A DNA stretch of 64,000 nt from positions 2,136 to 66,135 of the forward strand of contig QEXY01000163.1 in NCBI GenBank assembly GCA_003130875.1, given 5' to 3'. This DNA is from Ardenticatenia bacterium. GTDB lineage: Bacteria > Chloroflexota > Anaerolineae > 4572-78 > NAK82. The notes beneath the pieces were generated by a model that saw only the letters and a program-made list of their open reading frames with translations, had not been told where the DNA came from and made no database searches. The position numbers were made by a program, and so were the translations under genes. This document shows positions 1 to 64,000 of this stretch, in pieces; position 1 is the stretch's first letter, and each line of letters starts with the position of its first letter.

Positions 1-3000
1 GTATTCTGCGTGGCGCTCGATCATTCGGCGCACTTGTTCGACTTCCTCGGCGTTCTCCAGCCTCTCCAACCAGACCATAGATTGGTTACAGCGACGTGGA
101 AAGTCGCCGGTCTCGTCAAGCACATAGGCGATGCCACCCGACATGCCCGCGGCAAAATTGCGCCCTGTCTTACCCAATACCACCACCCGCCCACCGGTCA
201 TATATTCACAGCCATGATCGCCCACACCTTCTACGACAGCGTGCGCACCGCTATTTCGGACGCAGAAACGCTCGCCGGCGAGACCGCAAATATACGCTTC
301 ACCGCTGGTGGCCCCATATAGGGCGACATTGCCAATGATAATGTTCTCATCAGCAGCCAATTTGCTTGCGGCGGGCGGATACACGATGATCTTACCACCT
401 GAGAGCCCTTTGCCTAGATAGTCGTTGGCATCTCCCTCTAAGTAGAGAGTCAGGCCACGTGGGATGAAAGCGCCGAAGCTCTGACCTGCCGAGCCTTCGA
501 AGTATAGCCGGATGGTGTCGTCTGGCAGGCCAGCGCCGCCGTAACGCCGTGTTATTCGACTGCCCAGCATCGTTCCCACAGCGCGGTCCACATTACGCAC
601 CGGCAACGTTGCTACAACCGGAATGCCATGTTCCAGCGCTGGCCGGCAGAGCTCGAGCAACACGCGATAGTCGAGCGTCTTCTCCAATCCGTGATCCTGT
701 TGTCTGCGACAATAGCGCCCCACCGTCGCCGGGACATCGGGCATTTTGAGAATCGCGGATAGGTCCAGGTATTGGGCCTTCCAATGTTGGATATTCTCGC
801 GCATTTTCAATCGATCAGCGCGTCCTACCATTTCCTCAAGAGTGCGGAAGCCCAGCTGCGCCATGAGCTCGCGCACTTCCTGTGCCACAAAGCGCATGAA
901 GTTCACTACATGCTCCGGTTTGCCGGCGAACTTGCGCCGCAAATCCGGGTTCTGCGTGGCGATGCCGACCGGACAGGTGTCCAGATGACATGCGCGCATC
1001 ATCACGCAGCCTAACGCCACCAGCGGAGCGGTGGCGAAGCCGAATTCCTCTGCGCCCAGCAACGCTGCGATGACCACATCACGTCCGGTTTTCAGCTGCC
1101 CATCGACCTCGACCGCAATGCGGTCGCGCAGTCCGTTCAGAAGCAATGTTTGATGCGTCTCAGCCAAGCCCAATTCCCATGGCAGGCCAGCATGCCTGAT
1201 GCTGGAACGCGGAGATGCACCGGTGCCGCCATCATAGCCGCTGATGAGTACGACATCAGCCCGTGCCTTGGCCACTCCGGCAGCGATTGTGCCCACTCCG
1301 ACCTCTGAGACCAGCTTCACGCTGATGCGTGCCTCTGGGTTGGCACACTTCAGGTCATGAATCAGTTCGGCGAGGTCTTCTATGGAATAGATGTCATGAT
1401 GAGGTGGCGGTGAGATGAGACCAACCCCAGGCGTGGCGTGGCGCACTGCAGCGATCCACGGATATACCTTGTGACCCGGCAGTTGTCCTCCTTCGCCCGG
1501 CTTGGCTCCTTGGGCCATTTTGATCTGCAATTCTTGTGCATTAACCAGGTATTCGCTGGTCACACCGAAGCGGGCTGAAGCCACCTGCTTGATAGCGCTG
1601 TTGCGCGAGTCCCCGTTGGGATCCGGTTTATAACGCGCCGGGTCCTCGCCCCCCTCACCTGTGTTGCTCTTACCTCCGATGCGATTCATCGCGATCGCCA
1701 GTGCCTCGTGGGCCTCTTTGCTGATCGAGCCATAGGACATCGCGCCGGTCTTGAAGCGTTTACACAGCGACTCCGCCGATTCAACTTCCTCAAGTGGCAC
1801 CGGCTCATCGGCGAATTTGAAGTCAAGCAATCCACGCAATGTCGCCAGGCGCTGTGTTTGATCGTTGATCCGCTGCGCATACTCTTTGTAGACCGCATAG
1901 TCACCGGTACGACACGCCAACTGGAGCTTGTAAATCGTCTCGGGATTCCAAAGGTGGTGTTCACCGTCATAGCGCCACTGGTAGTCACCTCCCACCTCTA
2001 GGGTAAGGTGTTCGGTGGCGTGCTCTCCAACTCCAAAGGCGCAGTGGTGCCGTAACACCGCTTCCTGCGCGATCACGTCGATGCCAATCCCCCCGATGCG
2101 CGAAGGCGTCCAGGTGAAGTAGCGCTCGATGACACTTTGATGGAGTCCCACGGCTTCGAAGATCTGGGCGCCGAAGTAGCTCTGCAAGGTGGAGATGCCC
2201 ATCTTAGAGGCCACTTTGACCACGCCCTTGACCAGCGCTTTGACCACATTCTTCTCCGCCTGTTCATAATCAATACCAGAAAGCAGGCCTTCCCGGATCA
2301 TATCGGCCACTGTGTCGTAGAGCAGGTAAGGATTAATGGCCGAAGCACCGTAACCGATCAGGGTGGCGAAATGGTGCACCTCACGCGGCTCACCAGATTC
2401 GAGCACTAGGCTGACGCGCGTGCGCGTGCCGTGGCGTATTAAGTGGTGGTGCAATCCTGACACCGCCAGCAATGCCGGAATAGCTGCCTTGTCAGGTCCT
2501 ACCTCGCGGTCCGATAGGATAAGGATATTGACACCTTCCTCGATCGCCTGGTCGGCCTGCCGATATATCTCCTCCATTGCCACTTCTAACGCTCTGCCGC
2601 CTCCTGCCGGGTTGAACAAGATGGCAAGCGTGCGGGACTTAAAACCCGGCCAGCGGACGTATCGCAGGCGTGCCAGCTCAGCATTGGTCAGGATGGGCGA
2701 AGAGAGTTTGATCTGGCGGCAGCTCTCCGGACCGGGCTCAAGCAAATTGCCTTCGCTACCGATCATCAGCTCGGTGGAAGTGACCAGCTCCTCTCGGATC
2801 GCATCAATGGGCGGGTTGGTCACCTGAGCGAAGAGTTGCTTGAAATAGTTATAGAGCAATTGTGGTCGGTCTGAGAGCACGGCCAAGGGCGCATCGTTTC
2901 CCATCGAGCCCAAGGGCTCGACGCCCTGTTCCGCCATCGGCTCTATCAACAAACGCACGTCTTCGTAGGTATAGCCAAATGCGCGCTGCAAGCGCACTAC

Positions 3001-4449
3001 GGTGGCGTGATCTGGCAGAGGAGGCGCGACATCACAGTCTGCCGGCAACCGTTCTAACTCGATCAGATGCTGATCGAGCCACTGACGGTAGGGTTGCGCT
3101 GTGGCGATCTGGTGTTTGATCTCCGCGTCGCTGATGATGCGTTGCTGTTCCGTGTCGATCAGCAACATACGGCCCGGCTCAAGGCGTCCTTTGTAGCGCA
3201 CCCGTTCGGGTGGAATATCGAGCACACCGACCTCAGAGGCCATGATCACCAGATCATCGTCGGTGACATAGTAACGTGCCGGACGTAGCCCGTTGCGATC
3301 GAGCACGGCACCAATCCGGATGCCATCTGTGAAGCCGACGGCCGCCGGTCCATCCCATGGCTCCATAAGCGCGCTGTGAAACTCATAGAAGGCCCGTTTC
3401 TCATCGCTCATGCTTTCGTGGTGTGACCACGGTTCCGGCATCAGCATCATAATCGCGTGTGGGAGCGATCGTCCACTCAGCACCAGAAACTCGAGCACAT
3501 TGTCCAGAATGGCTGAATCGCTACCTTCAGGGTTAATAATGGGCAGAACTTTTTGCAAATCTTCGCCAAAGAGGGAGGACTTGAACATCGCCTGTCCCGC
3601 ATGGAACCAGTTTACATTACCACGCAGCGTGTTGATCTCGCCGTTGTGGATGATTATGCGGTAGGGATGTGCGCGATCCCAACTGGGAAAGGTGTTGGTA
3701 CTGAAACGCGAATGCACCAGTGCCAATGCCGACTCGACGGCGGGATGGGAAAGGTCGGGGTAGAACAGCTCAAGCTGTGCCGCTGTAAACATCCCCTTAT
3801 AGACAATCGTGCGATGCGACATGCTGCTCACATAGAAGAACGAACCGAAAGGGAGCTGGCCGGGGCGGCTGACCAGATCGCGCATGCGCCGTATGCGAAT
3901 TTCGTTTTCAATACGGCGGCGGATGACATAGAGCTTGCGCTCGAAAGCCATATCATCCTCGATGCGGGGGTCGCGGCCGATGAAGATCTGGCGCACAAAC
4001 GGCTTAAAAGCACGCGCGGTTTCGCCCAGACAGGTGGCGTCGGTGGGCACCGTGCGCCACCCAAGCACCCGTTGGCCTTCCTCTTGTACGATTTGCTCTA
4101 GACACTGCTCACAAATGCGCTCACTGCGTGCCTTGTCCGTGGGGGACAGGAAGAGCATTCCCACACCATACTGGCCGGGCGGAGGTAAGTCGATTCCGAC
4201 CTCCCAACAGGCTTTCTTGAAAAAGGCATGGGGGATTTGCAGCATGATCCCTGCGCCATCACCGGTGTTGGGATCGGCCCCGGTGGCTCCACGGTGTGCC
4301 AGGTTCCGCAACACGGCGAGCGCCTGGCGCACTATGGTATTGGACTTCTCTCCCTTGATGTTGACGACAAACCCTATCCCACATGCCGCATGTTCGAAAC
4401 GCGGCATGTTGAGCAGATTATGCCATAACCGTTCACCTGATATTCCCAT
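1..4449 (-). CDS. gltB: Glutamate synthase large subunit (3' end runs off the left edge; absent from the ORF track because it has no stop in the window)
   Basis: Manual translation from ATG at 4449 (GAGAGGG upstream) gives [33 protein letters not shown]...[22 protein letters not shown]. At the left edge the same frame reads [20 protein letters not shown], typical of the GltB C-terminal region. Confidence 0.95.
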
Positions 4450-4543
4450 ACAACCCTCTCAACATCCACTACTCTATATCCCACCCTTTTGCTCAGATAA
4501 GCGGCCATCTCGGGAGAGTGAGAGCGCAACTCATCACGAAGTG

Positions 4544-6184
4544 TTACATGTCCAAAATAGCGCGCGCGGCCTCACCTTGCACATCGGTCATAAAGGGGAT
4601 ACCTGTCTCCCGCTCGGTCTCGCGGTTGGCTGAGAAGATATCCTGGCGTGAGATCTCTGAGACGGAGAATTTCCTGACCCCTGCCAGAAGCTGCTGTAAG
4701 CCGGCTGCCAGCTTGTCCGCCAGCGTCCAGAGAGCGATGGCGCCATAAGGGATGTTCTTCATCTCCTCAGCACCCACCTTGGCGCGTACGTCATGATAGC
4801 CAGCGAAGATTTCCTCCGGTTGCATCCCAAATTCCACCATATTGGGTGGTAGTGCGTCCCAGTTGCCATGGACTCGCTCCCGGGCATCGGGATTGAGCGC
4901 CCCTTCGATGTTGGAGCCCAGGAAGGCGGGGATCATCAGCGCACGTCCCATACAGACCAGTTTCACATAAGGCGCCCCCAGGGCGAGCGCCTTGAAAATA
5001 TGGTCCTCGCGCGCCAGGCCACCCGCGAAAGCGAGGTCCACCACGCGGTACCCTTTGCTTGCCAGAATGACTGCGTATTCATATGCCTTGGCGTGCAGGA
5101 AGATCGATGGTATTCCCCAGTGTTCCATCATGTTCCAGGGGCTCATGCCGGTGCCACCGCCTGATCCATCTATGGTAAGCAGGTCCAGCTGGGCTTCCGT
5201 GGCAAACTTCAACGCCATGGCGAGGGCTTCCATGCCATATGAACCGGTTTTGAGGGTGATGCGCCGATATCCTAGCCGGCGCAAGTAGGCGATCTGCTCC
5301 ATAAAGGCATCGCGTACTGCCTGGGCATTGCTCAGCTCGGTATAGCCCAAGCGACTGTGACGGGCGAAGGAACGGATAGCGCCATGTCGGAACGCCTCCT
5401 GTACTTCCGGTTTATCCGGATCCGGGTCGATCAGGTACCCACGTTGCTTGAGAAAGCGCGCATACTCGATGTTTGTGACCTGAATTTCGCCGCCTATATC
5501 TTTAGCACCCTGTCCCCATTTCAGTTCAATGACAGCGTGCTCGCCATAACGTTCGATCACATACTCTGCCACTCCATTGCGCGTGTCTTCGACGTTCATC
5601 TGCACAAGGATGGCACCGTAACCGTCAAAGTAGCGCAGATAGGTCTGCACGCGCCGGTCTAGCTCAGGCGAGCGCACCACACGGCCATTCTTGATCTCGG
5701 CTTGCTGGTCAACCCCTACCACATTTTCTCCGACCACAATCGGAATGCCCACCAATGCGGCGCCAATAGCCAGTGGATCCCAGTACTTCGCTGCAACAAA
5801 CGTGGAACCTAACGCTCCGGTCATCAGGGGAATGCGACACTTTGTCTTGATCTGTTGCCCGAACTCTGTTTCAAGGCGCACGTTGGGGAAAATACAGTCT
5901 TCCGGCGCGTTGGACAGTCCAGGCGGCAATCCCGCCGCACCATAGTTATAGCCCTGGATGCGCAACGCATTGTAGTTGACCCCTATGTGGGTGAGATTAC
6001 GGCTGCCTGCTGTAACGTGCCCGAAGCTACGAGGATAAAGCAGGTTGCGGCCGCGCAGGCTTGCCAACCACGTTTCACATCGCCCTTTGCAGTCCGAACG
6101 GCACAACGTACACAGACCGGACTCCGTAGCATCACCGCGGTTGGTAGTTCCCAATACGTCGTTGGACTTTGGCCATTGGATCAT
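4544..6184 (-). CDS. FMN-binding glutamate synthase family protein (stand-alone synthase-like domain, no amidotransferase domain)
   Basis: 546 aa with ELKWGQGAKDIGGE, LLTIDGSGGGTGMSP and FAGGLAREDHIFKALALGA motifs of the GltS FMN barrel. N-terminal CTLCRSDCKGRC. Confidence 0.85.
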   Translation of the reverse strand: MIQWPKSNDVLGTTNRGDATESGLCTLCRSDCKGRCETWLASLRGRNLLYPRSFGHVTAGSRNLTHIGVNYNALRIQGYNYGAAGLPPGLSNAPEDCIFPNVRLETEFGQQIKTKCRIPLMTGALGSTFVAAKYWDPLAIGAALVGIPIVVGENVVGVDQQAEIKNGRVVRSPELDRRVQTYLRYFDGYGAILVQMNVEDTRNGVAEYVIERYGEHAVIELKWGQGAKDIGGEIQVTNIEYARFLKQRGYLIDPDPDKPEVQEAFRHGAIRSFARHSRLGYTELSNAQAVRDAFMEQIAYLRRLGYRRITLKTGSYGMEALAMALKFATEAQLDLLTIDGSGGGTGMSPWNMMEHWGIPSIFLHAKAYEYAVILASKGYRVVDLAFAGGLAREDHIFKALALGAPYVKLVCMGRALMIPAFLGSNIEGALNPDARERVHGNWDALPPNMVEFGMQPEEIFAGYHDVRAKVGAEEMKNIPYGAIALWTLADKLAAGLQQLLAGVRKFSVSEISRQDIFSANRETERETGIPFMTDVQGEAARAILDM

Positions 6185-6511
6185 TGTGGGTACTCCCTCT
6201 GCTGCTCAGTTAGAATGCTTTTGATCATAGTCAACCTGGTATCATTCGCGAGACTCAGACCGTAATACGCTCAGGACGGTGAGAACGCGCTACGGGCATT
6301 TTGCGATCTACCCTCTACCCTTCCTCAACTAATACGAAAATAGGTTGAGCGCGCACTTTGTGGTGCGTCGTGCTCTGAAAGCCGATTGACGGAGAAACCT
6401 GTTCACTTTAAAGAGGTTGCTCGTCTTTGAGAAGATCTCTGCGGAGAGATGGCCTGCCGTGTGAACGGGATATGATGTCTACGCCTGCCACCGCGCATTG
6501 CGTTGCGCGCT

Positions 6512-6540
6512 AATATACTGGGAAGCACAAGCGAAGTCAA
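6512..6540 (-). promoter_or_regulatory. sigma70-type promoter for the glutamate synthase genes
   Basis: Minus strand TTGACT-N17-TATATT, about 320 nt upstream of the 6184 start. Confidence 0.55.
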
Positions 6541-6640
6541 ATCTATGTAAAACTACAATCCAGATACCTCGCAGGAAGCCTGACCTCTTTCGATCCATGC
6601 CCGCTGTTGCGTGCACACGCATAGGGTTACCGGGTGGTGT

Positions 6641-9600
6641 CTAACCTAATAGCTGGCGCGTCAGCTCCTGAACGTTGGCGGTGTGGTACAACAAGTCCTG
6701 ATGCAGCTGTGCAAGATCGTTCGCGTAACCCAATCGACGGGCCAGGAAAGCGAACTCTTCACTATCGGCCGGAGGCACGGTCAGGTCACGGGCGTTCCCG
6801 CGCACCACGCGCAACGCGTTGATAAGCCGTCGCAGAAAGATGAGCGCTTCGCGTAAGCGTGTATATTGCTCAGTAGAGAGGATGCCTGCCTCTGCCAGTG
6901 CCGTGAGGGCACGGCCGGTGTTCGTTTCGCGTAGAGCGGGATTATGGGCTCCATGGCTGATTTGCAGCGCCTGTACCAGATATTCCAGATCGACCAATCC
7001 ACCTGGACTGAATTTCGCATTCAGCGTACCGCCGGCCACCAAATGCCGTATTTGCCGTTCGCGCATCGCGCGCATCGCTGGCACGTCGAACGGCTCACCC
7101 TGGTACACATATGCATCGCGCAACGCCAGGATCTCTTGGGCCAGGGCAGCGTCACCGAAGAGCGGGCGCAACTTCACCAGCGCCTGTCGTTCATAGGCCC
7201 ATGCCTCGCCATCTGGTGCGAAATAGCGTCGAAACGCTTCCAAAGGCACCGCCATGCTCCCATGCTTACCATATGGCCGCAGCTGCAAATCTATGTGGAA
7301 CGTGCCCTCACGACGCGCCCGGATCGTAGTGACGAACAACTGCACTAGGCGTTCGTAGTACTCTGCCGTGCTGATGGATTGTGGTCCAGATGTCTGACCG
7401 CTGCCTTGGAATATAAACATCAGTTCAATATCCGAAGCAAAGCCCAATTCCCGTCCTCCGAGCTTGCCCAGAGCACATACGCATAACCGAGCTGGCTGTC
7501 CGTCCACGCAAAGCGGCACACCGAAACGGGTTCGCAGCTCATCTTCACACAGTCGGACGGCGGCTTCGACCACCACCTCGGCCAGATCGCTCAGCTCCGA
7601 AGAAAACTGCCCGAACTCGGTGATATGCCCCAAAATGTGGCGCATATCCACGCGAAACATCTCACGATCTTTGAAAGCGTTGAGTACGTCACGGCGCGCG
7701 GCATAATCCGGAGCGGCCTCGAGCTCGCGGCGAAGCGTCTCACACAGTTGCTCGCGCGAACGCGCCATTGCCAGGGCATCCACATTGCGCACCACCGGGA
7801 ACAGGTTGGCATGCTGCATCCGCAGGAAATCATCCCACAGAAACTCGCTCACGCCCAGCAGCCGCGCCAACGCCTCCAACACGTCGTGGCGTTCCAGCGA
7901 AGCCAGTTCGTCCGGCCAATCAGGTCGCGTGAACAGCTGAGCAAGGAACTCGCGAAAGTGGAGCAGAGCAGTCTCTGGATCAGGCGAACGTGGCAGCAGA
8001 TGCGTGAAATGTTTGATCAGCACGGTGGCCGCGCGTAGCTCGCGCTGCTTCTCGGACGAGGTGATTTTCTGCCCATGTTCGTCGGTCACATACAATACGT
8101 CACGCACACGGTTGCCGACCGACGAGACGACCACTCGGGCGATGTAAATGCGATTGAGCGCCAATGCGTTGGAGAACTCGTAGAGGAATCCCGGTGTGTC
8201 GGATGTCTCAATGGTGAGGACGGTATAGCGTGATGAGCGCGTGTTGTCAATTTCGATGTCCACCGGGTATAACGTTGGAACGGTTGTGTCTGTGTCGCGC
8301 ATCACCGCCGCGACGCGCTTCGCCAGCTCACCCCGTGCTTTGCGACGTTCGCCCGACTGCATCATGCGCAACAAAGCAGCTAGATCATCCCGGTAGCTGT
8401 GCCATAACTCGGGTCCGCCGTCTTCGCGCACCGGCTCCACGGTGAACACGTCTACTATCTTTCTAGGACCATCCAAGCGCTGTTCGAACAGAGGTGCCTT
8501 CTCTGTCCGATGCTCATCCGGCAGGGGCTCGTAGGTGAAGACATATCCATCCAGAATGCTGAAACCGTAGACAAAGAGGAGACCGCAGATAAGCGATAGC
8601 TCACCGGGATAGTCATATGCCACTATCGTGACACGCCAACGTCCCTGTTCCAAGGGCTGTGCGTCGATCTCGACCAGGTTTTCGTCGCTCAGCATCTCTG
8701 CCAAAGCCACGTGACGGGCGATCTCTGCTCGACTGAAGATGCTCGTATAGGAGGCGTCCATACGCGCCACGTGACGGTCTACATCATCTGCCGACCCAGC
8801 CGTACAAGATGGTTGTAATGCGGTCATATGTTCCCCTTCCAAGAAACGCTGATAAACACGACGGATGGCAGCACTGTGTTGCTCATAGCGCAGCAACAGC
8901 TGCCCATCCGCCCGTTCTCCGGTGAAGCCCAATCGCCTGGCGAGATACTGCAGCGCTTTCATATCCCGAGGTAATGTGGAAGTCTGACGGTACTCCATAA
9001 TCTGGAGATAGTGTTCGATCGTGCGCAGAAAGGTGTATCCCTCCAGGAGCATGCAATGATCTTCGTGGGACAACAGCTCTGCTGTCGCGAGACGGTGCAA
9101 TGCTTCCAGAGTGTTGGGGCAATACAGGTGAGGTTGCTTCGGACCGTGGATCAACTGGAGATATTGGGTCACGAACTCGACGTCCCGGATCGAACCCACC
9201 CCTAGCTTAACCTCGCCCCATTCCCGGTCTCGGGAGCGCAGAAAGGCTTCAGTGCGTCGCTTCATCGTATGGATGTCCATGCACGGGTCGCATGAGCTCC
9301 CGAGCTCGAGCAAGATCTTCTCGGCTTGGCACAGAAACTTTGTGCCGACCTCTTGGTCGCCTGCCACAAAGCGGGCTTTGAGCAGCGCTTGTTTCTCCCA
9401 GACGTGTGCATATTGCTGCATATACTCTTCATATCCACGCAGCGAGGGAACCAACAGACCACTCCGACCCCATGGGCGCAGGCGCATATCCACGCGATAG
9501 AGAAATCCATCTGCAGTCACACGCGAAAGGATGCCGATCAGGCACTCGCCCAGCCGCTGGTAGGAAAAAGGATCCCCCTCGGTCACAAAGAGCAGATCGA

Positions 9601-10276
9601 TGTCCGAGCTGTAGTTGAGCTCTTCCCCGCCCAACTTGCCCAGACCGATCACCGCAAAACCCTCTGGCGATGTACCGGTTTGCTCTGCCGCTAGCTCCAG
9701 GCTGATACGAATCAGGGCATCGGCGAGGTGAGACAGCTGACTCGTGACTGAGGGCAGATCCAGGAGGGCGAACATATCACTGGCACCGATGCGCAGCAGC
9801 TCGCGTCGTTGATACCGGCGCAGCGCATTCCATTTGGCTTCGATGGTAGGTTGCGCGCTGAGCAGGACACGCACTTCGTGATCCATTTGCCCGCGGTCCT
9901 TGGGGCGCGCCAGGTAACGGCGCTCCATAAGCTGCCAGAAATACTCCGGATGGTGCAGTAGAATCTCGGTGAGGAACTGGCTGCCTGCGAACAGGGTGGT
10001 CAGCATTTCCATCGGACGAGGTGAAGCGGCCAGAGCTTTCCAAAGCGCCCGCCGCTCAGTCGCCGATGCGATGAAACGCTCTAGATTGACCAACACCCGG
10101 TCCGGATCCGCGGAAAAAGGAAGGGCATTGCTCAGGTGTGAGAATGCATGCCACGCCACTTCATGGTCGTGACACATCAGTAGAGTGCGTTCCAAGGCAC
10201 GACACGCAGCTTGAGGGTTGGCAAATGCCGTTGTGCTGAAAACTTGGTGGAACATCTCATCAGTTCGAGAACGCAT
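6641..10276 (-). CDS. glnE: Glutamine synthetase adenylyltransferase/removase with two internal ACT domains
   Basis: 1211 aa with two nucleotidyltransferase motifs (GLGKLGGEELNYSSDIDLLF; ALGKLGGRELGFASDIELMF) and YRVDMRLRPWG / FHIDLQLRPYG. ACT-like segments lie between them. Confidence 0.9.
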   Translation of the reverse strand: MRSRTDEMFHQVFSTTAFANPQAACRALERTLLMCHDHEVAWHAFSHLSNALPFSADPDRVLVNLERFIASATERRALWKALAASPRPMEMLTTLFAGSQFLTEILLHHPEYFWQLMERRYLARPKDRGQMDHEVRVLLSAQPTIEAKWNALRRYQRRELLRIGASDMFALLDLPSVTSQLSHLADALIRISLELAAEQTGTSPEGFAVIGLGKLGGEELNYSSDIDLLFVTEGDPFSYQRLGECLIGILSRVTADGFLYRVDMRLRPWGRSGLLVPSLRGYEEYMQQYAHVWEKQALLKARFVAGDQEVGTKFLCQAEKILLELGSSCDPCMDIHTMKRRTEAFLRSRDREWGEVKLGVGSIRDVEFVTQYLQLIHGPKQPHLYCPNTLEALHRLATAELLSHEDHCMLLEGYTFLRTIEHYLQIMEYRQTSTLPRDMKALQYLARRLGFTGERADGQLLLRYEQHSAAIRRVYQRFLEGEHMTALQPSCTAGSADDVDRHVARMDASYTSIFSRAEIARHVALAEMLSDENLVEIDAQPLEQGRWRVTIVAYDYPGELSLICGLLFVYGFSILDGYVFTYEPLPDEHRTEKAPLFEQRLDGPRKIVDVFTVEPVREDGGPELWHSYRDDLAALLRMMQSGERRKARGELAKRVAAVMRDTDTTVPTLYPVDIEIDNTRSSRYTVLTIETSDTPGFLYEFSNALALNRIYIARVVVSSVGNRVRDVLYVTDEHGQKITSSEKQRELRAATVLIKHFTHLLPRSPDPETALLHFREFLAQLFTRPDWPDELASLERHDVLEALARLLGVSEFLWDDFLRMQHANLFPVVRNVDALAMARSREQLCETLRRELEAAPDYAARRDVLNAFKDREMFRVDMRHILGHITEFGQFSSELSDLAEVVVEAAVRLCEDELRTRFGVPLCVDGQPARLCVCALGKLGGRELGFASDIELMFIFQGSGQTSGPQSISTAEYYERLVQLFVTTIRARREGTFHIDLQLRPYGKHGSMAVPLEAFRRYFAPDGEAWAYERQALVKLRPLFGDAALAQEILALRDAYVYQGEPFDVPAMRAMRERQIRHLVAGGTLNAKFSPGGLVDLEYLVQALQISHGAHNPALRETNTGRALTALAEAGILSTEQYTRLREALIFLRRLINALRVVRGNARDLTVPPADSEEFAFLARRLGYANDLAQLHQDLLYHTANVQELTRQLLG

Positions 10277-10328
10277 GGGAGCGCTCTATTCCCAGATCGC
10301 GTAGCCGAGTTGCTTTCTTTACGAAGAA

Positions 10329-10357
10329 AGGATAATTCAACAGGCATTATGAGTCAA
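10329..10357 (-). promoter_or_regulatory. sigma70-type promoter for glnE; -35 overlaps the 12-bp palindrome TCAATGCATTGA (10354-10365)
   Basis: Minus strand TTGACT-N17-TATCCT. Confidence 0.5.
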
Positions 10358-10440
10358 TGCATTGATGCACACCGCTTTGGATCTCAGAAAAGCCTGCAGC
10401 GAGCTGGAACAGGAGAGGATCACTTTTTCACCCCCATTTT

Positions 10441-10469
10441 TTGACATTCTGGCTGAATGGGACTAGACT
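10441..10469 (+). promoter_or_regulatory. sigma70-type promoter for hppA
   Basis: TTGACA-N17-TAGACT. Confidence 0.7.
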
Positions 10470-10530
10470 ATTAGTTTGGTGTGCGTACCCACACAGAGGA
10501 GCGCAGCACCTTCAACGGAATGAAGCGACG

Positions 10531-10570
10531 GCTCCTGCTCTCTATGTCTCAAAGACAGGAGCTTTTTTAT
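10531..10570 (+). terminator. Intrinsic terminator inside the hppA 5' leader (attenuator or riboswitch expression platform candidate)
   Basis: GCTCCTG...CAGGAGC stem (inner TGTCT/AGACA) followed by TTTTTT, located between the promoter and the RBS AAGGAGG. Confidence 0.6.
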
Positions 10571-10622
10571 GTGCCGTTATGCAGAAATCATAACACCTGG
10601 ATTAAGGAGGTTATAAAGCTCC

Positions 10623-12929
10623 ATGCACGGGATGACCCTATTCGAAACCTATGCTTTGTTCGGTGTGGTGGGCGTAGCCATCTTGGGCCTTATCTACGCC
10701 TATTTTTTGCGCATCCAAACCCTGCGGGCAGACAAAGGCACCGAGGAAATGCAGCGCGTTTGGAGCGCCATTAAGGAGGGCGCCGATGCCTACCTGATGC
10801 GGCAACTGCGCACGATTCTCCCCTTTATCGGTATCCTCACCGTGCTCTTGTTCCTCAGCGTATGGATCGTGAAACCGACACCGGAAGCAACGGAGGAGTT
10901 CGGTGAGAACGCGCGGATCATCATCGCCTTTGGCCGTGCCGTTGCCTTTCTGATGGGTGCTGGTTTCTCGCTGGCAGTGGGACAGATCGGTATGCGCATG
11001 GCAGTGGAAGGTAATGTGCGCGTGGCCAGCGCAGCGCGTTACAGCTTTGGGGATGCGTTGCGCATTGCATACCGCGCCGGGACGATCACCGGGATGCTCA
11101 CCGACGGATTGGGGTTGTTCGGTGGCACCGTGATCTTCCTGGTCTTCGGCAAGGCCGCTCCGGATGCCCTGTTGGGGTTCGGTTTTGGTGGCACCCTGAT
11201 CGCGCTCTTTATGCGTGTCGGTGGTGGCATTTACACCAAAGCTGCTGATGTGGGTGCCGACCTGGTGGGCAAGGTTGAAGCGGGTCTGGAGGAGGACGAT
11301 CCTCGGAATGCAGCGGTGATCGCCGACCTGGTGGGTGACAATGTGGGCGACTGCGCCGGTATGGCGGCGGACATCTTCGAAAGCTACGAAGTCACCATCG
11401 TCTCCGCCCTGATCCTCGGCCTGGCGCTTGTGCGGATCACCGGGCATCTGAATTGGATCGTGTTCCCCTTGTTGGTGCGCGGCATCGGTGTGCTATCCTC
11501 GATCTTTGGCACCTACCTGGTGAAAGGCGGTCGAGAAGGCGGCCCGACGGATGCCATGCACGCCATCTTTCGGGGGTTCCTCACTTCAGCGGGGATCTCC
11601 ATCGTCCTGTTTGGGATTGTGGCGTTCGCTTACATGCAGGATGTACCGGGCGGTTGGTGGCGGCCCTTCCTGTCCACCGTGGTGGGGGTGGCTTTGGCCA
11701 TCACGATCGACCGCTTGACAGATTACTTCACCGGTTCCGAGGGCTCTCCAGTGCGTGAGATTCGCGAGAGCACGGACGGTGGCCCGGCGACTACCATCCT
11801 GACCGGTCTCTCCGTCGGGTATGAATCCAGCGTGTGGGCGATTTTTGTGATTGCCGTTACCATCGGGTTGGCTGTGTTGATCTACGGCAATGTGCCTGGC
11901 TACTCGGGAGCTGAGCTGTTCTCATTCGTTCTGTACAGCGTGGCGCTCTCCGGCATCGGCATGTTGACCCTGACCGGCAACAATGTGGCAATGGACTCCT
12001 TCGGTCCTATCTCGGACAATGCCAACGGCATCGGTGAGATGGCTGGTCTGGATCAAAGGGCCCGCCAGATTATGGCTGACCTGGACGCGGTGGGCAACAC
12101 CACCAAGGCGATCACCAAGGGGATCGCCATCGGGTCGGCGGTCATCGCGGCTGTGTCGCTCTTCGGTTCCTTTATCACCGATGTGAGGGTGGTCGATCCA
12201 CAAGCCTTGGCAGAGGGTATCAGTGTTGCCAAACCTCTGGTTTTCATCGGTATGCTGATCGGCGGCGCGATACCCTGGTTGTTCTCCTCGTTTGCTATCC
12301 GCGCCGTCAGCCGCGCTGCTGGTCAGATGGTCACAGAAGTGCGCCGTCAATTCCGCATTCCTGGAGTGATGGAAGGCAAGGTCAAGCCGGACTATGCGCG
12401 CGCTGTGTCCATCTCCACCGAAGCCGCTCAGAAGGAGCTCGTACCGCTGGCTTTGATCGCGGTGGTGTCTCCCATCCTGGTGGGCCTAGTGCTTCAAGTC
12501 GAAGCTCTGGGTGGTTTCCTGGCGGGCATCATCCTCTCCGGTCAGCTATTGGCCGTCTTTATGGCTAACGCCGGTGGTGCGTGGGATAACGCTAAGAAAA
12601 CCATCGAGGATGAGCCCCGTGACCCGGCCAACAACCTGGGCAAGCACTCGGAGCGTCATAAGGCCTCGGTGGTAGGTGACACGGTGGGCGACCCGCTCAA
12701 GGACACTGCCGGGCCAGCGCTCAACCCGATGATCAAGGTGGTCAACCTGGTTTCCGTTATCGTCGCTCCCATCGTGGTCCAGTATAAAGAGCTGGGCATT
12801 GTCGGTTGGCTTGTGGTGCTTTTGCTGGTGGCCGCTTTCATATGGGCGATGTCCCAGAGCAAGCGCCACGTGCCGGTAACTGCGGCAGCGCGTGAATACG
12901 TGCCAGCAGCCGGAGCGACGCGCGAATAA
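10623..12929 (+). CDS. hppA: Membrane-bound H+-translocating pyrophosphatase, K+-independent type
   Basis: 768 aa, multi-TM. Motifs GGGIYTKAADVGADLVGKVE, DNVGDCAG, GPISDNA, GNTTKAITKG (Lys marks the K+-independent class) and GDTVGDPLKDTAGP. Confidence 0.97.
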   Translation: MHGMTLFETYALFGVVGVAILGLIYAYFLRIQTLRADKGTEEMQRVWSAIKEGADAYLMRQLRTILPFIGILTVLLFLSVWIVKPTPEATEEFGENARIIIAFGRAVAFLMGAGFSLAVGQIGMRMAVEGNVRVASAARYSFGDALRIAYRAGTITGMLTDGLGLFGGTVIFLVFGKAAPDALLGFGFGGTLIALFMRVGGGIYTKAADVGADLVGKVEAGLEEDDPRNAAVIADLVGDNVGDCAGMAADIFESYEVTIVSALILGLALVRITGHLNWIVFPLLVRGIGVLSSIFGTYLVKGGREGGPTDAMHAIFRGFLTSAGISIVLFGIVAFAYMQDVPGGWWRPFLSTVVGVALAITIDRLTDYFTGSEGSPVREIRESTDGGPATTILTGLSVGYESSVWAIFVIAVTIGLAVLIYGNVPGYSGAELFSFVLYSVALSGIGMLTLTGNNVAMDSFGPISDNANGIGEMAGLDQRARQIMADLDAVGNTTKAITKGIAIGSAVIAAVSLFGSFITDVRVVDPQALAEGISVAKPLVFIGMLIGGAIPWLFSSFAIRAVSRAAGQMVTEVRRQFRIPGVMEGKVKPDYARAVSISTEAAQKELVPLALIAVVSPILVGLVLQVEALGGFLAGIILSGQLLAVFMANAGGAWDNAKKTIEDEPRDPANNLGKHSERHKASVVGDTVGDPLKDTAGPALNPMIKVVNLVSVIVAPIVVQYKELGIVGWLVVLLLVAAFIWAMSQSKRHVPVTAAAREYVPAAGATRE

Positions 12930-12939
12930 CACCCCTCCT

Positions 12940-12978
12940 GGTCACCTCCTCTCCGACATGGAGAGGAGGTGACCTTTT
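12940..12978 (+). terminator. Intrinsic terminator after hppA
   Basis: Perfect 15-bp inverted repeat GGTCACCTCCTCTCC-gacat-GGAGAGGAGGTGACC followed by TTTT. Confidence 0.8.
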
Positions 12979-12998
12979 GGAGAACGCCTTATTCTCGA

Positions 12999-13613
12999 AT
13001 GTCCGCTGTAATTCGTAGCTTCGTGGCTATCGAGCTCAACGAGTCCACACGTCGCGCTCTGACAACACTCCAGCGTGATCTGGCTACCCAGGTGCCGCAT
13101 CAGAGTATCCGCTGGATCGCCCCCGAGTCGCTTCATGTCACGCTGCAATTCCTCGGCGATGTGCCCTACGAGAAAATCGCTCCCATTGTGGATGCATTGC
13201 GCAAAGTGTGTGTGGACATCCCTGCATTTTCCTTTGACTTGGTGGGCCTGGGCGTATTCCCCAACCCGCGCCGGCCACGCATCGTCTGGGTGGGTGTCTA
13301 TGAGCCAAAAGGAGTGCTCGTCACACTTCATCAAAGGGTGGGACGAGTGCTGTCTCCTCTGGGCTTTCCGCCCGAGGAACGCACGTTCACCCCACATCTC
13401 ACCATTGGTCGTGCTTCGCGTCACGCCTCGCCTGCTGAGCTGCGTGCAATAGGCGAGCTGGTAACCAGGATGGACGTCGGCCTGATCGAGACAGTGCCTG
13501 TGGAACGCATTGTTCTCATGAAAAGCGACTTGCGGCCTGATGGGGCGGTATATACACCTCAAGCGATTCTTCCATTGGCCACAGGCCATTCTCTGGAAGG
13601 GCGACAGGCTTGA
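12999..13613 (+). CDS. thpR: RNA 2',3'-cyclic phosphodiesterase (2H phosphoesterase, LigT/ThpR)
   Basis: RSFVAIEL N-terminus, two HxT motifs (LHVTLQFLG; FTPHLTIGR) and GVFPNPRRPRIVWVG. ATG 12999 preferred over the GTG lying inside the terminator. Confidence 0.92.
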   Translation: MSAVIRSFVAIELNESTRRALTTLQRDLATQVPHQSIRWIAPESLHVTLQFLGDVPYEKIAPIVDALRKVCVDIPAFSFDLVGLGVFPNPRRPRIVWVGVYEPKGVLVTLHQRVGRVLSPLGFPPEERTFTPHLTIGRASRHASPAELRAIGELVTRMDVGLIETVPVERIVLMKSDLRPDGAVYTPQAILPLATGHSLEGRQA

Positions 13614-13858
13614 CCAACCCCAGTGCCATTGATTCGGCGATTCCGAGTTTCTCGAACCATTGCAAACGGATCTTGCTACTGCCAGGATCGGATAGCCGAT
13701 TCCTGAGCAGTCAAACCACCTCTTTATAACCCCTTTATCACTTCTTAACACCACCCTGTTACAGTTAATAACGGTAAAAGGTGTTCGGGCACAGGTTTTT
13801 TAGCTCGAATATGACAGGTAACAGTACACATAGAACGCATATAGGAGGTGTAGTGTCG

Positions 13859-14482
13859 ATGAGTGGTTCAACGCGTGTTGCACCGCAAACTCGCAAGATG
13901 TGGTGGATGAATATCATGCTTCTCAGCGCGGCATTGGCGACCATGCTTTCAGGCGCCTATTTCCTCTTCTTCCCGGGAGGATTCCGGGGTGGTCGCAATC
14001 CCTGGTATGGTGTGGAGCTGCTCTTCAGCCGCACCACCTGGGATAACATACACACCTGGGGAGGCATTCTGATGATCGCAATTGCCACGCTCCATTTGGT
14101 GGTACATTGGTCGTGGTTTGTGCGTATGGGAAAGCGCATCATCAGCGAGCTCCGGGGAGGATGTGGCTGTATGAATCGCTACGGGCGGCTTAATCTAGCG
14201 CTCAATCTTGTGCTCGGCTTGATGTTCCTCCTAGCTGCAATATCGGGCATTGTGTTGCTCTTCTTGCCCCATGGTCGAGAGGTGACAACTACCTTGCTCT
14301 GGACACGCAAGAGCTGGGATGTGCTGCACACCTGGAGTGGGACACTGATGATCATCGCAGCCATACTTCATATCGGCATCCACTGGAGGTGGATCACGAA
14401 AGTGACACGGAACATAGTGCATACGGCATGGGACAAAGAGCCCTCGTGTTCGCGCATGCAGCAGGGTACGTTCTCTGCCTGA
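13859..14482 (+). CDS. DUF4405-family membrane protein with two internal repeats (putative heme b binding)
   Basis: RBS GGAGG before ATG 13859. Duplicated motif WDNIHTWGGILMIAIATLHLVVHW / WDVLHTWSGTLMIIAAILHIGIHW. Confidence 0.75.
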   Translation: MSGSTRVAPQTRKMWWMNIMLLSAALATMLSGAYFLFFPGGFRGGRNPWYGVELLFSRTTWDNIHTWGGILMIAIATLHLVVHWSWFVRMGKRIISELRGGCGCMNRYGRLNLALNLVLGLMFLLAAISGIVLLFLPHGREVTTTLLWTRKSWDVLHTWSGTLMIIAAILHIGIHWRWITKVTRNIVHTAWDKEPSCSRMQQGTFSA

Positions 14483-14553
14483 GCGGGCACTCTCTGCTTG
14501 GTTGATTGATTTTGGAACAAGTGGGTGGACGATTAAAACATAGGAGGTGGAAG

Positions 14554-14895
14554 ATCAAGAAGGTACTGTTGGGTTTCCTGGGTCTTCTCCTGATAGGTGC
14601 ATTGGTGTTCGGCGCGGTGAATCGCACGACAGCCATGGCGAACTACTCCCCTGCGGGCCAACGCTATGGCCAACAGAATCCAGGCCCTGCTATCCATCGG
14701 GGATGGACAGGGCAGGAGGGGACAGCCAAGCAAGGTGAGCAAGGTGAAGGTTGGCACGCACTTGGTCACGGTCGTGGACAGACCATCTCCGAAGAAGGGG
14801 GAGCTGATCAAAGAGTCGGGCCGTTGCGCCGGGGACAACCTCGAGGAGCAGGCCGATCGTGGGATGATACAGGTCGCTTTGTTCCCTGGGACTGA
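14554..14895 (+). CDS. Hypothetical Gly/Gln-rich protein with N-terminal signal anchor; start appears to be ATC; possibly truncated
   Basis: AGGAGGT at 14542-14548, then ATC-AAG-AAG-GTA (xKKVLLGFLGLLLIGALVFGAVNRTTA), a classic signal-peptide start. Confidence 0.45.
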   Translation: MKKVLLGFLGLLLIGALVFGAVNRTTAMANYSPAGQRYGQQNPGPAIHRGWTGQEGTAKQGEQGEGWHALGHGRGQTISEEGGADQRVGPLRRGQPRGAGRSWDDTGRFVPWD

Positions 14896-14965
14896 GATGT
14901 GTCCAGATTAACGTCTCAAACTTTCTTGACAGCTGGGATGGGACAGTTGCTGCCTGAATCGACCA

Positions 14966-15000
14966 AAACAGACAGGGGGTGGCTCGATTGCCACCCCCTG
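14966..15000 (-). terminator. Terminator of the minus-strand csp gene
   Basis: 11-bp inverted repeat CAGGGGGTGGC-tcgatt-GCCACCCCCTG followed on the minus strand by TCTGTTTT. Confidence 0.7.
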
Positions 15001-15022
15001 AGATATCTGGGTCACTTTGCGC

Positions 15023-15232
15023 TTATATCTTGCGTACCGCCACGGCGGCGGGTCCTTTCTCTCCTTGTTGCACTGAGAACTCCACGCGATCACCTTCATT
15101 CAGGGTACGATAGCCCTGGCCGCTGATCGCGGTGTAATGTACGAAGACATCACCACCCGAATCGCGTGCAATAAACCCATACCCTTTCTGATTGTTGAAC
15201 CACTTGACAACACCGGTTTCGCGTTCGCTCAT
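15023..15232 (-). CDS. csp: Cold-shock protein (CspA family), 69 aa
   Basis: [21 protein letters not shown]...DVFVHYTAI (RNP1/RNP2 motifs); RBS AAGGAGG. Confidence 0.97.
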
Positions 15233-15401
15233 TCTTGAGCACCTCCTTGGAAAAGAAAAAACATTGTTGCTGAACCTCTTTTGCGGGTGCATGACACCCT
15301 GTACCCGCGTAAAACAACATAACTCAGACCCTTTATGGGCCTGAGTGGTGACCTGTGCATGCTATGAGACACCAATTATCCTCAACGGCCTCCTGAAACC
15401 C

Positions 15402-15430
15402 ATTCTACTTTCAAAACACCCATATGTCAA
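15402..15430 (-). promoter_or_regulatory. sigma70 promoter of the leftward csp
   Basis: Minus strand TTGACA-N17-TAGAAT, giving a 5' UTR of about 160 nt. Confidence 0.75.
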
Positions 15431-15624
15431 ACGCACGCCAATGAGTGTAGCTCAAATTTGGGGGCGGGTTGAGGGGATAACCCAGGGATATGAGAGTTAT
15501 CCGAGCCACAGCCGTCGGGAGATAGGGAGTGATTAGAGCACCGACTTACGCGCGTGGCTCGGTTTGAACTCCACCTCTCCCTGAAATCGTGAAGTGCACC
15601 CCCTGTAAAACGCCACCGCCTAAT

Positions 15625-15652
15625 TTGACAAAGGGGGAAAGTATTGTATACT
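15625..15652 (+). promoter_or_regulatory. sigma70 promoter of the rightward csp
   Basis: TTGACA-N16-TATACT with extended -10 TG, giving a 5' UTR of about 140 nt. Confidence 0.75.
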
Positions 15653-15798
15653 TTATTCTATGAAGATGCGGTAGTCTTGGTGCTGGTTTCACGCTGGGAA
15701 CGCCTAGGGCTGATGAAGCCGGGTGGTTGGTGTGTACGGTGGCACAAGAGGTCGCGTCATAAGCCACTAATTATTTAAAAGAGGTAAGGTTTAACAAA

Positions 15799-16014
15799 AT
15801 GAGTGAGCGCATCAGAGGAACTGTCAAGTGGTTCAACGGTCAAAAGGGTTACGGCTTCATCACCCGCGACGATGGCGAGAAGGACGTGTTTGTGCACTAT
15901 TCCGCCATCCAGGCGCAAGGCGGATTCCGCAATCTGGATGAGGGTGACCGCGTCGAGTTCGAGGTCGAAAGGGGTCCCAAAGGGCCAGCAGCCGTAGCAG
16001 TACGGCGCATCTAG
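15799..16014 (+). CDS. csp: Cold-shock protein (CspA family), 71 aa
   Basis: [21 protein letters not shown]...DVFVHYSAI; RBS GAGGT. Confidence 0.97.
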
Positions 16015-16043
16015 ATCGAATTAGGGTTCTTTTCCTGACCAAC

Positions 16044-16080
16044 AAAAGAAAAAGGGTAGCACTGCTACCCTTTTTCTTTT
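16044..16080. terminator. Bidirectional intrinsic terminator after csp
   Basis: Perfect 17-bp inverted repeat AAAAGAAAAAGGGTAGC-act-GCTACCCTTTTTCTTTT. Confidence 0.9.
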
Positions 16081-16101
16081 GTCTTCCGCGCTCGCGGAAT
16101 C

Positions 16102-16146
16102 AAGATAACTCAAGTTGCCACCTCTGGTAGCAACTTGGGTTATCTT
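16102..16146. repeat. Long imperfect inverted repeat (second hairpin after the csp terminator)
   Basis: AAGATAACTCAAGTTGC ... GCAACTTGGGTTATCTT, 16/17 complementary. Confidence 0.7.
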
Positions 16147-16180
16147 TGTAACAGAGCCAGTTGAACTTATAATGTATTCT

Positions 16181-16831
16181 ATGCGTGCCGAACATGGTAG
16201 GGTGTGCGCGCTTCTATTCCTCCTCGCGCTGCTGACCACGGCGTGCGCGGATACGGCCTCCATAGACGCTGCAGGGGAGCTCGAACGCGCCCGCCGCGCA
16301 TGGGCGGGCAATTGGCACGCCGTGTGGCAGATCGAATGGCACAACGCGCCACTGCACGGTCCAGTGGTGGCAGAAATGTGGCATTCTGCCGATGGACGGT
16401 TGCGCGTCGAGACACTGGAAGCACCAGTCGCGACACTGAACGGATTGATGCGCACGGACGATGGCACACAAGCCTGGCTCTACGATACACGACAGCGACA
16501 GACCTCCTATGGAACGCGTGTGCAGCTGCGCATCCCCCTGGTGGATGACCTGCTCGACGCAATGGGATGGACGCTGATGCAGGACTTCCAGGCGACGGTC
16601 ATTGCGGCCAACGACTGGACCATCGAAAGCGGCGCCGCCGTCGCCCTGGAGCTGATTGCGGACACAGGCGAGCGGGTGACCTTGTGGGTGAACCGTGAGA
16701 CCGGCCTGCCTGCCGGCCTGATGTTGCATTCCAGCCCTTGGGGGCAGGCCCGTTGTGTCACCCGGACGCTGGATCGGCGCACGTACATGGACGATGCACT
16801 GTTCACCCAAGATCTAATTCCAGAGCTGTGA
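16181..16831 (+). CDS. Putative lipoprotein, LolA/DUF2092-like fold
   Basis: Signal peptide with lipobox LTTAC. Beta-rich body (GRLRVET...DGTQAWLYD...VTLWVNRETGLP) resembles the LolA superfamily. Confidence 0.55.
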   Translation: MRAEHGRVCALLFLLALLTTACADTASIDAAGELERARRAWAGNWHAVWQIEWHNAPLHGPVVAEMWHSADGRLRVETLEAPVATLNGLMRTDDGTQAWLYDTRQRQTSYGTRVQLRIPLVDDLLDAMGWTLMQDFQATVIAANDWTIESGAAVALELIADTGERVTLWVNRETGLPAGLMLHSSPWGQARCVTRTLDRRTYMDDALFTQDLIPEL

Positions 16832-16934
16832 TTGCCTTCCCCTCTTCTGAAAGTTAAAATGAGGTGCGGTTCGCGACAGGTTGCTGTGTTAGACCTGTCG
16901 TGCTAGCAAAACCATCGAAAGGTGAGGAACTGCT

Positions 16935-17918
16935 ATGCGCATCTTGGTTACAGGTGGTGCAGGTTACATTGGGAGCATCGTGGTGGAACAATTGGTGGAA
17001 GCAGGTGAGACGGTGCTGGTCTTTGACAACCTGCACCAGGGTCACGCCGCCGCAGTCCATCCCGGTGCGCGCCTGGTGATAGGCGACCTGGCCGACCGTG
17101 TCACGCTGGATCAGACCCTCGCCGAGTTCAAACCCGAAGCGGTGATGCACTTCGCTTCGTACACTCTGGTGGGCGAGTCGATGGAACAGCCATTTCGTTA
17201 TTTGGGCGACAATGTCACGAACGGGTTGAACTTGCTTCAGAGCGCTGTCCGCCACGGTGTGCGCCGCTTTATCCTTTCCTCAACTGCTAACCTGTTTGAT
17301 CGGCCACAGCGCATTCCGATCACTGAGGATGAGCAAATTGTGCCGGGCAGCCCTTACGGAGAGTCCAAATATATCCTGGAACGCATTCTGGCCTGGTTGG
17401 ACCGGCTGCTCGGATTGCGCTTTGCTGCGTTGCGCTACTTCAACGCGGCCGGCGCGTCCGCGGAACGTGGCGAAGATCACCGTCCGGAGCTGCACCTGAT
17501 CCCTTTGGTGCTCGGTGTCGCGTTGGGTAAGCGCGAGAATGCCACCATATTCGGCGACGATTATCCAACGCCGGATGGCACATGTGTGCGTGACTACATC
17601 CACGTGATCGACCTGGCCCAGGCGCATATCCTGGCATTACGCGCTCTGGAGCGCAGCAGCTGCACCTACAACTTGGGAAATGGACAAGGATTCAGCGTGA
17701 AAGAGGTGATCGAGACGGCACGCCAAATCACAGGCCATCCCATACCGGCAGTGGTGGGACCGCGCCGGCCGGGCGACCCAGCGGTCCTAGTGGCTAGCAG
17801 CGAGAAGATCCGCCGTGAGCTGGGCTGGCGGCCACGTTATCCCCATCTGCACGAAATTATCGAAAGCGCCTGGCGCTGGCACAAAGCGCACCCTGACGGC
17901 TACGGCGACCGTTCATGA
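16935..17918 (+). CDS. galE: UDP-glucose 4-epimerase
   Basis: [31 protein letters not shown] and [12 protein letters not shown]. Confidence 0.95.
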
Positions 17919-20440
17919 GTGTTCCTTGGCGCATACGGCTGAGCATCTGGGTGCAACCACGGCGGCACAGCGCCAGCCTGTCATTATCCGGCATCCTCGT
18001 GCTCGTGCTGATGGCGGGTTATGTTCTCTTCTTCTCGGCTTACAGCCTGCAGCGCCATGCTGCCCTCGGTTCTCACGCTGCCGACCTTTCCTTCATCGAC
18101 CAACCGATGTGGAACACGTTACACGGGCGCTTCCTGGAGCGCACCATGGACGACCGCCAGGTCCCGCGCGTCGCCGAACATCTGGAGCCCATCATCCTCA
18201 TCATCGCGCCAATCTATTACCTGTGGGATGATGTGCGAGCTATCCTCATCATCCAGAGCATAGCGTTGGCACTGGGAGCGTTGCCGGTCTATTGGATTGC
18301 CCAGCGCGCCCTCGGCGGTTCGCACGTTAGTTCCGCAGATCAGCTCCACCCGCTCGAAACCTTGATGCGGCACGCCGGGCTGCCGTTGATCTTCGTGGTG
18401 GCTTATCTGATGTTTCCGGCACTTCAGGCGGCAAACGTGGCCGACTTCCATGCCGATCCATTCATCGTCGCACCGCTTCTCTTTGCCTTCTGGTATGCCA
18501 CCGAATGTCATTATGGCCGGATGTGGTTCTGGGCCATCATCGCAATGCTGGTCAAGGAGAATCTGCCCACCCTGACCTTTGCGCTGGGGCTGTTTCTGTT
18601 CTTTTTTGGCGCCCGCATTGCCGTGTCGCCCGAATCGCCGCATGCAACCAGGCGCAGGCGTCGCCACGCCGTGGCGCTGATGACGCTCAGCCTGGTCTGG
18701 TACATTATTGCCACCTGGCTGATTGTGACGCCGTTGGCACGTCAGGTGTACGGCACATCTGGGCCCGTCTATATGACCCATCGATACACCTGGTTCGATG
18801 GCAGCTTTGAGGGGCTGTGGACGGCATTGTCCCAACCGGAACGGCTGCGTTATCTGCTTGAGCTCTTCGCGCCGGTCGGCTGGCTTGCTCTGTTGGCACC
18901 TGAATATTTATTGCTAGGGCTGCCGGTTGGGGTGGCGAACTTCTTAAGCGATTTCCCTGCCCAATATTCCGGTCAGCAACACTACACGGCTCCTTTGGTA
19001 CCGGCATTGGTTGTCGCGGCTATTTATGGCACACGCCGATTACTCAATGGGGTGGCCGGCTGTCACGGCGCCTCTACGGGAGCATATGGTGTGCGATGTC
19101 GCATCTTTCTGCTCGTCTGCAGTGTGTGGCTGATGGGATGGAGCCTGGGTTATCACATCGAACGCGGTTGGACACCTCTGGCGCGCGATTTCCAATGGCC
19201 GCGGGTCACGGAACATCACCGCCTGCTGGAACGTTTCATCGCTCAAATTCCTCCTACCGCAGCTGTCTCGACAACTCCTCCCTTGCATCCGCATCTGGCG
19301 CATCGTGAGAAGATCTATTTGTACCCGACGGTGGCGGACGCGGAGTATGTGTTGCTGGACATTGCTGGTCGCACGGATGCGCATCCCAACGATGTCCATA
19401 AAGTCTTCAGACAGCTGGTCGATTCGGGGCAGTTCGGCATTGTCGACGCCGCCGACGGCTACATCCTGTTGGCGCGAAGGGACACGGACGTACAGGGTTC
19501 CCAGATCTTGCCAGATGCATTTTATGACTTCATGCGCGCAGGTGACGGACAGCCCCAATTCCCTCTGTGGGTGGAATTTGCCCCGCCCGGAAGCGATCAA
19601 GTGGGGTTACGGTTGATGGGCTATGATTTGGTGGACGACCCCGTCTGGCAACAGACGGGGATGCGTCTCTATTGGCGGGTGTTGGCCCCCTTGCCGACAG
19701 GAACACGGTTGTGGCCTTTCTTCTATGATGATGCCGGTGGAATCATCGAAGATACAATGCAGCGCCCGATGGTGGCCACCATCTGGTATCCACCGGCGCG
19801 CTGGAAACCAGGTGAGACCATCACGACAGAAACTCTGCCGTGGCAACTGGGATCACTATTTCACATCGGGGTCGCCGTTTTGGATGGCGAGGATTTTCGA
19901 GACGAAACCCACCGCTTCCGCGTCTACAATGCCGACCCGGCGGCGATCCTCCACCACGGTCACACCTGGGCGCATGTCGGCTCGTTTCGCCGTGATGGAC
20001 GCTACCTGGTGTATGTTTCGGAGCAAGCACCCGTGCACCACCTAGAAGTGCGCTTTGCCAACGGCATCCATCTGGTCGGCTATCGGTATCAGGTGCGTCT
20101 CAACATGCTGATCGTGATGTTGGTGTGGCGTGCGGACGCAGGGATCAAGGAGGACTACACTGTCTTTGTGCATCTGGTGACGTCCAGTGGACAACGCATC
20201 GCGCAATCGGATGCGCAACCACATTGGGGCGCCACGTGGCCTACCAGCCGTTGGCAGCCCGGTGAATGGGTGCTGGATGGGCACAGATTAGAGATGCCGG
20301 CAAAGGCTCCGCGCGATGGTCTGCACCTCGAAGTCGGCCTCTATCTGTGGCCCTCGTTACAGCGTCTCTCGGTGCTAGGTGCCAATGGCCGACCGAACAG
20401 CGACCACATCAAGATACCTCTCTCTTTGCCTGCCCCCTGA
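17915..20440 (+). CDS. DUF2079-domain membrane protein (GT-C-like) with extracellular C-terminal domains
   Basis: [15 protein letters not shown]...EHLEP, DFHADP, LVKEN, multiple TMs and C-terminal repeats (WKPGETI, WQPGEWV). Overlaps the galE stop (ATGA). Confidence 0.75.
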
Positions 20441-20544
20441 CTCCATCGTATGATATCAGTGTTTCGGCCCATTATGCGCGTCCTTGGGACGCCATGGTTT
20501 TTGCAGCGCAGATTCCACATAACACCAGAAAGGAGCAACCTCCT

Positions 20545-21351
20545 ATGAAACCGCACAATTACGAGCTTGCCCTGATGACCACTCTGCAAGTCGAGGACTA
20601 CTTGAAGAAGGGGGGCACGATGGTGCTGGTGCCGGTCGGTTCCACGGAACAACATGGCCCCTATGGCCCCCTGGGCACCGACCACCTCATCGCACAGGAA
20701 GTATGTCGTCGCGTGGCACCCGAGCTGAATGCATTGGTCGCGCCTCCCATCCCTTACGCGCTCTCCATCCTGCACAGGGGACGTCCGGGGGTGGTCTACG
20801 TCAAAATGGATTCGTTCATGAAATACGTCCAGGATGTCGCACTCGCCCTGAACGAGAGTGGCTTTCGACGTATCGTCTTTGTGAACGGACATTATGACAA
20901 TGGTCCAGGGGTCACCTTCGCTTTGCGGAGCATATACGATCGCTTCACGCCCGGCACATTTGCCTTTTGTTTTAACTATTGGGACGCTTTGAAATGGGAT
21001 GAGGTGGGCACCTATTTGGGGCCTGAAGCGGGTCTGCATGCCAATATCGGTGAAACGGCAGTCATGATGCGCATTAATCCGGACAGCGTGGATATGACAG
21101 AAGCAGTTGCCGGATGGCCCGCGCCGCCCGAAGATATCGAGACGGACAAAATGGTGGCCATTATCACCACTGTTATGCCATTGCCCAGTTCGATGGCGTA
21201 CATCTCCCCCACAGGCGGTTGGGGTGATCCGCGCGAGGCCACTCCTGACAAGGGTGAGGAGTACCTCCAAATGATCACCAAGGCGGTGGTGCGCTTCATC
21301 CGGGACATCGAGAAGACGTACCAGAAGATGTATTCCCAGCTCAATGCTTAA
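20545..21351 (+). CDS. Creatininase / creatinine amidohydrolase family protein
   Basis: PVGSTEQHGP..LGTD, VNGHYDN, HANIGET and GGWGDP. RBS AAGGAG before ATG 20545. Confidence 0.9.
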   Translation: MKPHNYELALMTTLQVEDYLKKGGTMVLVPVGSTEQHGPYGPLGTDHLIAQEVCRRVAPELNALVAPPIPYALSILHRGRPGVVYVKMDSFMKYVQDVALALNESGFRRIVFVNGHYDNGPGVTFALRSIYDRFTPGTFAFCFNYWDALKWDEVGTYLGPEAGLHANIGETAVMMRINPDSVDMTEAVAGWPAPPEDIETDKMVAIITTVMPLPSSMAYISPTGGWGDPREATPDKGEEYLQMITKAVVRFIRDIEKTYQKMYSQLNA

Positions 21352-21419
21352 GCGGAAGCTGATCTCCCAGCCTGAAGCTGAACAAGCAGGAGAATCCATG
21401 GGATATTCACAGGAGGGGT

Positions 21420-22109
21420 ATGATGGCGCGTTTCGACAGATTGAAAGTGCTGAACACCATCGTGGACACCGGTTTAGTGCCCGTTTTCTACCATGGGGAT
21501 GTAGAAGTCGCCAAGCACATCGTAAAAGCGTGCATCGCGGGCGGTTCGCCCGTGATTGAGTTCACCAACCGTGGCGATTTTGCCCCCGAGGTTTTCAAGG
21601 AGCTGTCCCGTTTCCTGGCAAAGGAGTCACCTGAAGTCATCCTGGGTGTCGGTTCGGTCATCGATGAGCCAACTGCTGCGATGTACATCGCCTATGGCGC
21701 CAACTTCGTCGTCGGGCCGATCCTCAACGAGGCTGTGGCCCGGTTGTGCAACCGGCGCAAGATCGCCTACATGCCTGGATGCGGCAGTGCATCGGAGATC
21801 TCCTGTGCTGAGGAGTTGGGAGTCGAGATTGTCAAGATCTTCCCAGGCAACTCGGTGGGAGGGCCGGACTTTGTCAAAGCCATCTTGGGGCCGATGCCGT
21901 GGACGCGCATCATGCCGACCGGAGGCGTGGATGCGACTTATGAGAGCATCCAGGCGTGGTTCAAGGCGGGTGTCTGTGCGGTGGGCATGGGCTCCAATCT
22001 GATCACCAAGGACGCGGTAGCTGCGAAGGATTGGGACGCAATCGCACAGAAGGTGCGCCAAGTGTTGGCCTGGATTAAAGAGGTGCGAGGCGATAAACCA
22101 CGCGCTTGA
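21420..22109 (+). CDS. eda: KHG/KDPG aldolase family protein
   Basis: IEFTNR, LGVGSV, VKIFPG, MPTGGV and AVGMGS motifs. Confidence 0.88.
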   Translation: MMARFDRLKVLNTIVDTGLVPVFYHGDVEVAKHIVKACIAGGSPVIEFTNRGDFAPEVFKELSRFLAKESPEVILGVGSVIDEPTAAMYIAYGANFVVGPILNEAVARLCNRRKIAYMPGCGSASEISCAEELGVEIVKIFPGNSVGGPDFVKAILGPMPWTRIMPTGGVDATYESIQAWFKAGVCAVGMGSNLITKDAVAAKDWDAIAQKVRQVLAWIKEVRGDKPRA

Positions 22110-22506
22110 CCGTTGTGATCGCACGAAGATCGACCACCTGGAGATTTGAACCGAGCCGCGACTATGAGAACGTGGTGCCACAGCCACTTACTCATCTGCG
22201 CGGCTCGGTTCGCACGATCTACATCACACCCCCTATCCGTGCCGCAATCGCCAAGGAGTGGCCGAAATTCGCAAATGCAGGGATTGCGAATCCGGCGAGC
22301 GCCCTTGAAGCAAATATGGCATCGCCAGCGCGATGTTATGTGTTTCACTGTCTTGATGACTGAGGTCATGGCGCGCGGGTTCGCATCGGGGTGTCCGCTA
22401 ATGGGAGGTGCTCCCTCTGTGCCGATGGAGGGCCAGCAACAGGCTTCGCAGAGATAATCTCATATCCTGTCTTGCACCAAATAGTACTGCTCTCTTAGCA
22501 CACCTC

Positions 22507-22596
22507 GAGGATGTTGAAAAAGTCCCCTGACCGCTCAGGTTTTCATAGGAAAATGGGCCGATAAAGCGGGTAACTAAAGAGTTTTTCAACACTCTC
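22507..22596. mobile_element. 90-bp MITE-like element with 18-bp imperfect TIRs and a 7-bp flanking direct repeat
   Basis: Left GAGGATGTTGAAAAAGTC versus reverse complement of right GAGAGTGTTGAAAAACTC (15/18 identical). ACACCTC occurs at 22500-22506 and 22597-22603. Confidence 0.65.
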
Positions 22597-22608
22597 ACAC
22601 CTCCTAAT

Positions 22609-22638
22609 TTGACATCCTAGACATCATGCACTTATAAT
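22609..22638 (+). promoter_or_regulatory. sigma70 promoter of the marR-RND operon
   Basis: TTGACA-N18-TATAAT. Confidence 0.7.
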
Positions 22639-22700
22639 TTCATTTGCGTTGTTAACTATTTATTCTGACAAATATTCGTGTTAGAAAATTCTATATTCTT

Positions 22701-22714
22701 ATTTTGCGCAAAAT
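22701..22714. promoter_or_regulatory. Perfect 14-bp palindrome, candidate MarR operator
   Basis: ATTTTGCGCAAAAT between the promoter and the marR start. Confidence 0.4.
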
Positions 22715-22736
22715 ACAAAAACTGAGGTTTTCTGTT

Positions 22737-23345
22737 ATGAACAAAGTTGCTGTTTCTCGCGCAGAACGCTTGCGTCGCATCAGTGCTACGTTTGTGGTGC
22801 TGATGTGGATCGCGATGCGGCGCTTCTGGCAATTGTTACAAGCCTTCGGTTTGACTCCGCCGCAGTTCATGGTGCTCTTCGCCTTGGTGAAGGCACGCAC
22901 GCCACGCTCGATGAACGATCTCACCGACATCACCTTTCAAGACGCGCCCACGATGACCGGCATCATCGACCGTCTTGAGAAAGCGGGCCTTGTGGAGCGC
23001 GCACGCAGCACGACTGACCGTCGTGTGGTATTGGTGCAAGCCACACAAGCAGGCGTAGCGCTGCTCAGGCAAGTGAGCGAGAAGCTGTTGGATGACGACG
23101 TGGCCGGTTGCGCAGTCCTCACTGATGAAGAATTGGCTGACACGGAAGCCTTATTCCAGGAGATCTTTCGCATCCATCTGAAACGTTTCCACATCGCTGT
23201 TGAAAATGTGGAGGACATTATCAGCCAGTGGGATCTGTCGTTGCACGATCTGATCCCCTTGGACGAGGCTTCTCAGGTAACGTATGCGGAGGATGTACCT
23301 CTCCAACCGTCATCGGTATCCCAGATTGACAACTTCGAAAGCTAA
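22737..23345 (+). CDS. MarR-family transcriptional regulator with acidic C-terminal extension
   Basis: GLTPPQFMVL...TMTGIIDRLEKAGLVERARSTTDRRVVLVQAT winged-helix signature. Confidence 0.92.
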   Translation: MNKVAVSRAERLRRISATFVVLMWIAMRRFWQLLQAFGLTPPQFMVLFALVKARTPRSMNDLTDITFQDAPTMTGIIDRLEKAGLVERARSTTDRRVVLVQATQAGVALLRQVSEKLLDDDVAGCAVLTDEELADTEALFQEIFRIHLKRFHIAVENVEDIISQWDLSLHDLIPLDEASQVTYAEDVPLQPSSVSQIDNFES

Positions 23346-23362
23346 AGAGGAGAAGGAAGGCT

Positions 23363-24772
23363 ATGAAGAGATGGGTTTTGGGCATGCTCATTCTGATGAT
23401 CCTGGCTGCTTTGCTGACTACCAGTTGCGCGCCGACGACTCAACGCGTCGCGCGCGCGGCGGAACCCTTGAAAGCCGCTGCGGTGTCTGTGCTCGTCGCC
23501 CCCGCCCGCACGGGGACGATCTCGCGTATTTACAACTATTCAGGTGACCTGCGTCCCAAGCACAGCGTCAACATCCTGCCTGTAGCCGCAGGGCGTATCG
23601 AATCCCTCCTGGTCGAAGTAGGCGATGCGGTCAAGGCGGGCGACCCCATCGCGCTTGTCGAAAGCAAGACCTATGCCGCCCAGCTGAAGCAAGCGGAAGC
23701 GAATTTGGAGCTGGCGCGGCTCAACCTGGCTAAGATGGAAGAAGGTACACGCCCGGAACAGATCGCTGCGGCGGAGGCGGCAGTGCGCTTCGCGCGCAGC
23801 GCAGTCAACGATTTACTCAACATAAGTGATGAGGAACGCACCGCTGCTGCAGCAAACCTGGCGCAGGCGGAGGCTGCTCTGAAACTGGCGCAGGCGGAGT
23901 ACGACAAAGTGGCCTGGGCCGGCCAGGTGGGTATGCTGCCCCAATCCTTGAAGTTGGAACAGGCTACTATCGCTTACGAAGCTGCTCGGGCCGCCTATAA
24001 CTTGCAGACTCATCCCAGCGATGTGCAGCTATCTCCCCTGATGGTCCAGCTAGCCCAAGCGGAGCTGGCGCTTGCTCTGGCCAAAAACCCCTATACCCAG
24101 ACCGATTTCGAGCTGGCGCGCGTTAAGATCAAGCAAGCGGAAGCAGCTGTTGAACTGGCGCGCATCCAGATGGATGAGACCACCATCCGTGCTCCGTTTG
24201 ACGGTATCGTAGCAGAGCTATACGTGACCGAAGGTAGCATGGTCGGGCCAAGCACGCCAGTTGCTTTGTTTGTCTCCCGGGATCTGGAGGCGGTTATCAA
24301 CGTGGAGGAAAGCCGCATTCAGGAGGTAAAGCCCGGGCAACATGCCGCCATCAAAGTCAGGGCGTATCCCGATGAGGACTTTCCCGCTGTGGTCACCAGT
24401 ATCGCGCCGGTAGCCGACTCGGCCACGCGCACATTTGTGGTCAAGGTCACCCCGGTGGACGAAGCCGGCAAACTGCGTGGCGGTATGTATGCTGACTTAG
24501 CGCTCCTGGTCGAGGAAAAGCAGGCGGCATTGCTCGTGCCGCGCGCAGCAGTGACGTTGATCAACAACAAGGAAGCCGTTTACGTGGTGCAGGATGACGT
24601 CGCCCATATACGTCTGGTGACCACAGGGCTCACGGACGGCGAAAATGTCGAAATTCTGAGTGGATTGCGACCCGGCGAAATGGTTGTCACCGCTGGTCAG
24701 AACAGCTTAAGTGACGGCGCGCGGGTGCAGATCGCCTCTGAAACCAAGCCACTGACTCAAGCAGCACGCTGA
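23363..24772 (+). CDS. RND efflux periplasmic adaptor (MFP) with lipobox and long coiled-coil hairpin
   Basis: LLTTSC lipobox, lipoyl-like GRIESLLVEVGDAVKAGDPIA, IRAPFDGIV and GLRPGEMVVTAGQ. Confidence 0.92.
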   Translation: MKRWVLGMLILMILAALLTTSCAPTTQRVARAAEPLKAAAVSVLVAPARTGTISRIYNYSGDLRPKHSVNILPVAAGRIESLLVEVGDAVKAGDPIALVESKTYAAQLKQAEANLELARLNLAKMEEGTRPEQIAAAEAAVRFARSAVNDLLNISDEERTAAAANLAQAEAALKLAQAEYDKVAWAGQVGMLPQSLKLEQATIAYEAARAAYNLQTHPSDVQLSPLMVQLAQAELALALAKNPYTQTDFELARVKIKQAEAAVELARIQMDETTIRAPFDGIVAELYVTEGSMVGPSTPVALFVSRDLEAVINVEESRIQEVKPGQHAAIKVRAYPDEDFPAVVTSIAPVADSATRTFVVKVTPVDEAGKLRGGMYADLALLVEEKQAALLVPRAAVTLINNKEAVYVVQDDVAHIRLVTTGLTDGENVEILSGLRPGEMVVTAGQNSLSDGARVQIASETKPLTQAAR

Positions 24773-24786
24773 GGACAAGAGAGCCT

Positions 24787-27700
24787 ATGGGACTCACACG
24801 ACTTGCCATCCGTAGACCGTTAACGATGTTGATGATCATCCTGGCACTGGTGGTGCTGGGCTATCGCTCACTCACCCTGATGCAGGTTGATCGTTATCCC
24901 AAGGTAGACTTTCCCTACGTCAGCGTGGTGACCGTCTTTCCGGGTGCTGGCCCGGAGGATGTGGAAGACCTGATCGTCAAACCGATTGAGGATGCTGTCG
25001 CGGGCATCTCAGGCATTGACCAGATCATGTCCACCGCACGCGAGGGAGTGGGCATTGTGATCATCGGCTTTGTCGAGGGTACCAACGGCGACCAAGCGGC
25101 TATCGATGTGGAACGCCAAGTCGCCTCAGTGCGAGGCAGCTTGCCTGCAGAAGCCTATGATCCCACCATCATCAAGGCGGATATCAACGCCATCCCCATT
25201 ATGGAAATCGTGCTGAGCGGTCCCCAGGGCCAGGACGAGCTGTTTGACATTGCCAAAAATGACGTCAGGCCTCGCTTGCAGGCGATCAAAGGTGTGGCGT
25301 CGGTGAACATCTCCGGTGGACGCGAGCGCGAGATCCAGGTGGAAGTCGATCCTGCCAAGCTGGCTGCCTATCGTGTCCCGCTGGAGAATGTGCAGCGCGC
25401 TCTGCAGGCGAACAATCTTACTTTCCCAGTGGGTTCCATCGACATCGGGCGCCAGCGGACGGCAGTGCGCTCAGTTGGAGAATTCACTTCGCTGGAACAG
25501 ATCGGGGATGTGGTCATTTCCACCGGCGGAGGCCAAAGTGGTGTCCCGGGCCGACCGGGTCAGGACATTGGTGGATACGTTTACCTGCGCGACATCGCCA
25601 CGATCCGAGAAGGGTACAAGGACAAGACCCAGATCCTGCGCTACAACGGCATCGAAGCCGTCAGCATCAGCGTGCTCAAGACCTCCGACGCCAATACCAT
25701 CCAGGTGGCTGACACGGTCCGTGAGGTGGTTGAAGAGCTGAACAGCAAGCTACCCACGGGCGCGCAGATGACCATTGTGATCGACGACTCAAAATTCACG
25801 CGCGAGGCGGTGGAAGCGGTGCAGGAGGAACTGATTTTGGCCATCCTGATCACTGGCCTGGTGATGCTCCTCTTCCTGCACACGATCCGCAGCACATTTA
25901 TCGTGGTACTAGCTATCCCCACCTCCATTATGTCCACGTTCATTGTGATGTGGGCACTCGGCTTCACGCTGAATACGCTCACCCTTCTGGCTTTGACGCT
26001 GACCATCGGCATCTTGGTGGATGACTCGATTGTGGTGCTGGAAAACATCGAGCGTCACCTGAAGATGGGCAAACCCCCGCGTCAGGCTGCTCTGGACGGT
26101 CGCTCTGAGATCGGGCTGGCGGCCATCACCATTACGTTGGTAGACGTGGTCGTATATGTGCCGGTGGCATTTTCGAGCGGCATCGTGGGACAGTTCTTCC
26201 GCTCGTATGGCATCACCATCGCCACTACAACGCTTTTCTCGCTGTTTGTATCCTTCACGCTGACCCCGATGCTGGCGGCATTGTGGATGCGCGACGAAAG
26301 CCAACCGCAGCCCAAGCCACGCGGATTGCGTCGTGTGTTCAGTATCCTGTTCTGGCCGGTGAGCATCATCTGGAAGGGCTTCGTCCGTGTGTGGGATGCA
26401 GCTTTTGAGGGTTTGGCGCGCCTCTACGCGGCAACACTGCGCTTTTTCTTGCGCAATTGGGGCACTTCCTTCCTGGCTGTCTTCATCGCCGGACTCTCGT
26501 TGGTCGCCGGCGCGTGGCTGGTGCTGAGCGGCGTGGTGGGCTCTGAATTCACCCCGCAAGAAGACGATGCCCAGTTCACCGTAAACATCCAGATGCCGGC
26601 CGGCACCAACCTGGCTGCAACCGATCAGGCAGCCCGCCAAGTCGAGCAGCTCATCCTGCAGGAAGTGCCCGAGACCGTTGCGATTTTGACCAATGTCGGA
26701 TCGGGTGGAAGCACCTTTGGTATCAGCACCGGTGGTGCCGCTAACAGCGCCACGATCCGCGTGCGCGTGGTGGAGAAGACCCAACGTCAGCGCAGCACGG
26801 TGCAGATCGTCGAGGCATTGCGCCCATTAGTCCAGCAAATACCTGAAGCCACCATCTCGCTTAACCTGAGCTCATCTCTGGGTGGGGGAGGAGGAATGGG
26901 TGGCACCATCCAGATCCAGGTGTATGGGGAGGACCCGGAGCGACTGATCGACCTGGCGAATCAGGTCGAGGCGGTGATGCGCACTGTTCCGGGGACGACT
27001 GACATCCAGAACCTGGATGCGGCGCGTGCACCCGAGGCGCGCTTGGTGGTAGAACGACAGCGCGCGCTTGACCTGGGGCTTTCACCCGCTCAGGTGGCCG
27101 GCACACTGCGCACCGCGCTCAGCGGCGCCAAAGTGGGCACGTTCAAGCAACCGGGCAAGTCGGATGTGGACATCACGTTACGCGTCAATGAAACAGCGCG
27201 TGCCGACCTGCAGAAGCTCGCCGAGCTACCGTTGAGCTACCGAGCCGGCAAGGAGATCCGCCTGGCTCAGGTGACCACACTGCAGAGTGACCTGGCGCCC
27301 GCCATCATCAAGCGCACCGACCGCCAGCGACAACTGACAGTGAGCAGTGGTGTCACCGGACGGGCATCGGGAGACGTCACGGATGACATCGAGGCAGCCA
27401 TTAAAGCGAACGTGACCTTCCCCGAAGGCTACGGTTTCCGTTTAGGTGGACAGTCCCAGGCGCAACGCGAGTCGTTCGCCGAGCTGGGTTCGGCACTCAT
27501 ACTCTCGATTGGGTTGATCTACATGCTGCTGGTGGCGCTTTTCCAGAGCTGGCTGAATCCACTGGCGATCATGTTCTCGCTGCCCGTTTCGGTGGTCGGC
27601 GCTTTCGGTGGTCTGCTGATCACGAACAACACACTCAACCTGGTCTCTCTGCTGGGCATTATCCTGCTCACGGGTATCGTCACCAAGAACGCCATTCTGT

Positions 27701-28182
27701 TGGTGGACTTCACCAACGTGCTGCGACGTGAGCACGGCTACAGCCGTCGTGATGCGTTGGTTGAGGCAGGACGGCTGCGCCTGCGCCCCATCCTGATGAC
27801 AACAGCAGCACTGGTGTTCGCCCTGTTGCCTCTGCTGTTCAGCATTGGGGCCGGTTCCGAAATCCGTGCACCGCTGGCTGCGGTGGTCATCGGCGGCAAT
27901 ATTACCTCGACGCTGCTGACGCTCATCCTCGTGCCGGTGGTGTACACCTTCCTCGACGGCGGCAGCAACCTGGCGCGACGCATCGTGCGCCGCATCTTGG
28001 GCAGCGAGCCCGAAGTCAGGGAAGCACCGGAGGCGCCGCAGCCAGCTGGGCCCACGCCCACACCGCCGACGCCGCCTGCGCCGCCACGTCCACCGCGCCC
28101 GCGACGGCCCGAGCCACAACCCCAACCGGGCACGACATCTTTCAACCCGTCGCTGCCGCAAAACGAACCGGATAAAGGTTGA
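24787..28182 (+). CDS. RND efflux permease (AcrB/HAE1-like) with Pro-rich C-terminal tail
   Basis: 1131 aa with ILVDDSIVVLENI, GIVTKNAILLVD and RLRPILMTT. Proton-relay residues are intact. Confidence 0.96.
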   Translation: MGLTRLAIRRPLTMLMIILALVVLGYRSLTLMQVDRYPKVDFPYVSVVTVFPGAGPEDVEDLIVKPIEDAVAGISGIDQIMSTAREGVGIVIIGFVEGTNGDQAAIDVERQVASVRGSLPAEAYDPTIIKADINAIPIMEIVLSGPQGQDELFDIAKNDVRPRLQAIKGVASVNISGGREREIQVEVDPAKLAAYRVPLENVQRALQANNLTFPVGSIDIGRQRTAVRSVGEFTSLEQIGDVVISTGGGQSGVPGRPGQDIGGYVYLRDIATIREGYKDKTQILRYNGIEAVSISVLKTSDANTIQVADTVREVVEELNSKLPTGAQMTIVIDDSKFTREAVEAVQEELILAILITGLVMLLFLHTIRSTFIVVLAIPTSIMSTFIVMWALGFTLNTLTLLALTLTIGILVDDSIVVLENIERHLKMGKPPRQAALDGRSEIGLAAITITLVDVVVYVPVAFSSGIVGQFFRSYGITIATTTLFSLFVSFTLTPMLAALWMRDESQPQPKPRGLRRVFSILFWPVSIIWKGFVRVWDAAFEGLARLYAATLRFFLRNWGTSFLAVFIAGLSLVAGAWLVLSGVVGSEFTPQEDDAQFTVNIQMPAGTNLAATDQAARQVEQLILQEVPETVAILTNVGSGGSTFGISTGGAANSATIRVRVVEKTQRQRSTVQIVEALRPLVQQIPEATISLNLSSSLGGGGGMGGTIQIQVYGEDPERLIDLANQVEAVMRTVPGTTDIQNLDAARAPEARLVVERQRALDLGLSPAQVAGTLRTALSGAKVGTFKQPGKSDVDITLRVNETARADLQKLAELPLSYRAGKEIRLAQVTTLQSDLAPAIIKRTDRQRQLTVSSGVTGRASGDVTDDIEAAIKANVTFPEGYGFRLGGQSQAQRESFAELGSALILSIGLIYMLLVALFQSWLNPLAIMFSLPVSVVGAFGGLLITNNTLNLVSLLGIILLTGIVTKNAILLVDFTNVLRREHGYSRRDALVEAGRLRLRPILMTTAALVFALLPLLFSIGAGSEIRAPLAAVVIGGNITSTLLTLILVPVVYTFLDGGSNLARRIVRRILGSEPEVREAPEAPQPAGPTPTPPTPPAPPRPPRPRRPEPQPQPGTTSFNPSLPQNEPDKG

Positions 28183-28201
28183 TGAGCAGAGGGAATCACC
28201 C

Positions 28202-31075
28202 ATGAAAATCGAACGTTTTGGTTTGCGTTTTATCCCTGTTCTATTGCTCGTGTTCCTCGTGGGTTGTCAGGCGCTGCCGAACCCGTTAGGTGGTCATTCC
28301 ACTCCGACGCCTGAGCAACGTCTCAGCCTGTCGACCTGGCCGACGCCGCTGCCCAGCACGCCGACGGCAACGCCGACCCCCTTTCCCAAGGTCACCCTGC
28401 CACCCACTCCGACGCGTACCCTGCCATCGCGCATCACCCCAACCGCGGTGACAGAGACAACAGATCGGCAACTCTCTTTCTCGGGTAATCCACAAGAGCT
28501 GGTGGCGCAGGTGGTGGCGCTGAGCGGTGGTTTCACACCGACCGGCGCCGCCGTGGTCACGGGCAACGGAGTGCCTGTGCGTCAAGGGCCGGGTGAGGAT
28601 TATCCGACGCTGGGCTCTCCTCAAGCAGGCGAGATGGTTGCCGTGTTGGGCAAAAATCGCGATGGCACCTGGCTATATGTGCTGACGCAGCGCACCTTGC
28701 AGGGCTGGATGCCGGCCACAGCTTTGCGCGTGACTTTCTCGTTGGCTGAGCCACCTACACTGGAGGATCAGCCGCAACCGCCGAGCACGCCCCAGTCTGC
28801 GCTGAGCGAGTTGGTGAGCAAACTGTCGCCCGTTGCCTCAGGGGTGGTTATCGCGGATGGCATGGTGGCTCACCAGGGGCCAGGCAGCAACTATGCCCGC
28901 GCCGCCGAGATCGGCAAGGGCGAGCTGCTGGGCATCTTTGGCGTCAATGCCAACCGGGATTGGGCATACATTGTGACCATCTCCGGTGCACTGGGATGGG
29001 TGCCGGTGGACGGATTGCGCATCATTGGTTCGCTGGAGGGAGCACCTGTACTGCCGGCCAACCCGATTATGCGCCAGCCGGCGCAGCCCAAGGCAACTGC
29101 AGCACCTCAAGCTGCTGCGAGCCCGCTCTCGGTGGCCCAGCTCGCCGAAGTCGCGCAGGCAACGGTCAAAAGCGAACAGCTGAACATGCGTCAGGGACCG
29201 GGTCCGGACTATCGCGTGTTGAGGACATTGCAACGTGGAGACAAGCTATCGATACGGGCACTTAACCGGGCACGCGATTGGGCTTTAGTGGTGACAGGCG
29301 AGGGCAAGCCGGGCTGGGTCTATTTGGAATACCTGGATGTTACGGGCTCCCTGGAGAGTGCACCGGTCGTGCGCTCCGCAGCTCCATCGGATGCGCTGCC
29401 GGCGGATGACATTGCCCCCTTCACCGGGACAGCTGCGTCAGGGACAGGCGTTCCACTCCCTCAATCCAAACCGACCTCTGCGCCTGCGGCGAACCCTGGT
29501 GTTTCCAATACCACTGTCACATCTACCCCGTCTGTTGCTCTGCCTCTCCAGCTGCCCCTGGTGCCGGTGGGCACTGCCCGACCGGCGCGCGGAGAGGTGA
29601 CCCTCTACCGCGGGCCCGGAAGTGCGTATGCGCCTGTCGCAACCTTGTATCAGGATGACCAGGCCGCTGTGCTTGCCATGAGCCGTGACTCCAATGCGTG
29701 GCTGCTCCTGTTGCCCTCCAATAAGAGTCCAGGCTGGGCGATGCGCAGTGAACTGGTGATAGAGGGTAGCTGGGAGAGTGCTCCACAGGTGATGACCGCT
29801 TGGGTGGCAAGCAACGAGATTGCATTGCGCGAACAACCCGGCATCGCCTATCCGCGCAATGGCGTATTAACTATCAACACGCTGGTCATCGTGTTGGGTT
29901 TGGATAAAAGCCGAGGCTGGGCATTGGTGGCACCGTTGCAGGGCAGTGCAGCGGGTTGGGTGGGACTCCGCTTTCTCTCTCCAGGGGGCAGCTGGAGCGA
30001 CCTACCTGAGCTACCATCTGATGTGCTTCTCCGCACCTCTAAGGCTGCCCCACAGACGCAGGCTGCTGCGCCATCTTCTCAGCTGACTGAAAGCGGACGT
30101 GGGCTGCTGGCCATCCAGCTCTCCAGCGGTGGTGATATTGTGCTCATCAACGCCGACGGCAGTGGACTCCGTCGCCTGACGAGCGGCATCGATCCCGTCT
30201 TGTCACCAGATGGCAGCCAGGTGGCCTTCACCCGCTGGAACGGCGAGGATGGTTCCATATGGGTGATTAACGTGGATGGCTCCGGTGAACGCGCTATATT
30301 GGGCGCCACCAAGCAGGCCAAGCATCCGGCGTGGTCGCCTGACGGCAGCCGCATTGTGGTGAACTTCCAGCATGGTGGCCGCCTCGAGGAGAAAGAGGTG
30401 TGCAAGAACCTGATCGAGATAAAAATGCGTGACAAGATGCCCAACATCCCCTGGAATGTGGATCCGGACAGCATCAAGGTGAAAATCCGCAATCGAATGC
30501 CTTATTTGTGCTGGGTACTTCCGCCCGATCCCTATTGGGGGCTGCGCGTGGTGAATCTGGCGGACGGCAGCTATCAAGACCTGCCCAGTGATAACTATGC
30601 GTTTGGGCCGGAATGGGATCCAGCCAACAACTGGCGCATCGTGAGCAGTGGACAGGGCGGACTGGTGCAGCTGGATATCAACCGCCTGGAACAGTGGGCG
30701 TTGACCGACCGACGGGAGGACCGCACACCCGCTTTTTCTCCCGATGGACGCTATATCGCGGTGGCGTACCGCCAGAACGGTGGCTATGACATTTACCGGC
30801 TCAACGCGGATGGCAGCGGACGGGTACGCCTGACCCAGACCCCCTTGTGGGTTACGGCCATGCCGGAGGGAGGTAGACAATGGAACAACGTCTCACCAAC
30901 GTGGTCGCCCGACGGCTCCCAGATCGCATTTCTCACCGACCGCACCGGACGTTGGGAGGTCTGGGTGATGAACTGGGATGGTTCCAATCCGCATCCTATG
31001 TTCCCCCCGGAGGTCAACGACCAGCTGCCCATCCGCTATGATTTCGTGGACGAGCGTGTCATCAGCTGGCGGTAG
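28202..31075 (+). CDS. Lipoprotein with five SH3b domains and a C-terminal TolB/PD40 beta-propeller
   Basis: Lipobox LVGC; five repeats of the xRxGPG..Y...W...GW pattern; PD40 repeats (PVLSPDG, PAWSPDG, PAFSPDG, PTWSPDG). Confidence 0.85.
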   Translation: MKIERFGLRFIPVLLLVFLVGCQALPNPLGGHSTPTPEQRLSLSTWPTPLPSTPTATPTPFPKVTLPPTPTRTLPSRITPTAVTETTDRQLSFSGNPQELVAQVVALSGGFTPTGAAVVTGNGVPVRQGPGEDYPTLGSPQAGEMVAVLGKNRDGTWLYVLTQRTLQGWMPATALRVTFSLAEPPTLEDQPQPPSTPQSALSELVSKLSPVASGVVIADGMVAHQGPGSNYARAAEIGKGELLGIFGVNANRDWAYIVTISGALGWVPVDGLRIIGSLEGAPVLPANPIMRQPAQPKATAAPQAAASPLSVAQLAEVAQATVKSEQLNMRQGPGPDYRVLRTLQRGDKLSIRALNRARDWALVVTGEGKPGWVYLEYLDVTGSLESAPVVRSAAPSDALPADDIAPFTGTAASGTGVPLPQSKPTSAPAANPGVSNTTVTSTPSVALPLQLPLVPVGTARPARGEVTLYRGPGSAYAPVATLYQDDQAAVLAMSRDSNAWLLLLPSNKSPGWAMRSELVIEGSWESAPQVMTAWVASNEIALREQPGIAYPRNGVLTINTLVIVLGLDKSRGWALVAPLQGSAAGWVGLRFLSPGGSWSDLPELPSDVLLRTSKAAPQTQAAAPSSQLTESGRGLLAIQLSSGGDIVLINADGSGLRRLTSGIDPVLSPDGSQVAFTRWNGEDGSIWVINVDGSGERAILGATKQAKHPAWSPDGSRIVVNFQHGGRLEEKEVCKNLIEIKMRDKMPNIPWNVDPDSIKVKIRNRMPYLCWVLPPDPYWGLRVVNLADGSYQDLPSDNYAFGPEWDPANNWRIVSSGQGGLVQLDINRLEQWALTDRREDRTPAFSPDGRYIAVAYRQNGGYDIYRLNADGSGRVRLTQTPLWVTAMPEGGRQWNNVSPTWSPDGSQIAFLTDRTGRWEVWVMNWDGSNPHPMFPPEVNDQLPIRYDFVDERVISWR

Positions 31076-31188
31076 AAGCACAAAGGGCAGAAGTTGATGT
31101 ATAGCTGACAGATCCCATATGCCCTGCCAACTCCCTCCGGAGCGGTGACTTTGTGTCTACGCGCCGGGAGAATTCTTGAAGGCATACA

Positions 31189-32070
31189 ATGACCCAATCA
31201 ACCCTCTTCGATGAGAAAAACACCCTTATGAGCTGGCTGGTGGTAGCTCTAGGGATAAGTGTTTTTATAGTGGTAATCACCTTTGCCGTCAGCTCATTTC
31301 TGCCATATGGTGTTGATTGGCACGAGGCTTTTCGCCCCGCTGCTCTTGCTCTATTATCCGGCCGTTCTCCCTATGATATTGATAAATTCTACAACCCCCC
31401 TTGGGGATTGCTGCCACTTCTTCCGTTGGCTCTGCTGCCAGAGAACTTCGGACGCGGGCTTTTGTTTGCCATTTCGCTGCTCAGTCTCACCACGGTGGCA
31501 TATCGGCTGAAGGCGCGTCCAGTGGCGTTGGTAGCCTTCTTGTTGTCACCACCTGTCTTGCACGGCCTGTTGAACGCGAACATAGACTGTCTGGCCATGC
31601 TTGGTTTTGTCCTGCCACCCCAATTAGGGTTGCCCTTCGTTCTGATCAAACCTCAAGTTGGCATCGGAATGGCCATCTTCTGGCTTGCAGAGGCCTGGCG
31701 GGAAGGCAGGGTCAGAAAGGTGCTCCAAATCTTTTGGCCGACCCTTCTCCTCAGCGCTGCCTCCGTTGCTCTCTATGGATTATGGCCGCTTCGTTTCCAG
31801 GAGATCACCAACTATTCCAGAAACTTCAATGCTAGCTTGTGGCCGCTGAGCATATCGGTCGGCTTGGCGCTCTCCGCTCTCTCTATTTACAAGCGTAATC
31901 ACCGCTATGCAATGGCATCTGCGCCATTTCTGTCCCCACATGTAGTGTTTCATTCCTACGCCGGACCACTGGCAGCATTATTACCGGCGACCAGGTGGAT
32001 GATAATCGTGACAATCGCGCTGTGGATACTGGCACTGCTAAAAGTGCTGAACCTCTTTGGGGCTGAGTGA
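31189..32070 (+). CDS. Polytopic membrane protein, GT87/DUF2029-like glycosyltransferase
   Basis: Multi-TM protein with GRSPY...FYNPPW and IKPQVG motifs. Composition is more A/T-rich than its neighbours. Confidence 0.6.
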   Translation: MTQSTLFDEKNTLMSWLVVALGISVFIVVITFAVSSFLPYGVDWHEAFRPAALALLSGRSPYDIDKFYNPPWGLLPLLPLALLPENFGRGLLFAISLLSLTTVAYRLKARPVALVAFLLSPPVLHGLLNANIDCLAMLGFVLPPQLGLPFVLIKPQVGIGMAIFWLAEAWREGRVRKVLQIFWPTLLLSAASVALYGLWPLRFQEITNYSRNFNASLWPLSISVGLALSALSIYKRNHRYAMASAPFLSPHVVFHSYAGPLAALLPATRWMIIVTIALWILALLKVLNLFGAE

Positions 32071-32229
32071 CTCTTGGGATAGATCCTGGCTATCGTGCTA
32101 TTTTTGACATTCTAGACGGCAAGATCAATCGCGACCACCACGCGTTCCGTTTTTTTACAAACCGAGCAGGCTCGGGTTATGCGTCCTGCCTATCCCGGAT
32201 ATCGGATGCCCACAGAAGCTATCACTTCT

Positions 32230-33579
32230 CTAATTGAGCAGCCGGGCCAAGTCCTCCACACTGGTTGTGTTGCGCACGCGCAGGCGCTCCAGTTCGAACA
32301 GCCGGTCTGTGCCCTGATGGCGACCCGGCACGGTGGTCACCGCCGCCCAGAAGCCGGCCGATTCCAACACACGGATGGTCTGACGGTCATAGCTGCCCGA
32401 CGGATAGCAGAAGAAGCGCGCAATTTCCCCCGTGCGTGCCTCGATCGCTTCCTTGGCGCCGACGATCTCATAGATCAGAAAATCGATCGGCTTGCCCTTC
32501 AGGTCGAAGTGGCGATAGCCATGCGGCTGCATAGACATCCCCGCGCGATGCATTTCGGTGACCATCTCCCACGTCAGATAATTGGGGTCGCCGTCATCGA
32601 TGGGGCGCGTCACCAGGAAAAAGGTGCCCACATAGCCGTACTTCTGGAGTAAGGGGAAGGCGTTGGTATAATGGTCTCGATAGCCATCGTCAAAGGTGAG
32701 CACGATAGGCTTTTCGGGCAATGGCCAACCCGCCAGCAGGTGGAAGACGAGCGTGTGCAGCGTGATGCTCTGGTATCCCTGGCTGCGCAGCCAGGCGAGA
32801 TGCGCCTCGAAGTCCTCAGGCGCCAGCGAGAGGTCGCGTCGATAACGGTCGGCATCGGGCGGTGGTGCTGAGATGTAATGGTACATCAGGATGGGGACAT
32901 CAATCGTGCGCGCCACACCATCCGGCGTCGGCACAGGCAACACGCGGACGGTTACATGGGCGGTCACCGCACCGTCCTCGGTGCGCGCGGACAGAGTGAA
33001 AGCGGTCGTTTGCGTCAGGGTGAAGACCGCGCTGCCCGGCGCAACAATGCCCTCCTCCTTCCCATCGTGAAGCAGATACGCCTCGCGCGCATCGTGTAAG
33101 TCCCAACGCAGTGTCACCCGGTCGCCGGGATAGAGCGCCCAGCGGTCCGGTAAGAAGTAGTCAATCGTGGCCAGCCGTGGCGTGGGTGTGGGGGTGGCAG
33201 TAGCCGTCATAGTGGGAGTGGGCGTGGCTGTGGGGTTGCGAGTCGGGGTGGATGTCACGGTGGGCGTAGGCGAGGGCGCGAGGGTGGACGTGAACACTGG
33301 AATCGGTGTGCCCCACACAGGAGACGACATCGGTGGTGCCGGCAGCGAAGCCGCCGGAGTGATCAGCGCATCAGGCGGCAACGACGTGGAAATCCACACT
33401 GACACCGTGGCCGTCGGCGAGGCGGGAAGAATCGCAGCGGATTGCCTCTGCGCAGTGGATGTGTCCGCAGCAGAATGAGTGAGGGGCGAACCTAATTGCC
33501 CGACAAGCACGAGCGCGGCGCATGCGACTGGCAGAAGCCACAAGAGACGTGATGAGATTGTTTGACGGGCACTATACAT
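32230..33579 (-). CDS. Membrane-anchored polysaccharide deacetylase (CE4/NodB) with Thr/Pro linker
   Basis: N-terminal TM, TPT repeats, PILMYHYI, LTFDDGY, HGYRH and FCYPSG. Confidence 0.9.
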   Translation of the reverse strand: MYSARQTISSRLLWLLPVACAALVLVGQLGSPLTHSAADTSTAQRQSAAILPASPTATVSVWISTSLPPDALITPAASLPAPPMSSPVWGTPIPVFTSTLAPSPTPTVTSTPTRNPTATPTPTMTATATPTPTPRLATIDYFLPDRWALYPGDRVTLRWDLHDAREAYLLHDGKEEGIVAPGSAVFTLTQTTAFTLSARTEDGAVTAHVTVRVLPVPTPDGVARTIDVPILMYHYISAPPPDADRYRRDLSLAPEDFEAHLAWLRSQGYQSITLHTLVFHLLAGWPLPEKPIVLTFDDGYRDHYTNAFPLLQKYGYVGTFFLVTRPIDDGDPNYLTWEMVTEMHRAGMSMQPHGYRHFDLKGKPIDFLIYEIVGAKEAIEARTGEIARFFCYPSGSYDRQTIRVLESAGFWAAVTTVPGRHQGTDRLFELERLRVRNTTSVEDLARLLN

Positions 33580-33778
33580 CCATCTTCTACCTTTGTGTAC
33601 TGAGCTCTCATACACATTCCGAAAACCGCAACTATTTTTATTTCCAATCTCCACCCGCAGAGCTAAACCCCGGTGGACTGCTCGACCAATTCAGCCTCAG
33701 TCGACTGTTTCGCCAGCCGGAGGATTTATCCCGCGGTGCATCTCTTTGTATGCACCGACCGGATTGGCTCGTCCACCA

Positions 33779-34357
33779 TCACATCCTGTCTGAGGCATCG
33801 GAACGGTGATTTGCTGCGAAGCGGTGCAATGCACTCAGCTGTTCCGGGGTGAGCTTGACAAACGGGCGCACACGGCGGATCGCCTCGATCGCCTGGTCCA
33901 CGCTCATACCAGTGCTGACCAGATATGCGGCGGCCAGTGTGGGCGCCCGTCCCACTCCGCTCGCACAATGGACGTAGACGACACCCCCTTGAGCGACGAC
34001 ACGGTGGATGAATTCCACACCAGCGTGGAAGTGCTCCGGCGCCGGCGCGTGGTCGTCTGCAGTGGGCAGCCACAAGTACATATCCTCAGGCACACCATAA
34101 GTGCGGTCATCATGCTCCGCGCGCAGATTGACTGTGGCAGTGATTCCGTGCGCTGTCAGCCAATGCCAGCCGCCGGCGCGCATCTGCCCACCCACCCACA
34201 AATGGGGTGTGATGCGGCAGTAGCGTTCCACTTCGCGCCCCACCGTCCACATAAACAGGCGCGTCCACAGCCATGTCCCCGTGATGCGCCAGCCGTAGTG
34301 ACGCACGCGATACACGGCAATCGAAGCCGCCTTGGCCAGCAGACGCAATGGATGCAT
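33779..34357 (-). CDS. Dual-specificity (CX5R) phosphatase
   Basis: VYVHCASGVGRAPT P-loop, ITPHLWVGGQ and PTADD acid loop. Confidence 0.9.
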   Translation of the reverse strand: MHPLRLLAKAASIAVYRVRHYGWRITGTWLWTRLFMWTVGREVERYCRITPHLWVGGQMRAGGWHWLTAHGITATVNLRAEHDDRTYGVPEDMYLWLPTADDHAPAPEHFHAGVEFIHRVVAQGGVVYVHCASGVGRAPTLAAAYLVSTGMSVDQAIEAIRRVRPFVKLTPEQLSALHRFAANHRSDASDRM

Positions 34358-36556
34358 CTAGCTCCGTTCGTCCAGGGTGAAGTAATGCAAAGATGAGGGT
34401 GGCAATGCTTCGATGATCTGGCCATCCTGGAGCAACGCTGCCGCCACGCCGATGCGGTCGCCCAGGGAGATGCCTAACGCCTGGCAGGGCACGCGCACTT
34501 CCCAGACACGCTCCGTCGCCGCGCTTGCGACCGCCGCCTCCACTTCCAGCCAGCTGCCCCGTGGGCTGGCCGTCTTGAGCACCGCTCCGAAGCCGTGATG
34601 CAGATCGACGCGCCAGCTGGCGCCGAACGGTGTCTCCGGAGGTGCCCCTTCAGCAGGCAACCCAAAAGATGCCTCCGCACCCGAGGGCGGTTCGGGACGC
34701 AGGAACACGCTCACCTCATATGACCCTAAAGCCACCCAGGATTCCAACCGGAAGTACACAGACATGGGATTATAGCCGAAGTACAGTCGGCGCAACAACC
34801 CTCGCTCGCCACGCTGCATCGTGCCTGTCGAGGATGTGGCATCCAGAAAGCCGGCGCCTGACCACTCCAGACTCGCCTCCGCTCCGGCTTCGAGGTGCGG
34901 CGCGATGTAAGCGCTGATGGCACGATAGTCGCGCGGCTCGGCAGTGGAGCGGATCGGCTGCAACAGCCACGGCGGCACGGGTAACCCAATAATGCGATAA
35001 ACGCCTGCCAAATGTTCTCGGAAAGTCCGATCGAACAACGGCTCCTCGGTGCTCACGTTGTGGCTGTAATACCACCAGAACCAATCGCTACCCTCAGCGA
35101 TGTAAATCTGCCGCCAGGCCGCCTCCAGGACATCCAGGCCAGCGCCAGGGACGGCATTTTGCCACGCCATCAAGTCGCGCCGCACCTGTGCCAGCACCTC
35201 CCAAGCACGGTTCTGGTCCGCCTCACCGATCCAGGTCTCCAAGTTGCCGCGAATCCATGAGCCGGTGGCCAGCTGTGGCAGCGTCTCACGCGGCGCAAAC
35301 GCCTCCAGGTATTCGGAGACAGTTACTGTGCGCAGGTCTTCCGCCTCGCTCAATCCCCGATACAGGTGGTGTAAGAAGGGGTCGCCCTGTTCTGGATAGC
35401 TCTCCCAACAATTCTCGCCATCCAGGATGATTGCCACCAGATAGGGATGTTCTGGATCGTTCAGGCGCTCGCGGATGGTGCGCAGCCGTCCCAACAAGTC
35501 CTCCGCCGCGTCCTTGCCCGCCATGCTCTGATAGACGAACCCGATGCGGTCCGAAAGAATATGATCACGGAAGATGACCGTCAGCCCATCGACGCGGTAC
35601 GGCTGGTACAGTAGATGAGGGCGGATGACATGGCCGTAGGCATCGCGTTCGATTGAGGTGTTCAACGAACGCGCCAGGATGGCCTCGTCGGTGGCGAACC
35701 AGCGGATGCCATAGCGTTGGAGCAAAGGGAGCAGCTCGGGACACACTGCTCCTTCTGGCGGCCATAGGCCGCGCGGAGGCTGCTCGAAGGCAGCCCGGTG
35801 TGCTTCGACCGCCAGCCGCAGCTGTTCCAGGGCGTCTTCGACATGGCGAAAAGAGCAGTTCGGCAACACCAGCTGCGGACTGGCACGCCGTGCCGTCTCC
35901 AGGTCGATCAGGAGCGGCAAGATAGGATGGAAATAGGGCGAGGTGGTCAGTTCGATCTGCCCGCGCGCCTGCAGCTCGGCATATAGCGGCAGAACGCGCG
36001 CTATCCGTTCCCGTTGCTTCTCCAGGATCAGATCGATGTCGGCACGGGTGAAATTCTCACCCTTCTCGACCAGTGCTCGCAGTGCAGGATCGTTGCGCAG
36101 TGCCGTCGGGTCGATCCATACCAGGTTAAACCATGCCACCAGGTCGTAGTAATAGGCATCGCTGAAGAGATGGTGTCCGCCGCGCGCCTGATGACGCAGA
36201 TCGAGCAGCTGCTGGTAGCGCCGGTGCGGCCGGATGATGCGCTCCCAATTGGCGCTAAAGAAGAAGGCGAGCAAATAGGCCTTCTCCTCCTCACTCCAGT
36301 GGTCCTGTCGGCTCAGTGTCAGCGCATGATCTACCGCCTCGCCGCGCGCGTACTCCTGGAGCTGCTCCACCAGGCACGGCACGAAGTTGAAGGTCGCCTT
36401 GACGGATGGGTATTGACCGAGCACCTCGGCCATGTGCACGTACTCCTTCGCTCCGTGCAGACGTGCCCACGGCAGGATGTACTCGCCGCTGGCCGTATCC
36501 TTGTAGTACGGCTGATGCATGTGCCAGACGAATGCCACGTAGAGAGGATGTTGCAC
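34358..36556 (-). CDS. Glycoside hydrolase family 57 (amylopullulanase-like alpha-glucan enzyme)
   Basis: WHMHQPYY, HPILPLL, GLWPPEGAV, ILDGENCWE and AEGSDWFWWY (GH57 conserved regions). RBS AGGAGG. Confidence 0.93.
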   Translation of the reverse strand: MQHPLYVAFVWHMHQPYYKDTASGEYILPWARLHGAKEYVHMAEVLGQYPSVKATFNFVPCLVEQLQEYARGEAVDHALTLSRQDHWSEEEKAYLLAFFFSANWERIIRPHRRYQQLLDLRHQARGGHHLFSDAYYYDLVAWFNLVWIDPTALRNDPALRALVEKGENFTRADIDLILEKQRERIARVLPLYAELQARGQIELTTSPYFHPILPLLIDLETARRASPQLVLPNCSFRHVEDALEQLRLAVEAHRAAFEQPPRGLWPPEGAVCPELLPLLQRYGIRWFATDEAILARSLNTSIERDAYGHVIRPHLLYQPYRVDGLTVIFRDHILSDRIGFVYQSMAGKDAAEDLLGRLRTIRERLNDPEHPYLVAIILDGENCWESYPEQGDPFLHHLYRGLSEAEDLRTVTVSEYLEAFAPRETLPQLATGSWIRGNLETWIGEADQNRAWEVLAQVRRDLMAWQNAVPGAGLDVLEAAWRQIYIAEGSDWFWWYYSHNVSTEEPLFDRTFREHLAGVYRIIGLPVPPWLLQPIRSTAEPRDYRAISAYIAPHLEAGAEASLEWSGAGFLDATSSTGTMQRGERGLLRRLYFGYNPMSVYFRLESWVALGSYEVSVFLRPEPPSGAEASFGLPAEGAPPETPFGASWRVDLHHGFGAVLKTASPRGSWLEVEAAVASAATERVWEVRVPCQALGISLGDRIGVAAALLQDGQIIEALPPSSLHYFTLDERS

Positions 36557-36587
36557 GCGTGACCTGACCTCCTGGAAGAGAACGAGA

Positions 36588-36605
36588 GCGCAGAAACCTC
36601 TGCGC
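36588..36605 (-). terminator. Probable terminator or hairpin after cooC (end of the acs operon)
   Basis: GCGCAGA-aacc-TCTGCGC followed on the minus strand by pyrimidine-rich TCTCGTTCTCTT. Confidence 0.4.
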
Positions 36606-36636
36606 CCTCAATATATTCGCTGCGTTTTGACCGGTC

Positions 36637-37422
36637 TCAGGATGTTGCCATAGCTTGATCGAATGTGGCGGCAATCTGACGCGCTTCAGCTACCATCTCC
36701 GGCACCGCTTCGTAGATGGCGCGACCACGCTGATCCGCTTCCACCGCCTTGGGGTTGAAGGACAGGAAACCGATGACCGGCAGGTCGGGCAAACTTTCGC
36801 GGATGAAGGCACGGTCGGCCTCATCGCGCACCTTGTTGCCCACCACGAAGCAGCGGGTCACTCCGATGTCCTTGGCCAGACGATGGATCGTCTGCGCTGT
36901 GCTCAAGCTGCGCCGCCCTGGCTCCACCACGATGAGGAAGGCATCCACCGCGCTCGCTGTCGCCCGGCCGAGGTTCTCGATCCCGGCGTCCATATCCAGG
37001 ATCATCACCTCATTGCGGTAGAGGATGACGTAGGTGACCAGCGCCTTGAGCAGCGCGCTCTCCGGACAGATGCACCCACTACCACCCTTCGAGATGGTGC
37101 CCAGCTGCAGCAGGCGGATGCCCTGATATGTCACGCTGAAGCGATCCGGGATGTCGTCCACGCGCGGGTTAAGGGTGAAAAACCCGCCTGTCTCGCCGGG
37201 TCGAGCGCCAGTACGCTCGTAGATCAGGTCGTCCATCTCGGCGATGGGGTGCAGCTGCGCCAGTAGCTCCTCCGGAACGCCCAGCGCGTAGCCCAGGCTG
37301 GCCGCTGGATCGGCGTCGATCGCGATCACCGCATAGCCTGCCTGGGCATAGATATGGGCCAACAGGGCGGCCAGCGTCGTCTTGCCCACGCCCCCTTTGC
37401 CGGTCACCGCCAATTTGGGCAT
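36637..37422 (-). CDS. cooC: CODH/ACS nickel-insertion ATPase (CooC/AcsF)
   Basis: GKGGVGKTT, IDADP, GSGCICPE (CxC) and DMDAGIENLGR. Confidence 0.95.
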   Translation of the reverse strand: MPKLAVTGKGGVGKTTLAALLAHIYAQAGYAVIAIDADPAASLGYALGVPEELLAQLHPIAEMDDLIYERTGARPGETGGFFTLNPRVDDIPDRFSVTYQGIRLLQLGTISKGGSGCICPESALLKALVTYVILYRNEVMILDMDAGIENLGRATASAVDAFLIVVEPGRRSLSTAQTIHRLAKDIGVTRCFVVGNKVRDEADRAFIRESLPDLPVIGFLSFNPKAVEADQRGRAIYEAVPEMVAEARQIAATFDQAMATS

Positions 37423-37455
37423 CGCATACTCTCCCCAGCGCGCACCCAGTGCCGA

Positions 37456-38958
37456 CTAGGAAGCCGGCACCGCTTCTTTCTCTTGCTCGCGCGCCACTTC
37501 TGGACGCGGCAGCTCGCGCACCACCGGGCGTGGCAAGCCCGCCTCTTCGACTAGCCTTGGCACGATCGACTCCCAATGCACTGCCATAATGTGCAGGCCG
37601 TGGATGCCCGGTGTGTTTTTCAGCCGCTCGATCATCTCCAGGGCGATCGTCACCCCCATCTCGGCCTGGGCTTCCTTGTCGCCTGCTGAGTCCATGCGCT
37701 TCAGGTCGGACTCGGTGAGCACCACACCGGGCACGTCTTTCATGAAATGGGCAGCCTTGGCACTGCGCAGCGGGACGATGCCGGCCAGAATATACACCTT
37801 GTTCAGCAGATTGCGCTTGTCCAGCGCTTCCAGCCACTCGGTGAAGCGGTTATAGTCGAAGACGGGCTGGGTCTGGATGAACTGTGCGCCGGCGTTGATC
37901 TTCTTCTCAGCCCGGATGGCCTCGTACTTGGGTGGAGCACCGAAAGGCGACGCGGCAGCGCCCAGGAAGAACTTGGGACGTATCTTCATTTCGCGCCCAT
38001 CAATGTATTTGCCCTCGTCGCGCATACGGCGCAACATCCAAAGGATTTGCACTCCGTCCATGTCGAACTGGTCCGGCATAGCCATCGGCGCCGGCCCGAA
38101 GCGATGATGATCACCGGTGAGGCAGAGGATGTTGCGGATGCCCAGGCCCGAAGCGCCCACTGCGTCCGATTGGATCACCACACGGGTGCGATCGCGCGCC
38201 TGCAGCTGCATCACCGGCTCCAGGCCGGCGTCCAGGCAGAGCTTGGACGAGGCCAGGCTGTTCATCCGGCAGGTGGCCGAGGCATTATCGGTGAAGTTGG
38301 CTGCTGTCACATAGGGCTTCAACATGTTCACCTTCTTGATAAGGCCCTCCGGCGAGGCATCCAACGGTGGTGCAATCTCCGCCGTGACGGTGAACACGCC
38401 GCTGCGCAGGTTCGCCTCCAGAAGAGAGATCGGCTCGGTGTAGGCCGGTGGATGGTACTGCGAGTCCCCCTGCCACCAGTCAGGCTGGCGCAGCGCGTAG
38501 AAGAACTCCTCCCACTCGCGGTTGAACTTGGCGCGATTGAACACGAAGTCCCACGGATACGGCCCGGCCTTGCGCTTGAACCACAGCTTGATCATATCGA
38601 GCCAGGTCTCATGGCCCACCCGGTTGCCATCCACCGGCGCGTTGATCTCGAGCAGCTTGTCGAGTCGGCCCATCCGCTCGGAACGTTCATAGATGACATA
38701 CCAGGTGCATGGGCGCGAAGGATCCACTTCGCAGTGGTCAGGCGTCGCACCGCCGCACAGGCCGTTGCGCAGACCTTTGGGGCATGTCATCGGACAGACG
38801 AAGGCGGTCTCCTGCAGGATGCAGTTGCCGCACATGCGGCAACCGAACAGGGCGCCCTTAATCGCCTGCTCGAAGGCGGTGAATACCTGAACCGGCAAGG
38901 AATCGCGCTGCACCGGCATAAAAGGTGCTTGATAACGTCGTGGTGAGAACAGAGGCAT
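37456..38958 (-). CDS. metF: Methylene-THF reductase as a MetV (Cys-rich)-MetF fusion
   Basis: N-terminal CRMCGNC...CPMTCPKGLRNGLCGG...CEV...C (MetV/MTHFR_C) followed by MetF motifs (AEIAPP, NFTDN, NILCLTGD, KKINAGAQFIQTQ). RBS GGAG before ATG 38958. Confidence 0.92.
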   Translation of the reverse strand: MPLFSPRRYQAPFMPVQRDSLPVQVFTAFEQAIKGALFGCRMCGNCILQETAFVCPMTCPKGLRNGLCGGATPDHCEVDPSRPCTWYVIYERSERMGRLDKLLEINAPVDGNRVGHETWLDMIKLWFKRKAGPYPWDFVFNRAKFNREWEEFFYALRQPDWWQGDSQYHPPAYTEPISLLEANLRSGVFTVTAEIAPPLDASPEGLIKKVNMLKPYVTAANFTDNASATCRMNSLASSKLCLDAGLEPVMQLQARDRTRVVIQSDAVGASGLGIRNILCLTGDHHRFGPAPMAMPDQFDMDGVQILWMLRRMRDEGKYIDGREMKIRPKFFLGAAASPFGAPPKYEAIRAEKKINAGAQFIQTQPVFDYNRFTEWLEALDKRNLLNKVYILAGIVPLRSAKAAHFMKDVPGVVLTESDLKRMDSAGDKEAQAEMGVTIALEMIERLKNTPGIHGLHIMAVHWESIVPRLVEEAGLPRPVVRELPRPEVAREQEKEAVPAS

Positions 38959-39004
38959 CTTGTCTACTCCTACTCCAATGATATAAATCCAAAACCCACA
39001 TCCA

Positions 39005-39910
39005 TCATAGTCCAGGCAACAAGTAGGCGTAGGCACTCAGCGCAGCTTTGACGCCGCCCCCTGCCGCCACCAGAATCTGCTCCATATAGGTGTTCGTGAC
39101 GTCGCCTGCGGCACAGATGCCGGGCACATTGGTGCGCCCGCGCTCGTCAATGCGGATATGCCCGCTCGGATCCACGTCCACCAGACCCACCACCGGCTGC
39201 GAATTGGGGATCACCGCGATTTCGACGAAGAACACCCCAGCCGCGATTTCCATCTGCGACCCGTCCGGCGCGCTGACCACAATACGACGTGCATACTCGT
39301 CGCCCTGCATCTCCAGCACCTGGTAATTCTCCAGGATGGTGACGTTCTGGGCCTTCTTCAACTTGATCCCCAGGGGGCTATCCAGTACGTGAGGTTCCAC
39401 CCCCACCAGATAGACCTGGCGCGCCGTCAGGGCGATTTCCGCCGCCGCACGCACGGCGAGCTGGCCGTTGCCGATGATTGCCACCACGCGGTCGCTCATA
39501 TGCGGTGCATAGCGCAAGGCAGAGTAGCTCAGGCCGCGCATCAGGTATTTCTCTTCGCCGGGCACGTGCATGCGCTGATGTTTTACCCCGGTGGCCATGA
39601 TGACCGCCTTGCCCAAGAGCACCGCCTTCTCTTGGGTATGCACCGCAAAGCCGTCGCGATGGCGGCTTACCCGCACAGCATAGTCCTTATAGTGCGTGAA
39701 GTCCAGGCGCTCCAGCTCCGTCTTGAGCCCTTCGATTATCTCCTGTCCTTCCAGAACGATGGGGGTCTCCTCGGGCGGCAATTGCATTCGATAGTTGGTC
39801 TTGCCCCCTAGCGTCTTAGAGACGAGCAACACCTTCAGGCGCCGTCGCGCTGCGTAGATTGTCGCGGTGATGCCGGCCAGCCCACCGCCCACCACAATCA
39901 GGTCATACAT
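39005..39910 (-). CDS. TrxB/AhpF-fold FAD-dependent NAD(P)H oxidoreductase lacking the redox CxxC
   Basis: GGGLAG, ATG, GNGQLA and TNVPGICAAGDVT. The CxxC position reads GLSYSALRYAP. Confidence 0.88.
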   Translation of the reverse strand: MYDLIVVGGGLAGITATIYAARRRLKVLLVSKTLGGKTNYRMQLPPEETPIVLEGQEIIEGLKTELERLDFTHYKDYAVRVSRHRDGFAVHTQEKAVLLGKAVIMATGVKHQRMHVPGEEKYLMRGLSYSALRYAPHMSDRVVAIIGNGQLAVRAAAEIALTARQVYLVGVEPHVLDSPLGIKLKKAQNVTILENYQVLEMQGDEYARRIVVSAPDGSQMEIAAGVFFVEIAVIPNSQPVVGLVDVDPSGHIRIDERGRTNVPGICAAGDVTNTYMEQILVAAGGGVKAALSAYAYLLPGL

Positions 39911-39947
39911 GGACGTTCTTATCCTCCTCGTGCCGGGCGCGTTTCGC

Positions 39948-40868
39948 CTAGACGCGCAGATAGGAGTCGGTATAGATGACCTGATTATACAGGATCTGCG
40001 CCGTCTTGAACAATGCGACCTGATCCGGATCGCTCATATCCACATCCTCGGCGGTCAGGCGTTCACCGGCCGCGGTCTTGTCATACAGCTTGAGCACCAA
40101 ACGGCCCAACGCAGTGCTGTCGTCGCGTTGGGTGATGATACGGATGAACTCGTTCTGCTGCTGGTCCAAAGGGTTGGCGATCACATAGTCCAGCCCCACC
40201 GCCATCAGCATCACCAGGTAAGTGCGGTTGATCAGCGGCCGCATCTCGTTCGGCACCGCGTTCGACACATTGCTGAGCCCGGCATTGGTCATAGGGGGCG
40301 GGTCACCCGCTAGCTTGAGCAGGCGGATTGCCTCGATGCACTCCGGGCAGTACTCCTGACAGCCGCTGACGGTCAGCACCAGCGGGTCGATCAGCAGGTC
40401 TTCCATCGGGATGCCCAGCTCGACAGCGCGCGGGATGAGATATTCCAGGGCGATGTTGACGCGCTCCTCGGCACTCACCGGAATGCCCGACTTTCCCATG
40501 GTGAGGGCGATGAGCTTGGCGTTGTACTTCTTGGCCAGCGGTGGCACCGTGGCGAGGCGCTCTTCTTCCGCCGAAGTGGAGTTGATGATGCATTGATGCT
40601 TGGCCACCTTCAGCCCTTCCTCGATAGCGGCCAGATTGGTGGTGTCCAAAACCAGAGGCACATCCACCACTTCCTGAATACCCTTCACCAGCCACGGCAT
40701 GATCTCGTGGCCAGCCTTCTTCTGCGGGCCGATGTTCAGGTCGAGATAGTGTGCCCCCGCTTCCACCTGTTTGAGCGCCAGCTCCTGGAAGAAGCGGATG
40801 TTCTTCTCGGCCAGAGCCTCTTTGACCCGTGGCGAGATAATATGAATGTTCTCACCTATGATATACAT
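39948..40868 (-). CDS. acsE: Methyl-THF:corrinoid Fe-S protein methyltransferase
   Basis: IIGENIH, LDLNIG, LDTTN, IINS, LLIDP and GLSNVS. Position in the acs operon supports the call. Confidence 0.93.
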   Translation of the reverse strand: MYIIGENIHIISPRVKEALAEKNIRFFQELALKQVEAGAHYLDLNIGPQKKAGHEIMPWLVKGIQEVVDVPLVLDTTNLAAIEEGLKVAKHQCIINSTSAEEERLATVPPLAKKYNAKLIALTMGKSGIPVSAEERVNIALEYLIPRAVELGIPMEDLLIDPLVLTVSGCQEYCPECIEAIRLLKLAGDPPPMTNAGLSNVSNAVPNEMRPLINRTYLVMLMAVGLDYVIANPLDQQQNEFIRIITQRDDSTALGRLVLKLYDKTAAGERLTAEDVDMSDPDQVALFKTAQILYNQVIYTDSYLRV

Positions 40869-42854
40869 CTAACTTCCTCCTTGAACAGAACGGGATATGG
40901 GATTGTTTCGGCGCGCCGCCAAAACTTCCGCCACAGATGGGAAATGCGCCAGATCGGTATGCGGCAGGAACAACGCCGAGGTGAACGCTTCGTAAAATGA
41001 GTTATCCGCTGAGAGCTCCAGGTAAGTCATCTTCTGGGCGATGGTGGTCAAATGATGGCGGAACTCGCGATGGAGCAACGCCAACAGCGCACCCTTCAGG
41101 GCGGTGTTGCCCAAAAAGTGGAATTTCTCCCACGGCAGGTCAGGCAACAGCCCGATCTGGATGGCCTTTTCCACGTTGATATATTGACCGAATGACCCAC
41201 CCACAAGCACCCGTTCCACTGTGGACAGGTCAGTGCCTACGCTGCGGGCCATCACTGTGAAACCGGCGTAAATGGCAGCCTTGGCGCGGATGAGGTTGTC
41301 GATATCCACCTTGGTGATAGCGATGTCGCGCCCATGCGCTGTCTCGCTGCCCCACGCCACGACATATTCCGGCCCGTGCTCGCCGCGGCGGATGCGCGGG
41401 GAGCCCATGTCAAAGTTGAGATTGCCCGCCTTGTCGATCACGCCCGTGATGAACATCTCGGCGAGCAGGGAAATCAGCCCCGAGCCGCAGATACCCCGCG
41501 GCGGAGTCGGCTGGCCTTGCGCTTCCAGCTTGGGATCGGGGATCACACGATAGGTCGGCTCGTAGGTCTGGCTGTTGATCCAGACCTCCTCGATGGCGCC
41601 TACTGTCGCACGCATGCCATCGCGCACCCCGGCGCCTTCGAAGGCGGGACCCGCCGAACAGGCACAGCTGACAAGCCAGTCGCAGTCGCCCAGCACCATC
41701 TCACCGTTGGTGCCGATGTCCAGGAAGAGCGCCACCGTCTTGCTCTCGCACATCTGCGAGCCGAGGATGCCCGCCGGGATATCGGCACCGACATAGCTGG
41801 CCACGCCGGGCAGACAATCGACATGCGCCTGCGGATGAATGGCGATGCCGAGCTCGGCGGCCTGCACCGGCGGCGGCTGGTTGATCGTGGTGATAAACGG
41901 CTCGAGGCGGATCGAATTAGCAGGCAATCCCAGCAACAGGTGGATCATGGTGCTGTTACCTGCCACGGTCATCTTGTAGACCTCGCTGGGGCGGATGCCG
42001 GCGCGCCCGCAAGCACGTTCGAGAATCTGGTTGATGGTATCCACCACCAGTGCCTGCATCTCCTGGAGATTGCCGTTGCGACTTGCGTAGATAATGCGCG
42101 AGATGACGTCCTCGCCGCGCTTGATCTGGGCGTTGTATTCCGCCGCCTGTGCGGCGATCTCACCGCTGAGCAGATCCACCAGGTAGAGGCTCACCGTAGT
42201 CGTGCCCACGTCCACCGCCGCGCCCCAGAGATGGTTCGTAGCGTGTCCAGGCACCACGTCCACCAGGCGCGGCGGCCCCTGCGGCCGATCCCAGGTGTCC
42301 AGTTCCACCACCGCTGTGACCATCCAGTTCGCCTCGCGCAGCGTAGTGCCCAGCTTGCGCAGCGTCGGCAGGTCGATGGTCAGCTCGGAGATGCCATGCT
42401 GGAGTGCCATAGCGCGCTTCAAGCGCGACCAATCATCCGTCTGGTCGTCCATCGAGGGCGGATCGAGCGTCAGCGCCATCAACTGCATGGGCTGATGCTG
42501 CTTGGGGTCATAGACAAACGGCAGGGTGACCTTCGTCGCGATGCGGTCCGTGACCAGACGGCGCTCGATGCGCTCCTGTGGGGGAATGGTGACCGTGACA
42601 TCTCCTTCGAGCACCGTCTGGCAAGCCAGGACATAGCCGGCGGCGCGGTCCTCCTGGCTGAGGCGCAGCTCCGAACGGCTGCGCACCGCCTGCCGATTGT
42701 CCACGAGCACGGCGCAGCGTCCGCAACGTCCCTGGCCGCCACATGGGATGTTCAAGTCCAGCCCTGCCTGGCGCACTGCCTCGACGATCAGCGTGCCAGT
42801 AGGCACCTCGACCGTTTTTCCAGAAGGCTCGAAACGTACCCGGTGGGTCGCGAT
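40869..42854 (-). CDS. acsV: Reductive activator of CFeSP (RACo/AcsV, 2Fe-2S + ASKHA DUF4445); 5' end extended to an ATC codon
   Basis: CGGQGRCGRC, DVGTT, DIGTNGE, GPAFEG and GICGSG. The frame upstream of GTG 42806 encodes xATHRVRFEPSGKTVE, which belongs to the ferredoxin-like domain. GGAGG RBS precedes ATC at 42854. Confidence 0.9.
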   Translation of the reverse strand: MATHRVRFEPSGKTVEVPTGTLIVEAVRQAGLDLNIPCGGQGRCGRCAVLVDNRQAVRSRSELRLSQEDRAAGYVLACQTVLEGDVTVTIPPQERIERRLVTDRIATKVTLPFVYDPKQHQPMQLMALTLDPPSMDDQTDDWSRLKRAMALQHGISELTIDLPTLRKLGTTLREANWMVTAVVELDTWDRPQGPPRLVDVVPGHATNHLWGAAVDVGTTTVSLYLVDLLSGEIAAQAAEYNAQIKRGEDVISRIIYASRNGNLQEMQALVVDTINQILERACGRAGIRPSEVYKMTVAGNSTMIHLLLGLPANSIRLEPFITTINQPPPVQAAELGIAIHPQAHVDCLPGVASYVGADIPAGILGSQMCESKTVALFLDIGTNGEMVLGDCDWLVSCACSAGPAFEGAGVRDGMRATVGAIEEVWINSQTYEPTYRVIPDPKLEAQGQPTPPRGICGSGLISLLAEMFITGVIDKAGNLNFDMGSPRIRRGEHGPEYVVAWGSETAHGRDIAITKVDIDNLIRAKAAIYAGFTVMARSVGTDLSTVERVLVGGSFGQYINVEKAIQIGLLPDLPWEKFHFLGNTALKGALLALLHREFRHHLTTIAQKMTYLELSADNSFYEAFTSALFLPHTDLAHFPSVAEVLAARRNNPISRSVQGGS

Positions 42855-42877
42855 GGTTCCCTTACCTCCTCAGGCGC

Positions 42878-44224
42878 TCATCCCCAGCGCGTCTTCAGGT
42901 AGTTGGGCAAGTCCACTGCCTCACGCGGCCCGACGTTGATCTCCCAGCCGGGCAGCTCCTCCTCGATCTCACCCAGCAACACGGCAACATGGCCAGGGAT
43001 GATAAGACGCTTATGGTTGATCTTCTGCTCGATGCCGGTGCTCTTCACCGTCTTGGCGATGCGCTCCGCGTCGAATTTGCCAGCCGCCCAGGCAGTCAAC
43101 ACGCTCATCCCCTCCGCGTCCGCCACCAACAGCCAGCCCGGCAGGCCGCTGCTCTCCACCTCGTTCGCCACCGAGAAGTATGTGATCGAGAAATTGGTGG
43201 TGATCATCAGCGGGTCGGATGGACCGGGATGGTTGATCTCGTAGACACCGGGCAAGACTTGGATGGGCTTCTGCGGATCGGTGAAGAGATTGGCGCGCAA
43301 CACGATGAGTGGATAGGCCATGGCTGGGTCGAACTGATCGAGCACGATGAAACCGGCGTACTTGGCGATGTGTTGTGCGGCGAGGGTGATGTCATCACCG
43401 GCAAAGGCGATCAGCGGATAGCCCACCTTGCGCTCATTTTTCCTGAGCGCCAGCCGCCGCAGCTGGGTAAACGCTGCCAGGCTGCTGGCATGGTCGCGCG
43501 TGCCGGGATCGAGCACCAGATCTTCCACGCCGGCGTTCTTCACCTGCTCGGCCAGATCGGCCAGGGCGTTGAGGTCGCCGTTCGGTCCCAGCACCGCTAG
43601 AGGCACCTTATACTGCGCCGCCAGCTGGGCCATCGCCTGCCAGTTCTCCGCACTGGCAGCCCACAAGAGCGGCGTCGTGCCCTGCGCCGCTTTCAAACCC
43701 GCCTCAGCCGTCGCGGGGTCGGTGGCCATAAGGATGAGAGGGAAAGGACACGCCGCTTTGACCGCAGCCACGGTCGCTCCGAAGTCACCGCCAGCAGCCT
43801 CCACCGCCACGCCGTCCAGGCTCAACGACATCCCCACGTAGTCCACAGTGTAATCGGCCACTGCCTTGGCCACCTGTGCGGCGTCGGGCTGGGTGTCCTT
43901 GACGCGCACGAACAGCCCCGGCGGGTGATAGAAGGTCTTCTCATGGCGATGGAGCACCAGCTCGTTGCCGACTTCCAGCTTCTTGGCGCTGCCAGCGACA
44001 GTGATCAGCCGGATCGGCGGCGCGGCGGACTCCTCCAGCTGGCGCTTGGATTCTTCTTCCACATAAGGACACAATGACAGATCTGCCTGCTTGGCAGCCA
44101 ATTTCATCGCAAAGGCGAGACAGGTGGGATACCCACACTCCTTGCAATTGGCGTGGGCCTTGACTTCCGGATTCGTGCTGCTGGCCGGTAACAGCTTATA
44201 GATTTGCAGGCCGGTGAGAGCCAT
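42878..44224 (-). CDS. acsC: Corrinoid Fe-S protein large (gamma) subunit
   Basis: MALTGLQIYKLLP...NCKECGYPTCLAFAMKLA...CP, TTNFSITY and GMSVLTAWAAGKF. Confidence 0.97.
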   Translation of the reverse strand: MALTGLQIYKLLPASSTNPEVKAHANCKECGYPTCLAFAMKLAAKQADLSLCPYVEEESKRQLEESAAPPIRLITVAGSAKKLEVGNELVLHRHEKTFYHPPGLFVRVKDTQPDAAQVAKAVADYTVDYVGMSLSLDGVAVEAAGGDFGATVAAVKAACPFPLILMATDPATAEAGLKAAQGTTPLLWAASAENWQAMAQLAAQYKVPLAVLGPNGDLNALADLAEQVKNAGVEDLVLDPGTRDHASSLAAFTQLRRLALRKNERKVGYPLIAFAGDDITLAAQHIAKYAGFIVLDQFDPAMAYPLIVLRANLFTDPQKPIQVLPGVYEINHPGPSDPLMITTNFSITYFSVANEVESSGLPGWLLVADAEGMSVLTAWAAGKFDAERIAKTVKSTGIEQKINHKRLIIPGHVAVLLGEIEEELPGWEINVGPREAVDLPNYLKTRWG

Positions 44225-44281
44225 AATGGATTACCTCCGTCTCTGGACTGTCTGTCACATCATACCCTGGGCGAACACTGC

Positions 44282-45232
44282 TCAGCCTATCAAGGCATTG
44301 ATCATCGCACGCACCCGCCGCAGCGACTCGGGATGGCGCAGCACAACGATATCCGCTCCCGAATGAATCAGGGTGCTGGCGGTGAGCACCTCCCAGTTGA
44401 TGGCACGCTTCACATAATCACCCCAGGCCGCCGGAACACCTTCGGCAGCGCGTGCCTCCTTGGTGCGCCACGCTTCCTCTCCAGGCGTGACCAGCATGGG
44501 CAGCTGCGTCATGCTATCGCCCTGCAGCGCGGCAATGCGCAGCCGTTCCATAACACTGTAGCCATACTCGATCCCGTAGCCGAGCGCGCCGGTGGTCGGA
44601 TCCATGATGATGCGCTCCACCGGCAGGCCCATATCATGGATGAGGATGTTGAGCTGTTTGGACAGGTTGACATCCATCGGCGCACGTGCGTCCACCAGGT
44701 GTCCGTGAGCCAGGGCAGCCGCCACGATGGTGCGGTAGTTCTTCTCCTCGCACACGCCGAGCACCAGGCGTTCCCCCTTTCCTTCCTCGGCGACGGCGAC
44801 GAGCACCTCGTTGTCCCAATCCGCCTGTCCGGGGCCGAAGACGACGAGGGGTAAACCGGTGGCCGACAGCACGCGGCGCAACACTTGGCGGGCGTAGGGA
44901 GCGCTCAGCTGTTCCGAAGCGTTGAAGCGCAGCGCCACCAGGTCGGCGCCGGCTGCCTCGGCCGCTTTGGCCCATTCCGCTACATCTTGGGTGGCGCCGT
45001 CCCACGCCTGGAGCAAGAGAGCCGGCCAGTCGCTCGGCGGCTGGTCGCGTACCTCGATGGCAATGGCAGGTGGGTGAGGGATCTCCCCTTCGAACTTGAG
45101 AAATGGCAATGTCGTCTCACCCCCCACGGTCACGGTGCGCGCTCGCGTGCCCCCCTCCGCTGCCGTAGCGCCCAAGGTGACTTCGCGGACCTTCCCGCTC
45201 CATTTTTCTTTGGGGACCTCGATTCCGGGCAT
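44282..45232 (-). CDS. acsD: Corrinoid Fe-S protein small (delta) subunit
   Basis: ATG 45232 with RBS GAGGAGG; VTVGGETTLPF, MDPTTGALGYGIEY and GADIVVLRHP. Confidence 0.95.
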   Translation of the reverse strand: MPGIEVPKEKWSGKVREVTLGATAAEGGTRARTVTVGGETTLPFLKFEGEIPHPPAIAIEVRDQPPSDWPALLLQAWDGATQDVAEWAKAAEAAGADLVALRFNASEQLSAPYARQVLRRVLSATGLPLVVFGPGQADWDNEVLVAVAEEGKGERLVLGVCEEKNYRTIVAAALAHGHLVDARAPMDVNLSKQLNILIHDMGLPVERIIMDPTTGALGYGIEYGYSVMERLRIAALQGDSMTQLPMLVTPGEEAWRTKEARAAEGVPAAWGDYVKRAINWEVLTASTLIHSGADIVVLRHPESLRRVRAMINALIG

Positions 45233-45378
45233 GAGCGAAAACCTCCTCTTATCTGTTTGAATCCCTTGATGGATAATGGCGATGAACAACTAGCAGGCTC
45301 GACGGAGTCAAAGCGAGCAGATTGTCCCACGCCGGGCGGATGCTGCGCTCTAGGGGTGATCTTCCTGGCTGGCTATGC

Positions 45379-45777
45379 TCAGCTAGCTTCAGCACACATT
45401 GCGGCGACGACATCGCTCAGCGACAAAACCCCAACCGGTCGGTTGGGTGTGCGACCTCCTTGCACGATGAGCAATCGGCGTAGCCCCTTGTCCAGCATAA
45501 TCTGAATGGCTGCCTTCAGCAATAGGTCACCGGGCACGGTGACCACATTGGGTGTCATAATCTCTTCCGCCTTGCGGTGTTGCCAATCACCCTGGACGTA
45601 CGCGCGCGCCAAATCCACCTGCGAGATAACACCCTCGGCACGTCCGCTATCGTCCAGGACGAATATAGCATTAATGGAATATTCGCGCAATCTGCGCGCC
45701 ACGTCGATCAAGGGCTCATCCGCCCAACAGGTGATCACCCCGCGATGCATGACATCCCGCACCAGCTTTTCGCTCAT
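45379..45777 (-). CDS. Stand-alone tandem CBS-domain protein
   Basis: VRDVMHRGVIT...GVISQVDL and AEEIMTPNVVT...GVLSLSDV. RBS AAGGAG. Confidence 0.9.
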   Translation of the reverse strand: MSEKLVRDVMHRGVITCWADEPLIDVARRLREYSINAIFVLDDSGRAEGVISQVDLARAYVQGDWQHRKAEEIMTPNVVTVPGDLLLKAAIQIMLDKGLRRLLIVQGGRTPNRPVGVLSLSDVVAAMCAEAS

Positions 45778-45862
45778 TTTGCTCGCTCCTTTCCGAGCTA
45801 TCCACCCTTTCCTGTCCGTCTATGTGACAGGATGACGGTTACCACCTTCGCAAGAATCCTTG

Positions 45863-45901
45863 CAGTGGGCAGCGGCAAGGTATTCATGCCGCTGCCCACT
45901 G
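45863..45901 (-). other. Strong intergenic stem-loop directly after acsB, without a U-tract
   Basis: Perfect 15-bp inverted repeat CAGTGGGCAGCGGCA-9 nt-TGCCGCTGCCCACTG. Confidence 0.75.
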
Positions 45902-45911
45902 GCATATCCCA

Positions 45912-48191
45912 TCAGAACATTGGATCCATCGTCAGCGCCGGATGGCCTACCTTCTCCATCCAGGCCAACAAGCCCTCCACGTCGGTGCAGATGGTCTCGT
46001 CAGCGATCTTGTTGATCAAATCCGGGTCACCTTCTCGCTCTGCCACTGCCTTAAGTTCCTCGGCCATGGTCTGCTTGAGGAAGCTGCTCATCCACACCAC
46101 ACGTTTGAACCCGCCATCCGCCGAGAGGAACTTGGGGCTGGTGAGGAAGTATTTACCGACGCCCATCACACCGGGGGTCTGCAGCCCGCCGCCGGCGATG
46201 CCAGCCAGGGTGCTGAAGGTCATACCCGCCGGCGTCATGCTCGGATCCTCGCGCGACACCACCATCACCCCGTTTGCCTCCGGGATGACCATCACGATGC
46301 ACTCGAAGCAGCCGCATGCGGTCATGGGGTTCTCGGTGATGGAATACATAGCTACCTCGTGCACCGTGCCATGAGATGCCTGCTCGACGAAGGCGTTGGG
46401 CCCCTCCCAATAGCCCTTGACCGGGTCGATCATGCGTCCCTTCTTGATGGGCTGGTTAGGACCGGTGGGGTTGATCTCGTAGCTCGCCTTGCAGTCGAGC
46501 CAGTTGTAGGCGCCGCACAGACCGAGCCGCTGCGGCGTCACCACGCACACGTGGTTGGGCGCGAAGCTCTGGCAGAGGGTGCAGGAGTAGAACTCGTCCA
46601 CCGCCTCGTCGGTCAGGTCAGCCAGTCGCTGGTTGCGATAGGCGTATGCCGCGCGTGCCTTCTCCAACCACTCGGCGTGCAGCGCAGGGTCGGTGATGAT
46701 CTTCACCTGCACTTTGTCGACGATGGCGCCGAAGTCGGCGTGGAAACGGGCGTGCAGGATGTCGCCGAAGTGGCGCAGGGTGAAGCCCTTCTCAGCAGCC
46801 ACCTTGCTGATGCGGATCCAGGTGATGTCGCGCTGGCCGATATGCTGCACACCTGATGCACCGTTGATAAAGTAGTGGATCTGACGCTCCAGCACCGGCT
46901 CGAAATCTTGCTGCATCTTGCGGCCGGCCACCTCGACCAGGATGCCCAGATCCATCGCCCCGCCCACCGGTACATCGTCAAATGAAGGGCCGATGACCTC
47001 GATCTTGCCGTCCTCGACCTGGTCCAGGTCGACCATGCGCAGGTACTCGAAGGCACGGCTGTGCTTGCCACCGAACTCGACGCGCATATCGGCCTTGCGC
47101 ACCACTTCGCCCTCGAACGCTGAGCCGTAGGGCACCGGGATGGGCACCTCGGTCACACGCACCTTGACGCCGCGCACCTCGATGCACTTCTGTACCAACC
47201 GCTCGGCCTTCTCCATGTCATCCTTGCCGGGGATCTCGTTCCACGGCATCGAGATGACATGCTCATAGGGGGTGATGCCGGTAGGCAAAATCTCAGGGAT
47301 GACCGTGTCGGCGATGACGGGGAAGCCGAAGTTGATCGCTCCGGCGGCTGCGGCATACTTCAGGTCGTCCACCTCGCCCAGCGCCAATACGAAAGCAAAG
47401 ACGCGATCTTTGTTATAGAGCAGAATATCGCGTGCCATACCGCCCTTGAGGCCGCCGAAGGTGAGTGCCGAACGGGTGGCAAATCCCAACGCATAGATGG
47501 CGCTGATGGTGTCCAGGCCGAAGGGAACTGTGTAGGTGTCGTAGCCCAGCTCGACACCTTCTTCCATCAACTGGTGCAGGATGCTGCGTCCATTGACATT
47601 GCCGCTCAGGAAGACGAGGATGTTGCGCCGCTGCAGCTCGCGCACAATCTTGACCGCCACCTCGTTGCTCTTGGCGCAGCCGATCACCGCGGCGAAGCCG
47701 GGCATGCGGCCGTCCACCAGCTGGATGCCCCAGCTGCGCAGCTGGATGTCGTCGATGGGGCCGTTGAGATGGCCATCTGCCTCGCCGCCCAGCTGTTCTG
47801 GTGTGTACTGCGTGCCGCCCGCCAGGCGGAAGCCGGGAATGCGTTGCGGCTCCAACTTATAGACGAAGCGGATTGCCTCGATCGCTTCTGCGGCCAAGAG
47901 AGTCGCCATGCCGCTGTCGAGCGTCTCACCCAGATAGGGCGTCCAGTGTTTGCTGGCCGGCAGCGGATGCAACAACGAGCGGGCGTGTTCCAAAACCGGC
48001 TTGAGATGGCCCAGCTTGGTCACCTCGATCCCGGTCATGCCATAAATGACCGGCAGGTAGTAGGCAGTATTGGGAAAGGCCACTGGGGTGTCGGGGCCTT
48101 TCTCGGCCAGAGCTTTTTGCAGCATCAACTCCGCTTCGGTTACTAGGGCATGGGCACCGCGCATTGCGCGCGTGGCGATGTATCGGGACAT
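45912..48191 (-). CDS. acsB: Acetyl-CoA synthase (ACS, bacterial type)
   Basis: FPNTAYYLP. A-cluster ligands CTLCQSFAPNHVC...GLCGA and TACGCFEC are intact. Confidence 0.97.
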   Translation of the reverse strand: MSRYIATRAMRGAHALVTEAELMLQKALAEKGPDTPVAFPNTAYYLPVIYGMTGIEVTKLGHLKPVLEHARSLLHPLPASKHWTPYLGETLDSGMATLLAAEAIEAIRFVYKLEPQRIPGFRLAGGTQYTPEQLGGEADGHLNGPIDDIQLRSWGIQLVDGRMPGFAAVIGCAKSNEVAVKIVRELQRRNILVFLSGNVNGRSILHQLMEEGVELGYDTYTVPFGLDTISAIYALGFATRSALTFGGLKGGMARDILLYNKDRVFAFVLALGEVDDLKYAAAAGAINFGFPVIADTVIPEILPTGITPYEHVISMPWNEIPGKDDMEKAERLVQKCIEVRGVKVRVTEVPIPVPYGSAFEGEVVRKADMRVEFGGKHSRAFEYLRMVDLDQVEDGKIEVIGPSFDDVPVGGAMDLGILVEVAGRKMQQDFEPVLERQIHYFINGASGVQHIGQRDITWIRISKVAAEKGFTLRHFGDILHARFHADFGAIVDKVQVKIITDPALHAEWLEKARAAYAYRNQRLADLTDEAVDEFYSCTLCQSFAPNHVCVVTPQRLGLCGAYNWLDCKASYEINPTGPNQPIKKGRMIDPVKGYWEGPNAFVEQASHGTVHEVAMYSITENPMTACGCFECIVMVIPEANGVMVVSREDPSMTPAGMTFSTLAGIAGGGLQTPGVMGVGKYFLTSPKFLSADGGFKRVVWMSSFLKQTMAEELKAVAEREGDPDLINKIADETICTDVEGLLAWMEKVGHPALTMDPMF

Positions 48192-48194
48192 AGC

Positions 48195-50210
48195 TCACAC
48201 CTCCACACCATATAGAGCAGCACGCCGCTGCGCCAATGGCAACGCCTCCAGCTCGAGCACGCGGCGGTCGCCGCTGCGCCCGAAGCGGCTTGGATCGTAC
48301 GCCGGCAGCTTGAGCGCGGCGCGCTTCTTGTCAATGTGTTCCAACGTGCGGCGGATCATCTCGTCCGGATCGTTGATGAACTCCAGCTTGCCGCCGTAGA
48401 GGCGCTCCCAGCCTTCGCTGAGGTAGCGCAGCACCAGATCGCTGTCCGAGACACGGTCGGGCATGCCGCTCACTGGCGAGGCGCCACCGAAGATGACATA
48501 GGCGCCCGACGCCACACAATAGGTGGCAATGGCCAACGCTTTTTCACTCATCCATTCCGGCGCCAGGCCGACCGCCGGGATCTGGTCGATGTCGTCGCCC
48601 AATCCCCCTTCGGCGACCATCTGCGTGAGCACGGTCAGGATGCGCGAGTTGTCCACGCAGGAGCCGACATGCAACACCGGTGGAATGCCCACCGCCTCGC
48701 ACACCTCGCGCAACCCAGGGCCGACATGCTCCAGGCCCGCTTCACCCACCATCAGCCCAGCTTTGGCGCTGGCGATGGCACCGCAACCGGTCTCCAGGAT
48801 GAGGACATCCTGCTTGAGCAGCTCCTTGGTCACATAGGTGTGCAGATAATCGTGCGGGCTGCGCGGGTTGTTGCAGCCGACGATCGCCGCCGCGCCGCGG
48901 ATGCGCCCGGCCATAATCGCGTCGTTCAGCGGCCGGAAGGAAGCGCGGTAAGTGCCACCCAGCATATAGTTGATATATTCATGCGAGAAGCCTGGGATCA
49001 GATCCTCGCGCACATCCGGGATGCGCGGCTCCGCACGGTTCTTGTAATTGTCGATGGCGCGCTTGAGAATTTGCTTGGCGATCGTCAGCGCCTTGCTCTC
49101 TTCGAACTCGATATGCACGGCGCCCTTGATGCGCACCTTGGGAGATGTGGTGATGATCTCGGTATGGAACTTCTGCGCCAGCGAGACCAGCGCCTGCATG
49201 ATGCATTGCACGTCCACCACCATCGCCTCAACCGCACCGGTGAGGATGGCCAGCTCCTGTTGCAGGAAGTTGCCTGCGGCGGGGATGCCCTGGCGCATCA
49301 GGATCTCATTGGCAGTGCAGCAGATACCGGCCAGGTTGACGCCCTTGGCGCCGGCTGCCTGGGCATAAGCGATGATCTCCGGATCCATCGAGGCGGCCAC
49401 GATCATCTGGCTGAGCGTCGGCTCGTGACCGTGGACCACCACGTTGACCATGTCCCTGCGCAGCACACCCAGGTTGGCCTGTCCCACGATAGGTGCCGGG
49501 GTGCCGAACAGGATATCGGAGATGTCCGTGCCGATCATGCTGCCGCCCCAGCCATCGGCCAGCGCCGTGCGTACCGCCTGCTGGAGCAGGTGCTCCATAT
49601 CTTGATCGTCGCCGATGTGGGTGCGGTGCAGACACTCCACCACCTCGCGGTCAATGCCACGCGGCACCACCCCCAGCTCGCGCCACAGCTTCTGGCGCTT
49701 GGCAGGTGCGCGGCTGATCAGGACAACCTCGCCCTCCTGCTGGCCGAACTGTGCCAGGTAGAGATCGGCCAAGTCGTTGGCGATCTCATTGGGCGAACGT
49801 CCCTCGATCGGGATGCCGTAATGGGCTGCCAGCGTGCGCAATTTGGCCACGTCGCGGATATAGTAGCCCTCGGCATGGCCGTTGGCGGTTGCCTTGAGCG
49901 TCATCGCCATCCCGCGGCCGTGATCGGAGTGTGCCGCAGCGCCGGCAGCGATCATGCGCACCAGATTGCGCGCCTGGATCACGTCGATGGTGGCTCCACA
50001 CACGCCGGTGGCGCCGTCCTTGGTGAGGCGACAGGGGCCCATGCCACACATCTTGCAGCACATGCCGGCGCCGCCGATGTTACACGGCGCCATCGCCTCC
50101 GCACGGCTGAAGGCGGTGCTGACGCCCAACTCTTCGGCGCGCTGCAACATCTGTTGCGCCGCCGGATCCACACTGCGCTTGCTCAGGTCACTTTCCTTTT
50201 CCCTAGCCAT
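48195..50210 (-). CDS. acsA: Anaerobic Ni-CO dehydrogenase catalytic subunit
   Basis: CNIGGAGMCCKMCGMGPC, AAAHSDH, HGHEP, GICCT, GCNN, ETGCG, GSCVDN and SEKA. Confidence 0.97.
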   Translation of the reverse strand: MAREKESDLSKRSVDPAAQQMLQRAEELGVSTAFSRAEAMAPCNIGGAGMCCKMCGMGPCRLTKDGATGVCGATIDVIQARNLVRMIAAGAAAHSDHGRGMAMTLKATANGHAEGYYIRDVAKLRTLAAHYGIPIEGRSPNEIANDLADLYLAQFGQQEGEVVLISRAPAKRQKLWRELGVVPRGIDREVVECLHRTHIGDDQDMEHLLQQAVRTALADGWGGSMIGTDISDILFGTPAPIVGQANLGVLRRDMVNVVVHGHEPTLSQMIVAASMDPEIIAYAQAAGAKGVNLAGICCTANEILMRQGIPAAGNFLQQELAILTGAVEAMVVDVQCIMQALVSLAQKFHTEIITTSPKVRIKGAVHIEFEESKALTIAKQILKRAIDNYKNRAEPRIPDVREDLIPGFSHEYINYMLGGTYRASFRPLNDAIMAGRIRGAAAIVGCNNPRSPHDYLHTYVTKELLKQDVLILETGCGAIASAKAGLMVGEAGLEHVGPGLREVCEAVGIPPVLHVGSCVDNSRILTVLTQMVAEGGLGDDIDQIPAVGLAPEWMSEKALAIATYCVASGAYVIFGGASPVSGMPDRVSDSDLVLRYLSEGWERLYGGKLEFINDPDEMIRRTLEHIDKKRAALKLPAYDPSRFGRSGDRRVLELEALPLAQRRAALYGVEV

Positions 50211-50213
50211 TGA

Positions 50214-50816
50214 CTATTCCTCCTCATTTTGTCTACGCAACACACCAAACCCCGGACACGGCCACAACGGCCGGCCTTGATAATGAACCCGCTGCTCGAA
50301 GCTCACCACCCTTTTAGACTGTTCATAGGCGACCGTATGGCGGAAGTAGGGCTGTTGGCTGCCGTTCTCGGTCACCGCGACCCCGGTCTCGACCGGCAAC
50401 GGCAAATCCCCGGTGTAGCCGGCCTCTTCCAGGCGTTTTTGAATTTCCTCCTTGCTCACCTTGGCTGGATCGTAGGTCACCTCCACGACGTGGAAAGCGC
50501 TGCTGGCATAGATATCCTCGACGCCGGGGATCGCCTCCAGGATGCGCCGCACCTCCAGTACATGGTGGTCACCGTACAGAAGCGGTAATTCGAACACTGC
50601 TGTCTCCATTCTTACCCCCTTTATCCTCAATTGTCTGGCCAGCTCCAGGACCGCTTTGGCCTCGTAGCGGCGATGCCCGCCCAAAGTGCGCACCGCGGGC
50701 AACAACCCCGCCTCGGCCCAGCGCGTCACCGTGCTGGGCGACACGCGAAAGAGCTCCGCCACTTCCGAGCGGGTGAGCAACCGATCACCCTCTTCTTCCA
50801 AACTCCTCAGAAGCAT
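50214..50816 (-). CDS. BldC-like HTH fused in frame to an HMA-like domain (GDHH variant)
   Basis: LLTRSEVAELFRVSPSTVTRWAEAGLLPAVRTLGGHRRY (BldC/MerR-type HTH), then METAVFELPLLYGDHHVLEVRRILEAIPGVEDI...VEVTYDP...LEEAGY (HMA fold). Confidence 0.8.
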   Translation of the reverse strand: MLLRSLEEEGDRLLTRSEVAELFRVSPSTVTRWAEAGLLPAVRTLGGHRRYEAKAVLELARQLRIKGVRMETAVFELPLLYGDHHVLEVRRILEAIPGVEDIYASSAFHVVEVTYDPAKVSKEEIQKRLEEAGYTGDLPLPVETGVAVTENGSQQPYFRHTVAYEQSKRVVSFEQRVHYQGRPLWPCPGFGVLRRQNEEE

Positions 50817-51092
50817 GCGAGCGACCTCCCATCCATTCCATCCGATTGGATCCCTATCCTCAGCGCTGCTATGCTATGTTGCGCGTCTCGCACGCGCACC
50901 ACCAGGCGCTGTCTGTATGCAATTTTGCCTGGGGAATCTCCAAAAATGCAAGAATAGATTGCACTTTTTGCGCGCTTTGAGCGTTTTGCACATTCGCAAC
51001 GAACACAGTTTCTACTATACACCAAGTTGCGCGACAGTGGAAGATACAAATGCACTAAATTATTCATCTGATTGCACTATTGGTGACACTCT

Positions 51093-51773
51093 TCACACAC
51101 CGCTGATGAGGCCGTGCTCCACTGCATAAGCGACTGCTTCCAGGCGGCTGTGCACGTGTAGCTTGGTGAGGATGCTCTGGATATGGTTGCGCACAGTGGG
51201 AGGGCTGACCGATAGGGTCGCGGCAATGGCACGGGTGCTTTGCCCGCGTGCCAGCAATCCGAGGATCTCATATTCGCGGCGCGTCAATCTGCCGCCGGGA
51301 GGAGGAAGGGGCGCAACGGGAGGGAGCGTGACGACATCCCGCTCGCGCAGCCGCTCAACTGCTTCCAGCACACGGGCGACGAATTGCTCGTTGAGCTTGT
51401 TCTGGGTGGCATCGCGGAAGAGCACCACCGCCAGCCATGTCTCGGGGTTTTGCGAGGTCATCAGGGTGATCATGGAGAGGTTGATCCAGCGTGGCTTGCC
51501 CGTTTGGGTGCGCACACATGTGTCGTAGCTGCTCACCGGTATGCCGGCCAGGGCAGCCGCCACTGCCCGACGATTGTGCGCCGTCTGCACAGCGCTGTCG
51601 CTGCCGCAACACTCCAACAAATCCCAACAGTCGCGCCCGACCGCGTCGGCGTGCGAGTAGCCCAGGAGCTGCTGGGCCGCCGCATTCCAATACACGATGC
51701 GCTGTTCGCTATCCACGATGAACACGCCATCCGCTGCGTTGAGGAATGATTGAATCAGGTCGTCTATCGTCAT
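51093..51773 (-). CDS. PAS-domain LuxR-family one-component regulator
   Basis: DGVFIVDSEQRIVYWNAAAQQLLGY (PAS) and LTRREYEIL...TVRNHIQSILTKL (LuxR HTH). Confidence 0.92.
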   Translation of the reverse strand: MTIDDLIQSFLNAADGVFIVDSEQRIVYWNAAAQQLLGYSHADAVGRDCWDLLECCGSDSAVQTAHNRRAVAAALAGIPVSSYDTCVRTQTGKPRWINLSMITLMTSQNPETWLAVVLFRDATQNKLNEQFVARVLEAVERLRERDVVTLPPVAPLPPPGGRLTRREYEILGLLARGQSTRAIAATLSVSPPTVRNHIQSILTKLHVHSRLEAVAYAVEHGLISGV

Positions 51774-52312
51774 AGGCTTCTGTTCTCCCGATGATGCGCT
51801 AGTCACCTGACCGTTTTACCGCGACTGGTTGATCGGCCCAGGTTCTCCAGTAAAAAAATTGGTCGTTCTCAATCCATTTACAAGGGGATGACCGCATGCC
51901 GATCAACCGGTTGTATCATACATGGGAAAGGGAAAAATAAGAAAACTGAGACCGATTCAATGCGTCGCCTAGCTCTGAACCATCCAGCCCCACATCCACG
52001 ACGGGTGCGCGCTCATCGCCCGCCAGAGGTTGGTGGCATCGTACCACTATCCGGGCGAGAGGTGTAATTATGGATGGTACAAAGGTCGACTCGAGTGTAC
52101 GTTGCAGATTGCCTGTTTGGCCCACCACAAGCGCGTCATTCCAATTGACTGGACGGTGGGTTCGATATCTTGCCTGTCCCCACTCCGTTGATCGCTTATC
52201 CGTAAACAAACTATCAGAGAGTTAGAAAATGTTCATTTGCGCAGGCCACATGGGTGGGCTAGAATGCGCACGCCCGATCAGGACCGCTACCGATCAATGG
52301 AGGAACCGAGGC

Positions 52313-53866
52313 ATGGGCCGTCGTGTAATGGGGATTATAGCTGGGAGCGTGCTTCTCTGCTTGCTCTTGAGCGGCACAGCGGCTGCCGCCGAGACCTCTG
52401 AGACGTCGTCCCACAACGCTCTGTCGCCGCTGATACTTCTCACCTTCCTTCTGCCCGCTGGTCTCATTTTGCTCAGCGCCGCTGCCTTCCCAGAGGATCA
52501 GGCGGCAGAGGCGGCTGCCGGCGGCGTGGTCAGCTGGGGAATGGCATGCCTGGCTTACTTCGCGGTCGGTTTCGCCTTTCAGTTTGGCGGCATCGCCATC
52601 GTGTATCCATCCCCTGATCTTGCCGGGCTGTACTGGGAATACTCGCCGCTCGACGTTGCGTGGGGCAGCGGTTGGGGGATGCTGGGTCTGCGGGGATTCC
52701 TGATGGCAGGCCCAGCGGCCACGCCGGGTGCCTTGACCCTCTTTCTTGCGCAACTGCCATTGCTGGGTGTGGCCACGCTAATCGTCCACTTCGCCACATG
52801 GCGCACCACCCACCGCTGGCTGACGCTGCCGCTTGGGCTGCTGATGGGCAGCGTCGCATATCCCTGGTTGGGCAACTGGATTTGGGGAGGCGGCTGGCTG
52901 GCAAACCTCGGCCTGACGATGGCCTACGGACATGGCCTGGTGGACGCTGCCGGCAGCGGACAGGTGGCCCTGTGCGGCGCCGTGGGTGCATTCGCCGCAG
53001 TGTCCGTGTTCCGCGGACGGCCCATTGCGCTACCAGAGAGTCGACTCGATGCCCCGCTGCCACGCGCCCACCTGCCTCTGCTCGGCTGGAGCGGCGCCCT
53101 GTTGATGACCATCGGATGGATGGCCACCTCTCCGATGGCCCATTTTCCCACAGCCACCAACGTCGTGCTGCCCGTGATGGCGGTTAACATGGTCCTGGCA
53201 GCTTTCGGCACCGCTTTTGCTGCCGGTCTGTACACATGGCTCGTTTCCGCGCGGTTGGACGTCCTCATGATAGGCCGTGCCATGGCCGCTGGGCTGGCAG
53301 CGACGGCGGCAGGGGCTCCGTTCCTGCCCGCTTGGGGCGCCTTGACCGTCGGCTTGGTGAGCGGATTGTTGTTGCCCTGGCTTTTGTTCTGGTTCGAAAA
53401 TCGCTTAAACCTGGGGAACGCCGCTGCCGCACTTGCTGTTTTTGGCATACCGGCGGCCTTGGGATTGTTGCTGCCGGGGGTGTTGGCCGATGGACGTCAC
53501 GGCGCCGGATGGAATCGCATCGGGTTCGATGCCTACCTGGGAACGCCCGGGCAGGGTGTGTCAGGCCTCTGGGTGGCAGAGGGATTGACGCCGGACTGGC
53601 CCGGTCAAATGCTCGCGCAGCTCATCGGATTGGCGGCCATCCTGGTTTGGTGCTTTGCAGTTTTCTGGACGCCTCTGAGCATCGCGCGCGCGACAGTGCT
53701 CGCCTGGAGACGCAGTGGTATTGAATTCGGCACCCCACCTCCGCCGGTGCCGTTCGAGGCAGACCCTCCCTCGATGCCTGTGGAAGCGTCGCGGTTCGAC
53801 CCTGTTTCAGAACGGGGAGAGGTCTGCGGCACGGACACGCAGAACGACGAGGCGAACCAGCGTTGA
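52313..53866 (+). CDS. amt: Amt-family membrane protein with degenerate pore residues
   Basis: [27 protein letters not shown] and LAATAAG segments align with AmtB, but both pore His positions are substituted. Confidence 0.8.
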
Positions 53867-54960
53867 TGGCGCATTTGCTGCCTAAGATACCCCTCTTCTG
53901 GTGCTTTCACCGTTTTGGATGGCCCGTCCTGCTTCCGTTCAGCCTGGTGGTGAGCGTCAGCTTCCGCTGCAATTCGCGTTGTCAGACGTGCGGAGTGTGG
54001 CGCAAGCCCTCGGATGATATGAGTGCCGCCGAGTGGGAGCAAGTCTTCGCCCGAATCGGACGTGCGCCGGTGTATATCACCTTCACCGGAGGAGAGCCGT
54101 TCCTGCGTCGCGATCTGGGCGAAATCGTTTTGAGTGCTTATCGGCATTGCCGGCCCTCGATGATCACCATCCCCACCAACGGACTGCTCACCGAGCGCAT
54201 TGTTGAACAGGTTCATCATATCTGCACAGAAGCTCCCCAAACCCAGATTGGCATCAACCTCTCACTGGACGAAGCAGAAGAGCGACACGATGTGATCCGA
54301 GGTGTGCCGGGCAATTGGCAGCGCGCTATGCAGACGTGGCAGGCGCTCAAGGAGATGCAACCCCGCTATCCCAACCTGCTCTTGAGCGTACACACAGTCA
54401 TCAGCAAATTCAATGTGGAGCGTTTTTACGAGCTCTATGCTGCCCTGCAGGCGCTGCAACCGGACAGTTACATCACGGAGATTGCCGAGGAGCGCGTGGA
54501 ACTGGACACCGTCGGGTGGCAGATCACCCCTTCGGCGGCGGAATATGCGCCTTTGGCGGACTTCCTGACCCAGCAGGCAAGCCAGGCAACCCAGCGCAGC
54601 AGAGCACGCGTGACCCAGGCGTTTCGAGCAGAGTATTACCAGCTCGCCAAGCGCATTTTGTTCGAGCAGCGTCAGGTGATCCCCTGCTATGCTGGCTGGG
54701 CGAGTGGCCATATCGCCCCCAATGGCGATGTCTGGAGCTGCTGCATCCGTGCCGAATCGGTGGGCAATCTGCGCGAGCACGGCTACGACCTGCGCACCAT
54801 CTGGCGAGGAGAGCGGATGAGGAAATTGCGCCGCAGCATCTACCAGCGGGAATGCGCATGTCCGATGGCGAATGCCAGTTATGCAAACATGCTCCTTCAC
54901 TGGCCCACATTGCAACGGGTGATGCGGCGTCTGTGGCCCCGGCACATATCCAAGGAGTGA
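53866..54960 (+). CDS. Radical SAM protein with SPASM/twitch domain
   Basis: [19 protein letters not shown] and CYAGW...GDVWSCC...C.CP. TGATG overlap with the amt stop. Confidence 0.9.
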
Positions 54961-55067
54961 GCGTCCGATCTCCCTCGCAGGTGGCAGGCAACTTTGCGCA
55001 GCACGGGCAGCAGCTATAGTATTCGCTGTCATACGGACGACTGGGAATCACCGAGGAGTGACGAACG

Positions 55068-55490
55068 ATGAGCGAGCTGCAAAAAGATGATCTGCGAACC
55101 TGGCTGCCCTTCCCATTCGAGCAAGCTGTCGAGCGCACCAAAGAAGCTCTGAAGGTTGAGGGGTTTGGTGTTCTGACCGAGATAGATGTACAGGCAACAT
55201 TGAAAAAGAAGCTGGATGCCGATTTCCGCAAGTACGTGATCCTGGGGGCGTGTAATCCCCCTCTCGCCCACCGGGCATTTCAGGCGGAGCTGGAAATCGG
55301 GCTCCTGATGCCGTGCAATGTCATCGTATATGAAGAGGGCACAGGCAGTGTCGTCTCCATTATGGACCCTGCGCTGATGAGCAAGTGGTTGGATAACCCG
55401 GCGATGATCTCTTTAGCGGATGAGGCGCGCGCTAAGTTAGAGCGCGTGATCCATTCCCTTCGCGCTGATGTTCAGGGAGCTGCTGAATGA
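55068..55490 (+). CDS. DUF302-domain protein
   Basis: EGFGVLTEIDVQATLKKKL...ILGACNP...IGLLMPCNVIVYE. Confidence 0.9.
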   Translation: MSELQKDDLRTWLPFPFEQAVERTKEALKVEGFGVLTEIDVQATLKKKLDADFRKYVILGACNPPLAHRAFQAELEIGLLMPCNVIVYEEGTGSVVSIMDPALMSKWLDNPAMISLADEARAKLERVIHSLRADVQGAAE

Positions 55491-56335
55491 CAACTGCGCC
55501 CCAGCCTCCGAGCGAAAGTGCTTCGCAGAGCGCTCCAAAAGCATCCGATATCAACCGCATCGATCACATCGTGGCCGTGCTGAGCGGCAAGGGCGGTGTG
55601 GGCAAGTCCATTGTGAGCAGCTTGCTGGCGGTGTCCCTGCGTCGCAAGGGCCATCGGGTGGGCATTCTGGATGCCGACATCACCGGACCCAGCATTCCCA
55701 AGATGTTCCTTTCCCAAGCGATTCCGCTGGGCAGTGACCCATTGGGCATCCCACCGGCGGTGAGCCGTACTGGCATCAAGCTGATGTCCATCAATCTGTT
55801 GCTGCGGAGTGAGCGTGATGCGGTCATCTGGCGGGGTCCGCTGATCGGGCGCGCCATCCAGCAATTCTGGACGGATGTCGTTTGGGGCGAGCTGGACTAT
55901 CTGATCGTGGACCTCCCGCCGGGCACCTCGGATGCCTCGCTGACCGTGATGCAATTCCTGCCCTTGAGCGGCGCCCTCTTGGTGACAGCGCCCCAAGGAT
56001 TGGCGGGCATGGTGGTGCACAAAGCGGCTCAAATGGCCGAGATGCTGCACGTGCCTTTGCTGGGGCTGGTGGAGAACATGGGCTATTTCGTCTGCCCCGA
56101 TAATGGCAAGGCATATGAGGTCTTCGGCCCCAGCCATGCCGAAGAGCTGGCTCAAACCTTGGGCATTCCTTTTCTGGGACGTCTGCCGATCAAACCGGAG
56201 CTGACCTTGCTGAGTGATACAGGGCGCATCGAGGAATATCCGGCTGAGGAGTTTGCGCCCATCGTGGCCCACATTGAAGCGAGCGCGCAAGCACCGCGCC
56301 TGCCACCCTTCTCGATCGACCTGGGAGGCCTTTGA
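55487..56335 (+). CDS. mrp: Mrp/ApbC/NBP35 Fe-S cluster carrier ATPase
   Basis: SGKGGVGKS, DADITGPS, WRGP, DLPPGTSD and ENM..FVCPDN. Confidence 0.93.
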   Translation: MTTAPQPPSESASQSAPKASDINRIDHIVAVLSGKGGVGKSIVSSLLAVSLRRKGHRVGILDADITGPSIPKMFLSQAIPLGSDPLGIPPAVSRTGIKLMSINLLLRSERDAVIWRGPLIGRAIQQFWTDVVWGELDYLIVDLPPGTSDASLTVMQFLPLSGALLVTAPQGLAGMVVHKAAQMAEMLHVPLLGLVENMGYFVCPDNGKAYEVFGPSHAEELAQTLGIPFLGRLPIKPELTLLSDTGRIEEYPAEEFAPIVAHIEASAQAPRLPPFSIDLGGL

Positions 56336-56341
56336 GCACGT

Positions 56342-57391
56342 TCAGCAGATACGCGGCAGCTGTTCTCCGCTGAGCATGTCCACGACGCGCAAGCCACCGA
56401 TGCGGCTGCGCATGAAAACCTTGCCGGGGTGCTCGCCCACCACCTCGCCGATGCGCGTCGCCTGGGCACCCTGGGGATGGACACGCATGGCCTCCAGCAC
56501 ACGGTCGGCGACCTCAGGCGCGACAATGGCGATGCATTTGCCCTCGTTGGCCACATAGAGCGGGTCGAGGCCGAGGATTTCACACGCACCGCGCACGGCA
56601 TCCCCAACCGGAATGCGTTCCTCATCCAGGCGTATACCCACCTGGGCTTTGGCCGCGATTTCATTGAGCGCGCTGGCGACGCCTCCGCGGGTGGGATCGC
56701 GCAGCACATGCACTTGGTCACCTCCCACCTCCAGCACCCGCATCACGAGATCGACCAGAGGGGCGGAGTCGCTGACCAGCTCGGTCTCAAAAGCAAGCCC
56801 TTCACGCCGCGACATGACAGCAATACCGTGCTCCGCGATCGCGCCGTTGATGAGGATGACGTCACCTGGCGCCGCACGCTGGGGTGCAATATGCACGCCC
56901 GGAAGGACGACCCCCAGGCCGGTGGTATTGATGAACAGGCCATCTCCCTTGCCGCGTTCGACCACCTTGGTGTCGCCGGTGACAATCGGCACCCCTACCT
57001 TGGCAGCGGCACGTTGCATCGAGAGAATGATGCACCATAGATCCTCCATAGGAAGCCCTTCCTCGACGATGAAGCCGGCCGAGAGGGCCAGGGGACGCGC
57101 GCCACACATCGCCAGGTCGTTTACGGTGCCGTGCACTGCCAATGAGCCGATGTCTCCACCTGGGAAGAAAAGCGGGCTGACCGTGAAGGAGTCGGTTGAG
57201 AAAGCGAGCCGTGTTCCGTTCAGCTCCAGGATGGCCCCGTCGTGCAACACCTCGAGGGCAGCGTTGGAAAAGGTGGGTATGAACATGCGCTCGATCAGCA
57301 TCTGGCTCAACCGGCCGCCCCCGCCGTGCGCCAGTGTCACCACCGGATAGTCGCTGATCGGAATCGGACACTGCAGTTCCATCCGTGACAC
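56342..57391 (-). CDS. hypE: Hydrogenase maturation protein HypE
   Basis: [43 protein letters not shown] and C-terminal PRIC. Confidence 0.97.
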
Positions 57392-57400
57392 GCTCCCCGG

Positions 57401-58486
57401 TTACGTGTGCTGATACTGGTAATATGCCGCGCAGGCGCCTTCGGAAGACACCATGGGTGCTCCCAGCGGGTGCTCCGGTGTGCACTGCGTGGCAAAGGCG
57501 GGACATTGCGGCGGCTTCTTCAAGCCCTGCAGGATCTGACCCGCGATGCAGATAGGGGATTCCTGCGCGGTCACCCCGGATAGGTCAAAGCGTCGTTCGG
57601 CGTCGAATTCTGCCCACGATGAGCGCAGGCAATACCCACTGGCTGGGATCAGACCGATGCCACGCCATTGCCGGTCGCATACCTCAAAGACCTGATGCAT
57701 CAGCCGTTGTGCCGCCACATTGCCCTCGCGCGTCACCGAACGGGAGTACTGAATCTCCACCCCCCAACGCCCTTCCTCAAGTGCTCGCAGCGCCATATAG
57801 AGACCCTGGAGCAAGTCCAGAGGTTCGAACCCGGTGACCACAATGGGGATGCGATACTGCTCGGCGATGGGTTCATATTCGCGCGTCCCCATCACCGTAC
57901 AGACGTGTCCCGCTGCCAGAAATGCTTGAATGCGATTATCGGACGAAGCCAGAATGGCCTGCATCGCAGGCGGTACTAACACGTGCGCGCACAGGATTGA
58001 GAAGTTGCGCAGGCCAAGCTGTCTGGCCTGCCAGACCGCCATGGCGTTGCCAGGTGCCGTTGTCTCGAACCCGACCGCAAAGAAGACCACCTCGCGGTCG
58101 GGATATTTCTGAGCCAACGCCAGGGCATCCAGGGGCGAATATACCATCCGCACGTCCGCCCCCTGTGCCCGAGCGCTCAACAGATCGGAGTGAGAGCCCG
58201 GCACGCGCAGCATATCCCCGAACGAGGTGAAGATCACCCGCGGTTGCTGCGCGATACAGATCGCCTTGTCGATCAATTCCAGCGGCGTGACGCACACGGG
58301 ACAGCCCGGGCCGTGCACCAACGTCACGGAAGGTGGCAACAACCGATCAATGCCGAACTTGATCAAGTTGTGGGTCTGTCCCCCGCAGATTTCCATGATC
58401 GTCCACGGGCAGGTGACCAGCCGTTCGATGGCCCGGACCAGCTTTTGTGCGTCCGCTTCACGGCGAAATTCATCCACAAAGCGCAT
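57401..58486 (-). CDS. hypD: Hydrogenase maturation protein HypD
   Basis: [21 protein letters not shown] and PMVSSEGAC. Start ATG 58486 (MRFVDEFR). Confidence 0.97.
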
Positions 58487-58488
58487 GG

Positions 58489-58746
58489 CTATGCGTCGTC
58501 TCCAGAATCCGCTTCGGCCAGTGCGCTGATTTGTTCCAGCATTTCGAAGACTTCTTTCGCTTCCTCCTCGTTCAGGATGCTCAGCGCAAAGCCAGCGTGC
58601 ACGATCACGTAGTCGCCCACCTGGACATCGGGCACATAAGCCAGACAAACTTCACGCACGACACCGCCAAAGCTCACCTTGCCCATCGCGATGCCGGCAG
58701 GGTTTTGTTCAATGCTCAACACCTCTCCCGGAATTCCCAGACACAT
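58489..58746 (-). CDS. hypC: Hydrogenase chaperone HypC
   Basis: MCLGIPG...[11 protein letters not shown]. Confidence 0.97.
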
Positions 58747-58757
58747 TGCACACCTCG

Positions 58758-61130
58758 CTATACTCGATCTCGCGCCAGCTGTGCCGCTGCGACCGTCACC
58801 TGTCCCAAGCTGACACAGCCGTCATTGGGTGGTACCTGATGATGCAATAGTACCTCAAAGCCGGCCCGACGCAGCCTAGCGGCGGACCGCTCGGTCAGCC
58901 AGCGATTTTGAAAACACCCACCGGATAACACCACGCGCGCGTGGCCCACCTGTCGGGACACGGCCACGATGCCTTCCACCAGTGCGTTGTGGAAGCGTGC
59001 CGCTATGATACCCACAGGCACCTTGCGCTGCAAGTCCTCCAGCAAAGCGACTAACAACGGCTGCCAGTCCAATATCCATTTGGAGAGCATTGCATCCCCT
59101 TCGCGATCTTGAGGTTCTTCCAGCGGAAAGGGGTATGCCTCGCGGACAGAAGGGTCCGCTGCAAACTCCAGCGCCATGGCTGCTTGTCCTTCAAAGCTCA
59201 CCTGCTGATGCAGGCCGACCAGAGCGGCGACGCCATCGAACAGACGCCCAACGCTTGTCGTGATGGGAGCGTTGACACCGCGCCGCAGCATCTGTGCCAA
59301 CAGGTGCTTTTGGGATGTCGAAAACTGCCGCAATGGTGCCAGGTCATCACGCTCCCAGGCAGTCTCCCCCCCCATTTCCCATAGCAATGCCAACGCCACA
59401 CGGCACGGCTCCAGCACCGCTGCCTCACCACCCGGCAGGCGGAATGGCCTCAGATGCGCAATGCGCACGAAATCCGCAGCATCCCCCAGCAAGAACTCCC
59501 CACCCCATACGGTGCCATCTGTCCCATACCCGGTTCCATCCCACGTCACACCCAGGGCGGTGCCCGAGACCTTGTTCTCGGCAAGACATGCCGCCAAGTG
59601 CGCATGGTGATGTTGCACCGCAACCAACTTGAGCTCCTCTGCGGCAATCGGCACATGGGCAATCTGACCGGTTTGGAGCGCTTCCTGCGCCCAGCGGGTC
59701 GAGACATAATCCGGGTGCAGGTCATGAGCGATGGCCACGGGCCTTGCCTCATAGAGGCGCAGAAAATCCGCGATCACGCGTTCGAAGGCGAGGGTGGCTT
59801 CCAGGGTTTCCAGATCGCCGATGTGCTGGCTGATGAACACTTGCGAACCGACACTGAGCGCCACGGTGTTCTTGAGATGCGCGCCCACCCCCAGTATTGT
59901 GGGCAACGGTTGCGCCACCGTCACCGGCAAGGGTGCGTAACCACGCGCCCGACGCAACAATTGAGGTCGCCCATCCACGATCCACATAACGCTATCGTCG
60001 GCGTGACGAGTGATGGGTCGGTTATGCACGAGAAACAGATCAGCAACATCTCCCAGACGGCGCAATGCCTCATGCTCGTCGATGCAAATGGGCTCATCGG
60101 TGAGATTGCCGCTGGTAGCCACCACCGGAAAATCCACCATGCGCAGCAACAGGTGATGCAGCGGCGTATAGGGCAACATAACCCCCAGATTGGGATTATC
60201 CGGTGCTACGTTGTCCGCCACCGCTGCGTCCGGCAAGCGTGGCAATAGCAAGATGGGCGCTTCAGGGAGCATGAGCAGCTGGGCTGCCTCGTCTGAGACA
60301 TGGCACAAGGCGCGCGCCTGATCCAGATCGCGCACCATGAGTGCCAGCGGACGATGGGGGCGCCGTTTGCGCTGACGCAGCCGCGTCACCGCATCGGTGT
60401 TGCGCGCATCCACCATCAGATGGAAGCCGCCCAGTCCCTTCACCGCTACCACCAATCCCTGGCGCAACCCCGTAGCAGCCTCTTGCAACACTTGTGCGTC
60501 ATCCCCCTCGATCAGGGTCTCTCCGCGGGCAGACCAAAGGGCGAGGTGAGGCCCACACACCGGGCAGGCATTGGGTTGAGCGTGAAAGCGACGATTGACG
60601 GGCTGATCGTACTCCGCCTGACAGTCCGGGCACATGATGAAGTGTCGCATCGTTGTGTTGGGGCGATCATAAGGCAACGCCTCAATGATGGTGAAGCGCG
60701 GCCCGCAATTGGTACAGTTAGTAAAGGGATAGCGGTAACGGCGATCCTTGGGGTCGAAAACTTCCCTCAGACAATCGCCGCAGGTGGCAATGTCAGGGAG
60801 CACCAACACCGTTTTGGTTCCACCGGCATCGCTGTGTCGGATCTCAAATCGTTCGTATCCGATTGGATGGAGCCAGCGGAAATCCACCTTTTGGATGAGG
60901 GCACGTGGTGGCGCTTCCCGCACCAGGCGTTCCTGAAAGAGGTGCAGGCAGCGTTCCGAACCTTCCACCTCGATGAAGACACCGCGCGTGTCGTTGATCA
61001 CCCAACCCGTGAGGCCCAGCTCGGTTGCCAGACGATAGACAAAGGGGCGAAACCCCACGCCTTGCACTGCGCCGTGCACTTCAACCCGCAGGCGATGCTG
61101 AGGCGAGTGAGATGCGCTATGTTGCATCAC
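58758..61130 (-). CDS. hypF: Carbamoyltransferase HypF
   Basis: GAVQGVGFRP, zinc fingers (CGDC..NCTNCGPR; CPDC..NACPVCGP), KGLGGFHL, QHHHAH, DGTGYG and PNDG. Confidence 0.97.
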   Translation of the reverse strand: MMQHSASHSPQHRLRVEVHGAVQGVGFRPFVYRLATELGLTGWVINDTRGVFIEVEGSERCLHLFQERLVREAPPRALIQKVDFRWLHPIGYERFEIRHSDAGGTKTVLVLPDIATCGDCLREVFDPKDRRYRYPFTNCTNCGPRFTIIEALPYDRPNTTMRHFIMCPDCQAEYDQPVNRRFHAQPNACPVCGPHLALWSARGETLIEGDDAQVLQEAATGLRQGLVVAVKGLGGFHLMVDARNTDAVTRLRQRKRRPHRPLALMVRDLDQARALCHVSDEAAQLLMLPEAPILLLPRLPDAAVADNVAPDNPNLGVMLPYTPLHHLLLRMVDFPVVATSGNLTDEPICIDEHEALRRLGDVADLFLVHNRPITRHADDSVMWIVDGRPQLLRRARGYAPLPVTVAQPLPTILGVGAHLKNTVALSVGSQVFISQHIGDLETLEATLAFERVIADFLRLYEARPVAIAHDLHPDYVSTRWAQEALQTGQIAHVPIAAEELKLVAVQHHHAHLAACLAENKVSGTALGVTWDGTGYGTDGTVWGGEFLLGDAADFVRIAHLRPFRLPGGEAAVLEPCRVALALLWEMGGETAWERDDLAPLRQFSTSQKHLLAQMLRRGVNAPITTSVGRLFDGVAALVGLHQQVSFEGQAAMALEFAADPSVREAYPFPLEEPQDREGDAMLSKWILDWQPLLVALLEDLQRKVPVGIIAARFHNALVEGIVAVSRQVGHARVVLSGGCFQNRWLTERSAARLRRAGFEVLLHHQVPPNDGCVSLGQVTVAAAQLARDRV

Positions 61131-61145
61131 GGCAATTTGGTTCCA

Positions 61146-61829
61146 TCAAGCGGATGCAGCGGTCGAGTCTTCATCGTGGTTCAGGCGACGCAGCAACCAT
61201 GCCAGCCAGTCCTCGACTCCCTGCCCGGTACGACACGACAGCGCGAAAATGGGTGCGGCCGGGTTAACCATGCGCAGACCGCGTTCGAAGTAGGCCATGT
61301 CGAAGCCGAGCACATCCAGCAAATCTGCTTTGTTCAGTATTACGGCATCAGCACGGGCGAACATGCCGGGATACTTGTAGGGCTTGTCATGCCCTTCCGG
61401 CGTGCTGGCCACCACGATGGCCAGGTGAGCGCCCAGCTCGAACTCAGCCGGGCACACCAGGTTGCCAACATTCTCAATGAACAATAAATGGACATTTTCC
61501 AAGGGCAACTGATCCAGCGCCGCCCGGATCATCGGGGCATCCAGATGGCAGGTTCCGCCCGTGTTGATCTGCGTCACCGGGATGCCCCGTGTTGCTATGA
61601 GGTCGGCATCGATGCGCGATGCCAAGTCACCTTCAATCACCGCCATTCGTATTCCATGGGGCAGTCGATCGGCAGTGGCCAGAATGAGGCTGGTCTTCCC
61701 TGCCCCAGGCGAAGCCATAACATTGATGGCCAACACCTGGGTCGCATCCAGGCGCGCTCGATTCTGCATCGCCACCGCGTCATTCGCACTGAGGATTTGT
61801 TTCTCTACTTTCAGTCTCATCATTATCAC
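61146..61829 (-). CDS. hypB: Nickel-insertion GTPase HypB (short form, no His/Cys-rich N-terminus)
   Basis: SPGAGKT, TGGTCHLDA, ENVGNLVCPA, EGHDKPYKYP and NKAD. Confidence 0.96.
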   Translation of the reverse strand: MIMMRLKVEKQILSANDAVAMQNRARLDATQVLAINVMASPGAGKTSLILATADRLPHGIRMAVIEGDLASRIDADLIATRGIPVTQINTGGTCHLDAPMIRAALDQLPLENVHLLFIENVGNLVCPAEFELGAHLAIVVASTPEGHDKPYKYPGMFARADAVILNKADLLDVLGFDMAYFERGLRMVNPAAPIFALSCRTGQGVEDWLAWLLRRLNHDEDSTAASA

Positions 61830-62169
61830 TCACTTCAATGCTATCCACAGTCAGCCCTTGCCCACCTTTCACCTCCAGGTGATAATCGCCGCAGTTGGGA
61901 CAGATCGGGACGAGGGGTGGGTTGACCTGAAACCGGTGCCCACAGGCGCGACATGTGGCCATCGCGTGCTCACGCCGAAAGTGGAGCACAGCGCCTTCGG
62001 CGATCGTGCCCTGGCTGAGCAGATCAAAGTAGAACTGCACCGACTCGTCCACAAAGCTGGACAAATCGCCGATCACCAGATGGATGGCCGTGATGTGACG
62101 GGCATTCGCTTTCTGCGCCGCTTCCAAGGCGAGAGCCAGGATATTTTCCGTAATGGCGAGCTCGTGCAT
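61780..62169 (-). CDS. hypA: Nickel metallochaperone HypA
   Basis: MHELAI, CRAC and CPNC. The C-terminus overlaps the hypB start. Confidence 0.95.
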   Translation of the reverse strand: MHELAITENILALALEAAQKANARHITAIHLVIGDLSSFVDESVQFYFDLLSQGTIAEGAVLHFRREHAMATCRACGHRFQVNPPLVPICPNCGDYHLEVKGGQGLTVDSIEVSDNDETESRETNPQCE

Positions 62170-62172
62170 AGG

Positions 62173-64000
62173 TCATTCACCGACTGAGGGGTCACGGATC
62201 GGGTTGTCCATCGTTCCGGCGGTTAGCACAGCATCTCCCTCAGACAATGTGTCCTCGTACTGCGCCCCTGATTCAAGAGCAAACAACACCAGCTGCTGAA
62301 GCGATTCCACCGGGGTAGTCTCCCGGTCCGCTGCCACCTGCTCCACTTCTGATTGGATGTGCTGCACGAATGCAGCCATCTCCTGCAAGGCAGCTGAGAG
62401 ATACGTCCTGGGCTCACTCCCGATACGTTCGCGAGACACTTTCTCACTGGCCAAAGCCTTTGTGTGGTGCTCCACCGCCTTTCCCATCACGATGGTGAAC
62501 AGATCAACCTCATTGACCGGCATCCCCGAATTGAGAGTACGTCGCGCCCAGAGCACTGAGTCGCGCAAGGTCTTTTCTCGCGGAGACGAAAAATCATCCG
62601 GCGGAGCACACCAAGGAGATTTCCGACACACTAACACACAGTCATATCGAATATTGCCCTCGCTACTATGGAAACCACTTTTGCCTTCCGAACGGACAAT
62701 TGGTGTAGCCGAAACATAGAATCCGGAATCGAGGAGCAGCTGCGCTATGCCTTCCCAAGCCCACACTTTGTTGTGATGGAAGGTGAAGATGAGCAATCCG
62801 TCATCTTTCAGGACACGGTGACATTCACAGAACACGCGACGCAACCCCTCCACAAAGGAACTCGTGGTCTTTCCCAGCTCCTCATTTTTCACGATCTCGC
62901 TCGAACGTCTGGACAACTCTGGTTCGAACCATGGGTAGGAGTCGCGCAAAGCCAAGCGCAGCCAGACATAGAAAAAGTCCGCCAGCTCAGAATATTGTAC
63001 GTTGTCAAAATAGGGTGGGTCGGTGATAACGCAATCAACGGACTTGTCTGGTATGAATGATAGATTCTCAGAGGTCTGACAGCGCAGCAAAACAGAATGA
63101 TCACGACGCATGAGATCTTGGAAATCATCCACCCACTGGCCTTCGATGCGTTCTTTACCAGTGTAATAGGTACGACGTTTTCCGTTGCTGTCGACAACCC
63201 GTTCATAAGGACGCTGACCATAAAGCTTGGCACGTCGCACCTTTTGGAAGCATTTAACAAATGTCCCTCGGCCGAAAGCTGTTCCCCATACGTTGTTCTC
63301 AGCAGGACGCTCGATTGGGTGATAGGCGTGCAACCCGAACATCAGCGATATCTTATGCCACTCTATTTCATACTTGCAAAACATATTGTTGGCATCCAGG
63401 CAGTCTGAAAATGCGATCAACATCAGCTCGCGCACGTTCTGATCTGGAATGGCCATAATGTGTTCGAGCAGGATTGAAAGGCACAATAACTGACGCTCGT
63501 TAAACAGTTGCCAGAAGTGGGTATAGCCGTGGTTGATGGGGCGTGGATCGCTGCGTCCTTCGACAGGGATCGCTTGTCGAGGGATCAGCAATGCTTCCCG
63601 ACGTTTTTCATACTCTTCCTTCACCTGTTGCCACAGCAAAAGGTCATCCTGGTCGACGCGTTTAAAAAAACGGCCACACGTAGAGCAGTATCCCTCCAAA
63701 GCATGCAATTCCACGTCAAGGTGGGTACCCTTGACTGCAACCGCATCTAAGACCCGATGGGTTGCACCACAGACGGAGCAATGATAAACACCTCTGCCCG
63801 CTACCCCTTTGCGAGGATTAAACACATAACCACATTCACGACAGGTCACGGTTGATGAGCTAGTGGCCATTTCGTTTACCTGCAAACACCTAGGACACAC
63901 ACACACGTTGAGATGATTTCCGCGAGAAAGTTCATAATTAGGAAAAAGTCTCACCAGAGCGCCACACCTTGTACAGGGCGCGACCTTCACCCAAAAATAG
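62173..64000 (-). CDS. DNA adenine methyltransferase, DUF1156-like with Zn-ribbon inserts (5' part off the right edge)
   Basis: The frame is open to the edge (YFWVKVAPCTRC). Motifs LFNERQLL and TDPPYFDNVQYSELADFFYVWL, plus several CxxC pairs. More A/T-rich than the hyp genes. Confidence 0.85.
   Translation of the reverse strand, partial: YFWVKVAPCTRCGALVRLFPNYELSRGNHLNVCVCPRCLQVNEMATSSSTVTCRECGYVFNPRKGVAGRGVYHCSVCGATHRVLDAVAVKGTHLDVELHALEGYCSTCGRFFKRVDQDDLLLWQQVKEEYEKRREALLIPRQAIPVEGRSDPRPINHGYTHFWQLFNERQLLCLSILLEHIMAIPDQNVRELMLIAFSDCLDANNMFCKYEIEWHKISLMFGLHAYHPIERPAENNVWGTAFGRGTFVKCFQKVRRAKLYGQRPYERVVDSNGKRRTYYTGKERIEGQWVDDFQDLMRRDHSVLLRCQTSENLSFIPDKSVDCVITDPPYFDNVQYSELADFFYVWLRLALRDSYPWFEPELSRRSSEIVKNEELGKTTSSFVEGLRRVFCECHRVLKDDGLLIFTFHHNKVWAWEGIAQLLLDSGFYVSATPIVRSEGKSGFHSSEGNIRYDCVLVCRKSPWCAPPDDFSSPREKTLRDSVLWARRTLNSGMPVNEVDLFTIVMGKAVEHHTKALASEKVSRERIGSEPRTYLSAALQEMAAFVQHIQSEVEQVAADRETTPVESLQQLVLFALESGAQYEDTLSEGDAVLTAGTMDNPIRDPSVGE

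Follow-up and report, generated by a model that had tools for sequence, protein, structure and literature searches.

The locus analysed here, part of a window of 64,000 nucleotides (the whole stretch of DNA under study), raises the question of whether the unusual genes that accompany its CODH/ACS core replace canonical partners of the pathway or have histories and roles of their own. The original prediction favored replacement. It recognized an acsA-B-D-C-V-E, metF and cooC core, five accessory genes (a BldC-HMA fusion, a PAS-LuxR protein, a CBS protein, a CxxC-less TrxR-fold flavoprotein and a fused MetV-F), and the absence from the locus of cooF/ferredoxin, cooT/J, cooA/rcoM, Hdr-Mvh and RnfC2. 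As an inventory this description was accurate: all core genes were found, with domains and metal motifs in support, the five accessory genes lie in or beside the operon, and no ferredoxin/cooF, cooT/J, cooA/rcoM, hdr, mvhD or rnfC gene occurs within positions 36637-51806. The accessory genes have to be read one by one. Only one of them, hma, is an undescribed partner of the Ni enzyme CODH that is conserved across many lineages; the rest are patchily distributed or tied to different partners.

A transcribed CODH/ACS operon

The locus is a genuine CO2-fixing (Wood-Ljungdahl) cluster, carried by an uncultured mat-dwelling member of the Anaerolineae and transcribed in nature. The ORF list and Pfam searches define 12 tightly spaced genes on the minus strand (36637-51773), in the order PAS-LuxR, BldC-HTH::HMA (hma), acsA, acsB, CBS (cbs), acsD, acsC, acsV (RACo), acsE, TrxR-like (trxl), MetV-MetF fusion (metVF) and cooC (Table 1). 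The segment hma-acsA-acsB-cbs-acsD-acsC-acsV-acsE-trxl-metVF-cooC was shown to be a complete bacterial CODH/ACS operon, with intergenic gaps of 0-134 nt. AcsB carries the A-cluster motif CGC at residue 626 and CooC a CIC motif at residue 117. A genome search identified acsA as the sole CODH, and cooC was the single CooC-family match in the genome (tblastn with the window CooC, E<=1e-5). The true start of acsD is probably the ATG at 45232, and the probable start of PAS-LuxR is the ATG at 51773, its longest ORF beginning at a GTG at 51806.

Table 1. Features of the CODH/ACS locus, in order of transcription
Feature	Position	Strand	Evidence
PAS + LuxR-type HTH regulator	51093-51773	-	Pfam PAS_9/PAS + GerE
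Operon promoter and 5' leader	50817-51092	-	Limit of longest RNA contig at 50992, 176 nt before hma start
hma, BldC-type HTH + HMA fusion	50214-50816	-	Pfam HTH_17/MerR + HMA
acsA, Ni-CODH subunit	48195-50210	-	Pfam Prismane, 533 bits, 6.9e-160
acsB, acetyl-CoA synthase	45912-48191	-	Pfam CODH_A_N + CdhC + ACS_CODH_B_C
cbs, stand-alone CBS-pair protein	45379-45777	-	Pfam CBS x2
acsD, small CFeSP subunit	44282-45289	-	Pfam CdhD; ORF translation
acsC, large CFeSP subunit	42878-44224	-	Pfam FeS + CdhD
acsV/RACo, reductive activator of corrinoid protein	40869-42806	-	Pfam Fer2 + RACo linker, middle and C-terminal domains
acsE, methyl-THF:corrinoid methyltransferase	39948-40868	-	Pfam Pterin_bind
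trxl, TrxR/AhpF-fold flavoprotein without redox disulfide	39005-39910	-	Pfam Pyr_redox_2
metVF, fused MetV-MetF methylene-THF reductase	37456-38958	-	DUF5981 (MetV) residues 51-136, MTHFR 207-499
cooC, Ni-insertion ATPase	36637-37422	-	CbiA/ParA-type P-loop GKGGVGKT
Terminator-like hairpin, operon end	36583-36610	-	12-bp stem, then T-rich tail

RNA data came from four microbial-mat metatranscriptomes of one habitat, as assembled contigs, in which depth reflects expression poorly. One contig (45534-50992) covers cbs, acsB, acsA and hma, another of ~3 kb (36573-39614) covers trxl, metVF and cooC, and multi-kb contigs together reach from hma to cooC. The genes flanking the operon are without coverage, which was absent at 51316-52400, over the PAS-LuxR end of the locus, and falls at 36000-36546. 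These contigs are consistent with one transcription unit that extends from ~176 nt 5' of hma to the hairpin after cooC, where the 3-kb contig terminates. A TATAGT sequence lies ~20 nt upstream of the contig end at 50992, and the leader contains several copies of the word (G)TGCA(A/T)T. An Rfam search of this leader gave zero matches, and its fold was no more stable than those of shuffled sequences (z = -0.69).

A DHH-type HMA protein linked to CODH

Among 301 sampled Anaerolineae genomes, acsB was found in 160 and hma, always in single copy, in 142; the two occurred together in 141 (Fisher p = 2.5e-63). In the lone hma genome without acsB, acsA adjoins hma on a truncated contig. The hma gene was directly upstream of acsA in 69 of 76 loci (0/4 in loci without acsA), the commonest order in Anaerolineae being fhs-hma-acsA; fhs is unlinked in this window. 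The same placement directly upstream of acsA was recovered in four genomes of other Chloroflexota classes, three of which also have fhs before hma. Note that ~13 genomes have acsA and lack hma, which is consequently not essential; families f13, f21 and f27 are lineages that do without it.

The protein consists of a BldC-type HTH (residues 12-62), an HMA fold (residues 70-135) and a conserved tail (FRHT...RPLWPCPG) that extends 45-65 residues beyond the fold. The HMA matches to Pfam and NCBIfam ranged from sub-threshold to threshold. An AF2 model gave pLDDT values of ~85-92 for the HMA core and <50 for the tail, and Foldseek aligned the model with MerP (1osd) and CopZ (2qif) at TM 0.85-0.89. 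Where CxxC would be expected, the metal loop reads YGDHH; across the family it reads (A/G)DHH, with the DHH invariant in all relatives, and the invariant residues include P78, D83, H84, H85 and an AGY motif. The stop codon of hma and the ATG of acsA are 3 nt apart, and the last codons of hma double as the acsA Shine-Dalgarno sequence, GAGGAGGAA, from which we infer that hma is translationally coupled to acsA. Two tail types exist. Type B ('WPCPG') accompanies high-identity AcsA in 15 cases and low-identity AcsA in 1, and type A ('MSGEFRKY') accompanies low-identity AcsA in ~52 cases and high-identity AcsA in 0. Tail type tracks the AcsA clade, yet simple co-inheritance of neighbors could give the same pattern. 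Two candidate ligands in the tail, H160 and C187, are missing from type A, so that the tail is no universal metal site.

We propose that hma belongs to a Chloroflexota-wide HMA-fold family in which the Cu(I)-type CxxC loop would have turned into (A/G)-D-H-H. Judging by genomic position and invariance only, the protein most likely binds a divalent metal through Asp-His-His, with Ni2+ the obvious candidate. It would act as an accessory protein or chaperone rather than as an obligate subunit, probably docking on CODH or CooC by its clade-specific tail.

Possible regulatory additions and the CBS protein

The N-terminus of hma matched the NCBIfam model HTH_BldC (NF033787) with 77.2 bits (cut-off 77), and its HTH residues are 55-58% identical to the BldC structures 6ama and 6amk (TM 0.8-0.9). 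The fusion is limited to 7 of 69 hma genes, in two or three families, and the PAS-LuxR gene to two families. Full-length PAS-LuxR orthologues were restricted to members of this genus (80% identity) and three other loci (L042, L046 and L058; 40-42%). They invariably lie upstream of HTH-fused hma and never of the unfused form, and one PAS cysteine (GRxC) is conserved. Internal Met70 of hma (ATG at 50609) corresponds to the start codon of unfused relatives. It appears that hma gained an N-terminal BldC domain and an upstream PAS-LuxR gene here and in one further family, in what looks like a local regulatory addition, possibly for metal-responsive autoregulation; an unfused form may still arise from Met70.

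The CBS protein retains G-h-h-S-x-x-D at both sites, and in 37 of 73 loci a CBS gene separates acsB from acsD. The CBS pair would be a frequent, optional operon member, probably a regulator acting via an adenosyl ligand.

The TrxR-like flavoprotein, MetVF and the wider genome

The TrxR-like protein has SALR in place of CATC. The family has SxxS, with a CxxC of any kind in just 2 of 121 relatives. The FAD and GxGxxA (NAD(P)H) motifs are intact. Its score against TIGR01292 was 189 bits (cut-off 343), and the nearest PDB entries were TrxR/AhpF proteins (1e-41), followed by TrxR-type FNRs (1e-14). The gene occurs in 79 of the 301 genomes, 64 with acsB and 15 without. A malic enzyme gene lies immediately upstream in 33 of 40 loci away from acs, with folD next in many, and also adjoins it in nearly all acs-linked loci. 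This neighbor is a bona fide malic enzyme (1e-134 to PDB 3nv9); the window's own genome has only a 41%-identical paralogue. The protein would be part of a conserved malic enzyme/TrxR-like/folD module. It is predicted to be incapable of dithiol chemistry although both cofactor motifs are kept, and the best reading is that it shuttles electrons from NAD(P)H to the methyl branch. Here, the gene would have lost its malic-enzyme neighbor and now adjoins metVF. The co-transcription of trxl with metVF would agree just as well with a function tied to MetVF in this genus.

Fused MetVF follows acsE in 16 of 64 loci. A second fused copy (44.6% identity) lies on contig C195, together with HdrCB, MetF, MetV, MvhD, a giant HdrA-GltD-like protein, a second MvhD, a tandem HdrA and CBS-ACT, and the same genome holds three further Hdr/MvhD sets. 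The window protein would be an MTHFR resembling type II. Of the three MetVF sets that the genome has, it is the one best represented in the available metatranscriptomes. From these runs the C195 cluster yielded only short, thin RNA contigs (150-280 nt), a difference that speaks against carried-over DNA as their source. Searches elsewhere in the genome located fhs, folD, fdhA and several Hdr sets; with fdhA, fhs and folD the Wood-Ljungdahl pathway is complete. CooT (PF10133) was absent from the whole genome. A hypABFCDE cluster lies 4.5 kb upstream of the locus, and genes for the Ni chaperones HypA and HypB lie 10 kb upstream in the window. These nearby hypA and hypB could deliver Ni without hma.

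Alternative explanations

The operon together with these gene-by-gene readings is, as a whole, the account we consider probable, and its chief value lies in the undescribed DHH-HMA partner of CODH. The replacement model, which pairs BldC-HMA with CooT/CooJ, PAS-LuxR with CooA/RcoM, and TrxR-like plus MetVF with Hdr-Mvh/RnfC2, and makes CBS an energy-charge sensor, draws on the presence of all five genes in or beside the operon, the genome-wide lack of CooT, the co-transcription of hma, trxl and metVF with acs genes, and the near invisibility in RNA of the Hdr-linked MetVF cluster. However, synteny and genome searches have already refuted it in part, and we regard it as unlikely. CooF, CooT, CooJ, CooA and RcoM are partners of monofunctional CooS/Ech systems and, to our knowledge, not normal members of acs operons; their absence is consequently unremarkable, nothing was 'replaced', and the label 'non-canonical' was overstated. 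Other canonical partners do exist elsewhere (C195 and the three Hdr sets), and hypA and hypB are close by, although the C195 set is scarcely present in RNA, so that the data do not establish these partners as the ones in use either. Lineage specificity held for the BldC fusion and PAS-LuxR, confined to few families, but failed for hma, which is phylum-wide and without an HTH in 62 of 69 loci. Conservation with acs was strong for hma and held in about half of the loci for CBS, but not for TrxR-like, whose conserved partner is malic enzyme, for fused MetVF, or for the restricted PAS-LuxR and BldC parts. At the other extreme, the accessory genes could be unrelated passengers (a generic metal chaperone, a stress flavoprotein, generic regulators) with no role in the pathway, every one of their proteins coming from a large, functionally diverse superfamily and some acsA genomes doing without hma. 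This is very improbable given the co-occurrence of hma with acsB in 141 of 142 cases, the fixed position and orientation across classes, co-transcription, and the invariant DHH motif.

Two narrower proposals concern single proteins, and both seem to us decidedly doubtful. TrxR-like could be the NAD(P)H-oxidising subunit of fused MetVF in this genus, a new MTHFR type by analogy with RnfC2 in type III. The 46-nt gap, the single RNA contig over trxl, metVF and cooC, the adjoining or nearby metVF in three other loci (L015, L037 and L098) and the intact cofactor motifs agree with this, and purified type II MetVF is without an NAD(P)H site, its physiological donor being an open question (PMC8760232). 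The persistent malic-enzyme neighbor, the four genomes with MetVF after acsE and no TrxR-like (G183, G236, G080 and G037), and the 15 TrxR-like genomes that lack acsB speak against it. Similarly, hma might be a ligand- or metal-sensing transcription-factor module, not a chaperone, its unfused forms using a separate DNA-binding partner. The resemblance of the BldC part to solved BldC-DNA complexes, the fusions in two or three families, their co-occurrence with PAS-LuxR and the repeated TGCA(A/T)T words of the leader would suit a sensor. But the HTH-free majority lies within the operon, flanked by fhs and acsA and far from any regulator gene, and translational coupling and a shared RNA contig with acsA and acsB better suit a structural or maturation partner.

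Comparison with known systems

The locus resembles the acs clusters of Moorella thermoacetica, Acetobacterium woodii and Clostridium ljungdahlii in its acsA-E, acsV/RACo and cooC genes with metV/metF nearby and in its intact domains and metal motifs. It differs from these acetogen clusters in the HMA-like gene translationally coupled before acsA, in the CBS pair between acsB and acsD, and in the fusion of MetV with MetF and unlinked fhs. It has a single CooC-family gene, whereas in many relatives a further, distantly related CooC-like gene (25-30% identity) is inserted between acsV and acsE. Among MTHFR types, type II is MetVF and type IV is HdrCBA-MvhD-MetVF (PMC8760232; Chloroflexi example in PMC5736913). 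Like type II, the window protein has MetV and MetF domains and no other partner domain; unlike it, the protein is one polypeptide, co-transcribed with TrxR-like and cooC. The C195 cluster matches type IV by gene content, so that this genome holds both type II-like and type IV sets plus the second MetVF fusion.

The TrxR-like protein shares the two-Rossmann TrxR fold and the FAD and NAD(P)H motifs with low-Mr TrxR and the AhpF C-terminal module, and, as in TrxR-type ferredoxin/flavodoxin-NAD(P)+ reductases (YumC class; PMC10294844, PMC4626851), the redox-active CxxC is missing. Though far under the TrxR cut-off, its sequence is nearer to TrxR/AhpF than to these FNRs. Its chain stops at residue 301, against 329-344 residues in the FNR chains that it matched, and so has no comparable C-terminal extension. 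Unlike both classes, it is genomically paired with malic enzyme.

Streptomyces BldC is a stand-alone protein of 68 residues with no effector domain, whereas here a BldC domain is fused to a DHH-HMA. CooT and CooJ are Ni chaperones of the Rhodospirillum rubrum-type CODH (PMC6006190). A functional analogy with hma is possible, these being small proteins encoded next to a CODH whose own His or Cys ligands would suit Ni; however, they share no sequence or fold relation, and hma is without a CooJ-like His-rich tail. Finally, hma shares the beta-alpha-beta-beta-alpha-beta fold of the CopZ/MerP/Atx1 HMA metallochaperones (PF00403) but has (A/G)DHH for CxxC and an extra conserved tail, and while those proteins are tied to Cu or Hg transport, hma is tied to Ni-CODH.

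Gene content of the acs operon

The CODH/ACS cluster of the original prediction is present, its genes lying in one orientation on the minus strand in the ORF listing and in Pfam and NCBIfam scans. The window corresponds to positions 2136-66135 of contig C130, in an assembly of 195 contigs. It encodes a Ni-CODH, an ACS, a two-subunit corrinoid Fe-S protein, a methyltransferase, RACo and a CooC-type ATPase. AcsB carries the A-cluster motif (CGC at residue 626, with the [4Fe-4S] cysteine motif CTLCQSF...C...C upstream) and CooC a CxC motif (CIC at residue 117). The core is a standard, ordinary bacterial acs cluster. The operon as a whole is a variant of a known system, and its chief interest is an undescribed partner of CODH, the HMA-fold protein with an Asp-His-His (DHH) loop that is encoded by hma.

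Coordinates of the operon genes and of other features discussed here (window positions unless a contig or locus is named)
Feature	Position	Strand	Basis
PAS-LuxR	51093-51773	minus	Pfam: PAS + LuxR/GerE
hma leader/promoter	50817-51092
hma, BldC-HTH::HMA	50214-50816	minus	ORF + Pfam/NCBIfam
acsA	48195-50210	minus	PF03063 (Prismane/CooS), 533 bits, full length
acsB	45912-48191	minus	three ACS domains
CBS pair (cbs)	45379-45777	minus	Pfam
acsD	44282-45289	minus	Pfam
acsC	42878-44224	minus	Pfam
acsV / RACo	40869-42806	minus	Pfam
acsE	39948-40868	minus	Pfam
TrxR-like flavoprotein (trxl)	39005-39910	minus	Pfam
fused MetV-MetF (metVF)	37456-38958	minus	Pfam
cooC	36637-37422	minus	Pfam
Amt-like and radical SAM/SPASM genes	52229-54960	plus
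hypA-hypB-hypF-hypC-hypD-hypE	56342-62169	minus
Hdr-linked MetVF cluster	C195:12643-26917
MvhD (FlpD) with in-frame TGA	C195:15885-16253 (locus L147, about 4886-5254)

Inside the cluster there is, as originally noted, no gene for cooF/ferredoxin, cooT/J, cooA/rcoM, hdr, mvhD or rnfC. CooT was not found anywhere in the genome, and the genome-wide search for RnfC returned a single borderline RnfC_N match (26.9 bits, on contig C180). A complete hyp cluster for [NiFe]-hydrogenase maturation, with a HypA that retains the N-terminal MHE Ni motif, lies on the same strand 4.5-10 kb upstream of the operon; canonical Ni chaperones are therefore encoded next door to acs. On the plus strand, and transcribed away from PAS-LuxR, lie a gene for a divergent Amt-like protein of the membrane (545 aa, matching Ammonium_transp weakly) and then one for a radical SAM/SPASM enzyme.

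Many Anaerolineae acs operons (loci L019-L096) carry a second CooC-like gene (25-30% identity, AcsF-like) between acsV and acsE; it is missing from this genome and from the clade with window-like AcsA, its loss coinciding with the type B hma tail described below. Between acsC and acsV, about 10-12 relatives (L060-L088) have membrane alpha/beta-hydrolase-like and PAP2 phosphatase-like genes (protein families f15 and f20, assigned by sequence reading). Downstream of acsE the gene content varied among the 64 loci scored for this region: 19 had a gene for an HdrA-GltD-like protein (some of them together with MetV and MetF), 16 one for fused MetVF, 12 one for malic enzyme and 11 one for a TrxR-like protein.

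Distribution of hma and its link to acsA

We sampled 301 Anaerolineae genomes evenly, 160 of which contain acsB, and scored 80 fetched acsB loci with the window's proteins by tblastn. Synteny counts were taken from tblastn because greedy ORF calling on these high-GC loci gave antisense artefact 'families' (f10, f17, f18, f21 and f22). The hma gene lies directly upstream of acsA in 69 of 76 loci and in none of the four loci without acsA, some of the apparent misses being region boundaries that cut off the gene. A profile search recovered hma in 142 of the 301 genomes, only one of which has more than one copy, and 141 of the 142 also contain acsB (Fisher p = 2.5e-63); in the sole exception acsA adjoins hma on a truncated contig. 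The commonest gene order is fhs-hma-acsA-acsB. Furthermore, four genomes from other Chloroflexota classes have hma directly upstream of acsA, three of them with fhs before it, and the classical CxxC HMA proteins of these four genomes are unlinked to acs. Three taxonomic families (f13, f21 and f27, numbered separately from the protein families) keep acsA, unlinked from acsB, and have no hma. This distribution rules out hma as an obligate CODH subunit and makes it an accessory.

The rest of the accessory set, which had been read together as a lineage-specific variant, fared unevenly in this survey, and the original interpretation is supported in part. While hma proved strongly conserved, the CBS gene between acsB and acsD is kept in about half of the loci (37/73), and the BldC fusion and PAS-LuxR are restricted to few lineages: the BldC HTH occurs in only 7 of 69 hma genes (this genus, locus L019 and taxonomic family f42), and full-length PAS-LuxR only upstream of HTH-fused hma.

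The HMA domain lacks CxxC, as had been claimed, its loop reading YGDHH here and (A/G)DHH in 69 relatives. The conserved part of the protein comprises an HMA fold of ~65 residues, in which P78, D83, H84, H85 and an AGY motif are invariant, and a tail. An AF2 model of residues 70-135 has pLDDT of about 85-92 and matches MerP and CopZ in Foldseek with TM 0.85-0.89. AlphaFold is confident in the core and leaves the tail unmodelled, as is typical of segments that fold on a partner. Two types of tail were distinguished, B (FRHT...RPLWPCPG, that of the window) and A (...MSGEFRKY). Type B pairs with an AcsA clade 77-83% identical to the window's and type A with a 58-67% clade (15 B/high, 1 B/low, about 52 A/low and 0 A/high). 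The BldC label also held (NF033787, 77.2 bits where the cut-off is 77), the model of this part having a BldC-like fold and showing 55-58% identity to the solved BldC structures 6ama and 6amk.

Public annotation of hma is limited to 'HMA domain protein', 'CopZ' or 'excisionase', and our literature search found no publication linking an HMA/CopZ-like protein of this kind to CODH. To our knowledge, Ni delivery to CODH/ACS is poorly understood beyond a few organisms with CooT or CooJ. A small protein whose gene stands almost always in front of acsA throughout the phylum, in predicted translational coupling with it, and whose metal loop appears to have been remade from Cys-Cys to Asp-His-His, is a concrete and cheap candidate to test for this function.

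Transcription of the operon

Four microbial-mat metatranscriptomes contained 75-82% of the words sampled from window positions 47000-51800. One RNA contig (45534-50992) covers cbs, acsB, acsA, hma and the 176 nt that precede hma, where it ends, and another (36573-39614) covers trxl, metVF and cooC and ends at a predicted terminator hairpin (36610-36583). PAS-LuxR and the genes beyond it had no RNA coverage, and the downstream GH57 gene almost none. We read hma to cooC as one transcription unit, with PAS-LuxR probably outside it and expressed at a low level. DNA contamination, which could in principle yield such contigs, was rejected on the evidence of the flanking genes and the Hdr-linked MetVF cluster of contig C195, all almost uncovered in the same runs.

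A gap of 3 nt separates the hma stop codon from the ATG of acsA (the last hma codons form GAGGAGGAA), and the two genes are predicted to be translationally coupled. The 176-nt leader had no riboswitch match in Rfam at E<=1 and folded no better than its shuffles; a sigma-70 promoter scan gave no more sites than chance, with none in the leader. The word (G)TGCA(A/T)T occurs several times in the leader/promoter region of hma, in places as imperfect inverted pairs, and these copies may be operators for a BldC-type or LuxR-type regulator.

The TrxR-like flavoprotein

The redox CxxC is indeed absent from trxl, which has SALR where TrxR has CATC, and SxxS holds throughout a family of >120 clusters (52-93% identity). 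Sequence similarity places the family closest to TrxR/AhpF and far from the TrxR-type ferredoxin/flavodoxin-NAD(P)+ reductases (FNRs), the match to solved FNRs being weak (1e-14 to 1e-10). A search with the protein alone returned four near-identical relatives and unrelated TrxRs, and was replaced by whole-genome searches. These found the gene in 79 of the 301 genomes, of which 64 also contain acsB and 15 lack it.

Away from acsB, a malic enzyme gene lies immediately upstream of the TrxR-like gene in 33 of 40 loci, folD often follows the TrxR-like gene, and acs-linked copies show the same pairing with malic enzyme. This neighbour is a genuine malic enzyme. The genome studied here has a malic paralogue of only 41% identity, and same-genus loci read acsE-trxl-metVF, without malic enzyme. 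The comparative signal ties the TrxR-like protein to the malic enzyme/folD module and not to MetVF; the proposal that it is the electron-input partner of MetVF is left as no more than a genus-specific possibility. Gene neighbourhood suggests that the protein serves the NAD(P)H economy of the cell. The three-gene module of malic enzyme, TrxR-like protein and folD recurs in Anaerolineae (L097-L136; L015, L020, L022 and L037), often adjoining fhs, acsE or metVF. Our literature search found no description of a CxxC-less TrxR with malic enzyme, nor of the module, and this recurring unit of Anaerolineae C1 clusters merits its own study.

MTHFR genes and canonical partners elsewhere in the genome

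Other pathway genes were located elsewhere in the genome, with fhs on contig C126, folD on C133 and fdhA on C45. The cluster on C195 starts with an HdrC/B fusion, followed by MetF, MetV and MvhD. Next come an HdrA-GltD-like protein of 1539 residues, another MvhD, a tandem HdrA of 1050 residues and a CBS-ACT protein, and then another fused MetVF, which shares 44.6% identity with that of the window. There are three MetVF sets in the genome in all, and three further Hdr/MvhD sets elsewhere. The MvhD gene between metV and the giant hdrA contains one in-frame TGA, which could encode selenocysteine or be a sequencing or assembly error.

The original prediction would have lost force if canonical partners were encoded elsewhere and did the job. 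They are encoded, but nothing indicates that they fill this role in the mat habitat, where their RNA contigs are thin. The acs-linked metVF lies on a 3-kb RNA contig with a depth of about 13, and the C195 cluster yielded in the same four runs only 150-280-nt contigs with depths of 2-5, contig depth being only a rough measure of expression. By that rough measure, RNA in the four mats covers much more of the partner-less fused MetVF than of the Hdr-linked set. This expression evidence is the smaller share of the operon's interest; it and the co-transcription of metVF with trxl bear on the bioenergetics of type II methylene-THF reductases (MTHFR).

The boldest joint reading is that trxl was recruited in this genus to oxidise NAD(P)H on behalf of the fused MetVF, that the DHH-HMA protein delivers Ni to CODH, and that its BldC-fused form autoregulates the operon. 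We consider it improbable that all of this holds. If it did, trxl with MetVF would constitute a fifth type of methylene-THF reductase and a natural answer to the question of the electron donor of MetVF-only (type II) enzymes.

Comparison with known systems

The C195 genes correspond to the type IV MTHFR set, with hdrA, hdrB, hdrC and mvhD adjoining metV and metF (Oppinger et al., PMC8760232), a set already described in marine Chloroflexi (PMC5736913). The window's metVF is not of this type. With MetV (PF12225), MetF (PF02219) and no Hdr, Mvh or RnfC2 partner encoded beside them, it has the gene content of type II, a class characterised by ferredoxin-dependent, NAD(P)H-independent activity, although type II enzymes have separate MetV and MetF subunits and here the two are fused.

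The TrxR-like protein differs from thioredoxin-disulfide reductase (TIGR01292) in lacking the redox CxxC, and its score of 188.8 bits falls below the cut-off of 343.45. With TrxR-type FNRs it shares a TrxR fold without CxxC and the FAD and NAD(P)H motifs; it stops at residue 301 and has none of the C-terminal FAD-stacking extension of these enzymes. The regulator combines PAS with LuxR/GerE, unlike CooA, a CRP-family haem protein, or RcoM, which joins PAS to LytTR. BldC itself is a small DNA-binding protein that stands alone and has no effector domain, whereas here it is fused to a 130-residue module of HMA and tail. Finally, hma shares with the HMA metallochaperones (PF00403) a ferredoxin-like beta-alpha-beta-beta-alpha-beta fold but not their M-x-C-x-x-C metal-binding loop.

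Follow-up and report, generated by a model that had tools for sequence, protein, structure and literature searches.

A thioredoxin reductase-fold flavoprotein without the redox disulfide, encoded in a Chloroflexota acs operon, belongs to a distinct family with malic enzyme as conserved gene partner

The NADPH-independent enzymes FFTR (6gnd) and DDOR/DTR (5j60) retain the CxxC redox disulfide and reduce thioredoxin, with a degenerate pyridine-nucleotide fingerprint, and SthA, a flavoprotein of the disulfide reductase family, works as a transhydrogenase without a redox disulfide. [quoted passage not shown] MetVF-type methylene-tetrahydrofolate (THF) reductases, on the other hand, have no NADH site and recruit extra flavoproteins, with the modules RnfC2 (type III) and HdrA-MvhD (type IV) encoded adjacent to metVF (PMC8760232).

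Within the 64,000-nucleotide stretch of Ardenticatenia bacterium DNA analysed here (the window; contig QEXY01000163.1), the gene for a CxxC-less FAD protein of the TrxR/AhpF fold with 301 amino acids (P0001; 39005..39910, minus strand), for which we use the working name TRL, is located between acsE and metVF inside the acs operon, as an earlier note on this DNA had stated. The upstream part of the operon, acsA-acsB-(CBS ORF)-acsD-acsC-acsV (40869..50210), is followed by the gene for the AcsE methyltransferase (39948..40868), 37 nt upstream of TRL, while the gene for a fused MetV-MetF methylene-THF reductase (37456..38958; Pfam DUF5981 and MTHFR) begins 46 nt downstream and the gene for a CooC/AcsF-type maturation ATPase (36637..37422) is the last of the transcription unit, all on the minus strand; a terminator-like hairpin is found after cooC at 36610-36583. 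For metVF, the ATG at 38958, which is preceded by the ribosome binding site GGAG and gives a product of 500 amino acids, appears the more likely start than a GTG at 39036 overlapping TRL, and the alignment with homologues sets in at residue 27 of the longer open reading frame. In microbial-mat metatranscriptomes, contigs cover TRL at ≥99% identity, one of them (36573-39614) runs through cooC-metVF-TRL, and acsE, TRL and metVF-cooC are co-transcribed. TRL itself starts with ATG preceded by GAGGAGG, matches Pfam Pyr_redox_2 (E 4e-33) and is under purifying selection, with a dN/dS of 0.04-0.06 within the genus. This dN/dS, the pLDDT of 94 of its AlphaFold2 model and the metatranscriptome coverage demonstrate that TRL is no chance open reading frame but a real, expressed flavoprotein.

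The motifs of TRL were read from an alignment with solved TrxR/AhpF structures and the canonical TrxR encoded elsewhere in the same genome (all positions on the minus strand). The earlier description as a TrxR-fold flavoprotein with intact FAD motifs is borne out: the protein has the two-domain fold for FAD and NAD(P)H together with the GxGxxG and GD motifs, including the FAD dinucleotide fingerprint GGGLAG at residues 8-13 (39872..39889), in which G8 and G10 never vary and G13 is conserved to at least 90% among CxxC-less relatives, and the C-terminal FAD motif (GDV) CAAGDVT at residues 266-272 (39095..39115). Judged from these motifs and the model, TRL is predicted to be a functional FAD-binding protein. 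YSALRY, as first read, occupies the former redox disulfide site (residues 129-134; 39509..39526), such that S130-A-L-R133 aligns with CxxC both in the solved TrxR structures and in the canonical TrxR of this genome, with no Cys at either position. The family consensus at this site is Y-S-A-x-S-Y-A-P-L-F, in which S130 is invariant, S130/Y129 are strictly conserved and position 133 is Ser/Thr, with Arg in the window's genus only. Equally in agreement with the first reading, GVEPH (residues 170-174; 39389..39403) replaces the HRR 2'-phosphate pocket, with G170-V-E172 at the HRR position and a two-residue insertion that is a feature of the whole family. As the 2'-phosphate arginines of TrxR are absent, TRL would not be NADPH-specific in the TrxR manner. 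The suggestion that it leans towards NADH was dropped, as this preference rests on one non-conserved Glu, E172, which is variable even within the taxonomic family f1.

TRL shares with low-molecular-weight TrxR (TrxB) its length, the FAD motifs and the two-domain fold (TM 0.86-0.89 with Sulfolobus TrxR-B3, 3f8d, and the E. coli enzyme, 1tde), the model being in the 'FO' conformation. It differs from TrxR by the family's SxxS (SxxR in the window's TRL) in place of CxxC and by A/G-P-x plus the insertion in place of HRRxxxR, stays with 188.8 bits far short of the cutoff of 343.45 of NCBIfam TRX_reduct (TIGR01292), and falls into a separate clade. The best Foldseek match is the AhpF core (1fl2, 4o5q; TM 0.89, 32-33% identity), and AhpF, an NADH enzyme, is likewise without HRR; however, TRL possesses neither the N-terminal double thioredoxin-fold domain nor CxxC nor an AhpC neighbour, and NCBIfam AhpF (TIGR03140; 179 bits) is covered at model positions 213-513 of 515. 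With the TrxR-like FNRs (YumC, 3lzw; B. cereus FNR2, 6gas; C. tepidum FNR) TRL has the CxxC-less TrxR fold in common, and plausibly also a reaction of similar type, in which a hydride is taken up and electrons leave singly, but not the C-terminal FAD-stacking subdomain. Residues 1-298 align to 7-315 of 332 in 3lzw and to 9-316 of 331 in 6gas, which leaves three residues past the aligned FNR core, and the last helix of the model spans 279-300. The similarity to FNRs (E 6e-14 to 1e-12) compares with 1.7e-41 for TrxR, and no FNR is found among the Foldseek top 50. The kinship with YumC- and Chlorobium-type FNRs proposed earlier is thus not upheld, since the stacking subdomain is missing and TRL groups with TrxR/AhpF; similarity to FNRs of only E 1e-13 argues that the disulfide was lost independently of the known TrxR-like FNRs. 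That TRL is an ordinary TrxR, an AhpF-like peroxiredoxin reductase or a YumC-type ferredoxin-NADP+ reductase, as its top sequence and fold matches to TrxR and AhpF and the source annotation of its relatives as 'thioredoxin reductase' or 'AhpF' would have it, is very improbable given the missing cysteines, the lack of both the AhpF N-terminal and the FNR C-terminal domain, scores far under the curated cutoffs and the canonical TrxR elsewhere in the genome. Membership in each of these three groups was rejected on their defining features, and the database labels of the family are wrong.

On sequence grounds, TRL is a member of a distinct, unnamed offshoot of TrxR/AhpF without both active-site cysteines. 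The CxxC-less clade, mostly from Chloroflexota, is monophyletic (SH-aLRT 100, 60 representative clusters), comprises approximately 60 clusters at 50% identity and is present in about a quarter of the sampled Anaerolineae genomes. Its defining features are monophyly, Y-S-A-x-[ST]-[YH] where TrxR has CxxC, a length of about 300 amino acids and a malic enzyme gene directly upstream; TRL of the window fits motif and monophyly with two exceptions, Arg133 and the loss of the upstream malic enzyme. A search with the TRL protein alone retrieves near-identical metagenome-assembled genomes (MAGs) and canonical TrxRs only. The family has no name in the databases searched, and neither the family nor a pair of malic enzyme and TrxR-like protein is described in the full-text literature searched.

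With respect to pyridine-nucleotide binding, the NAD(P)H-domain fingerprint GNGQLA (residues 147-152; 39455..39472, minus strand, by alignment) conforms to GxGxxA, a pattern conserved to at least 90% within the close subfamily of TRL (118 sequences). In about half of the orthologues with the same gene context the second Gly is replaced by E/D/T/S/Y, as in the variants GDEELA, GDDDLA and GTYRRA, and a canonical NAD(P)H site is therefore doubtful for the family as a whole. The intact NAD(P)H motif noted earlier consequently holds for the window's TRL and its close subfamily, but not for the wider family. A degenerate fingerprint is what much of the TRL family has in common with FFTR and DDOR/DTR, whereas these differ from it by their CxxC, and from the window's TRL also by its GNGQLA. 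It is conceivable, though doubtful, that the family has lost pyridine-nucleotide binding as these enzymes have and acts independently of NAD(P)H, either as a ferredoxin- or flavodoxin-linked flavin carrier or as a redox-sensing regulatory pseudo-reductase at the malic enzyme locus. The degeneration or loss of both catalytic hallmarks of TrxR throughout the family, the optional presence of the gene, its evolution faster than that of its neighbours (44-62% versus 73-85% identity) and a receiver-domain-TRL fusion (P0155), the single fusion found, would all fit such a role. It is at odds, however, with GxGxxA in the window's TRL and its 118 closest relatives, the strict conservation of the FAD site and S130/Y129 and the low dN/dS, and no conserved partner gene for a ferredoxin or flavodoxin was found near TRL.

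Gene context was counted in 49 Anaerolineae loci from about 25 families. The malic enzyme gene, identified by Pfam and a match to 3nv9 (E 7e-143), is located directly upstream of TRL in 41 of these, in the order malic enzyme-TRL and separated from it by a median of 33 nt, and likewise in a Spirochaetota MAG and a Caldilineaceae MAG. In 16 of the loci folD is the next gene after TRL, in 30 a Wood-Ljungdahl gene is found within 6 kb, and MetVF/MetF is equally close in only 15, the usual site of the malic enzyme-TRL module being in or beside the block acsE-malic enzyme-TRL-folD-metV/metF. The conserved partner of TRL across the family is thus malic enzyme, not MetVF. This type of malic enzyme is encoded in 59/75 TRL genomes versus 67/226 others (OR 8.8, phylogenetically uncorrected). 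The association with acs operons that the earlier note implied is found as an enrichment of CODH/ACS (AcsB) in TRL genomes (62/75 versus 96/226; OR 6.5, phylogenetically uncorrected), but 96 ACS-positive genomes have no TRL; together with the 67 genomes that have the malic enzyme without TRL, this indicates that TRL is dispensable for both enzymes. In the absence of TRL, the malic enzyme gene is followed by fumarase, by unrelated genes or, at two loci of family f9, by HdrA-MvhD-MetV. Anaerolineae acs clusters regularly include the malic enzyme gene, and in those of f9 it is HdrA (1018 amino acids) and MvhD that stand between malic enzyme and MetV. The two f9 loci are suggestive of a non-orthologous replacement of TRL, with too few cases to be weighed. 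A linkage to NfnAB was discarded: GltD-like genes are found near TRL at a few loci, but the adjacent 308-amino-acid gene product is a radical-SAM protein and not NfnA.

A single loss of the malic enzyme gene in the lineage of the window left TRL between acsE and metVF, and TRL has evolved approximately four times faster there than in the sister clade that keeps malic enzyme. The retention of TRL without malic enzyme in the window's genus argues for a role independent of malic enzyme at this locus. The reading of the earlier note, taken further, is that of a fifth type of methylene-THF reductase, TRL-MetVF, with TRL as its dedicated subunit for NAD(P)H oxidation, from whose FAD electrons would pass to the iron-sulfur clusters of MetV, comparable to RnfC2 in Acetobacterium woodii and HdrA in Moorella; it draws on the position of TRL immediately 5' of the fused metVF on one transcript, the persistence of this adjacency where malic enzyme is gone, HdrA and MvhD in the TRL slot of the f9 acs clusters and the known recruitment of flavoproteins by MetVF enzymes without an NADH site (PMC8760232). 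Co-occurrence with metVF is seen among near relatives: of nine loci fetched from the window's genus, family and order, eight have TRL adjoining metVF, and the remaining one (L032) has no metVF on its 6.1-kb contig. It does not extend to the class, with the 15/49 loci given above and at least 11 genomes (G075, G214, G049, G245, G291, G283, G238, G305, G235, G254 and G079) in which a fused MetVF is encoded beside AcsB and TRL elsewhere, accompanied by malic enzyme in all except G079. GxGxxA is kept in 9/9 TRLs directly 5' of MetVF versus 16/41 others (p 0.0016), but this correlation was dropped as it collapses on the tree to essentially one clade. TRL also differs from RnfC2 and HdrA-MvhD in being unrelated in sequence, in having no iron-sulfur cluster of its own and in its inconsistent linkage to metVF; TRL was found fused to neither MetV, MetF nor malic enzyme, and ACS-positive genomes without TRL are numerous. 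A cautionary precedent is lpdA beside metVF in Clostridium ljungdahlii, for which such a role was considered and then rejected (PMC8760232). TRL as the electron donor of MetVF is therefore possible, but not the best-supported reading, and as a dedicated subunit it is unlikely; slightly more unlikely still is a fifth reductase type in Chloroflexota in which the cluster-free TRL feeds MetV with the upstream malic enzyme as supplier of NAD(P)H. Replacement of Hdr by TRL, also proposed earlier, does not apply at the genome level, since the same genome encodes an HdrA-MvhD-MetV-MetF cluster.

Tentatively, we favour TRL as an accessory FAD oxidoreductase that connects the NAD(P)H pool used by malic enzyme and FolD with an iron-sulfur acceptor. 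The FAD would probably take a hydride from NAD(P)H, as TRL and its close subfamily keep GxGxxA, and would hand the electrons singly to the acceptor, for which ferredoxin, the MetV domain and the [2Fe-2S] domain of AcsV are candidates; the reverse direction is also conceivable. TRL would thereby join the pyridine-nucleotide pool to the Wood-Ljungdahl pathway and its low-potential carriers, as an optional redox-balancing enzyme and not as an obligatory subunit of MetVF. A soluble transhydrogenase (NADPH + NAD+ <-> NADP+ + NADH) analogous to SthA that balances the cofactor pools of malic enzyme and FolD would require no iron-sulfur partner and would suit the position of TRL between these two NAD(P)-dependent dehydrogenases in many loci, but is improbable in view of the degenerate NAD(P)H motif in the family and the lack of any homology to SthA beyond the superfamily.

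Cumulatively, a sizeable family of the TrxR fold is newly defined, which has lost the disulfide independently of the TrxR-like FNRs and has malic enzyme as a very consistent partner. As Wood-Ljungdahl bioenergetics has yet to settle which physiological donor supplies electrons to MetVF-type methylene-THF reductases (PMC8760232), TRL, co-transcribed with acsE and metVF, is a concrete and clonable candidate. If TRL does serve MetVF, the pair would add a fifth and so far unrecognised type, present in Chloroflexota, to the acetogenic methylene-THF reductases.

The gene for the 301-amino-acid flavoprotein under study (TRL; 39005-39910) belongs to a single co-directional gene string on the minus strand of the window, extending from about 51 kb to 36.6 kb and comprising acsA/CODH (48195-50210), acsB (45912-48191), acsD (44282-45289), acsC (42878-44224), acsV/RACo (40869-42806), acsE (39948-40868), TRL, a fused metV-metF (metVF; 37456-38958) and a CooC-type ATPase gene (cooC; 36637-37422). 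The string opens directly upstream of acsA with the gene for a 200-amino-acid BldC-like protein (50214-50816, minus strand), which combines an N-terminal BldC/excisionase-type HTH with a C-terminal part of weak, sub-threshold likeness to a UxxU metal-binding (seleno)protein model, and is possibly a regulator specific to the operon. Between acsB and acsD, in a gap of 620 nt, lies a 132-amino-acid ORF (45379-45777, minus strand) that matches in position and length an ORF before acsD in the congeneric locus L034, in a cluster that includes locus L029; the same gap in a related NCBI Anaerolineae MAG (locus L001) carries CBS-domain genes of 134 and 164 amino acids. Downstream of the acs operon, cooC is followed by genes for a GH57 glycoside hydrolase (732 amino acids) and a dual-specificity phosphatase (192 amino acids; together 33779-36556, minus strand), and this synteny, which places a glycogen/alpha-glucan enzyme where the acs cluster ends, is kept in related genera (L028, L029, L034).

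TRL is separated from acsE by 37 nt and from metVF by 46 nt, the latter presupposing a metVF start at the ATG at 38958. The longest metVF ORF begins at a GTG at 39036 (37456-39036, minus strand), so that it shares 32 nt with the 3' end of TRL; since all homologues align only from residue 27 of the longer ORF, which is the ATG at 38958, and a GGAG site precedes this ATG, it is probably the true start of a 500-amino-acid protein. The sole good terminator-like hairpin lies after cooC (36610-36583). The region is represented at 99% identity or more in four microbial-mat metatranscriptomes, libraries that may contain carried-over DNA, with individual assembled contigs running across cooC-metVF-TRL (36573-39614) and across TRL-acsE (39351-40839). 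TRL is expressed in an operon with acsE, metVF and cooC, its dN/dS against five congeners is 0.04-0.06 (acsE, 0.013-0.037; metVF, 0.02-0.04) and the gene is functional.

The protein is matched by Pfam Pyr_redox_2 (E 4e-33), while the best curated models, TRX_reduct (189 bits; cutoff 343) and AhpF (179 bits; cutoff 503), stay below their cutoffs, so TRL is kin of both and member of neither. The confident AlphaFold2 model (pLDDT 94, pTM 0.89) is in the FO conformation by its best Foldseek matches, the AhpF reductase core (TM 0.89) and Sulfolobus TrxR-B3 (TM 0.88). Alignment to solved structures and to the canonical TrxR of the same genome places S130-A-L-R133 at the CxxC site, G170-V-E172 at the HRR site, GNGQLA at GxGxxA and GGGLAG and CAAGDVT at the FAD motifs, which bears out the earlier note's description of FAD and NAD(P)H motifs combined with a YSALRY-type site devoid of CxxC and GVE in place of HRR. 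TRL thus presents an FAD-binding TrxR fold with neither a redox disulfide nor a TrxR-type 2'-phosphate pocket.

TrxR-like ferredoxin:NAD(P)+ reductases (FNRs) are defined by CxxC loss together with a C-terminal subdomain, in which a His, Val, Tyr or Phe stacks on the re-face of the partner monomer's FAD (PMC10294844). In contrast, TRL aligns to residues 7-315 of the 332 of FNR 3lzw and to 9-316 of the 331 of 6gas, ends three residues later in each case and terminates in the AlphaFold2 model in a helix (279-300); its likeness to TrxR/AhpF exceeds that to FNRs of this type by about 28 orders of magnitude, and none of them is among the top 50 Foldseek matches. Assignment to the YumC/Chlorobium type is therefore not supported, and the disulfide was lost independently of the FNRs. 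It is possible that TRL works like an FNR; that it is an ordinary TrxR, AhpF or YumC-type FNR, as the shared fold might suggest, is scarcely credible given the missing disulfide and subdomain.

HMMER, run in full against 1.8 billion representatives, found 370 sequences at E <= 1e-30. Among the best 150 of these, all sequences with Ser at the first Cys and the motif Y-S-[AST]-x-[ST]-[YH] group in one clade of 60 representative clusters (SH-aLRT 100), separated by a long branch from CxxC-bearing TrxR-like proteins. In the sources, family members are labelled 'thioredoxin reductase', 'AhpF' or 'NAD(P)/FAD-dependent oxidoreductase'. TRL scores below the cut-off of every curated NCBIfam model, and its matches in Pfam are to generic FAD/NAD(P)-oxidoreductase domains; named members come from Anaerolineae (including Promineifilaceae and Caldilineales), Chloroflexia, Herpetosiphonaceae and one Spirochaetota MAG. 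A public representative of 439 amino acids (P0155) fuses a response-regulator receiver domain to a domain of this family, which hints at a flavoprotein under phosphorylation control, or a signalling output, in some lineages. Across the clade there is little or no variation in the FAD motifs, S130 and Y129, and a two-residue insertion with consensus A-P-x occupies the former HRR loop. In the NAD(P)H fingerprint the second glycine varies, many members reading GDEELA, GDTTQA, GTYRRA and the like, and all readings that invoke NAD(P)H suffer chiefly from this degeneration in orthologues with the same gene context. It would be accommodated if the family were independent of NAD(P)H or regulatory, an alternative we consider rather unlikely; G147, G149 and A152 are kept in the window's close subfamily (118 sequences, at least 52% identity), and since GxGxxA is intact there, FAD is predicted to receive a hydride from NAD(P)H in this subfamily.

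The window comes from an Anaerolineae MAG of 3.49 Mb and 96% completeness. Nine loci were retrieved from its genus, family and order, and in eight of them TRL lies directly 5' of fused metVF within the acs cluster, the ninth (L032) being a 6.1-kb contig without metVF. The class-wide sample covered 301 genomes, 75 with a TRL-type gene, and 49 loci, including L001, were fetched and annotated by tblastn and Pfam. Here MetVF or MetV plus MetF is found within 6 kb of TRL in only 15 of 49 loci. An acs gene is nearby in 20 loci and FolD follows in 16, and in 41 a malic enzyme of about 455 amino acids is encoded immediately upstream on the same strand (median gap 33 nt, range -8 to 311 nt). This genuine malic enzyme matches Pfam malic and Malic_M, has Entamoeba histolytica 3nv9 as closest solved relative (E 7e-143) and is, with a median pairwise identity of 71%, far better conserved than TRL. 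The partnership with malic enzyme is family-wide, with FolD and MetVF as frequent neighbours. In 16 loci the pair stands without a nearby Wood-Ljungdahl gene, often with PEPCK, a GlcD/GlcF-like oxidase and class-I fumarase, and in at least 11 genomes of five families fused MetVF lies 7-26 kb from AcsB on one contig with TRL on another contig or 140 kb away, accompanied, except in genome G079, by malic enzyme; where the block is split, TRL therefore stays with malic enzyme and MetVF with acs.

With kinship ignored, AcsB occurs in 62 of 75 genomes with TRL versus 96 of 226 without (OR 6.5, p 8e-10), and this malic enzyme type in 59 of 75 versus 67 of 226 (OR 8.8, p 9e-14). TRL is enriched in Wood-Ljungdahl organisms and therefore not randomly distributed relative to acs; a random distribution is what the earlier note had named as speaking against its proposal. 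TRL is optional, being absent from 96 ACS-positive genomes and from 67 that carry malic enzyme of this type. Anaerolineae acs clusters regularly include malic enzyme directly after acsE, with or without TRL (L001, L029-L031, L033, L035-L074, L155, L171); the literature searched held no mention of a reason for its presence among CODH/ACS genes.

The TRLs of the window's family (f1) form one clade (support 100/98), split into a short-branched subclade that kept malic enzyme (L001, L029-L031) and one without it (window, L034, L027, L028; support 100/100), comprising the window's genus and genomes G007 and G011, with branches about four-fold longer. In the window's genome no match to the cluster-linked type was found at E 1e-100, and a malic enzyme paralogue on another contig is only 41-42% identical; malic enzyme was therefore lost once and TRL stayed beside metVF. 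After this loss TRL diverged quickly, yet under purifying selection, with S133R and L137H/F138M at the old active site in the window's genus, which points to a shift in constraint. Kept without malic enzyme, TRL is therefore useful here independently of it, and its retention would fit a link to MetVF or to some other part of the Wood-Ljungdahl pathway.

A MetVF-related role of TRL finds a small point in its favour in family f9, where in TRL-less genome G045 (L155) the order is acsB-D-C-E, malic enzyme, HdrA (1018 amino acids), MvhD and MetV, the known type-IV flavoprotein module filling the post-malic-enzyme slot; this concerns two loci of one family. That TRL is a dedicated MetVF subunit we regard as unlikely, and as an NAD(P)H-based reading this too meets the degenerate fingerprint. 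Both f9 loci (L155, G045 contig C11; L171, G092 contig C98) have a 1015-1018-amino-acid protein and then MetV after acsE and malic enzyme, in the slot held by TRL in other families; the Pfam identification of the large protein as HdrA-like and of the following 142-amino-acid protein as MvhD/FlpD comes from L155 alone. A second methylene-THF reductase locus of the window's genome (contig C195, 12643-26917) encodes a fused MetVF paralogue (45% identity), a CBS/ACT protein, a 1050-amino-acid HdrA-like protein, MvhD, a 1539-amino-acid HdrA/GltD-like fusion, separate MetV and MetF and an HdrB/C-like CCG protein, a Moorella-like, type IV-like set with unusually large HdrA fusions. With this set present, TRL is no substitute for Hdr-MvhD at the organism level, contrary to the replacement proposed earlier.

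The top-ranked, still tentative reading is that TRL is an accessory oxidoreductase between NAD(P)H and Fe-S carriers, a redox balancer. As TRL has no disulfide, flavin electrons would have to pass to an external acceptor, for which gene context offers ferredoxin, the MetV domain and the 2Fe-2S domain of AcsV as candidates, and TRL would keep the pyridine-nucleotide pool of malic enzyme and FolD in balance with the pathway's low-potential carriers. A transhydrogenase, equally in need of the NAD(P)H fingerprint that orthologues have let degenerate, is improbable. MTHFR types I-IV have already been described (PMC8760232); neither a TrxR-like MetVF partner nor a malic enzyme-TRL module was found in the literature searched. 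What is new is a TrxR-superfamily flavoprotein with disulfide loss in an independent lineage and a distinctive gene partnership, the importance of which would be high only if TRL is indeed the donor to MetVF, and otherwise moderate.

Follow-up and report, generated by a model that had tools for sequence, protein, structure and literature searches.

Near-cognate start codons policed by IF3 are well known. In E. coli, AUC initiates at 1-2% of the AUG level and gives an N-terminal Met (10.1101/063800), and ATC and GTC starts with experimental support, as well as repression of such starts by IF3, are on record (PMC2830850, PMC5472188). Near-cognate starts with IF3 autoregulation are found in infC, where the codon is AUU in E. 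coli, ATC in Streptomyces and ATA in Deinococcus-Thermus and is often mis-annotated (PMC5472188). The AUU start of E. coli pcnB limits poly(A) polymerase synthesis (cited in 10.1101/063800 and PMC2830850). The dnaA gene of Deinococcus spp. starts at an ATC proven by N-terminal TMPP proteomics (PMC2830850), and the GTC start of Streptomyces sigR is repressed by IF3, with SigR kept below its partner RsrA (PMC5472188).

We analyzed acsV in a 64,000-nucleotide stretch of Ardenticatenia bacterium DNA (the window) and found that its translation almost certainly starts at an AUC codon that many related genomes retain. This start is a real example of a familiar feature type, that of the infC, pcnB and dnaA near-cognate starts, and brings no new principle. 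With it, the short list of genes whose AUC start is deeply conserved gains a metabolic, non-housekeeping member. Our literature search turned up no report of RACo or acsV starting at a non-canonical codon. Like infC, acsV has an AUH codon behind a good Shine-Dalgarno (SD) sequence and no canonical alternative, is kept across relatives and is routinely mis-annotated, and infC itself starts with the same ATC in this genome (ATC, ATT or ATA in relatives). Unlike infC, acsV encodes a metabolic repair ATPase and not a codon-policing factor, it has no autoregulatory loop, and its control by IF3 is putative. The proposal for acsV resembles pcnB in that a weak near-cognate start would hold an enzyme scarce, but the gene, the codon (AUU versus AUC) and the lineage differ, and the limitation is experimental in pcnB and proposed in acsV. 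Deinococcus dnaA shares with acsV the codon, its conservation within the lineage and its detection through the heterogeneous N-termini of canonical-start annotations; its start was proven by mass spectrometry, whereas the evidence for acsV is comparative. In sigR, a non-canonical start sets the ratio of a protein to its binding partner, and RACo relative to CoFeSP would be analogous, but sigR uses GTC, encodes a regulator and has genetic proof, whereas a low RACo:CoFeSP ratio is proposed.

The acsV product showed the RACo-type architecture, an N-terminal plant-type 2Fe-2S domain joined to a C-terminal ASKHA ATPase domain. Pfam domains Fer2 (PF00111, residues 9-82), RACo_linker (PF17650), Raco_middle (PF17651) and RACo_C_ter (PF14574) were all detected above their cut-offs, and the cluster ligands C38, C44, C47 and C78 were invariant among 35 aligned orthologues. 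The protein matched 3ZYY with an E-value of 2.9e-156, query residues 2-641 aligning with chain residues 2-630. It is alike with RACo of Carboxydothermus hydrogenoformans (PDB 3ZYY, 4C1N) in its four-domain architecture, in its full-length match and in N-termini that are co-linear from position 2. It differs from that protein at about 45% of residues, in bearing a C-terminal tail of about 20 residues and in having ATC where the C. hydrogenoformans gene has a normal Met. By these features the acsV product is RACo, the reductive activator of the corrinoid iron-sulfur protein (CoFeSP); ATP-dependent reduction of Co(II)-CoFeSP to Co(I) is predicted for it from homology. The genes follow one another as acsB-CBS-acsD-acsC-acsV-acsE, and acsC lay upstream and acsE downstream of acsV in most of 80 orthologous loci. 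On the minus strand, acsC (CoFeSP large subunit; 42878..44224; Pfam FeS and CdhD) starts with ATG behind an SD and ends 23 nt before the acsV ATC, a gap that ranges from 12 to 110 nt over the ATC lineages. The acsE gene (methyltransferase; 39948..40868, minus strand) has an ATG that abuts the acsV stop and an SD, AAGGAGGAAG, within the acsV 3' end. All remaining genes of the operon have ATG with a GGAGG-type SD, acsV being the sole exception, and the two RACo paralogues have ATG starts.

Read 5' to 3' on the minus strand, the start region consists of the acsC stop TGA (42880-42878), gcgcc, a TGA in the acsV frame (42872-42870), GGAGG (42869-42865), taagggaacc and ATC (42854-42852), which places the SD (42865..42869) 10 nt from the ATC. 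This reproduces the order of in-frame stop, GGAGG and ATC given by an earlier sequence-only reading, whose claim that no ATG, GTG or TTG precedes GTG 42806 also held when we re-read the frame from TGA 42872-42870 onward. The codons after the ATC, whose last base is the C at 42852, are GCG ACC CAC CGG GTA CGT TTC GAG CCT TCT GGA AAA ACG GTC GAG, followed by GTG 42806-42804; codons 1-16 translate as I-ATHRVRFEPSGKTVE. We therefore re-annotated the acsV CDS, with its Pfam and 3ZYY matches, as 40869..42854 on the minus strand, 661 codons from ATC 42854 to the stop TAG at 40871-40869, with the proposed initiation codon at 42852..42854 and the GTG (42804..42806) as the internal codon of Val17. In an AF2 model (pLDDT 91), strands were predicted at residues 3-9 (beta1) and 14-18 (beta2). 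In this model, the 15 codons between ATC and GTG (42807..42851, ATHRVRFEPSGKTVE) encode all of beta1 and the greater part of beta2 in the 2Fe-2S ferredoxin domain. The same reading had assigned the 16 codons that precede GTG to the first strand of this domain; that strand is included, but in the model the segment extends over most of beta2.

We then compared this region among orthologues. The acsV ATC aligned with residue 1 of the crystallized RACo (3ZYY), and at the same site clade-B Anaerolineae orthologues had ATG in 44/44 cases. Among 35 aligned N-termini, members of the window's clade have I (ATC) in column 1, and those of the other clade have M (ATG). Every genome of the genus carries ATC with SD at acsV, as do genomes of other genera, and the combination of ATC, SD and an upstream in-frame stop recurs in independent MAGs, among orthologues with 63-96% identity. 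These in-frame stops, TGA 42870..42872 in the window, lay 1-11 codons 5' of the ATC in most clade orthologues, and eight other loci likewise have no in-frame ATG, GTG or TTG after the upstream stop and ahead of the conserved coding region. Six clade members have an in-frame canonical codon close to the ATC, so some lineages may start translation elsewhere than at the ATC. In 11 close orthologues, the ATC was the sole invariant codon of a 30-codon stretch (11/11). Such invariance is weak evidence by itself, because ATC makes up 82% of the Ile codons in the operon and 4/16 conserved Ile columns are all-ATC. Upstream of the ATC (codons -8 to -1), synonymous to nonsynonymous differences among the 11 orthologues stood at 23:382; downstream they stood at 333:257 (codons +1 to +15) and 116:79 (codons +16 to +21). 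This switch from a non-coding to a coding pattern exactly at the ATC, together with its alignment to residue 1 of 3ZYY and its invariance, indicates that the observation is more than chance. Fourfold-degenerate sites were saturated, since only 3/134 were invariant. The sequence-only reading had suggested initiation of acsV at ATC, with translation of the 16 codons that a GTG start skips, and this is strongly supported by homology, by conservation in over 18 independent assemblies, by the pattern of substitutions and by the confident structure model; the start codons of orthologues, which it had named as a check, bear it out. The analysis thus shows where the start lies, that it is conserved, that it carries a coding signature and that its codon is unique in the operon and nearly so in the genome.

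Two other accounts of the start codon, and one of the junction with acsC, were weighed. The public record of the acsV product has 645 aa and begins at GTG 42806, the first canonical start in the frame; if this were the true start, the 16 upstream codons would be an untranslated leader and the ferredoxin domain of RACo would be N-terminally shortened. Apart from the deposited 645-aa form and the canonical codon, the evidence speaks against it. The sequence before GTG, aaaacggtcgag, contains no SD, the codon is GCT, GCC or GTC in 6/11 close orthologues, and the 15 codons before it evolve as coding sequence, in contrast to those upstream of the ATC. The nearly invariant H4 and F8 of the 35 aligned N-termini would also fall outside the protein, and the beta-grasp domain, which is modelled with confidence, would lose its strands beta1 and beta2. 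We consider initiation at GTG very improbable. The two readings predict different peptides: tryptic VRFEPSGK and TVEVPTGTLIVEAVR lie upstream of GTG 42806, whereas a GTG-start protein would begin with MPTGTL. An error at 42852, with ATG as the true codon, might be suspected, since the genome of this uncultured organism is a MAG in 195 contigs, but every other genome of the genus, several other genera and MAGs of unrelated studies have the same ATC, and because of this we regard such an error as excluded. An AcsC-RACo fusion through readthrough or frameshift was rejected, as orthologues differ in the gap and in the frame of acsV relative to acsC, and a further in-frame stop lies between the two genes. 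In two loci (L083 and L090), a long in-frame upstream ORF raised the possibility of an N-terminal extension of acsV, but its translation was not protein-like. The deposited proteins of this genome and of several cluster mates thus lack their first 16 residues, two strands of the electron-input 2Fe-2S domain, and models, alignments or expression constructs made from them would be defective for this reason. In some sister MAGs, the NCBI annotation already places the acsV start at the ATC.

To describe the relation between start codon and SD, we surveyed the start regions of 75 acsV orthologues, 59 with a canonical start and 16 with an AUH start, and of acsE in 64 loci of the same set; an SD call here means an SD-like motif. 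The 3' end of the 16S rRNA, with its anti-SD sequence, is absent from the MAG. The results showed an SD-like motif 4-11 nt upstream of 15/16 AUC- or AUU-start acsV genes, whereas 54/59 ATG- or GTG-start genes had none and 5/59 had one. The following gene, acsE, had ATG with SD in 61/64 loci. Fisher tests of these differences gave 1e-10 and 4e-25, although few of these contrasts are phylogenetically independent. Only 3-5 independent contrasts between SD and start codon were available; none ran in the opposite direction, and the sign test was not significant. In a single clade of the RACo tree, the state switched between AUH and canonical 5-7 times. This either/or pattern, ATG or GTG without SD and AUC or AUU with SD, is new in this analysis. 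It fits selection for weak translation of RACo, with few independent contrasts behind it, and these comparisons hint that cells may keep translation of RACo low compared with the CODH/ACS and CoFeSP subunits, which are abundant and come from the same mRNA.

Our preferred account, to which we assign a probability of about 0.87, is that RACo is translated from AUC 42854-42852 as a 661-residue protein; a weak output that would keep it sub-stoichiometric to CoFeSP is the more tentative part. The GGAGG 10 nt upstream would position the 30S subunit on the AUC, with which fMet-tRNAfMet would pair despite the third-position mismatch. The product would be a RACo with a complete N-terminal 2Fe-2S domain, whose initiator Met is probably removed before Ala2. 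Because near-cognate AUH codons work at about 1-2% of AUG in E. coli, RACo would be made much more slowly than its ATG+SD neighbors, and its output would fall far below that of acsC, acsE and the other genes on the same mRNA. The acsV start would share its class with infC of this genome, AUH being the class that IF3 discriminates against. In this way, a catalytic, ATP-consuming repair factor could be held sub-stoichiometric to CoFeSP. Weak output and IF3 sensitivity, which the sequence-only reading had also stated, are inferred from work in E. coli and Streptomyces. Its proposal that the start tunes RACo to low stoichiometry has indirect comparative support in the either/or pattern of acsV start regions, next to neighboring genes with both ATG and SD.

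Other explanations of how the AUC is used, or why it is kept, were considered together. Ribosomes might reach it by termination-reinitiation or 70S scanning from the acsC stop 23 nt upstream, which would make RACo a fixed small fraction of AcsC synthesis and not the product of independent, IF3-policed 30S initiation. The two genes are co-oriented in one operon, gaps are 12-34 nt in seven ATC lineages, and in E. coli re-initiation differs in what it requires of initiator tRNA and IF3 (PMC2268962). However, the gap is 82-110 nt in other ATC lineages, two genomes of the same genus included, the frame relation between acsC and acsV is variable, and an ATT/ATC subclade (L054, L068, L083 and L090) has no acsC upstream at all. 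The full SD at proper spacing in 15/16 loci is also what de novo initiation leads one to expect, and coupling to acsC appears quite improbable. It is also conceivable that the AUC is a tolerated, effectively neutral relic without any tuning, ATG having changed to ATC and become fixed since a tiny need for RACo was met through the strong SD. The repeated flips between AUH and canonical starts in one RACo clade, a codon usage whose GC bias favors ATC and the small number of independent SD contrasts are in keeping with this. Against it, the ATC was kept in spite of saturation at fourfold sites, and in one subclade it gave way to another AUY, two codons further downstream, and not to ATG. Moreover, the SD is missing from most canonical-start acsV genes yet kept in the adjacent acsE, which suggests that the overall strength of initiation is constrained. 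On this evidence we judge a neutral relic rather unlikely.

If initiation at acsV is weak, heterologous engineering of the Wood-Ljungdahl pathway may do well to express RACo far below its partner proteins. A wider proposal, which we regard as doubtful and put forward tentatively, is that Anaerolineae RACo is selected for weak initiation through two interchangeable designs, ATG without SD and AUC or AUU with a strong SD, the AUC lineages being policed by IF3 as infC is. In the present genome, acsV and infC would then form a minimal IF3-sensed set, and the capacity for CoFeSP re-reduction would go up when IF3 is limiting, for example in slow growth or translational stress. Were this true, repair in the methyl branch of the Wood-Ljungdahl pathway would be tied to the state of the translation apparatus.

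Finally, we looked for features that might accompany the ATC start, and for similar starts elsewhere in the genome. The fold around the acsV start was no more stable than that of shuffled sequence (z +0.63), and an Rfam search of the same region gave no match. The initiator tRNA is the au/GC/GC variant common to the whole order; a special initiator tRNA as the cause of the ATC start was rejected, as this form also occurs in lineages with an ATG-start acsV. No genome-wide enrichment of SD before ATC in ORF leaders was detected with a regular expression that is blind to overlapping motifs and missed acsV itself. In a genome screen with a codon-usage score, candidate C13:13357 was dismissed as a shadow ORF, C62:9659 proved to be an alcohol dehydrogenase for which an internal Met is plausible, and C151:18818 was the known prfB frameshift. 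The only convincing AUH starts in the screen were those of infC and acsV.

Translation of acsV, the gene of RACo (ATP-dependent reductive activator of the corrinoid iron-sulfur protein, CoFeSP), most probably begins at AUC 42854, a reading to which we give a probability of about 0.87. The 661-residue product read from this ATC has the complete RACo architecture, with Fer2, RACo_linker, Raco_middle and a C-terminal ASKHA domain, and matches the crystal structure 3ZYY, the RACo of Carboxydothermus hydrogenoformans, with E 2.9e-156. The alignment pairs query residue 2 with chain residue 2, indicating that the ATC lies at the exact place of the first residue of 3ZYY. The gene belongs to a Wood-Ljungdahl operon in the order HTH-HMA regulator, cooS/acsA, acsB, CBS, acsD, acsC, acsV, acsE, TrxR-like flavoprotein, metVF and cooC, in a MAG of 195 contigs whose nearest public relatives are Anaerolineae (Chloroflexota) MAGs.

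On the minus strand, acsC ends with ...CGC TGG GGA TGA (stop at 42880-42878), and five bases separate this stop from a TGA in the acsV frame (42872-42870). The Shine-Dalgarno (SD) motif GGAGG (42869-42865), a ten-base spacer (taagggaacc) and the ATC (42854-42852) follow, and fifteen sense codons (GCG ACC CAC CGG GTA CGT TTC GAG CCT TCT GGA AAA ACG GTC GAG) then lead to GTG 42806-42804, the first canonical codon of the frame; no in-frame ATG, GTG or TTG was found between TGA 42872-42870 and this GTG. The sequence-only reading, which proposed that acsV initiates at the ATC, was therefore exact in its description and coordinates of the region. The mRNA structure round the start was not notable (fold stability z +0.63), and the start region matched no Rfam family.

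The start codons of the orthologues agreed with this proposal. The same ATC, behind an SD and a few codons after an in-frame stop, was found in all other genomes of the genus and also in members of several further genera within the family, in orthologues with 63-96% identity to the window protein. The assemblies stem from separate, unrelated studies, which excludes a miscalled base or a misassembly at the ATC. We then compared thirty codons across eleven orthologues of the clade, counting pairwise synonymous and nonsynonymous differences. Codons -8 to -1 before the ATC showed a non-coding pattern (23 synonymous versus 382 nonsynonymous), whereas codons +1 to +15 (333:257) were indistinguishable from codons +16 to +21 (116:79). 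The ATC was the sole invariant codon, which alone is weak evidence because 82% of the isoleucine codons of the operon are ATC; a quarter of the conserved isoleucine columns were all-ATC, even though fourfold sites were saturated, with just 3 of 134 invariant. Initiation at the GTG was ruled out family-wide, since this codon is GCT, GCC or GTC in 6 of the 11 orthologues. Upstream of it, H4 and F8 were almost invariant in an N-terminus alignment of 35 sequences. An AlphaFold model from this alignment (pLDDT 91.3) assigned residues 3-9 to beta1, 14-18 to beta2 and 23-29 to the first helix, so that a RACo begun at residue 17 would be without the hairpin that opens the beta-grasp 2Fe-2S domain.

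The deposited record of the window protein is the 645-residue GTG form; the protein collection searched contained no 661-residue form. In several sister MAGs the NCBI pipeline begins the protein at the ATC (MATHRVRFEPAGQ..., MAVHKIRFEPSG...), and the DNA of one such gene was checked and reads atc. A correction of the truncated public RACo protein is thus a useful by-product.

Every other gene of the operon starts with ATG behind a GGAGG-type SD, and two RACo paralogues elsewhere in the genome also start with ATG. A genome-wide screen for AUH codons (AUU, AUC or AUA) that combine an SD and a coding-like leader with the absence of a canonical start within 10 codons left only acsV and infC as convincing cases. 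In infC (G000:C2:9576-10085, minus strand, outside the window), an ATC lies behind AAGGAGGAG; a TGA closes the frame 10 codons upstream, and there is no canonical alternative. Among relatives, the start is ATC in the same genus, ATT in the other genera of the family and ATA in other families. This arrangement is the classical one of IF3, and gene finders have probably truncated or mis-annotated the gene. The ribosomes of this lineage are therefore demonstrably able to initiate an essential gene at AUC. Outside the window, on the minus strand of G000:C151 near 18818, the prfB (RF2) frame, whose N-terminal region contains ...DFWNDQRAAQ..., lacks its own start codon, as would be expected from the usual programmed +1 frameshift in RF2.

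The initiator tRNA of the whole order is an au/GC/GC variant with a U1-U72 mismatch, previously described from alpha-proteobacteria and some mycoplasmas (PMC5389676). The copy in this genome (G000:C71:29458-29529, outside the window) has the U1-U72 mismatch, A11:U24 and an anticodon stem CCAGG/CCTGG, with A29:U41 in place of the first of three conserved G:C pairs. Nearly all sampled genomes of the order (L142-L170) keep the variant; G009 has the classical GGG/CCC. As a cause of the acsV ATC it was rejected, because lineages with an ATG-start acsV have the same initiator tRNA.

Near-cognate AUH starts that are conserved, follow an SD and escape gene finders are a well-established kind, known from infC, pcnB, dnaA and sigR, and the acsV ATC is of this kind. 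The ATC start of Deinococcus dnaA was proven by N-terminomics (PMC2830850). In E. coli, AUC yields about 1-2% of the output of AUG, and the product carries an N-terminal Met (10.1101/063800); IF3 represses non-canonical starts such as those of infC and Streptomyces sigR, whose weak GTC start fixes the SigR:RsrA ratio (PMC5472188). Our literature search found no paper on a non-canonical start of RACo or acsV.

We fetched 80 further Anaerolineae loci and built a maximum-likelihood tree from 78 full-length RACo proteins, which showed two well-supported clades. In clade B, all 44 sequences start with ATG (MAEH..., MAQH...), aligned precisely to the ATC of the window. Clade A comprises 34 sequences, the window among them. 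An ATC or ATT stands at the start position in 19; 13 of these are without a canonical alternative, and the remaining six have a canonical codon nearby, which they may use instead. Among the 13, the subclade L054, L068, L083 and L090 appears to initiate at an ATT or ATC that lies two codons further downstream than usual (at about 1036, 1970, 1991 and 1865 of the respective loci), 9-10 nt after AAGGAG or GGAGG, with the N-terminus xPIYTVTF and no canonical start. Its gene neighbourhood differs, without acsC upstream or acsE downstream, and this start appears to be a second placement of the AUH codon within the RACo family. At least 5-7 changes between AUH and canonical starts were counted on the tree, every one inside clade A. 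The acsC-acsV gap varies from 12 to 110 nt in the ATC lineages, which argues against obligatory termination-reinitiation at acsV. In the single-contig MAG CP070811.1 (L015/L040, G008:C1:3653898-3655922), acsV matched in two overlapping pieces (residues 1-151 and 138-649), which suggests an assembly frameshift or a disrupted gene; a GTG there, 12 codons before the ATC, immediately follows a TGA of the same frame.

Among acsV genes with an AUH start, 15 of 16 carried an SD-like motif 4-11 nt before the start, compared with 5 of 59 canonical-start genes (clade A 3/15, clade B 2/44). The next gene, acsE, had one in 61 of 64 copies from the same loci, which shows that these organisms use SDs generally. 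Fisher tests treating sequences as independent gave 1e-10 (AUH versus canonical acsV) and 4e-25 (canonical acsV versus acsE), while the phylogenetically independent contrasts for the link number only 3-5, none opposite, with which a sign test cannot reach significance. At face value, acsV would thus, unlike its neighbours, almost never combine a strong start codon with an SD, an either/or pattern that is a further by-product of the comparison and matches the expectation under selection for low RACo translation. Within this analysis, the pattern gives the strongest backing to the idea of the sequence-only reading that the weak start tunes RACo. RACo acts catalytically, spending ATP to re-reduce Co(II)-CoFeSP, and a low RACo:CoFeSP ratio is therefore plausible. 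An AUC start, if as weak and IF3-repressed as the precedents in other bacteria suggest, would keep RACo low relative to CoFeSP; we give roughly even odds that holding RACo output down is the role of the weak start.

In Anaerolineales, ATG-start acsV genes of clade B (e.g. L069, L074, L088 and L094), inspected over the 30 nt upstream of locus position 2001, have pyrimidine-rich, repetitive, SD-free leaders such as ccacttcccactatccacttcccactaaaa, which are perhaps weak or S1/standby-dependent; the adjacent acsE keeps a normal SD. In the window, the acsV stop TAG adjoins the acsE ATG with a gap of 0 (40866-40871), and the acsE SD (AAGGAGGAAG) sits within the final acsV codons, so acsE could initiate independently even where acsV translation is low. 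Further along the operon, the longest ORF of metVF, beginning at GTG 39036, has no SD and shares its first 32 nt (39005-39036) with the 3' end of the TrxR-like gene, and the true start is probably further downstream.

Follow-up and report, generated by a model that had tools for sequence, protein, structure and literature searches.

The twin-histidine motif is treated as a hallmark of conduction in the Amt/Mep/Rh superfamily, and to our knowledge no natural exception is well known apart from the vertebrate Rh30 proteins. The window analyzed here, a 64,000-nucleotide stretch of a Chloroflexota genome, encodes an Amt-like protein (P0001), which databases label 'ammonium transporter' and which the initial annotation described as lacking both pore histidines and the Phe gate. 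The question raised by this locus is what such a protein does: whether it still transports ammonium, conducts something else, or serves a function other than transport.

Fold and family of the Amt-like protein

The open reading frame (52313-53866, forward strand) has a stop-free translation of 517 residues, and is listed as follows.

52313..53866, forward strand: Amt-fold membrane protein P0001, 517 aa (PF00909, TIGR00836, AF2/Foldseek, dN/dS)

P0001 is a member of PF00909, with 107.3 bits against a Pfam gathering cut-off of 23.2, and it falls below the curated cut-off of TIGR00836, which describes AmtB-type transporters (98.3 vs 343.3 bits). Its AF2 model (pLDDT 75.6, pTM 0.78) finds its best Foldseek matches in 6eu6 (Ks-Amt5), AmtB and Af-Amt1, with target TM of 0.75-0.81; the predicted structure confirms P0001 as an Amt/Mep/Rh superfamily member with the full 11-TM Amt fold.

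The family of P0001 comprises at least 358 protein clusters and has relatives in 324 species genomes; dN/dS values of 0.12-0.17 show that the gene evolves under purifying selection. When the family profile was compared with the PDB, the receptor-type Amts Ks-Amt5 of 'Ca. Kuenenia stuttgartiensis' (6eu6, 110 bits) and Sd-Amt1 of Shewanella denitrificans (8qj3, 105 bits; other structures 8qj4 and 8qpf) scored highest, followed by Af-Amt1 (58 bits) and AmtB (43 bits). In the tree, the Chloroflexota family is monophyletic (support 1.0) and adjoins sequences carrying the Q/E/N receptor signature. Phylogenetically, the family is placed as a Chloroflexota-specific subfamily sister to the receptor-type (Ks-Amt5/Sd-Amt1-like) Amts, which are its best sequence matches and neighbours in the tree as well as the best structural match.

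Pore, exit and outer-site residues

Residues were mapped by HMMER alignments to Ks-Amt5 (6eu6) and Af-Amt1 (2b2f), by the family profile against the PDB, and by a MAFFT alignment of 237 sequences including E. coli AmtB; the mapping was identical across all three approaches. The positions that matter for the argument are the following.

52454..52456, forward strand: Pro48, at the position of Ks-Amt5 Gln24 (N2-site ligand) and AmtB T24; Pro in 201/220 family members, 7th entropy percentile
52760..52762, forward strand: Leu150 in place of Phe-gate F107 (profile and MAFFT alignments)
52883..52885, forward strand: Trp191, equivalent to AmtB W148, the outer S1-site Trp, kept within NWIWGGGW; Trp in 187/220 family members
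52943..52945, forward strand: Asp211, equivalent to AmtB D160, kept; invariant in 231/231 aligned sequences
52967..52969, forward strand: Ala219 in place of the first pore His (AmtB H168) in the alignments; A/F/H/N/V/G in the family
53117..53140, forward strand: GWMATSPMA segment with Trp269, Thr272, Ser273 and Ala276 (alignments)
53276..53278, forward strand: Arg322 at the cytoplasmic-exit position (AmtB S263, Af-Amt1 Ser-251, Sd-Amt1 Asn-269); gap-free alignment around AGL(V/A)
53417..53419, forward strand: Asn369 at the AmtB D310 position; Asp in 198/220 family members
53441..53443, forward strand: Phe377 in place of the second pore His (AmtB H318) in the alignments; F/H/Y/L in the family

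No histidine occupies either canonical position: the changes of the first His to Ala and of the second to Phe, as initially annotated, were recovered by the HMMER, family-profile and MAFFT alignments. The proposed conversion of GWFGFN to GWMATS, with loss of the Phe gate, was borne out too, as Thr272 stands at F215 and Leu150 at F107; in the same segment Trp269 corresponds to a retained W212, Ser273 to N216, and Ala276 to S219, in a loop where the alignment is less certain than at other sites. Further replacements are Ala146 for AmtB F103, Ala332 for T273 and Ser55 for Y32. P0001 thus shares with AmtB and A. fulgidus Amt-1 the 11-TM fold, D160, W148, W212, the glycine scaffolds and a signal-peptide-like N-terminus, whereas F103, F107, F215, S219, H168, H318, T273, Y32 and S263 are all replaced. 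Both the conserved Asp and the W-GGGW motif, correctly noted as kept, are present (Asp211; Trp191). The S1 recruitment site has a retained Trp191 and, with the reservation on the loop alignment at position 219, Ala276 in place of Ser219. Asn at position 369 occurs only in P0001 and its 3 closest relatives.

These substitutions are shared: all 71 members of the clade have Ala, Val or Ile at 219 and Phe or Leu at 377. This conservation across the clade, together with purifying selection on the gene, indicates that they are neither chance nor sequencing error. At the exit, Arg is found at the 322 position in 209/220 family members, or 87/95 non-redundant representatives. The structural role of the corresponding position has been described for Sd-Amt1, in which Asn-269 already 'largely blocks' the exit (PMC11152129), and P0001 has, by alignment, a larger residue at this position.

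Since the twin-His motif and the Phe gate are absent, AmtB-like transport by P0001 is unlikely, and the protein probably no longer moves ammonium by the known route. In AmtB, the H168A/H318A double mutant binds NH4+ near S1 without transport (PMC7447429, PMC3647058), and the S219A/H168A/H318A triple mutant shows no binding current (PMC7447429). Single-His variants leak K+ (PMC7447429), and double-His variants conduct neither ammonia nor methylamine (PMC3647058). For this family, the 'ammonium transporter' labels and the nitrogen-cycling inferences derived from them in Chloroflexota metagenomes are probably wrong. That P0001 could be an NH4+ transporter after all, serving the cell's normal ammonium uptake via a His-independent route, is improbable: apart from D160, the elements of the two-lane mechanism (twin-His, Phe gate, S219, T273) are gone, a positive Arg lies in the exit, the mutational data on AmtB are contrary, and the TIGR00836 score is 98 bits against a cut-off of 343, whereas the points in its favour are the retained outer-site Trp191 and Asp211, the database label, and the fact that P0001 is the sole PF00909 homologue in its genome (96% complete).

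Across the subclades of the family, the replacements of the twin histidines are diverse (A+F, F+Y, N+H, G+V). All 26 members with both histidines have Arg at the 322 position and lack the Phe-Phe gate; as every His-His member already has the Arg and no gate, the histidines appear to have been lost later than the Arg gain and gate loss, and repeatedly. Across 95 non-redundant members, variability is high at the former pore positions (entropy percentiles: H318 90th, N216 91st, F215 79th, H168 67th), whereas Asp211 (0th), Pro48 (7th) and Arg322 (8th) are fixed. A central pore that had ceased to be the working part would be expected to leave such a pattern. Compensation in side-chain volume between 219 and 377 was not seen, the summed volumes of the pairs A+F, H+H, F+Y and G+V not being conserved. 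What is new here, judging from these alignments, is the near-invariant exit Arg, the order of losses and the variable former pore positions; the large family with its many twin-His replacements and the near-invariance of the Arg go beyond the initial annotation. Across hundreds of bacterial species, this family has had its conduction path dismantled in order, yet under purifying selection, and it offers a natural experiment on the role of each pore element.

Neighbouring genes and genomic distribution

Two features join the Amt-like gene to the gene that follows.

53864..53868, forward strand: TGATG stop/start overlap (sequence reading)
53866..54960, forward strand: radical SAM/SPASM enzyme, co-transcribed here (PF04055 and PF13186)

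The stop TGA of the P0001 gene (53864-53866) and the ATG of the radical SAM/SPASM gene (53866-53868) have an A in common. No NCBIfam model reaches its cut-off for the enzyme. Neighbourhoods were surveyed in 80 related loci (+/-8 kb) by tblastn with the window's proteins. The coupling to a radical SAM gene, as first described, holds for the overlap at this locus but does not extend to the family: adjacency is found in 6/80 related loci, and orthologues of the enzyme elsewhere in Chloroflexota (65-76% identical) sit in unrelated contexts, so the partnership is judged lineage-specific. One might suppose that P0001 handles a different substrate tied to the downstream radical SAM/SPASM-DUF302-MrpORP genes, such as a metal or cofactor precursor. 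The translational coupling speaks for this, as does a block of Amt-like, radical SAM, DUF302, Mrp, hypE and hypD genes kept in three related loci (L003, L004 and L009), in the last of which the Amt-like and radical SAM frames are fused in frame. We regard it as a doubtful proposal, in view of the rarity of the arrangement and the unrelated contexts of the orthologues. The fusion in L009 arose through a deletion in the unconserved tail region; it is seen in one MAG of low coverage and may reflect misassembly.

The genes for CODH/ACS lie 2-6 kb upstream of the P0001 gene in the window, on the opposite strand and with two regulator genes between. Conduction of CO2 has been suggested for some Rh proteins, and the initial annotation had found a channel for CO or CO2 serving CODH tempting on the grounds of this adjacency. 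That idea did not survive the survey and is very improbable: none of the 80 related loci contains CODH within +/-8 kb, not even that of a 90% identical relative, and the family is widespread irrespective of CODH context.

The window's BldC-HMA and PAS-LuxR proteins gave 0 and 1 matches by tblastn in the 80 loci, and clustering of flanking open reading frames revealed no conserved signalling partner in these neighbourhoods, where the neighbours look like housekeeping genes and are mostly on the opposite strand. Recurrent ones, named by eye from sequence, are a LigT-like 2H phosphoesterase (33 loci), an RsfS-like protein (18 loci), a LOG/TIGR00725-like protein and a phosphoribosyltransferase. 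None of the 80 neighbourhoods contains a P-II gene. In agreement with the stated lack of glnK coupling, P0001 has no adjacent P-II, and the only P-II-like open reading frame of its genome, at 28 bits, lies elsewhere, next to an antiporter gene.

Among 151 Anaerolineae genomes, the family supplies the only Amt homologue in 70, which lack P-II/GlnK, and 35 have no Amt at all. True P-II occurs in 20 genomes, 19 of them with a full-motif Amt (odds ratio 73, p = 1e-10). Family members and full-motif Amts are found together more rarely than expected (odds ratio 0.42, p = 0.019, a test that ignores phylogeny). Together with the sole-Amt status, this anti-correlation hints that the family may partly share a function with real transporters. 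In about half of the sampled Anaerolineae, a member of this family is thus the sole Amt-type protein, with P-II also missing, which bears on ammonium acquisition and sensing in these abundant bacteria of sludge and sediment.

The main rival to a non-transporting role is that P0001 facilitates the passage of neutral NH3 or of another small uncharged molecule. Once gate residues are changed to the smaller Leu and Thr, and the histidines to Ala and Phe, the pore would become a purely hydrophobic conduit, in which Arg322 and aromatics would play the part of the aquaporin aromatic/arginine filter, keeping out NH4+, K+ and H+; such equilibrative, electroneutral transport would require no GlnK plug. 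Several observations agree with this: the family is the sole Amt homologue in those 70 genomes, which have no true P-II, and is mildly anti-correlated with full-motif Amts; Leu150 and Thr272 are smaller than the gate residues they replace and the pore-lining positions are still hydrophobic; the NH4+-recruiting outer Trp and Asp are kept; and, as single-His AmtB leaks K+, a cation-excluding Arg would be sensible in a His-less pore. Nevertheless, the pore-lining residues differ between subclades more strongly than a single conserved path for the substrate would lead one to expect, double-His AmtB variants pass neither ammonia nor methylamine, the bulky Phe/Tyr at 318 and the exit Arg may simply plug the pore, and the 35 genomes without Amt imply that Amt-type uptake is not required in the class. 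We consider a facilitator possible but rather unlikely. The idea of a 'pure gas channel' was once proposed for AmtB and later rejected, and it seems unlikely, more so than facilitation in general, that P0001 represents a new Amt-fold class with a His-free, gate-free and Arg-guarded hydrophobic pore conducting NH3 and excluding NH4+, K+ and H+; if true, many Anaerolineae would possess a GlnK-independent, non-electrogenic ammonia pathway.

A possible receptor-like or scaffolding role

The explanation that we tentatively prefer, giving it somewhat less than an even chance, is that P0001 functions as a non-transporting outer-site binder, sensor or scaffold; the non-transporting or sensor role suggested by the initial annotation is by comparison with known Amts a reasonable reading. 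Receptor Amts are the closest relatives, and like them P0001 has the Amt fold, an exit altered at the same position (narrowed or blocked in the receptors; Asn in Sd-Amt1, Arg in P0001) and, as we infer, no net transport. On the other hand, receptor Amts keep the Trp/Ser site, the Phe gate and the twin-His motif, an intact selectivity path that P0001 lacks. They also bind NH4+ at internal N1/N2 sites through Gln, Glu, Asn, Asp and Thr ligands, and at the positions in the P0001 family aligned with the Ks-Amt5 ligands (as given in PMC11152129), Gln24, Glu31 and Asn47 are replaced by Pro48, Ser/Ala and Ala/Gly, and Asp50, Thr109 and Thr112 by Ala, Leu156 and His159/Val. Furthermore, they carry a fused kinase or diguanylate cyclase, whereas P0001 has no output domain.

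From the observed fold, replacements, family-wide pattern and order, selection and distribution, a sequence of events may be proposed. The subfamily would have branched from receptor-type Amts and early lost the Phe gate and the internal N1/N2 ammonium-sensing ligands, while the exit residue, Ser in transporters and Asn in receptors, became a near-invariant Arg. Afterwards the twin histidines would have been dispensable and been replaced many times and variously, P0001 ending with Ala219 and Phe377. The outer recruitment residues Trp191 and Asp211, an enlarged periplasmic loop and the cytoplasmic AWxRxGLEFGxPP motif would have been kept. The presumed product is a trimeric membrane protein whose outer vestibule may have kept the ability to bind ammonium or a comparable small cation; it would carry out no AmtB-type NH3/H+ translocation, and could report to a putative cytoplasmic partner independently of GlnK.

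In support of a non-transporting role may be cited the receptor relatives, the exit Arg, the loss of His after the Arg and gate changes, the dN/dS values, the contrast between variable pore positions and fixed Asp211, Pro48 and Arg322, the lack of a glnK partner, and the binding without transport in AmtB H168A/H318A (PMC7447429; PMC3647058). Other observations point the opposite way. A Pfam search revealed no fused output domain beyond PF00909 in P0001 or in 10 longer relatives, P0001 having after TM11 only a 54-residue tail, and the 80 neighbourhoods hold no conserved signalling partner. The N1/N2 ligands of known Amt receptors are absent, and therefore any sensing by P0001 would need a different site; this absence and the sole-homologue status were not part of the initial annotation. 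Ala276 at S219 would weaken the S1 site, as suggested by the triple mutant without binding current, and the sole-Amt status in 70/151 genomes, with the odds ratio of 0.42 against full-motif Amts, also argues against a purely non-transporting protein.

Human RhCE and RhD (Rh30) are likewise natural Amt/Rh-fold proteins without the twin-His motif. In RhCE a hydrophobic constriction closes the pore, and RhCE and RhD are thought to be scaffolds or recruitment sites, not transporters (10.1101/2022.02.10.479914). Rh30 proteins belong to the eukaryotic Rh branch instead of the Amt branch, so their loss of His is independent, and RhCE acts in a heterotrimer with transporting RhAG, whereas the P0001 family is usually the genome's only Amt homologue. 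Engineered AmtB H168A/H318A and S219A/H168A/H318A carry the same kind of twin-His (and S219) changes as P0001, but they are laboratory point mutants with an otherwise intact pore, while P0001 also lacks the gate and has Arg322, and its family evolved under selection over at least hundreds of species-level divergences.

The termini, the periplasmic loop and the upstream region contain the following features.

52237..52265, forward strand: promoter-like block TTGCGC-17 nt-TAGAAT, spanned by a TGCGCA direct repeat; near-invariant in 5 relatives
52299..52304, forward strand: Shine-Dalgarno GGAGGA, 8 nt upstream of the ATG (sequence reading)
52313..52390, forward strand: N-terminal signal peptide or TM0, 26 residues followed by E; hydrophobic helix 2-25 in the model
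53486..53620, forward strand: enlarged conserved TM10-TM11 loop (...GQGVSG...DWPGQ), ~20 aa longer than that of AmtB
53702..53746, forward strand: cytoplasmic juxtamembrane motif AW-x-R-x-G-(L/I)-E-F-G-x-P-P, conserved in relatives
53747..53863, forward strand: weakly conserved Pro/acidic tail, residues 479-517; pLDDT <50, gapped in relatives

The AAA-E site resembles the cleaved signal peptide of AmtB, by analogy with which P0001 itself may be cleaved. The TM10-TM11 loop, predicted to be periplasmic from AmtB topology, has G397, W400, N401, G415, V416 and G418 as invariant residues and forms short beta strands in the model (pLDDT 83-93). Key residues of the AWxRxGLEFGxPP motif, kept in 19-28 of 32 aligned family members, stand in place of the canonical C-terminal region of AmtB and Amt-1, followed by the Pro/acidic tail that had been noted from the outset.

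Upstream, no Rfam match to a riboswitch or other RNA was found at E <= 5 in the 500-nt region, and boxes for TnrA/GlnR, NtcA, actinobacterial GlnR and NrpR showed no enrichment over shuffles in front of 66 family genes, where a loosely defined sigma-54 pattern reached a borderline 9 (shuffle mean 3, maximum 9). A consensus promoter scan did not call the block at 52237..52265, which is kept down to 67% protein identity, with flanking intergenic DNA that is not alignable. Because it lies downstream of the alternative ATG 52229, this conserved promoter-like block supports 52313 as the true start.

Identity of the Amt-like protein and its pore residues

By both fold and sequence, the product of the following gene belongs to the Amt/Mep/Rh superfamily.

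52313-53866, + strand: Amt-like ORF, unbroken translation of 517 residues
8 nt 5' of the Amt-like ATG, + strand: GGAGGA sequence
52237-52265, some 50 nt 5' of the Amt-like ATG: promoter-like block TTGCGC-17 nt-TAGAAT

The Amt-like protein matches PF00909 in Pfam with 107 bits (E = 1e-30) and scores 98 bits on the NCBIfam 'amt' model (TIGR00836), whose cut-off is 343. Its AlphaFold2 model (pLDDT 75.6, pTM 0.78) matches AmtB, Af-Amt1, Ks-Amt5 and Sd-Amt1 at target-normalised TM scores of 0.75-0.81. Residues were mapped to E. coli AmtB by agreement of three independent alignments, namely pairwise HMMER alignments to Ks-Amt5 and Af-Amt1, a family profile (32 sequences) run against all PDB chains, and a MAFFT alignment of 237 sequences including AmtB. 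In the AmtB sequence used as a ruler, 13 of 13 checked residue letters at known positions were as expected, and the PDB alignments concur.

Residues of the Amt-like protein at AmtB positions
D160: Asp211, retained
W148: Trp191, retained
W212: Trp269, retained
H168 (twin-His): Ala219
H318 (twin-His): Phe377
F107 (Phe gate): Leu150
F215 (Phe gate): Thr272
F103: Ala146
N216: Ser273
S219: Ala276
T273: Ala332

The initial annotation had described an Amt homologue which lost the twin-His pair and Phe gate, kept the conserved Asp and Trp motif, and was joined to a radical SAM gene by a TGATG overlap. Each element of this observation is correct, since the ORF, the alignments, the model and the overlap all check out: the three alignments agree with one another, neither canonical position holds His (Ala219 and Phe377 stand there instead), and the Amt-like stop TGA (53864-53866) and the start ATG of the radical SAM/SPASM gene have one A in common.

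The promoter-like block is near-invariant in five relatives, the remaining intergenic DNA being unalignable. As the block sits 3' of the ATG at 52229, a start at that codon is unlikely. Within 52237-52282, a TGCGCA direct repeat has one copy overlapping the -35 element and the other just past the -10 element; block and repeat may form an operator. An Rfam search upstream of the Amt-like gene gave no element, and known nitrogen-regulator boxes were not enriched upstream of family genes.

Family extent and the order of residue change

A word-indexed search returned at least 358 relatives, which with few exceptions belong to Anaerolineae, Ardenticatenia, Caldilineae or unclassified Chloroflexota. 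HMMER, run exhaustively over 1.84 billion representatives, gave 119 clusters (50% identity) with E <= 1e-30, and when one genome of each species was scanned, 324 species had relatives, the best 80 all being Chloroflexota. The Amt-like gene is under purifying selection, as dN/dS against five relatives is 0.12-0.17. In a FastTree phylogeny (237 sequences, with AmtB-type transporters as the root), this divergent family is monophyletic (support 1.0), and its neighbours have every pore motif intact, with Gln/Glu/Asn occupying the positions that define receptor-type Amts (PMC11152129). Consistent with this placement, the family profile scores the receptor Amts Ks-Amt5 (110 bits) and Sd-Amt1 (105 bits) above Af-Amt1 (58 bits) and AmtB (43 bits).

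Every family member has Asp211 and most have Trp191, and the twin-His positions read His+His, Asn+His, Phe+Tyr, Phe+Phe, Gly/Ala+Val/Ser or Ala/Val/Ile+Phe/Leu, the last type marking the most derived clade, to which the window's protein belongs. Two substitutions are near-universal: Pro (here Pro48) at the Ks-Amt5 Gln24 position (201 of 220 members) and Arg (here Arg322) where AmtB has Ser263, Af-Amt1 Ser-251 and Sd-Amt1 Asn-269 (209 of 220), a stretch in which the alignment is gap-free and anchored by a common AGL(V/A) motif. Neither figured in the initial annotation. In transporters, the Ser at this exit position lines a wide funnel, and the Asn of Sd-Amt1 'largely blocks' it (PMC11152129). 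In two members Ala stands in the Arg322 column and Arg in that of D310 (n = 2, with alignment error possible); such an apparent move of the arginine would fit spatial neighbours.

All 26 members with both histidines already carry the Arg and lack the Phe-Phe gate, and the alignment thus places gate loss and Arg gain before histidine loss, which was repeated. When column entropy was ranked over 95 non-redundant members, the variable columns included N216 (91st percentile), H318 (90th), F215 (79th), S219 (76th) and H168 (67th), and the fixed ones Asp211 (0th), Pro48 (7th), Arg322 (8th) and the D310 position (11th). Such a pattern marks a central pore that has ceased to be the working part of a protein otherwise still constrained. 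An enlarged periplasmic TM10-TM11 loop is conserved, as is a cytoplasmic motif, AWxRxGLEFGxPP, which stands where the canonical C-terminal region would be.

P-II content of the class and possible functions

The window's genome (3.49 Mb, 96% complete) contains no second PF00909 homologue and no true P-II, its sole P-II-like ORF being the following.

G000:C53:10710-11030 (L082 1486-1848), minus strand: P-II-like ORF, 120 aa, 28 bits to PF00543

This ORF has a 13-nt overlap with the end of a cation/proton-antiporter-like gene of 399 aa, and many genomes of the class have comparable weak ORFs; it probably encodes a P-II-like regulator associated with the transporter rather than GlnK. Across 151 Anaerolineae genomes, each at least 85% complete, PF00909 scores are bimodal: 46 genomes carry a full-motif Amt (>320 bits), about 21 of them with the divergent type too, 70 carry the divergent type alone (75-232 bits), and 35, about a quarter, carry neither. 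The two types co-occur less than expected (odds ratio 0.42, Fisher p = 0.019, phylogeny ignored). True P-II (>=86 bits) is present in 20 genomes, 19 of which have a full-motif Amt, usually adjoining. Since P-II is present in no more than one divergent-only genome, the family works without GlnK, and the lack of glnK coupling noted initially holds up. With Amt missing from 35 of 151 genomes and true P-II confined to 20, nitrogen sensing in most of the class apparently bypasses the Amt-GlnK pair.

Functional Amt transporters combine the twin-His, Phe gate, exit Tyr/Ser, a TIGR00836 score above cut-off and GlnK linkage, whereas the Amt-like protein has none of these. In characterised Amt receptors the selectivity path is intact and both N1/N2 ligands and a transducer module are present, features that the Amt-like protein also lacks; the N1/N2 internal ligands were not found at aligned positions, and longer family members bear no additional domains. 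In function, the closest analogy is with the Rh30 proteins of vertebrates (RhCE/RhD), where the twin-His is likewise absent and the RhCE pore is blocked (10.1101/2022.02.10.479914), although that loss lies in another superfamily branch and is independent. Among papers returned by full-text searches, no title or abstract described a bacterial His-less Amt family or such an exit Arg substitution; a 2023 review and a 2024 receptor paper (PMC11152129) regard the twin-His as conserved throughout.

The AmtB double-His mutant binds NH4+ near S1 and transports none, and single-His mutants leak K+ (PMC7447429, PMC3647058). Beyond double-His loss, the Amt-like protein has no gate, an exit Arg and Ala at the S219 position. 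We tentatively favour a protein which would no longer perform AmtB-type NH3/H+ translocation, whose outer vestibule may remain able to bind ammonium or another small cation like it, and whose conserved cytoplasmic motif might let it serve as a sensor or scaffold; a still functional NH4+ transporter seems improbable. The main rival, itself on the unlikely side, has the protein facilitate passage of neutral NH3, and Arg would keep cations out, by analogy with the aquaporin ar/R filter. It would explain why many genomes lacking P-II have this protein as their sole Amt homologue, but fits poorly with the variable pore lining. A transporter of NH4+, a substrate linked to the radical SAM operon and a CO/CO2 channel are all less likely than the facilitator.

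Neighbouring genes

53866-54960, + strand: radical SAM/SPASM gene
55068-56335, downstream of the radical SAM gene: DUF302 gene and MrpORP/ApbC-type Fe-S carrier ATPase gene

Neither CODH nor the BldC-HMA regulator was found near the gene in 80 related loci, nor was the PAS-LuxR regulator, bar one distant LuxR-type match. The CO/CO2 channel suggested by the adjoining CODH thereby loses its basis, and we consider it very improbable.

The radical SAM coupling is real in the window's lineage and no family property, the gene directly following in 6 of 80 loci (five close relatives and one 47% identical); a substrate tied to this operon is accordingly a long shot. The enzyme is unusually conserved and has 5273 homologues at E <= 1e-20, with orthologues 65-76% identical across Chloroflexota (Anaerolineae and Caldilineae) that elsewhere adjoin an AFOR/ThiS/aldehyde dehydrogenase set, B12-radical SAM genes and MutS2. 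No NCBIfam model reached cut-off (top NirJ2, 68 bits against 500), and it looks like a housekeeping-like Chloroflexota enzyme without assigned subfamily. In one MAG, with an Amt-like protein of 90% identity (locus L009, 8740-8840), a deletion in the unconserved Pro/acidic tail puts both ORFs in frame (899 aa), either a natural fusion or an assembly error; we treat it as a possible assembly artefact.

Flanks in the wider family are mainly housekeeping-looking genes on the opposite strand. In the window, the DUF302 and MrpORP/ApbC-type genes overlap at their ends (55487-55490) and are followed by convergent hypE-hypD-hypF, a block conserved in three compared loci (L003, L004 and L009).
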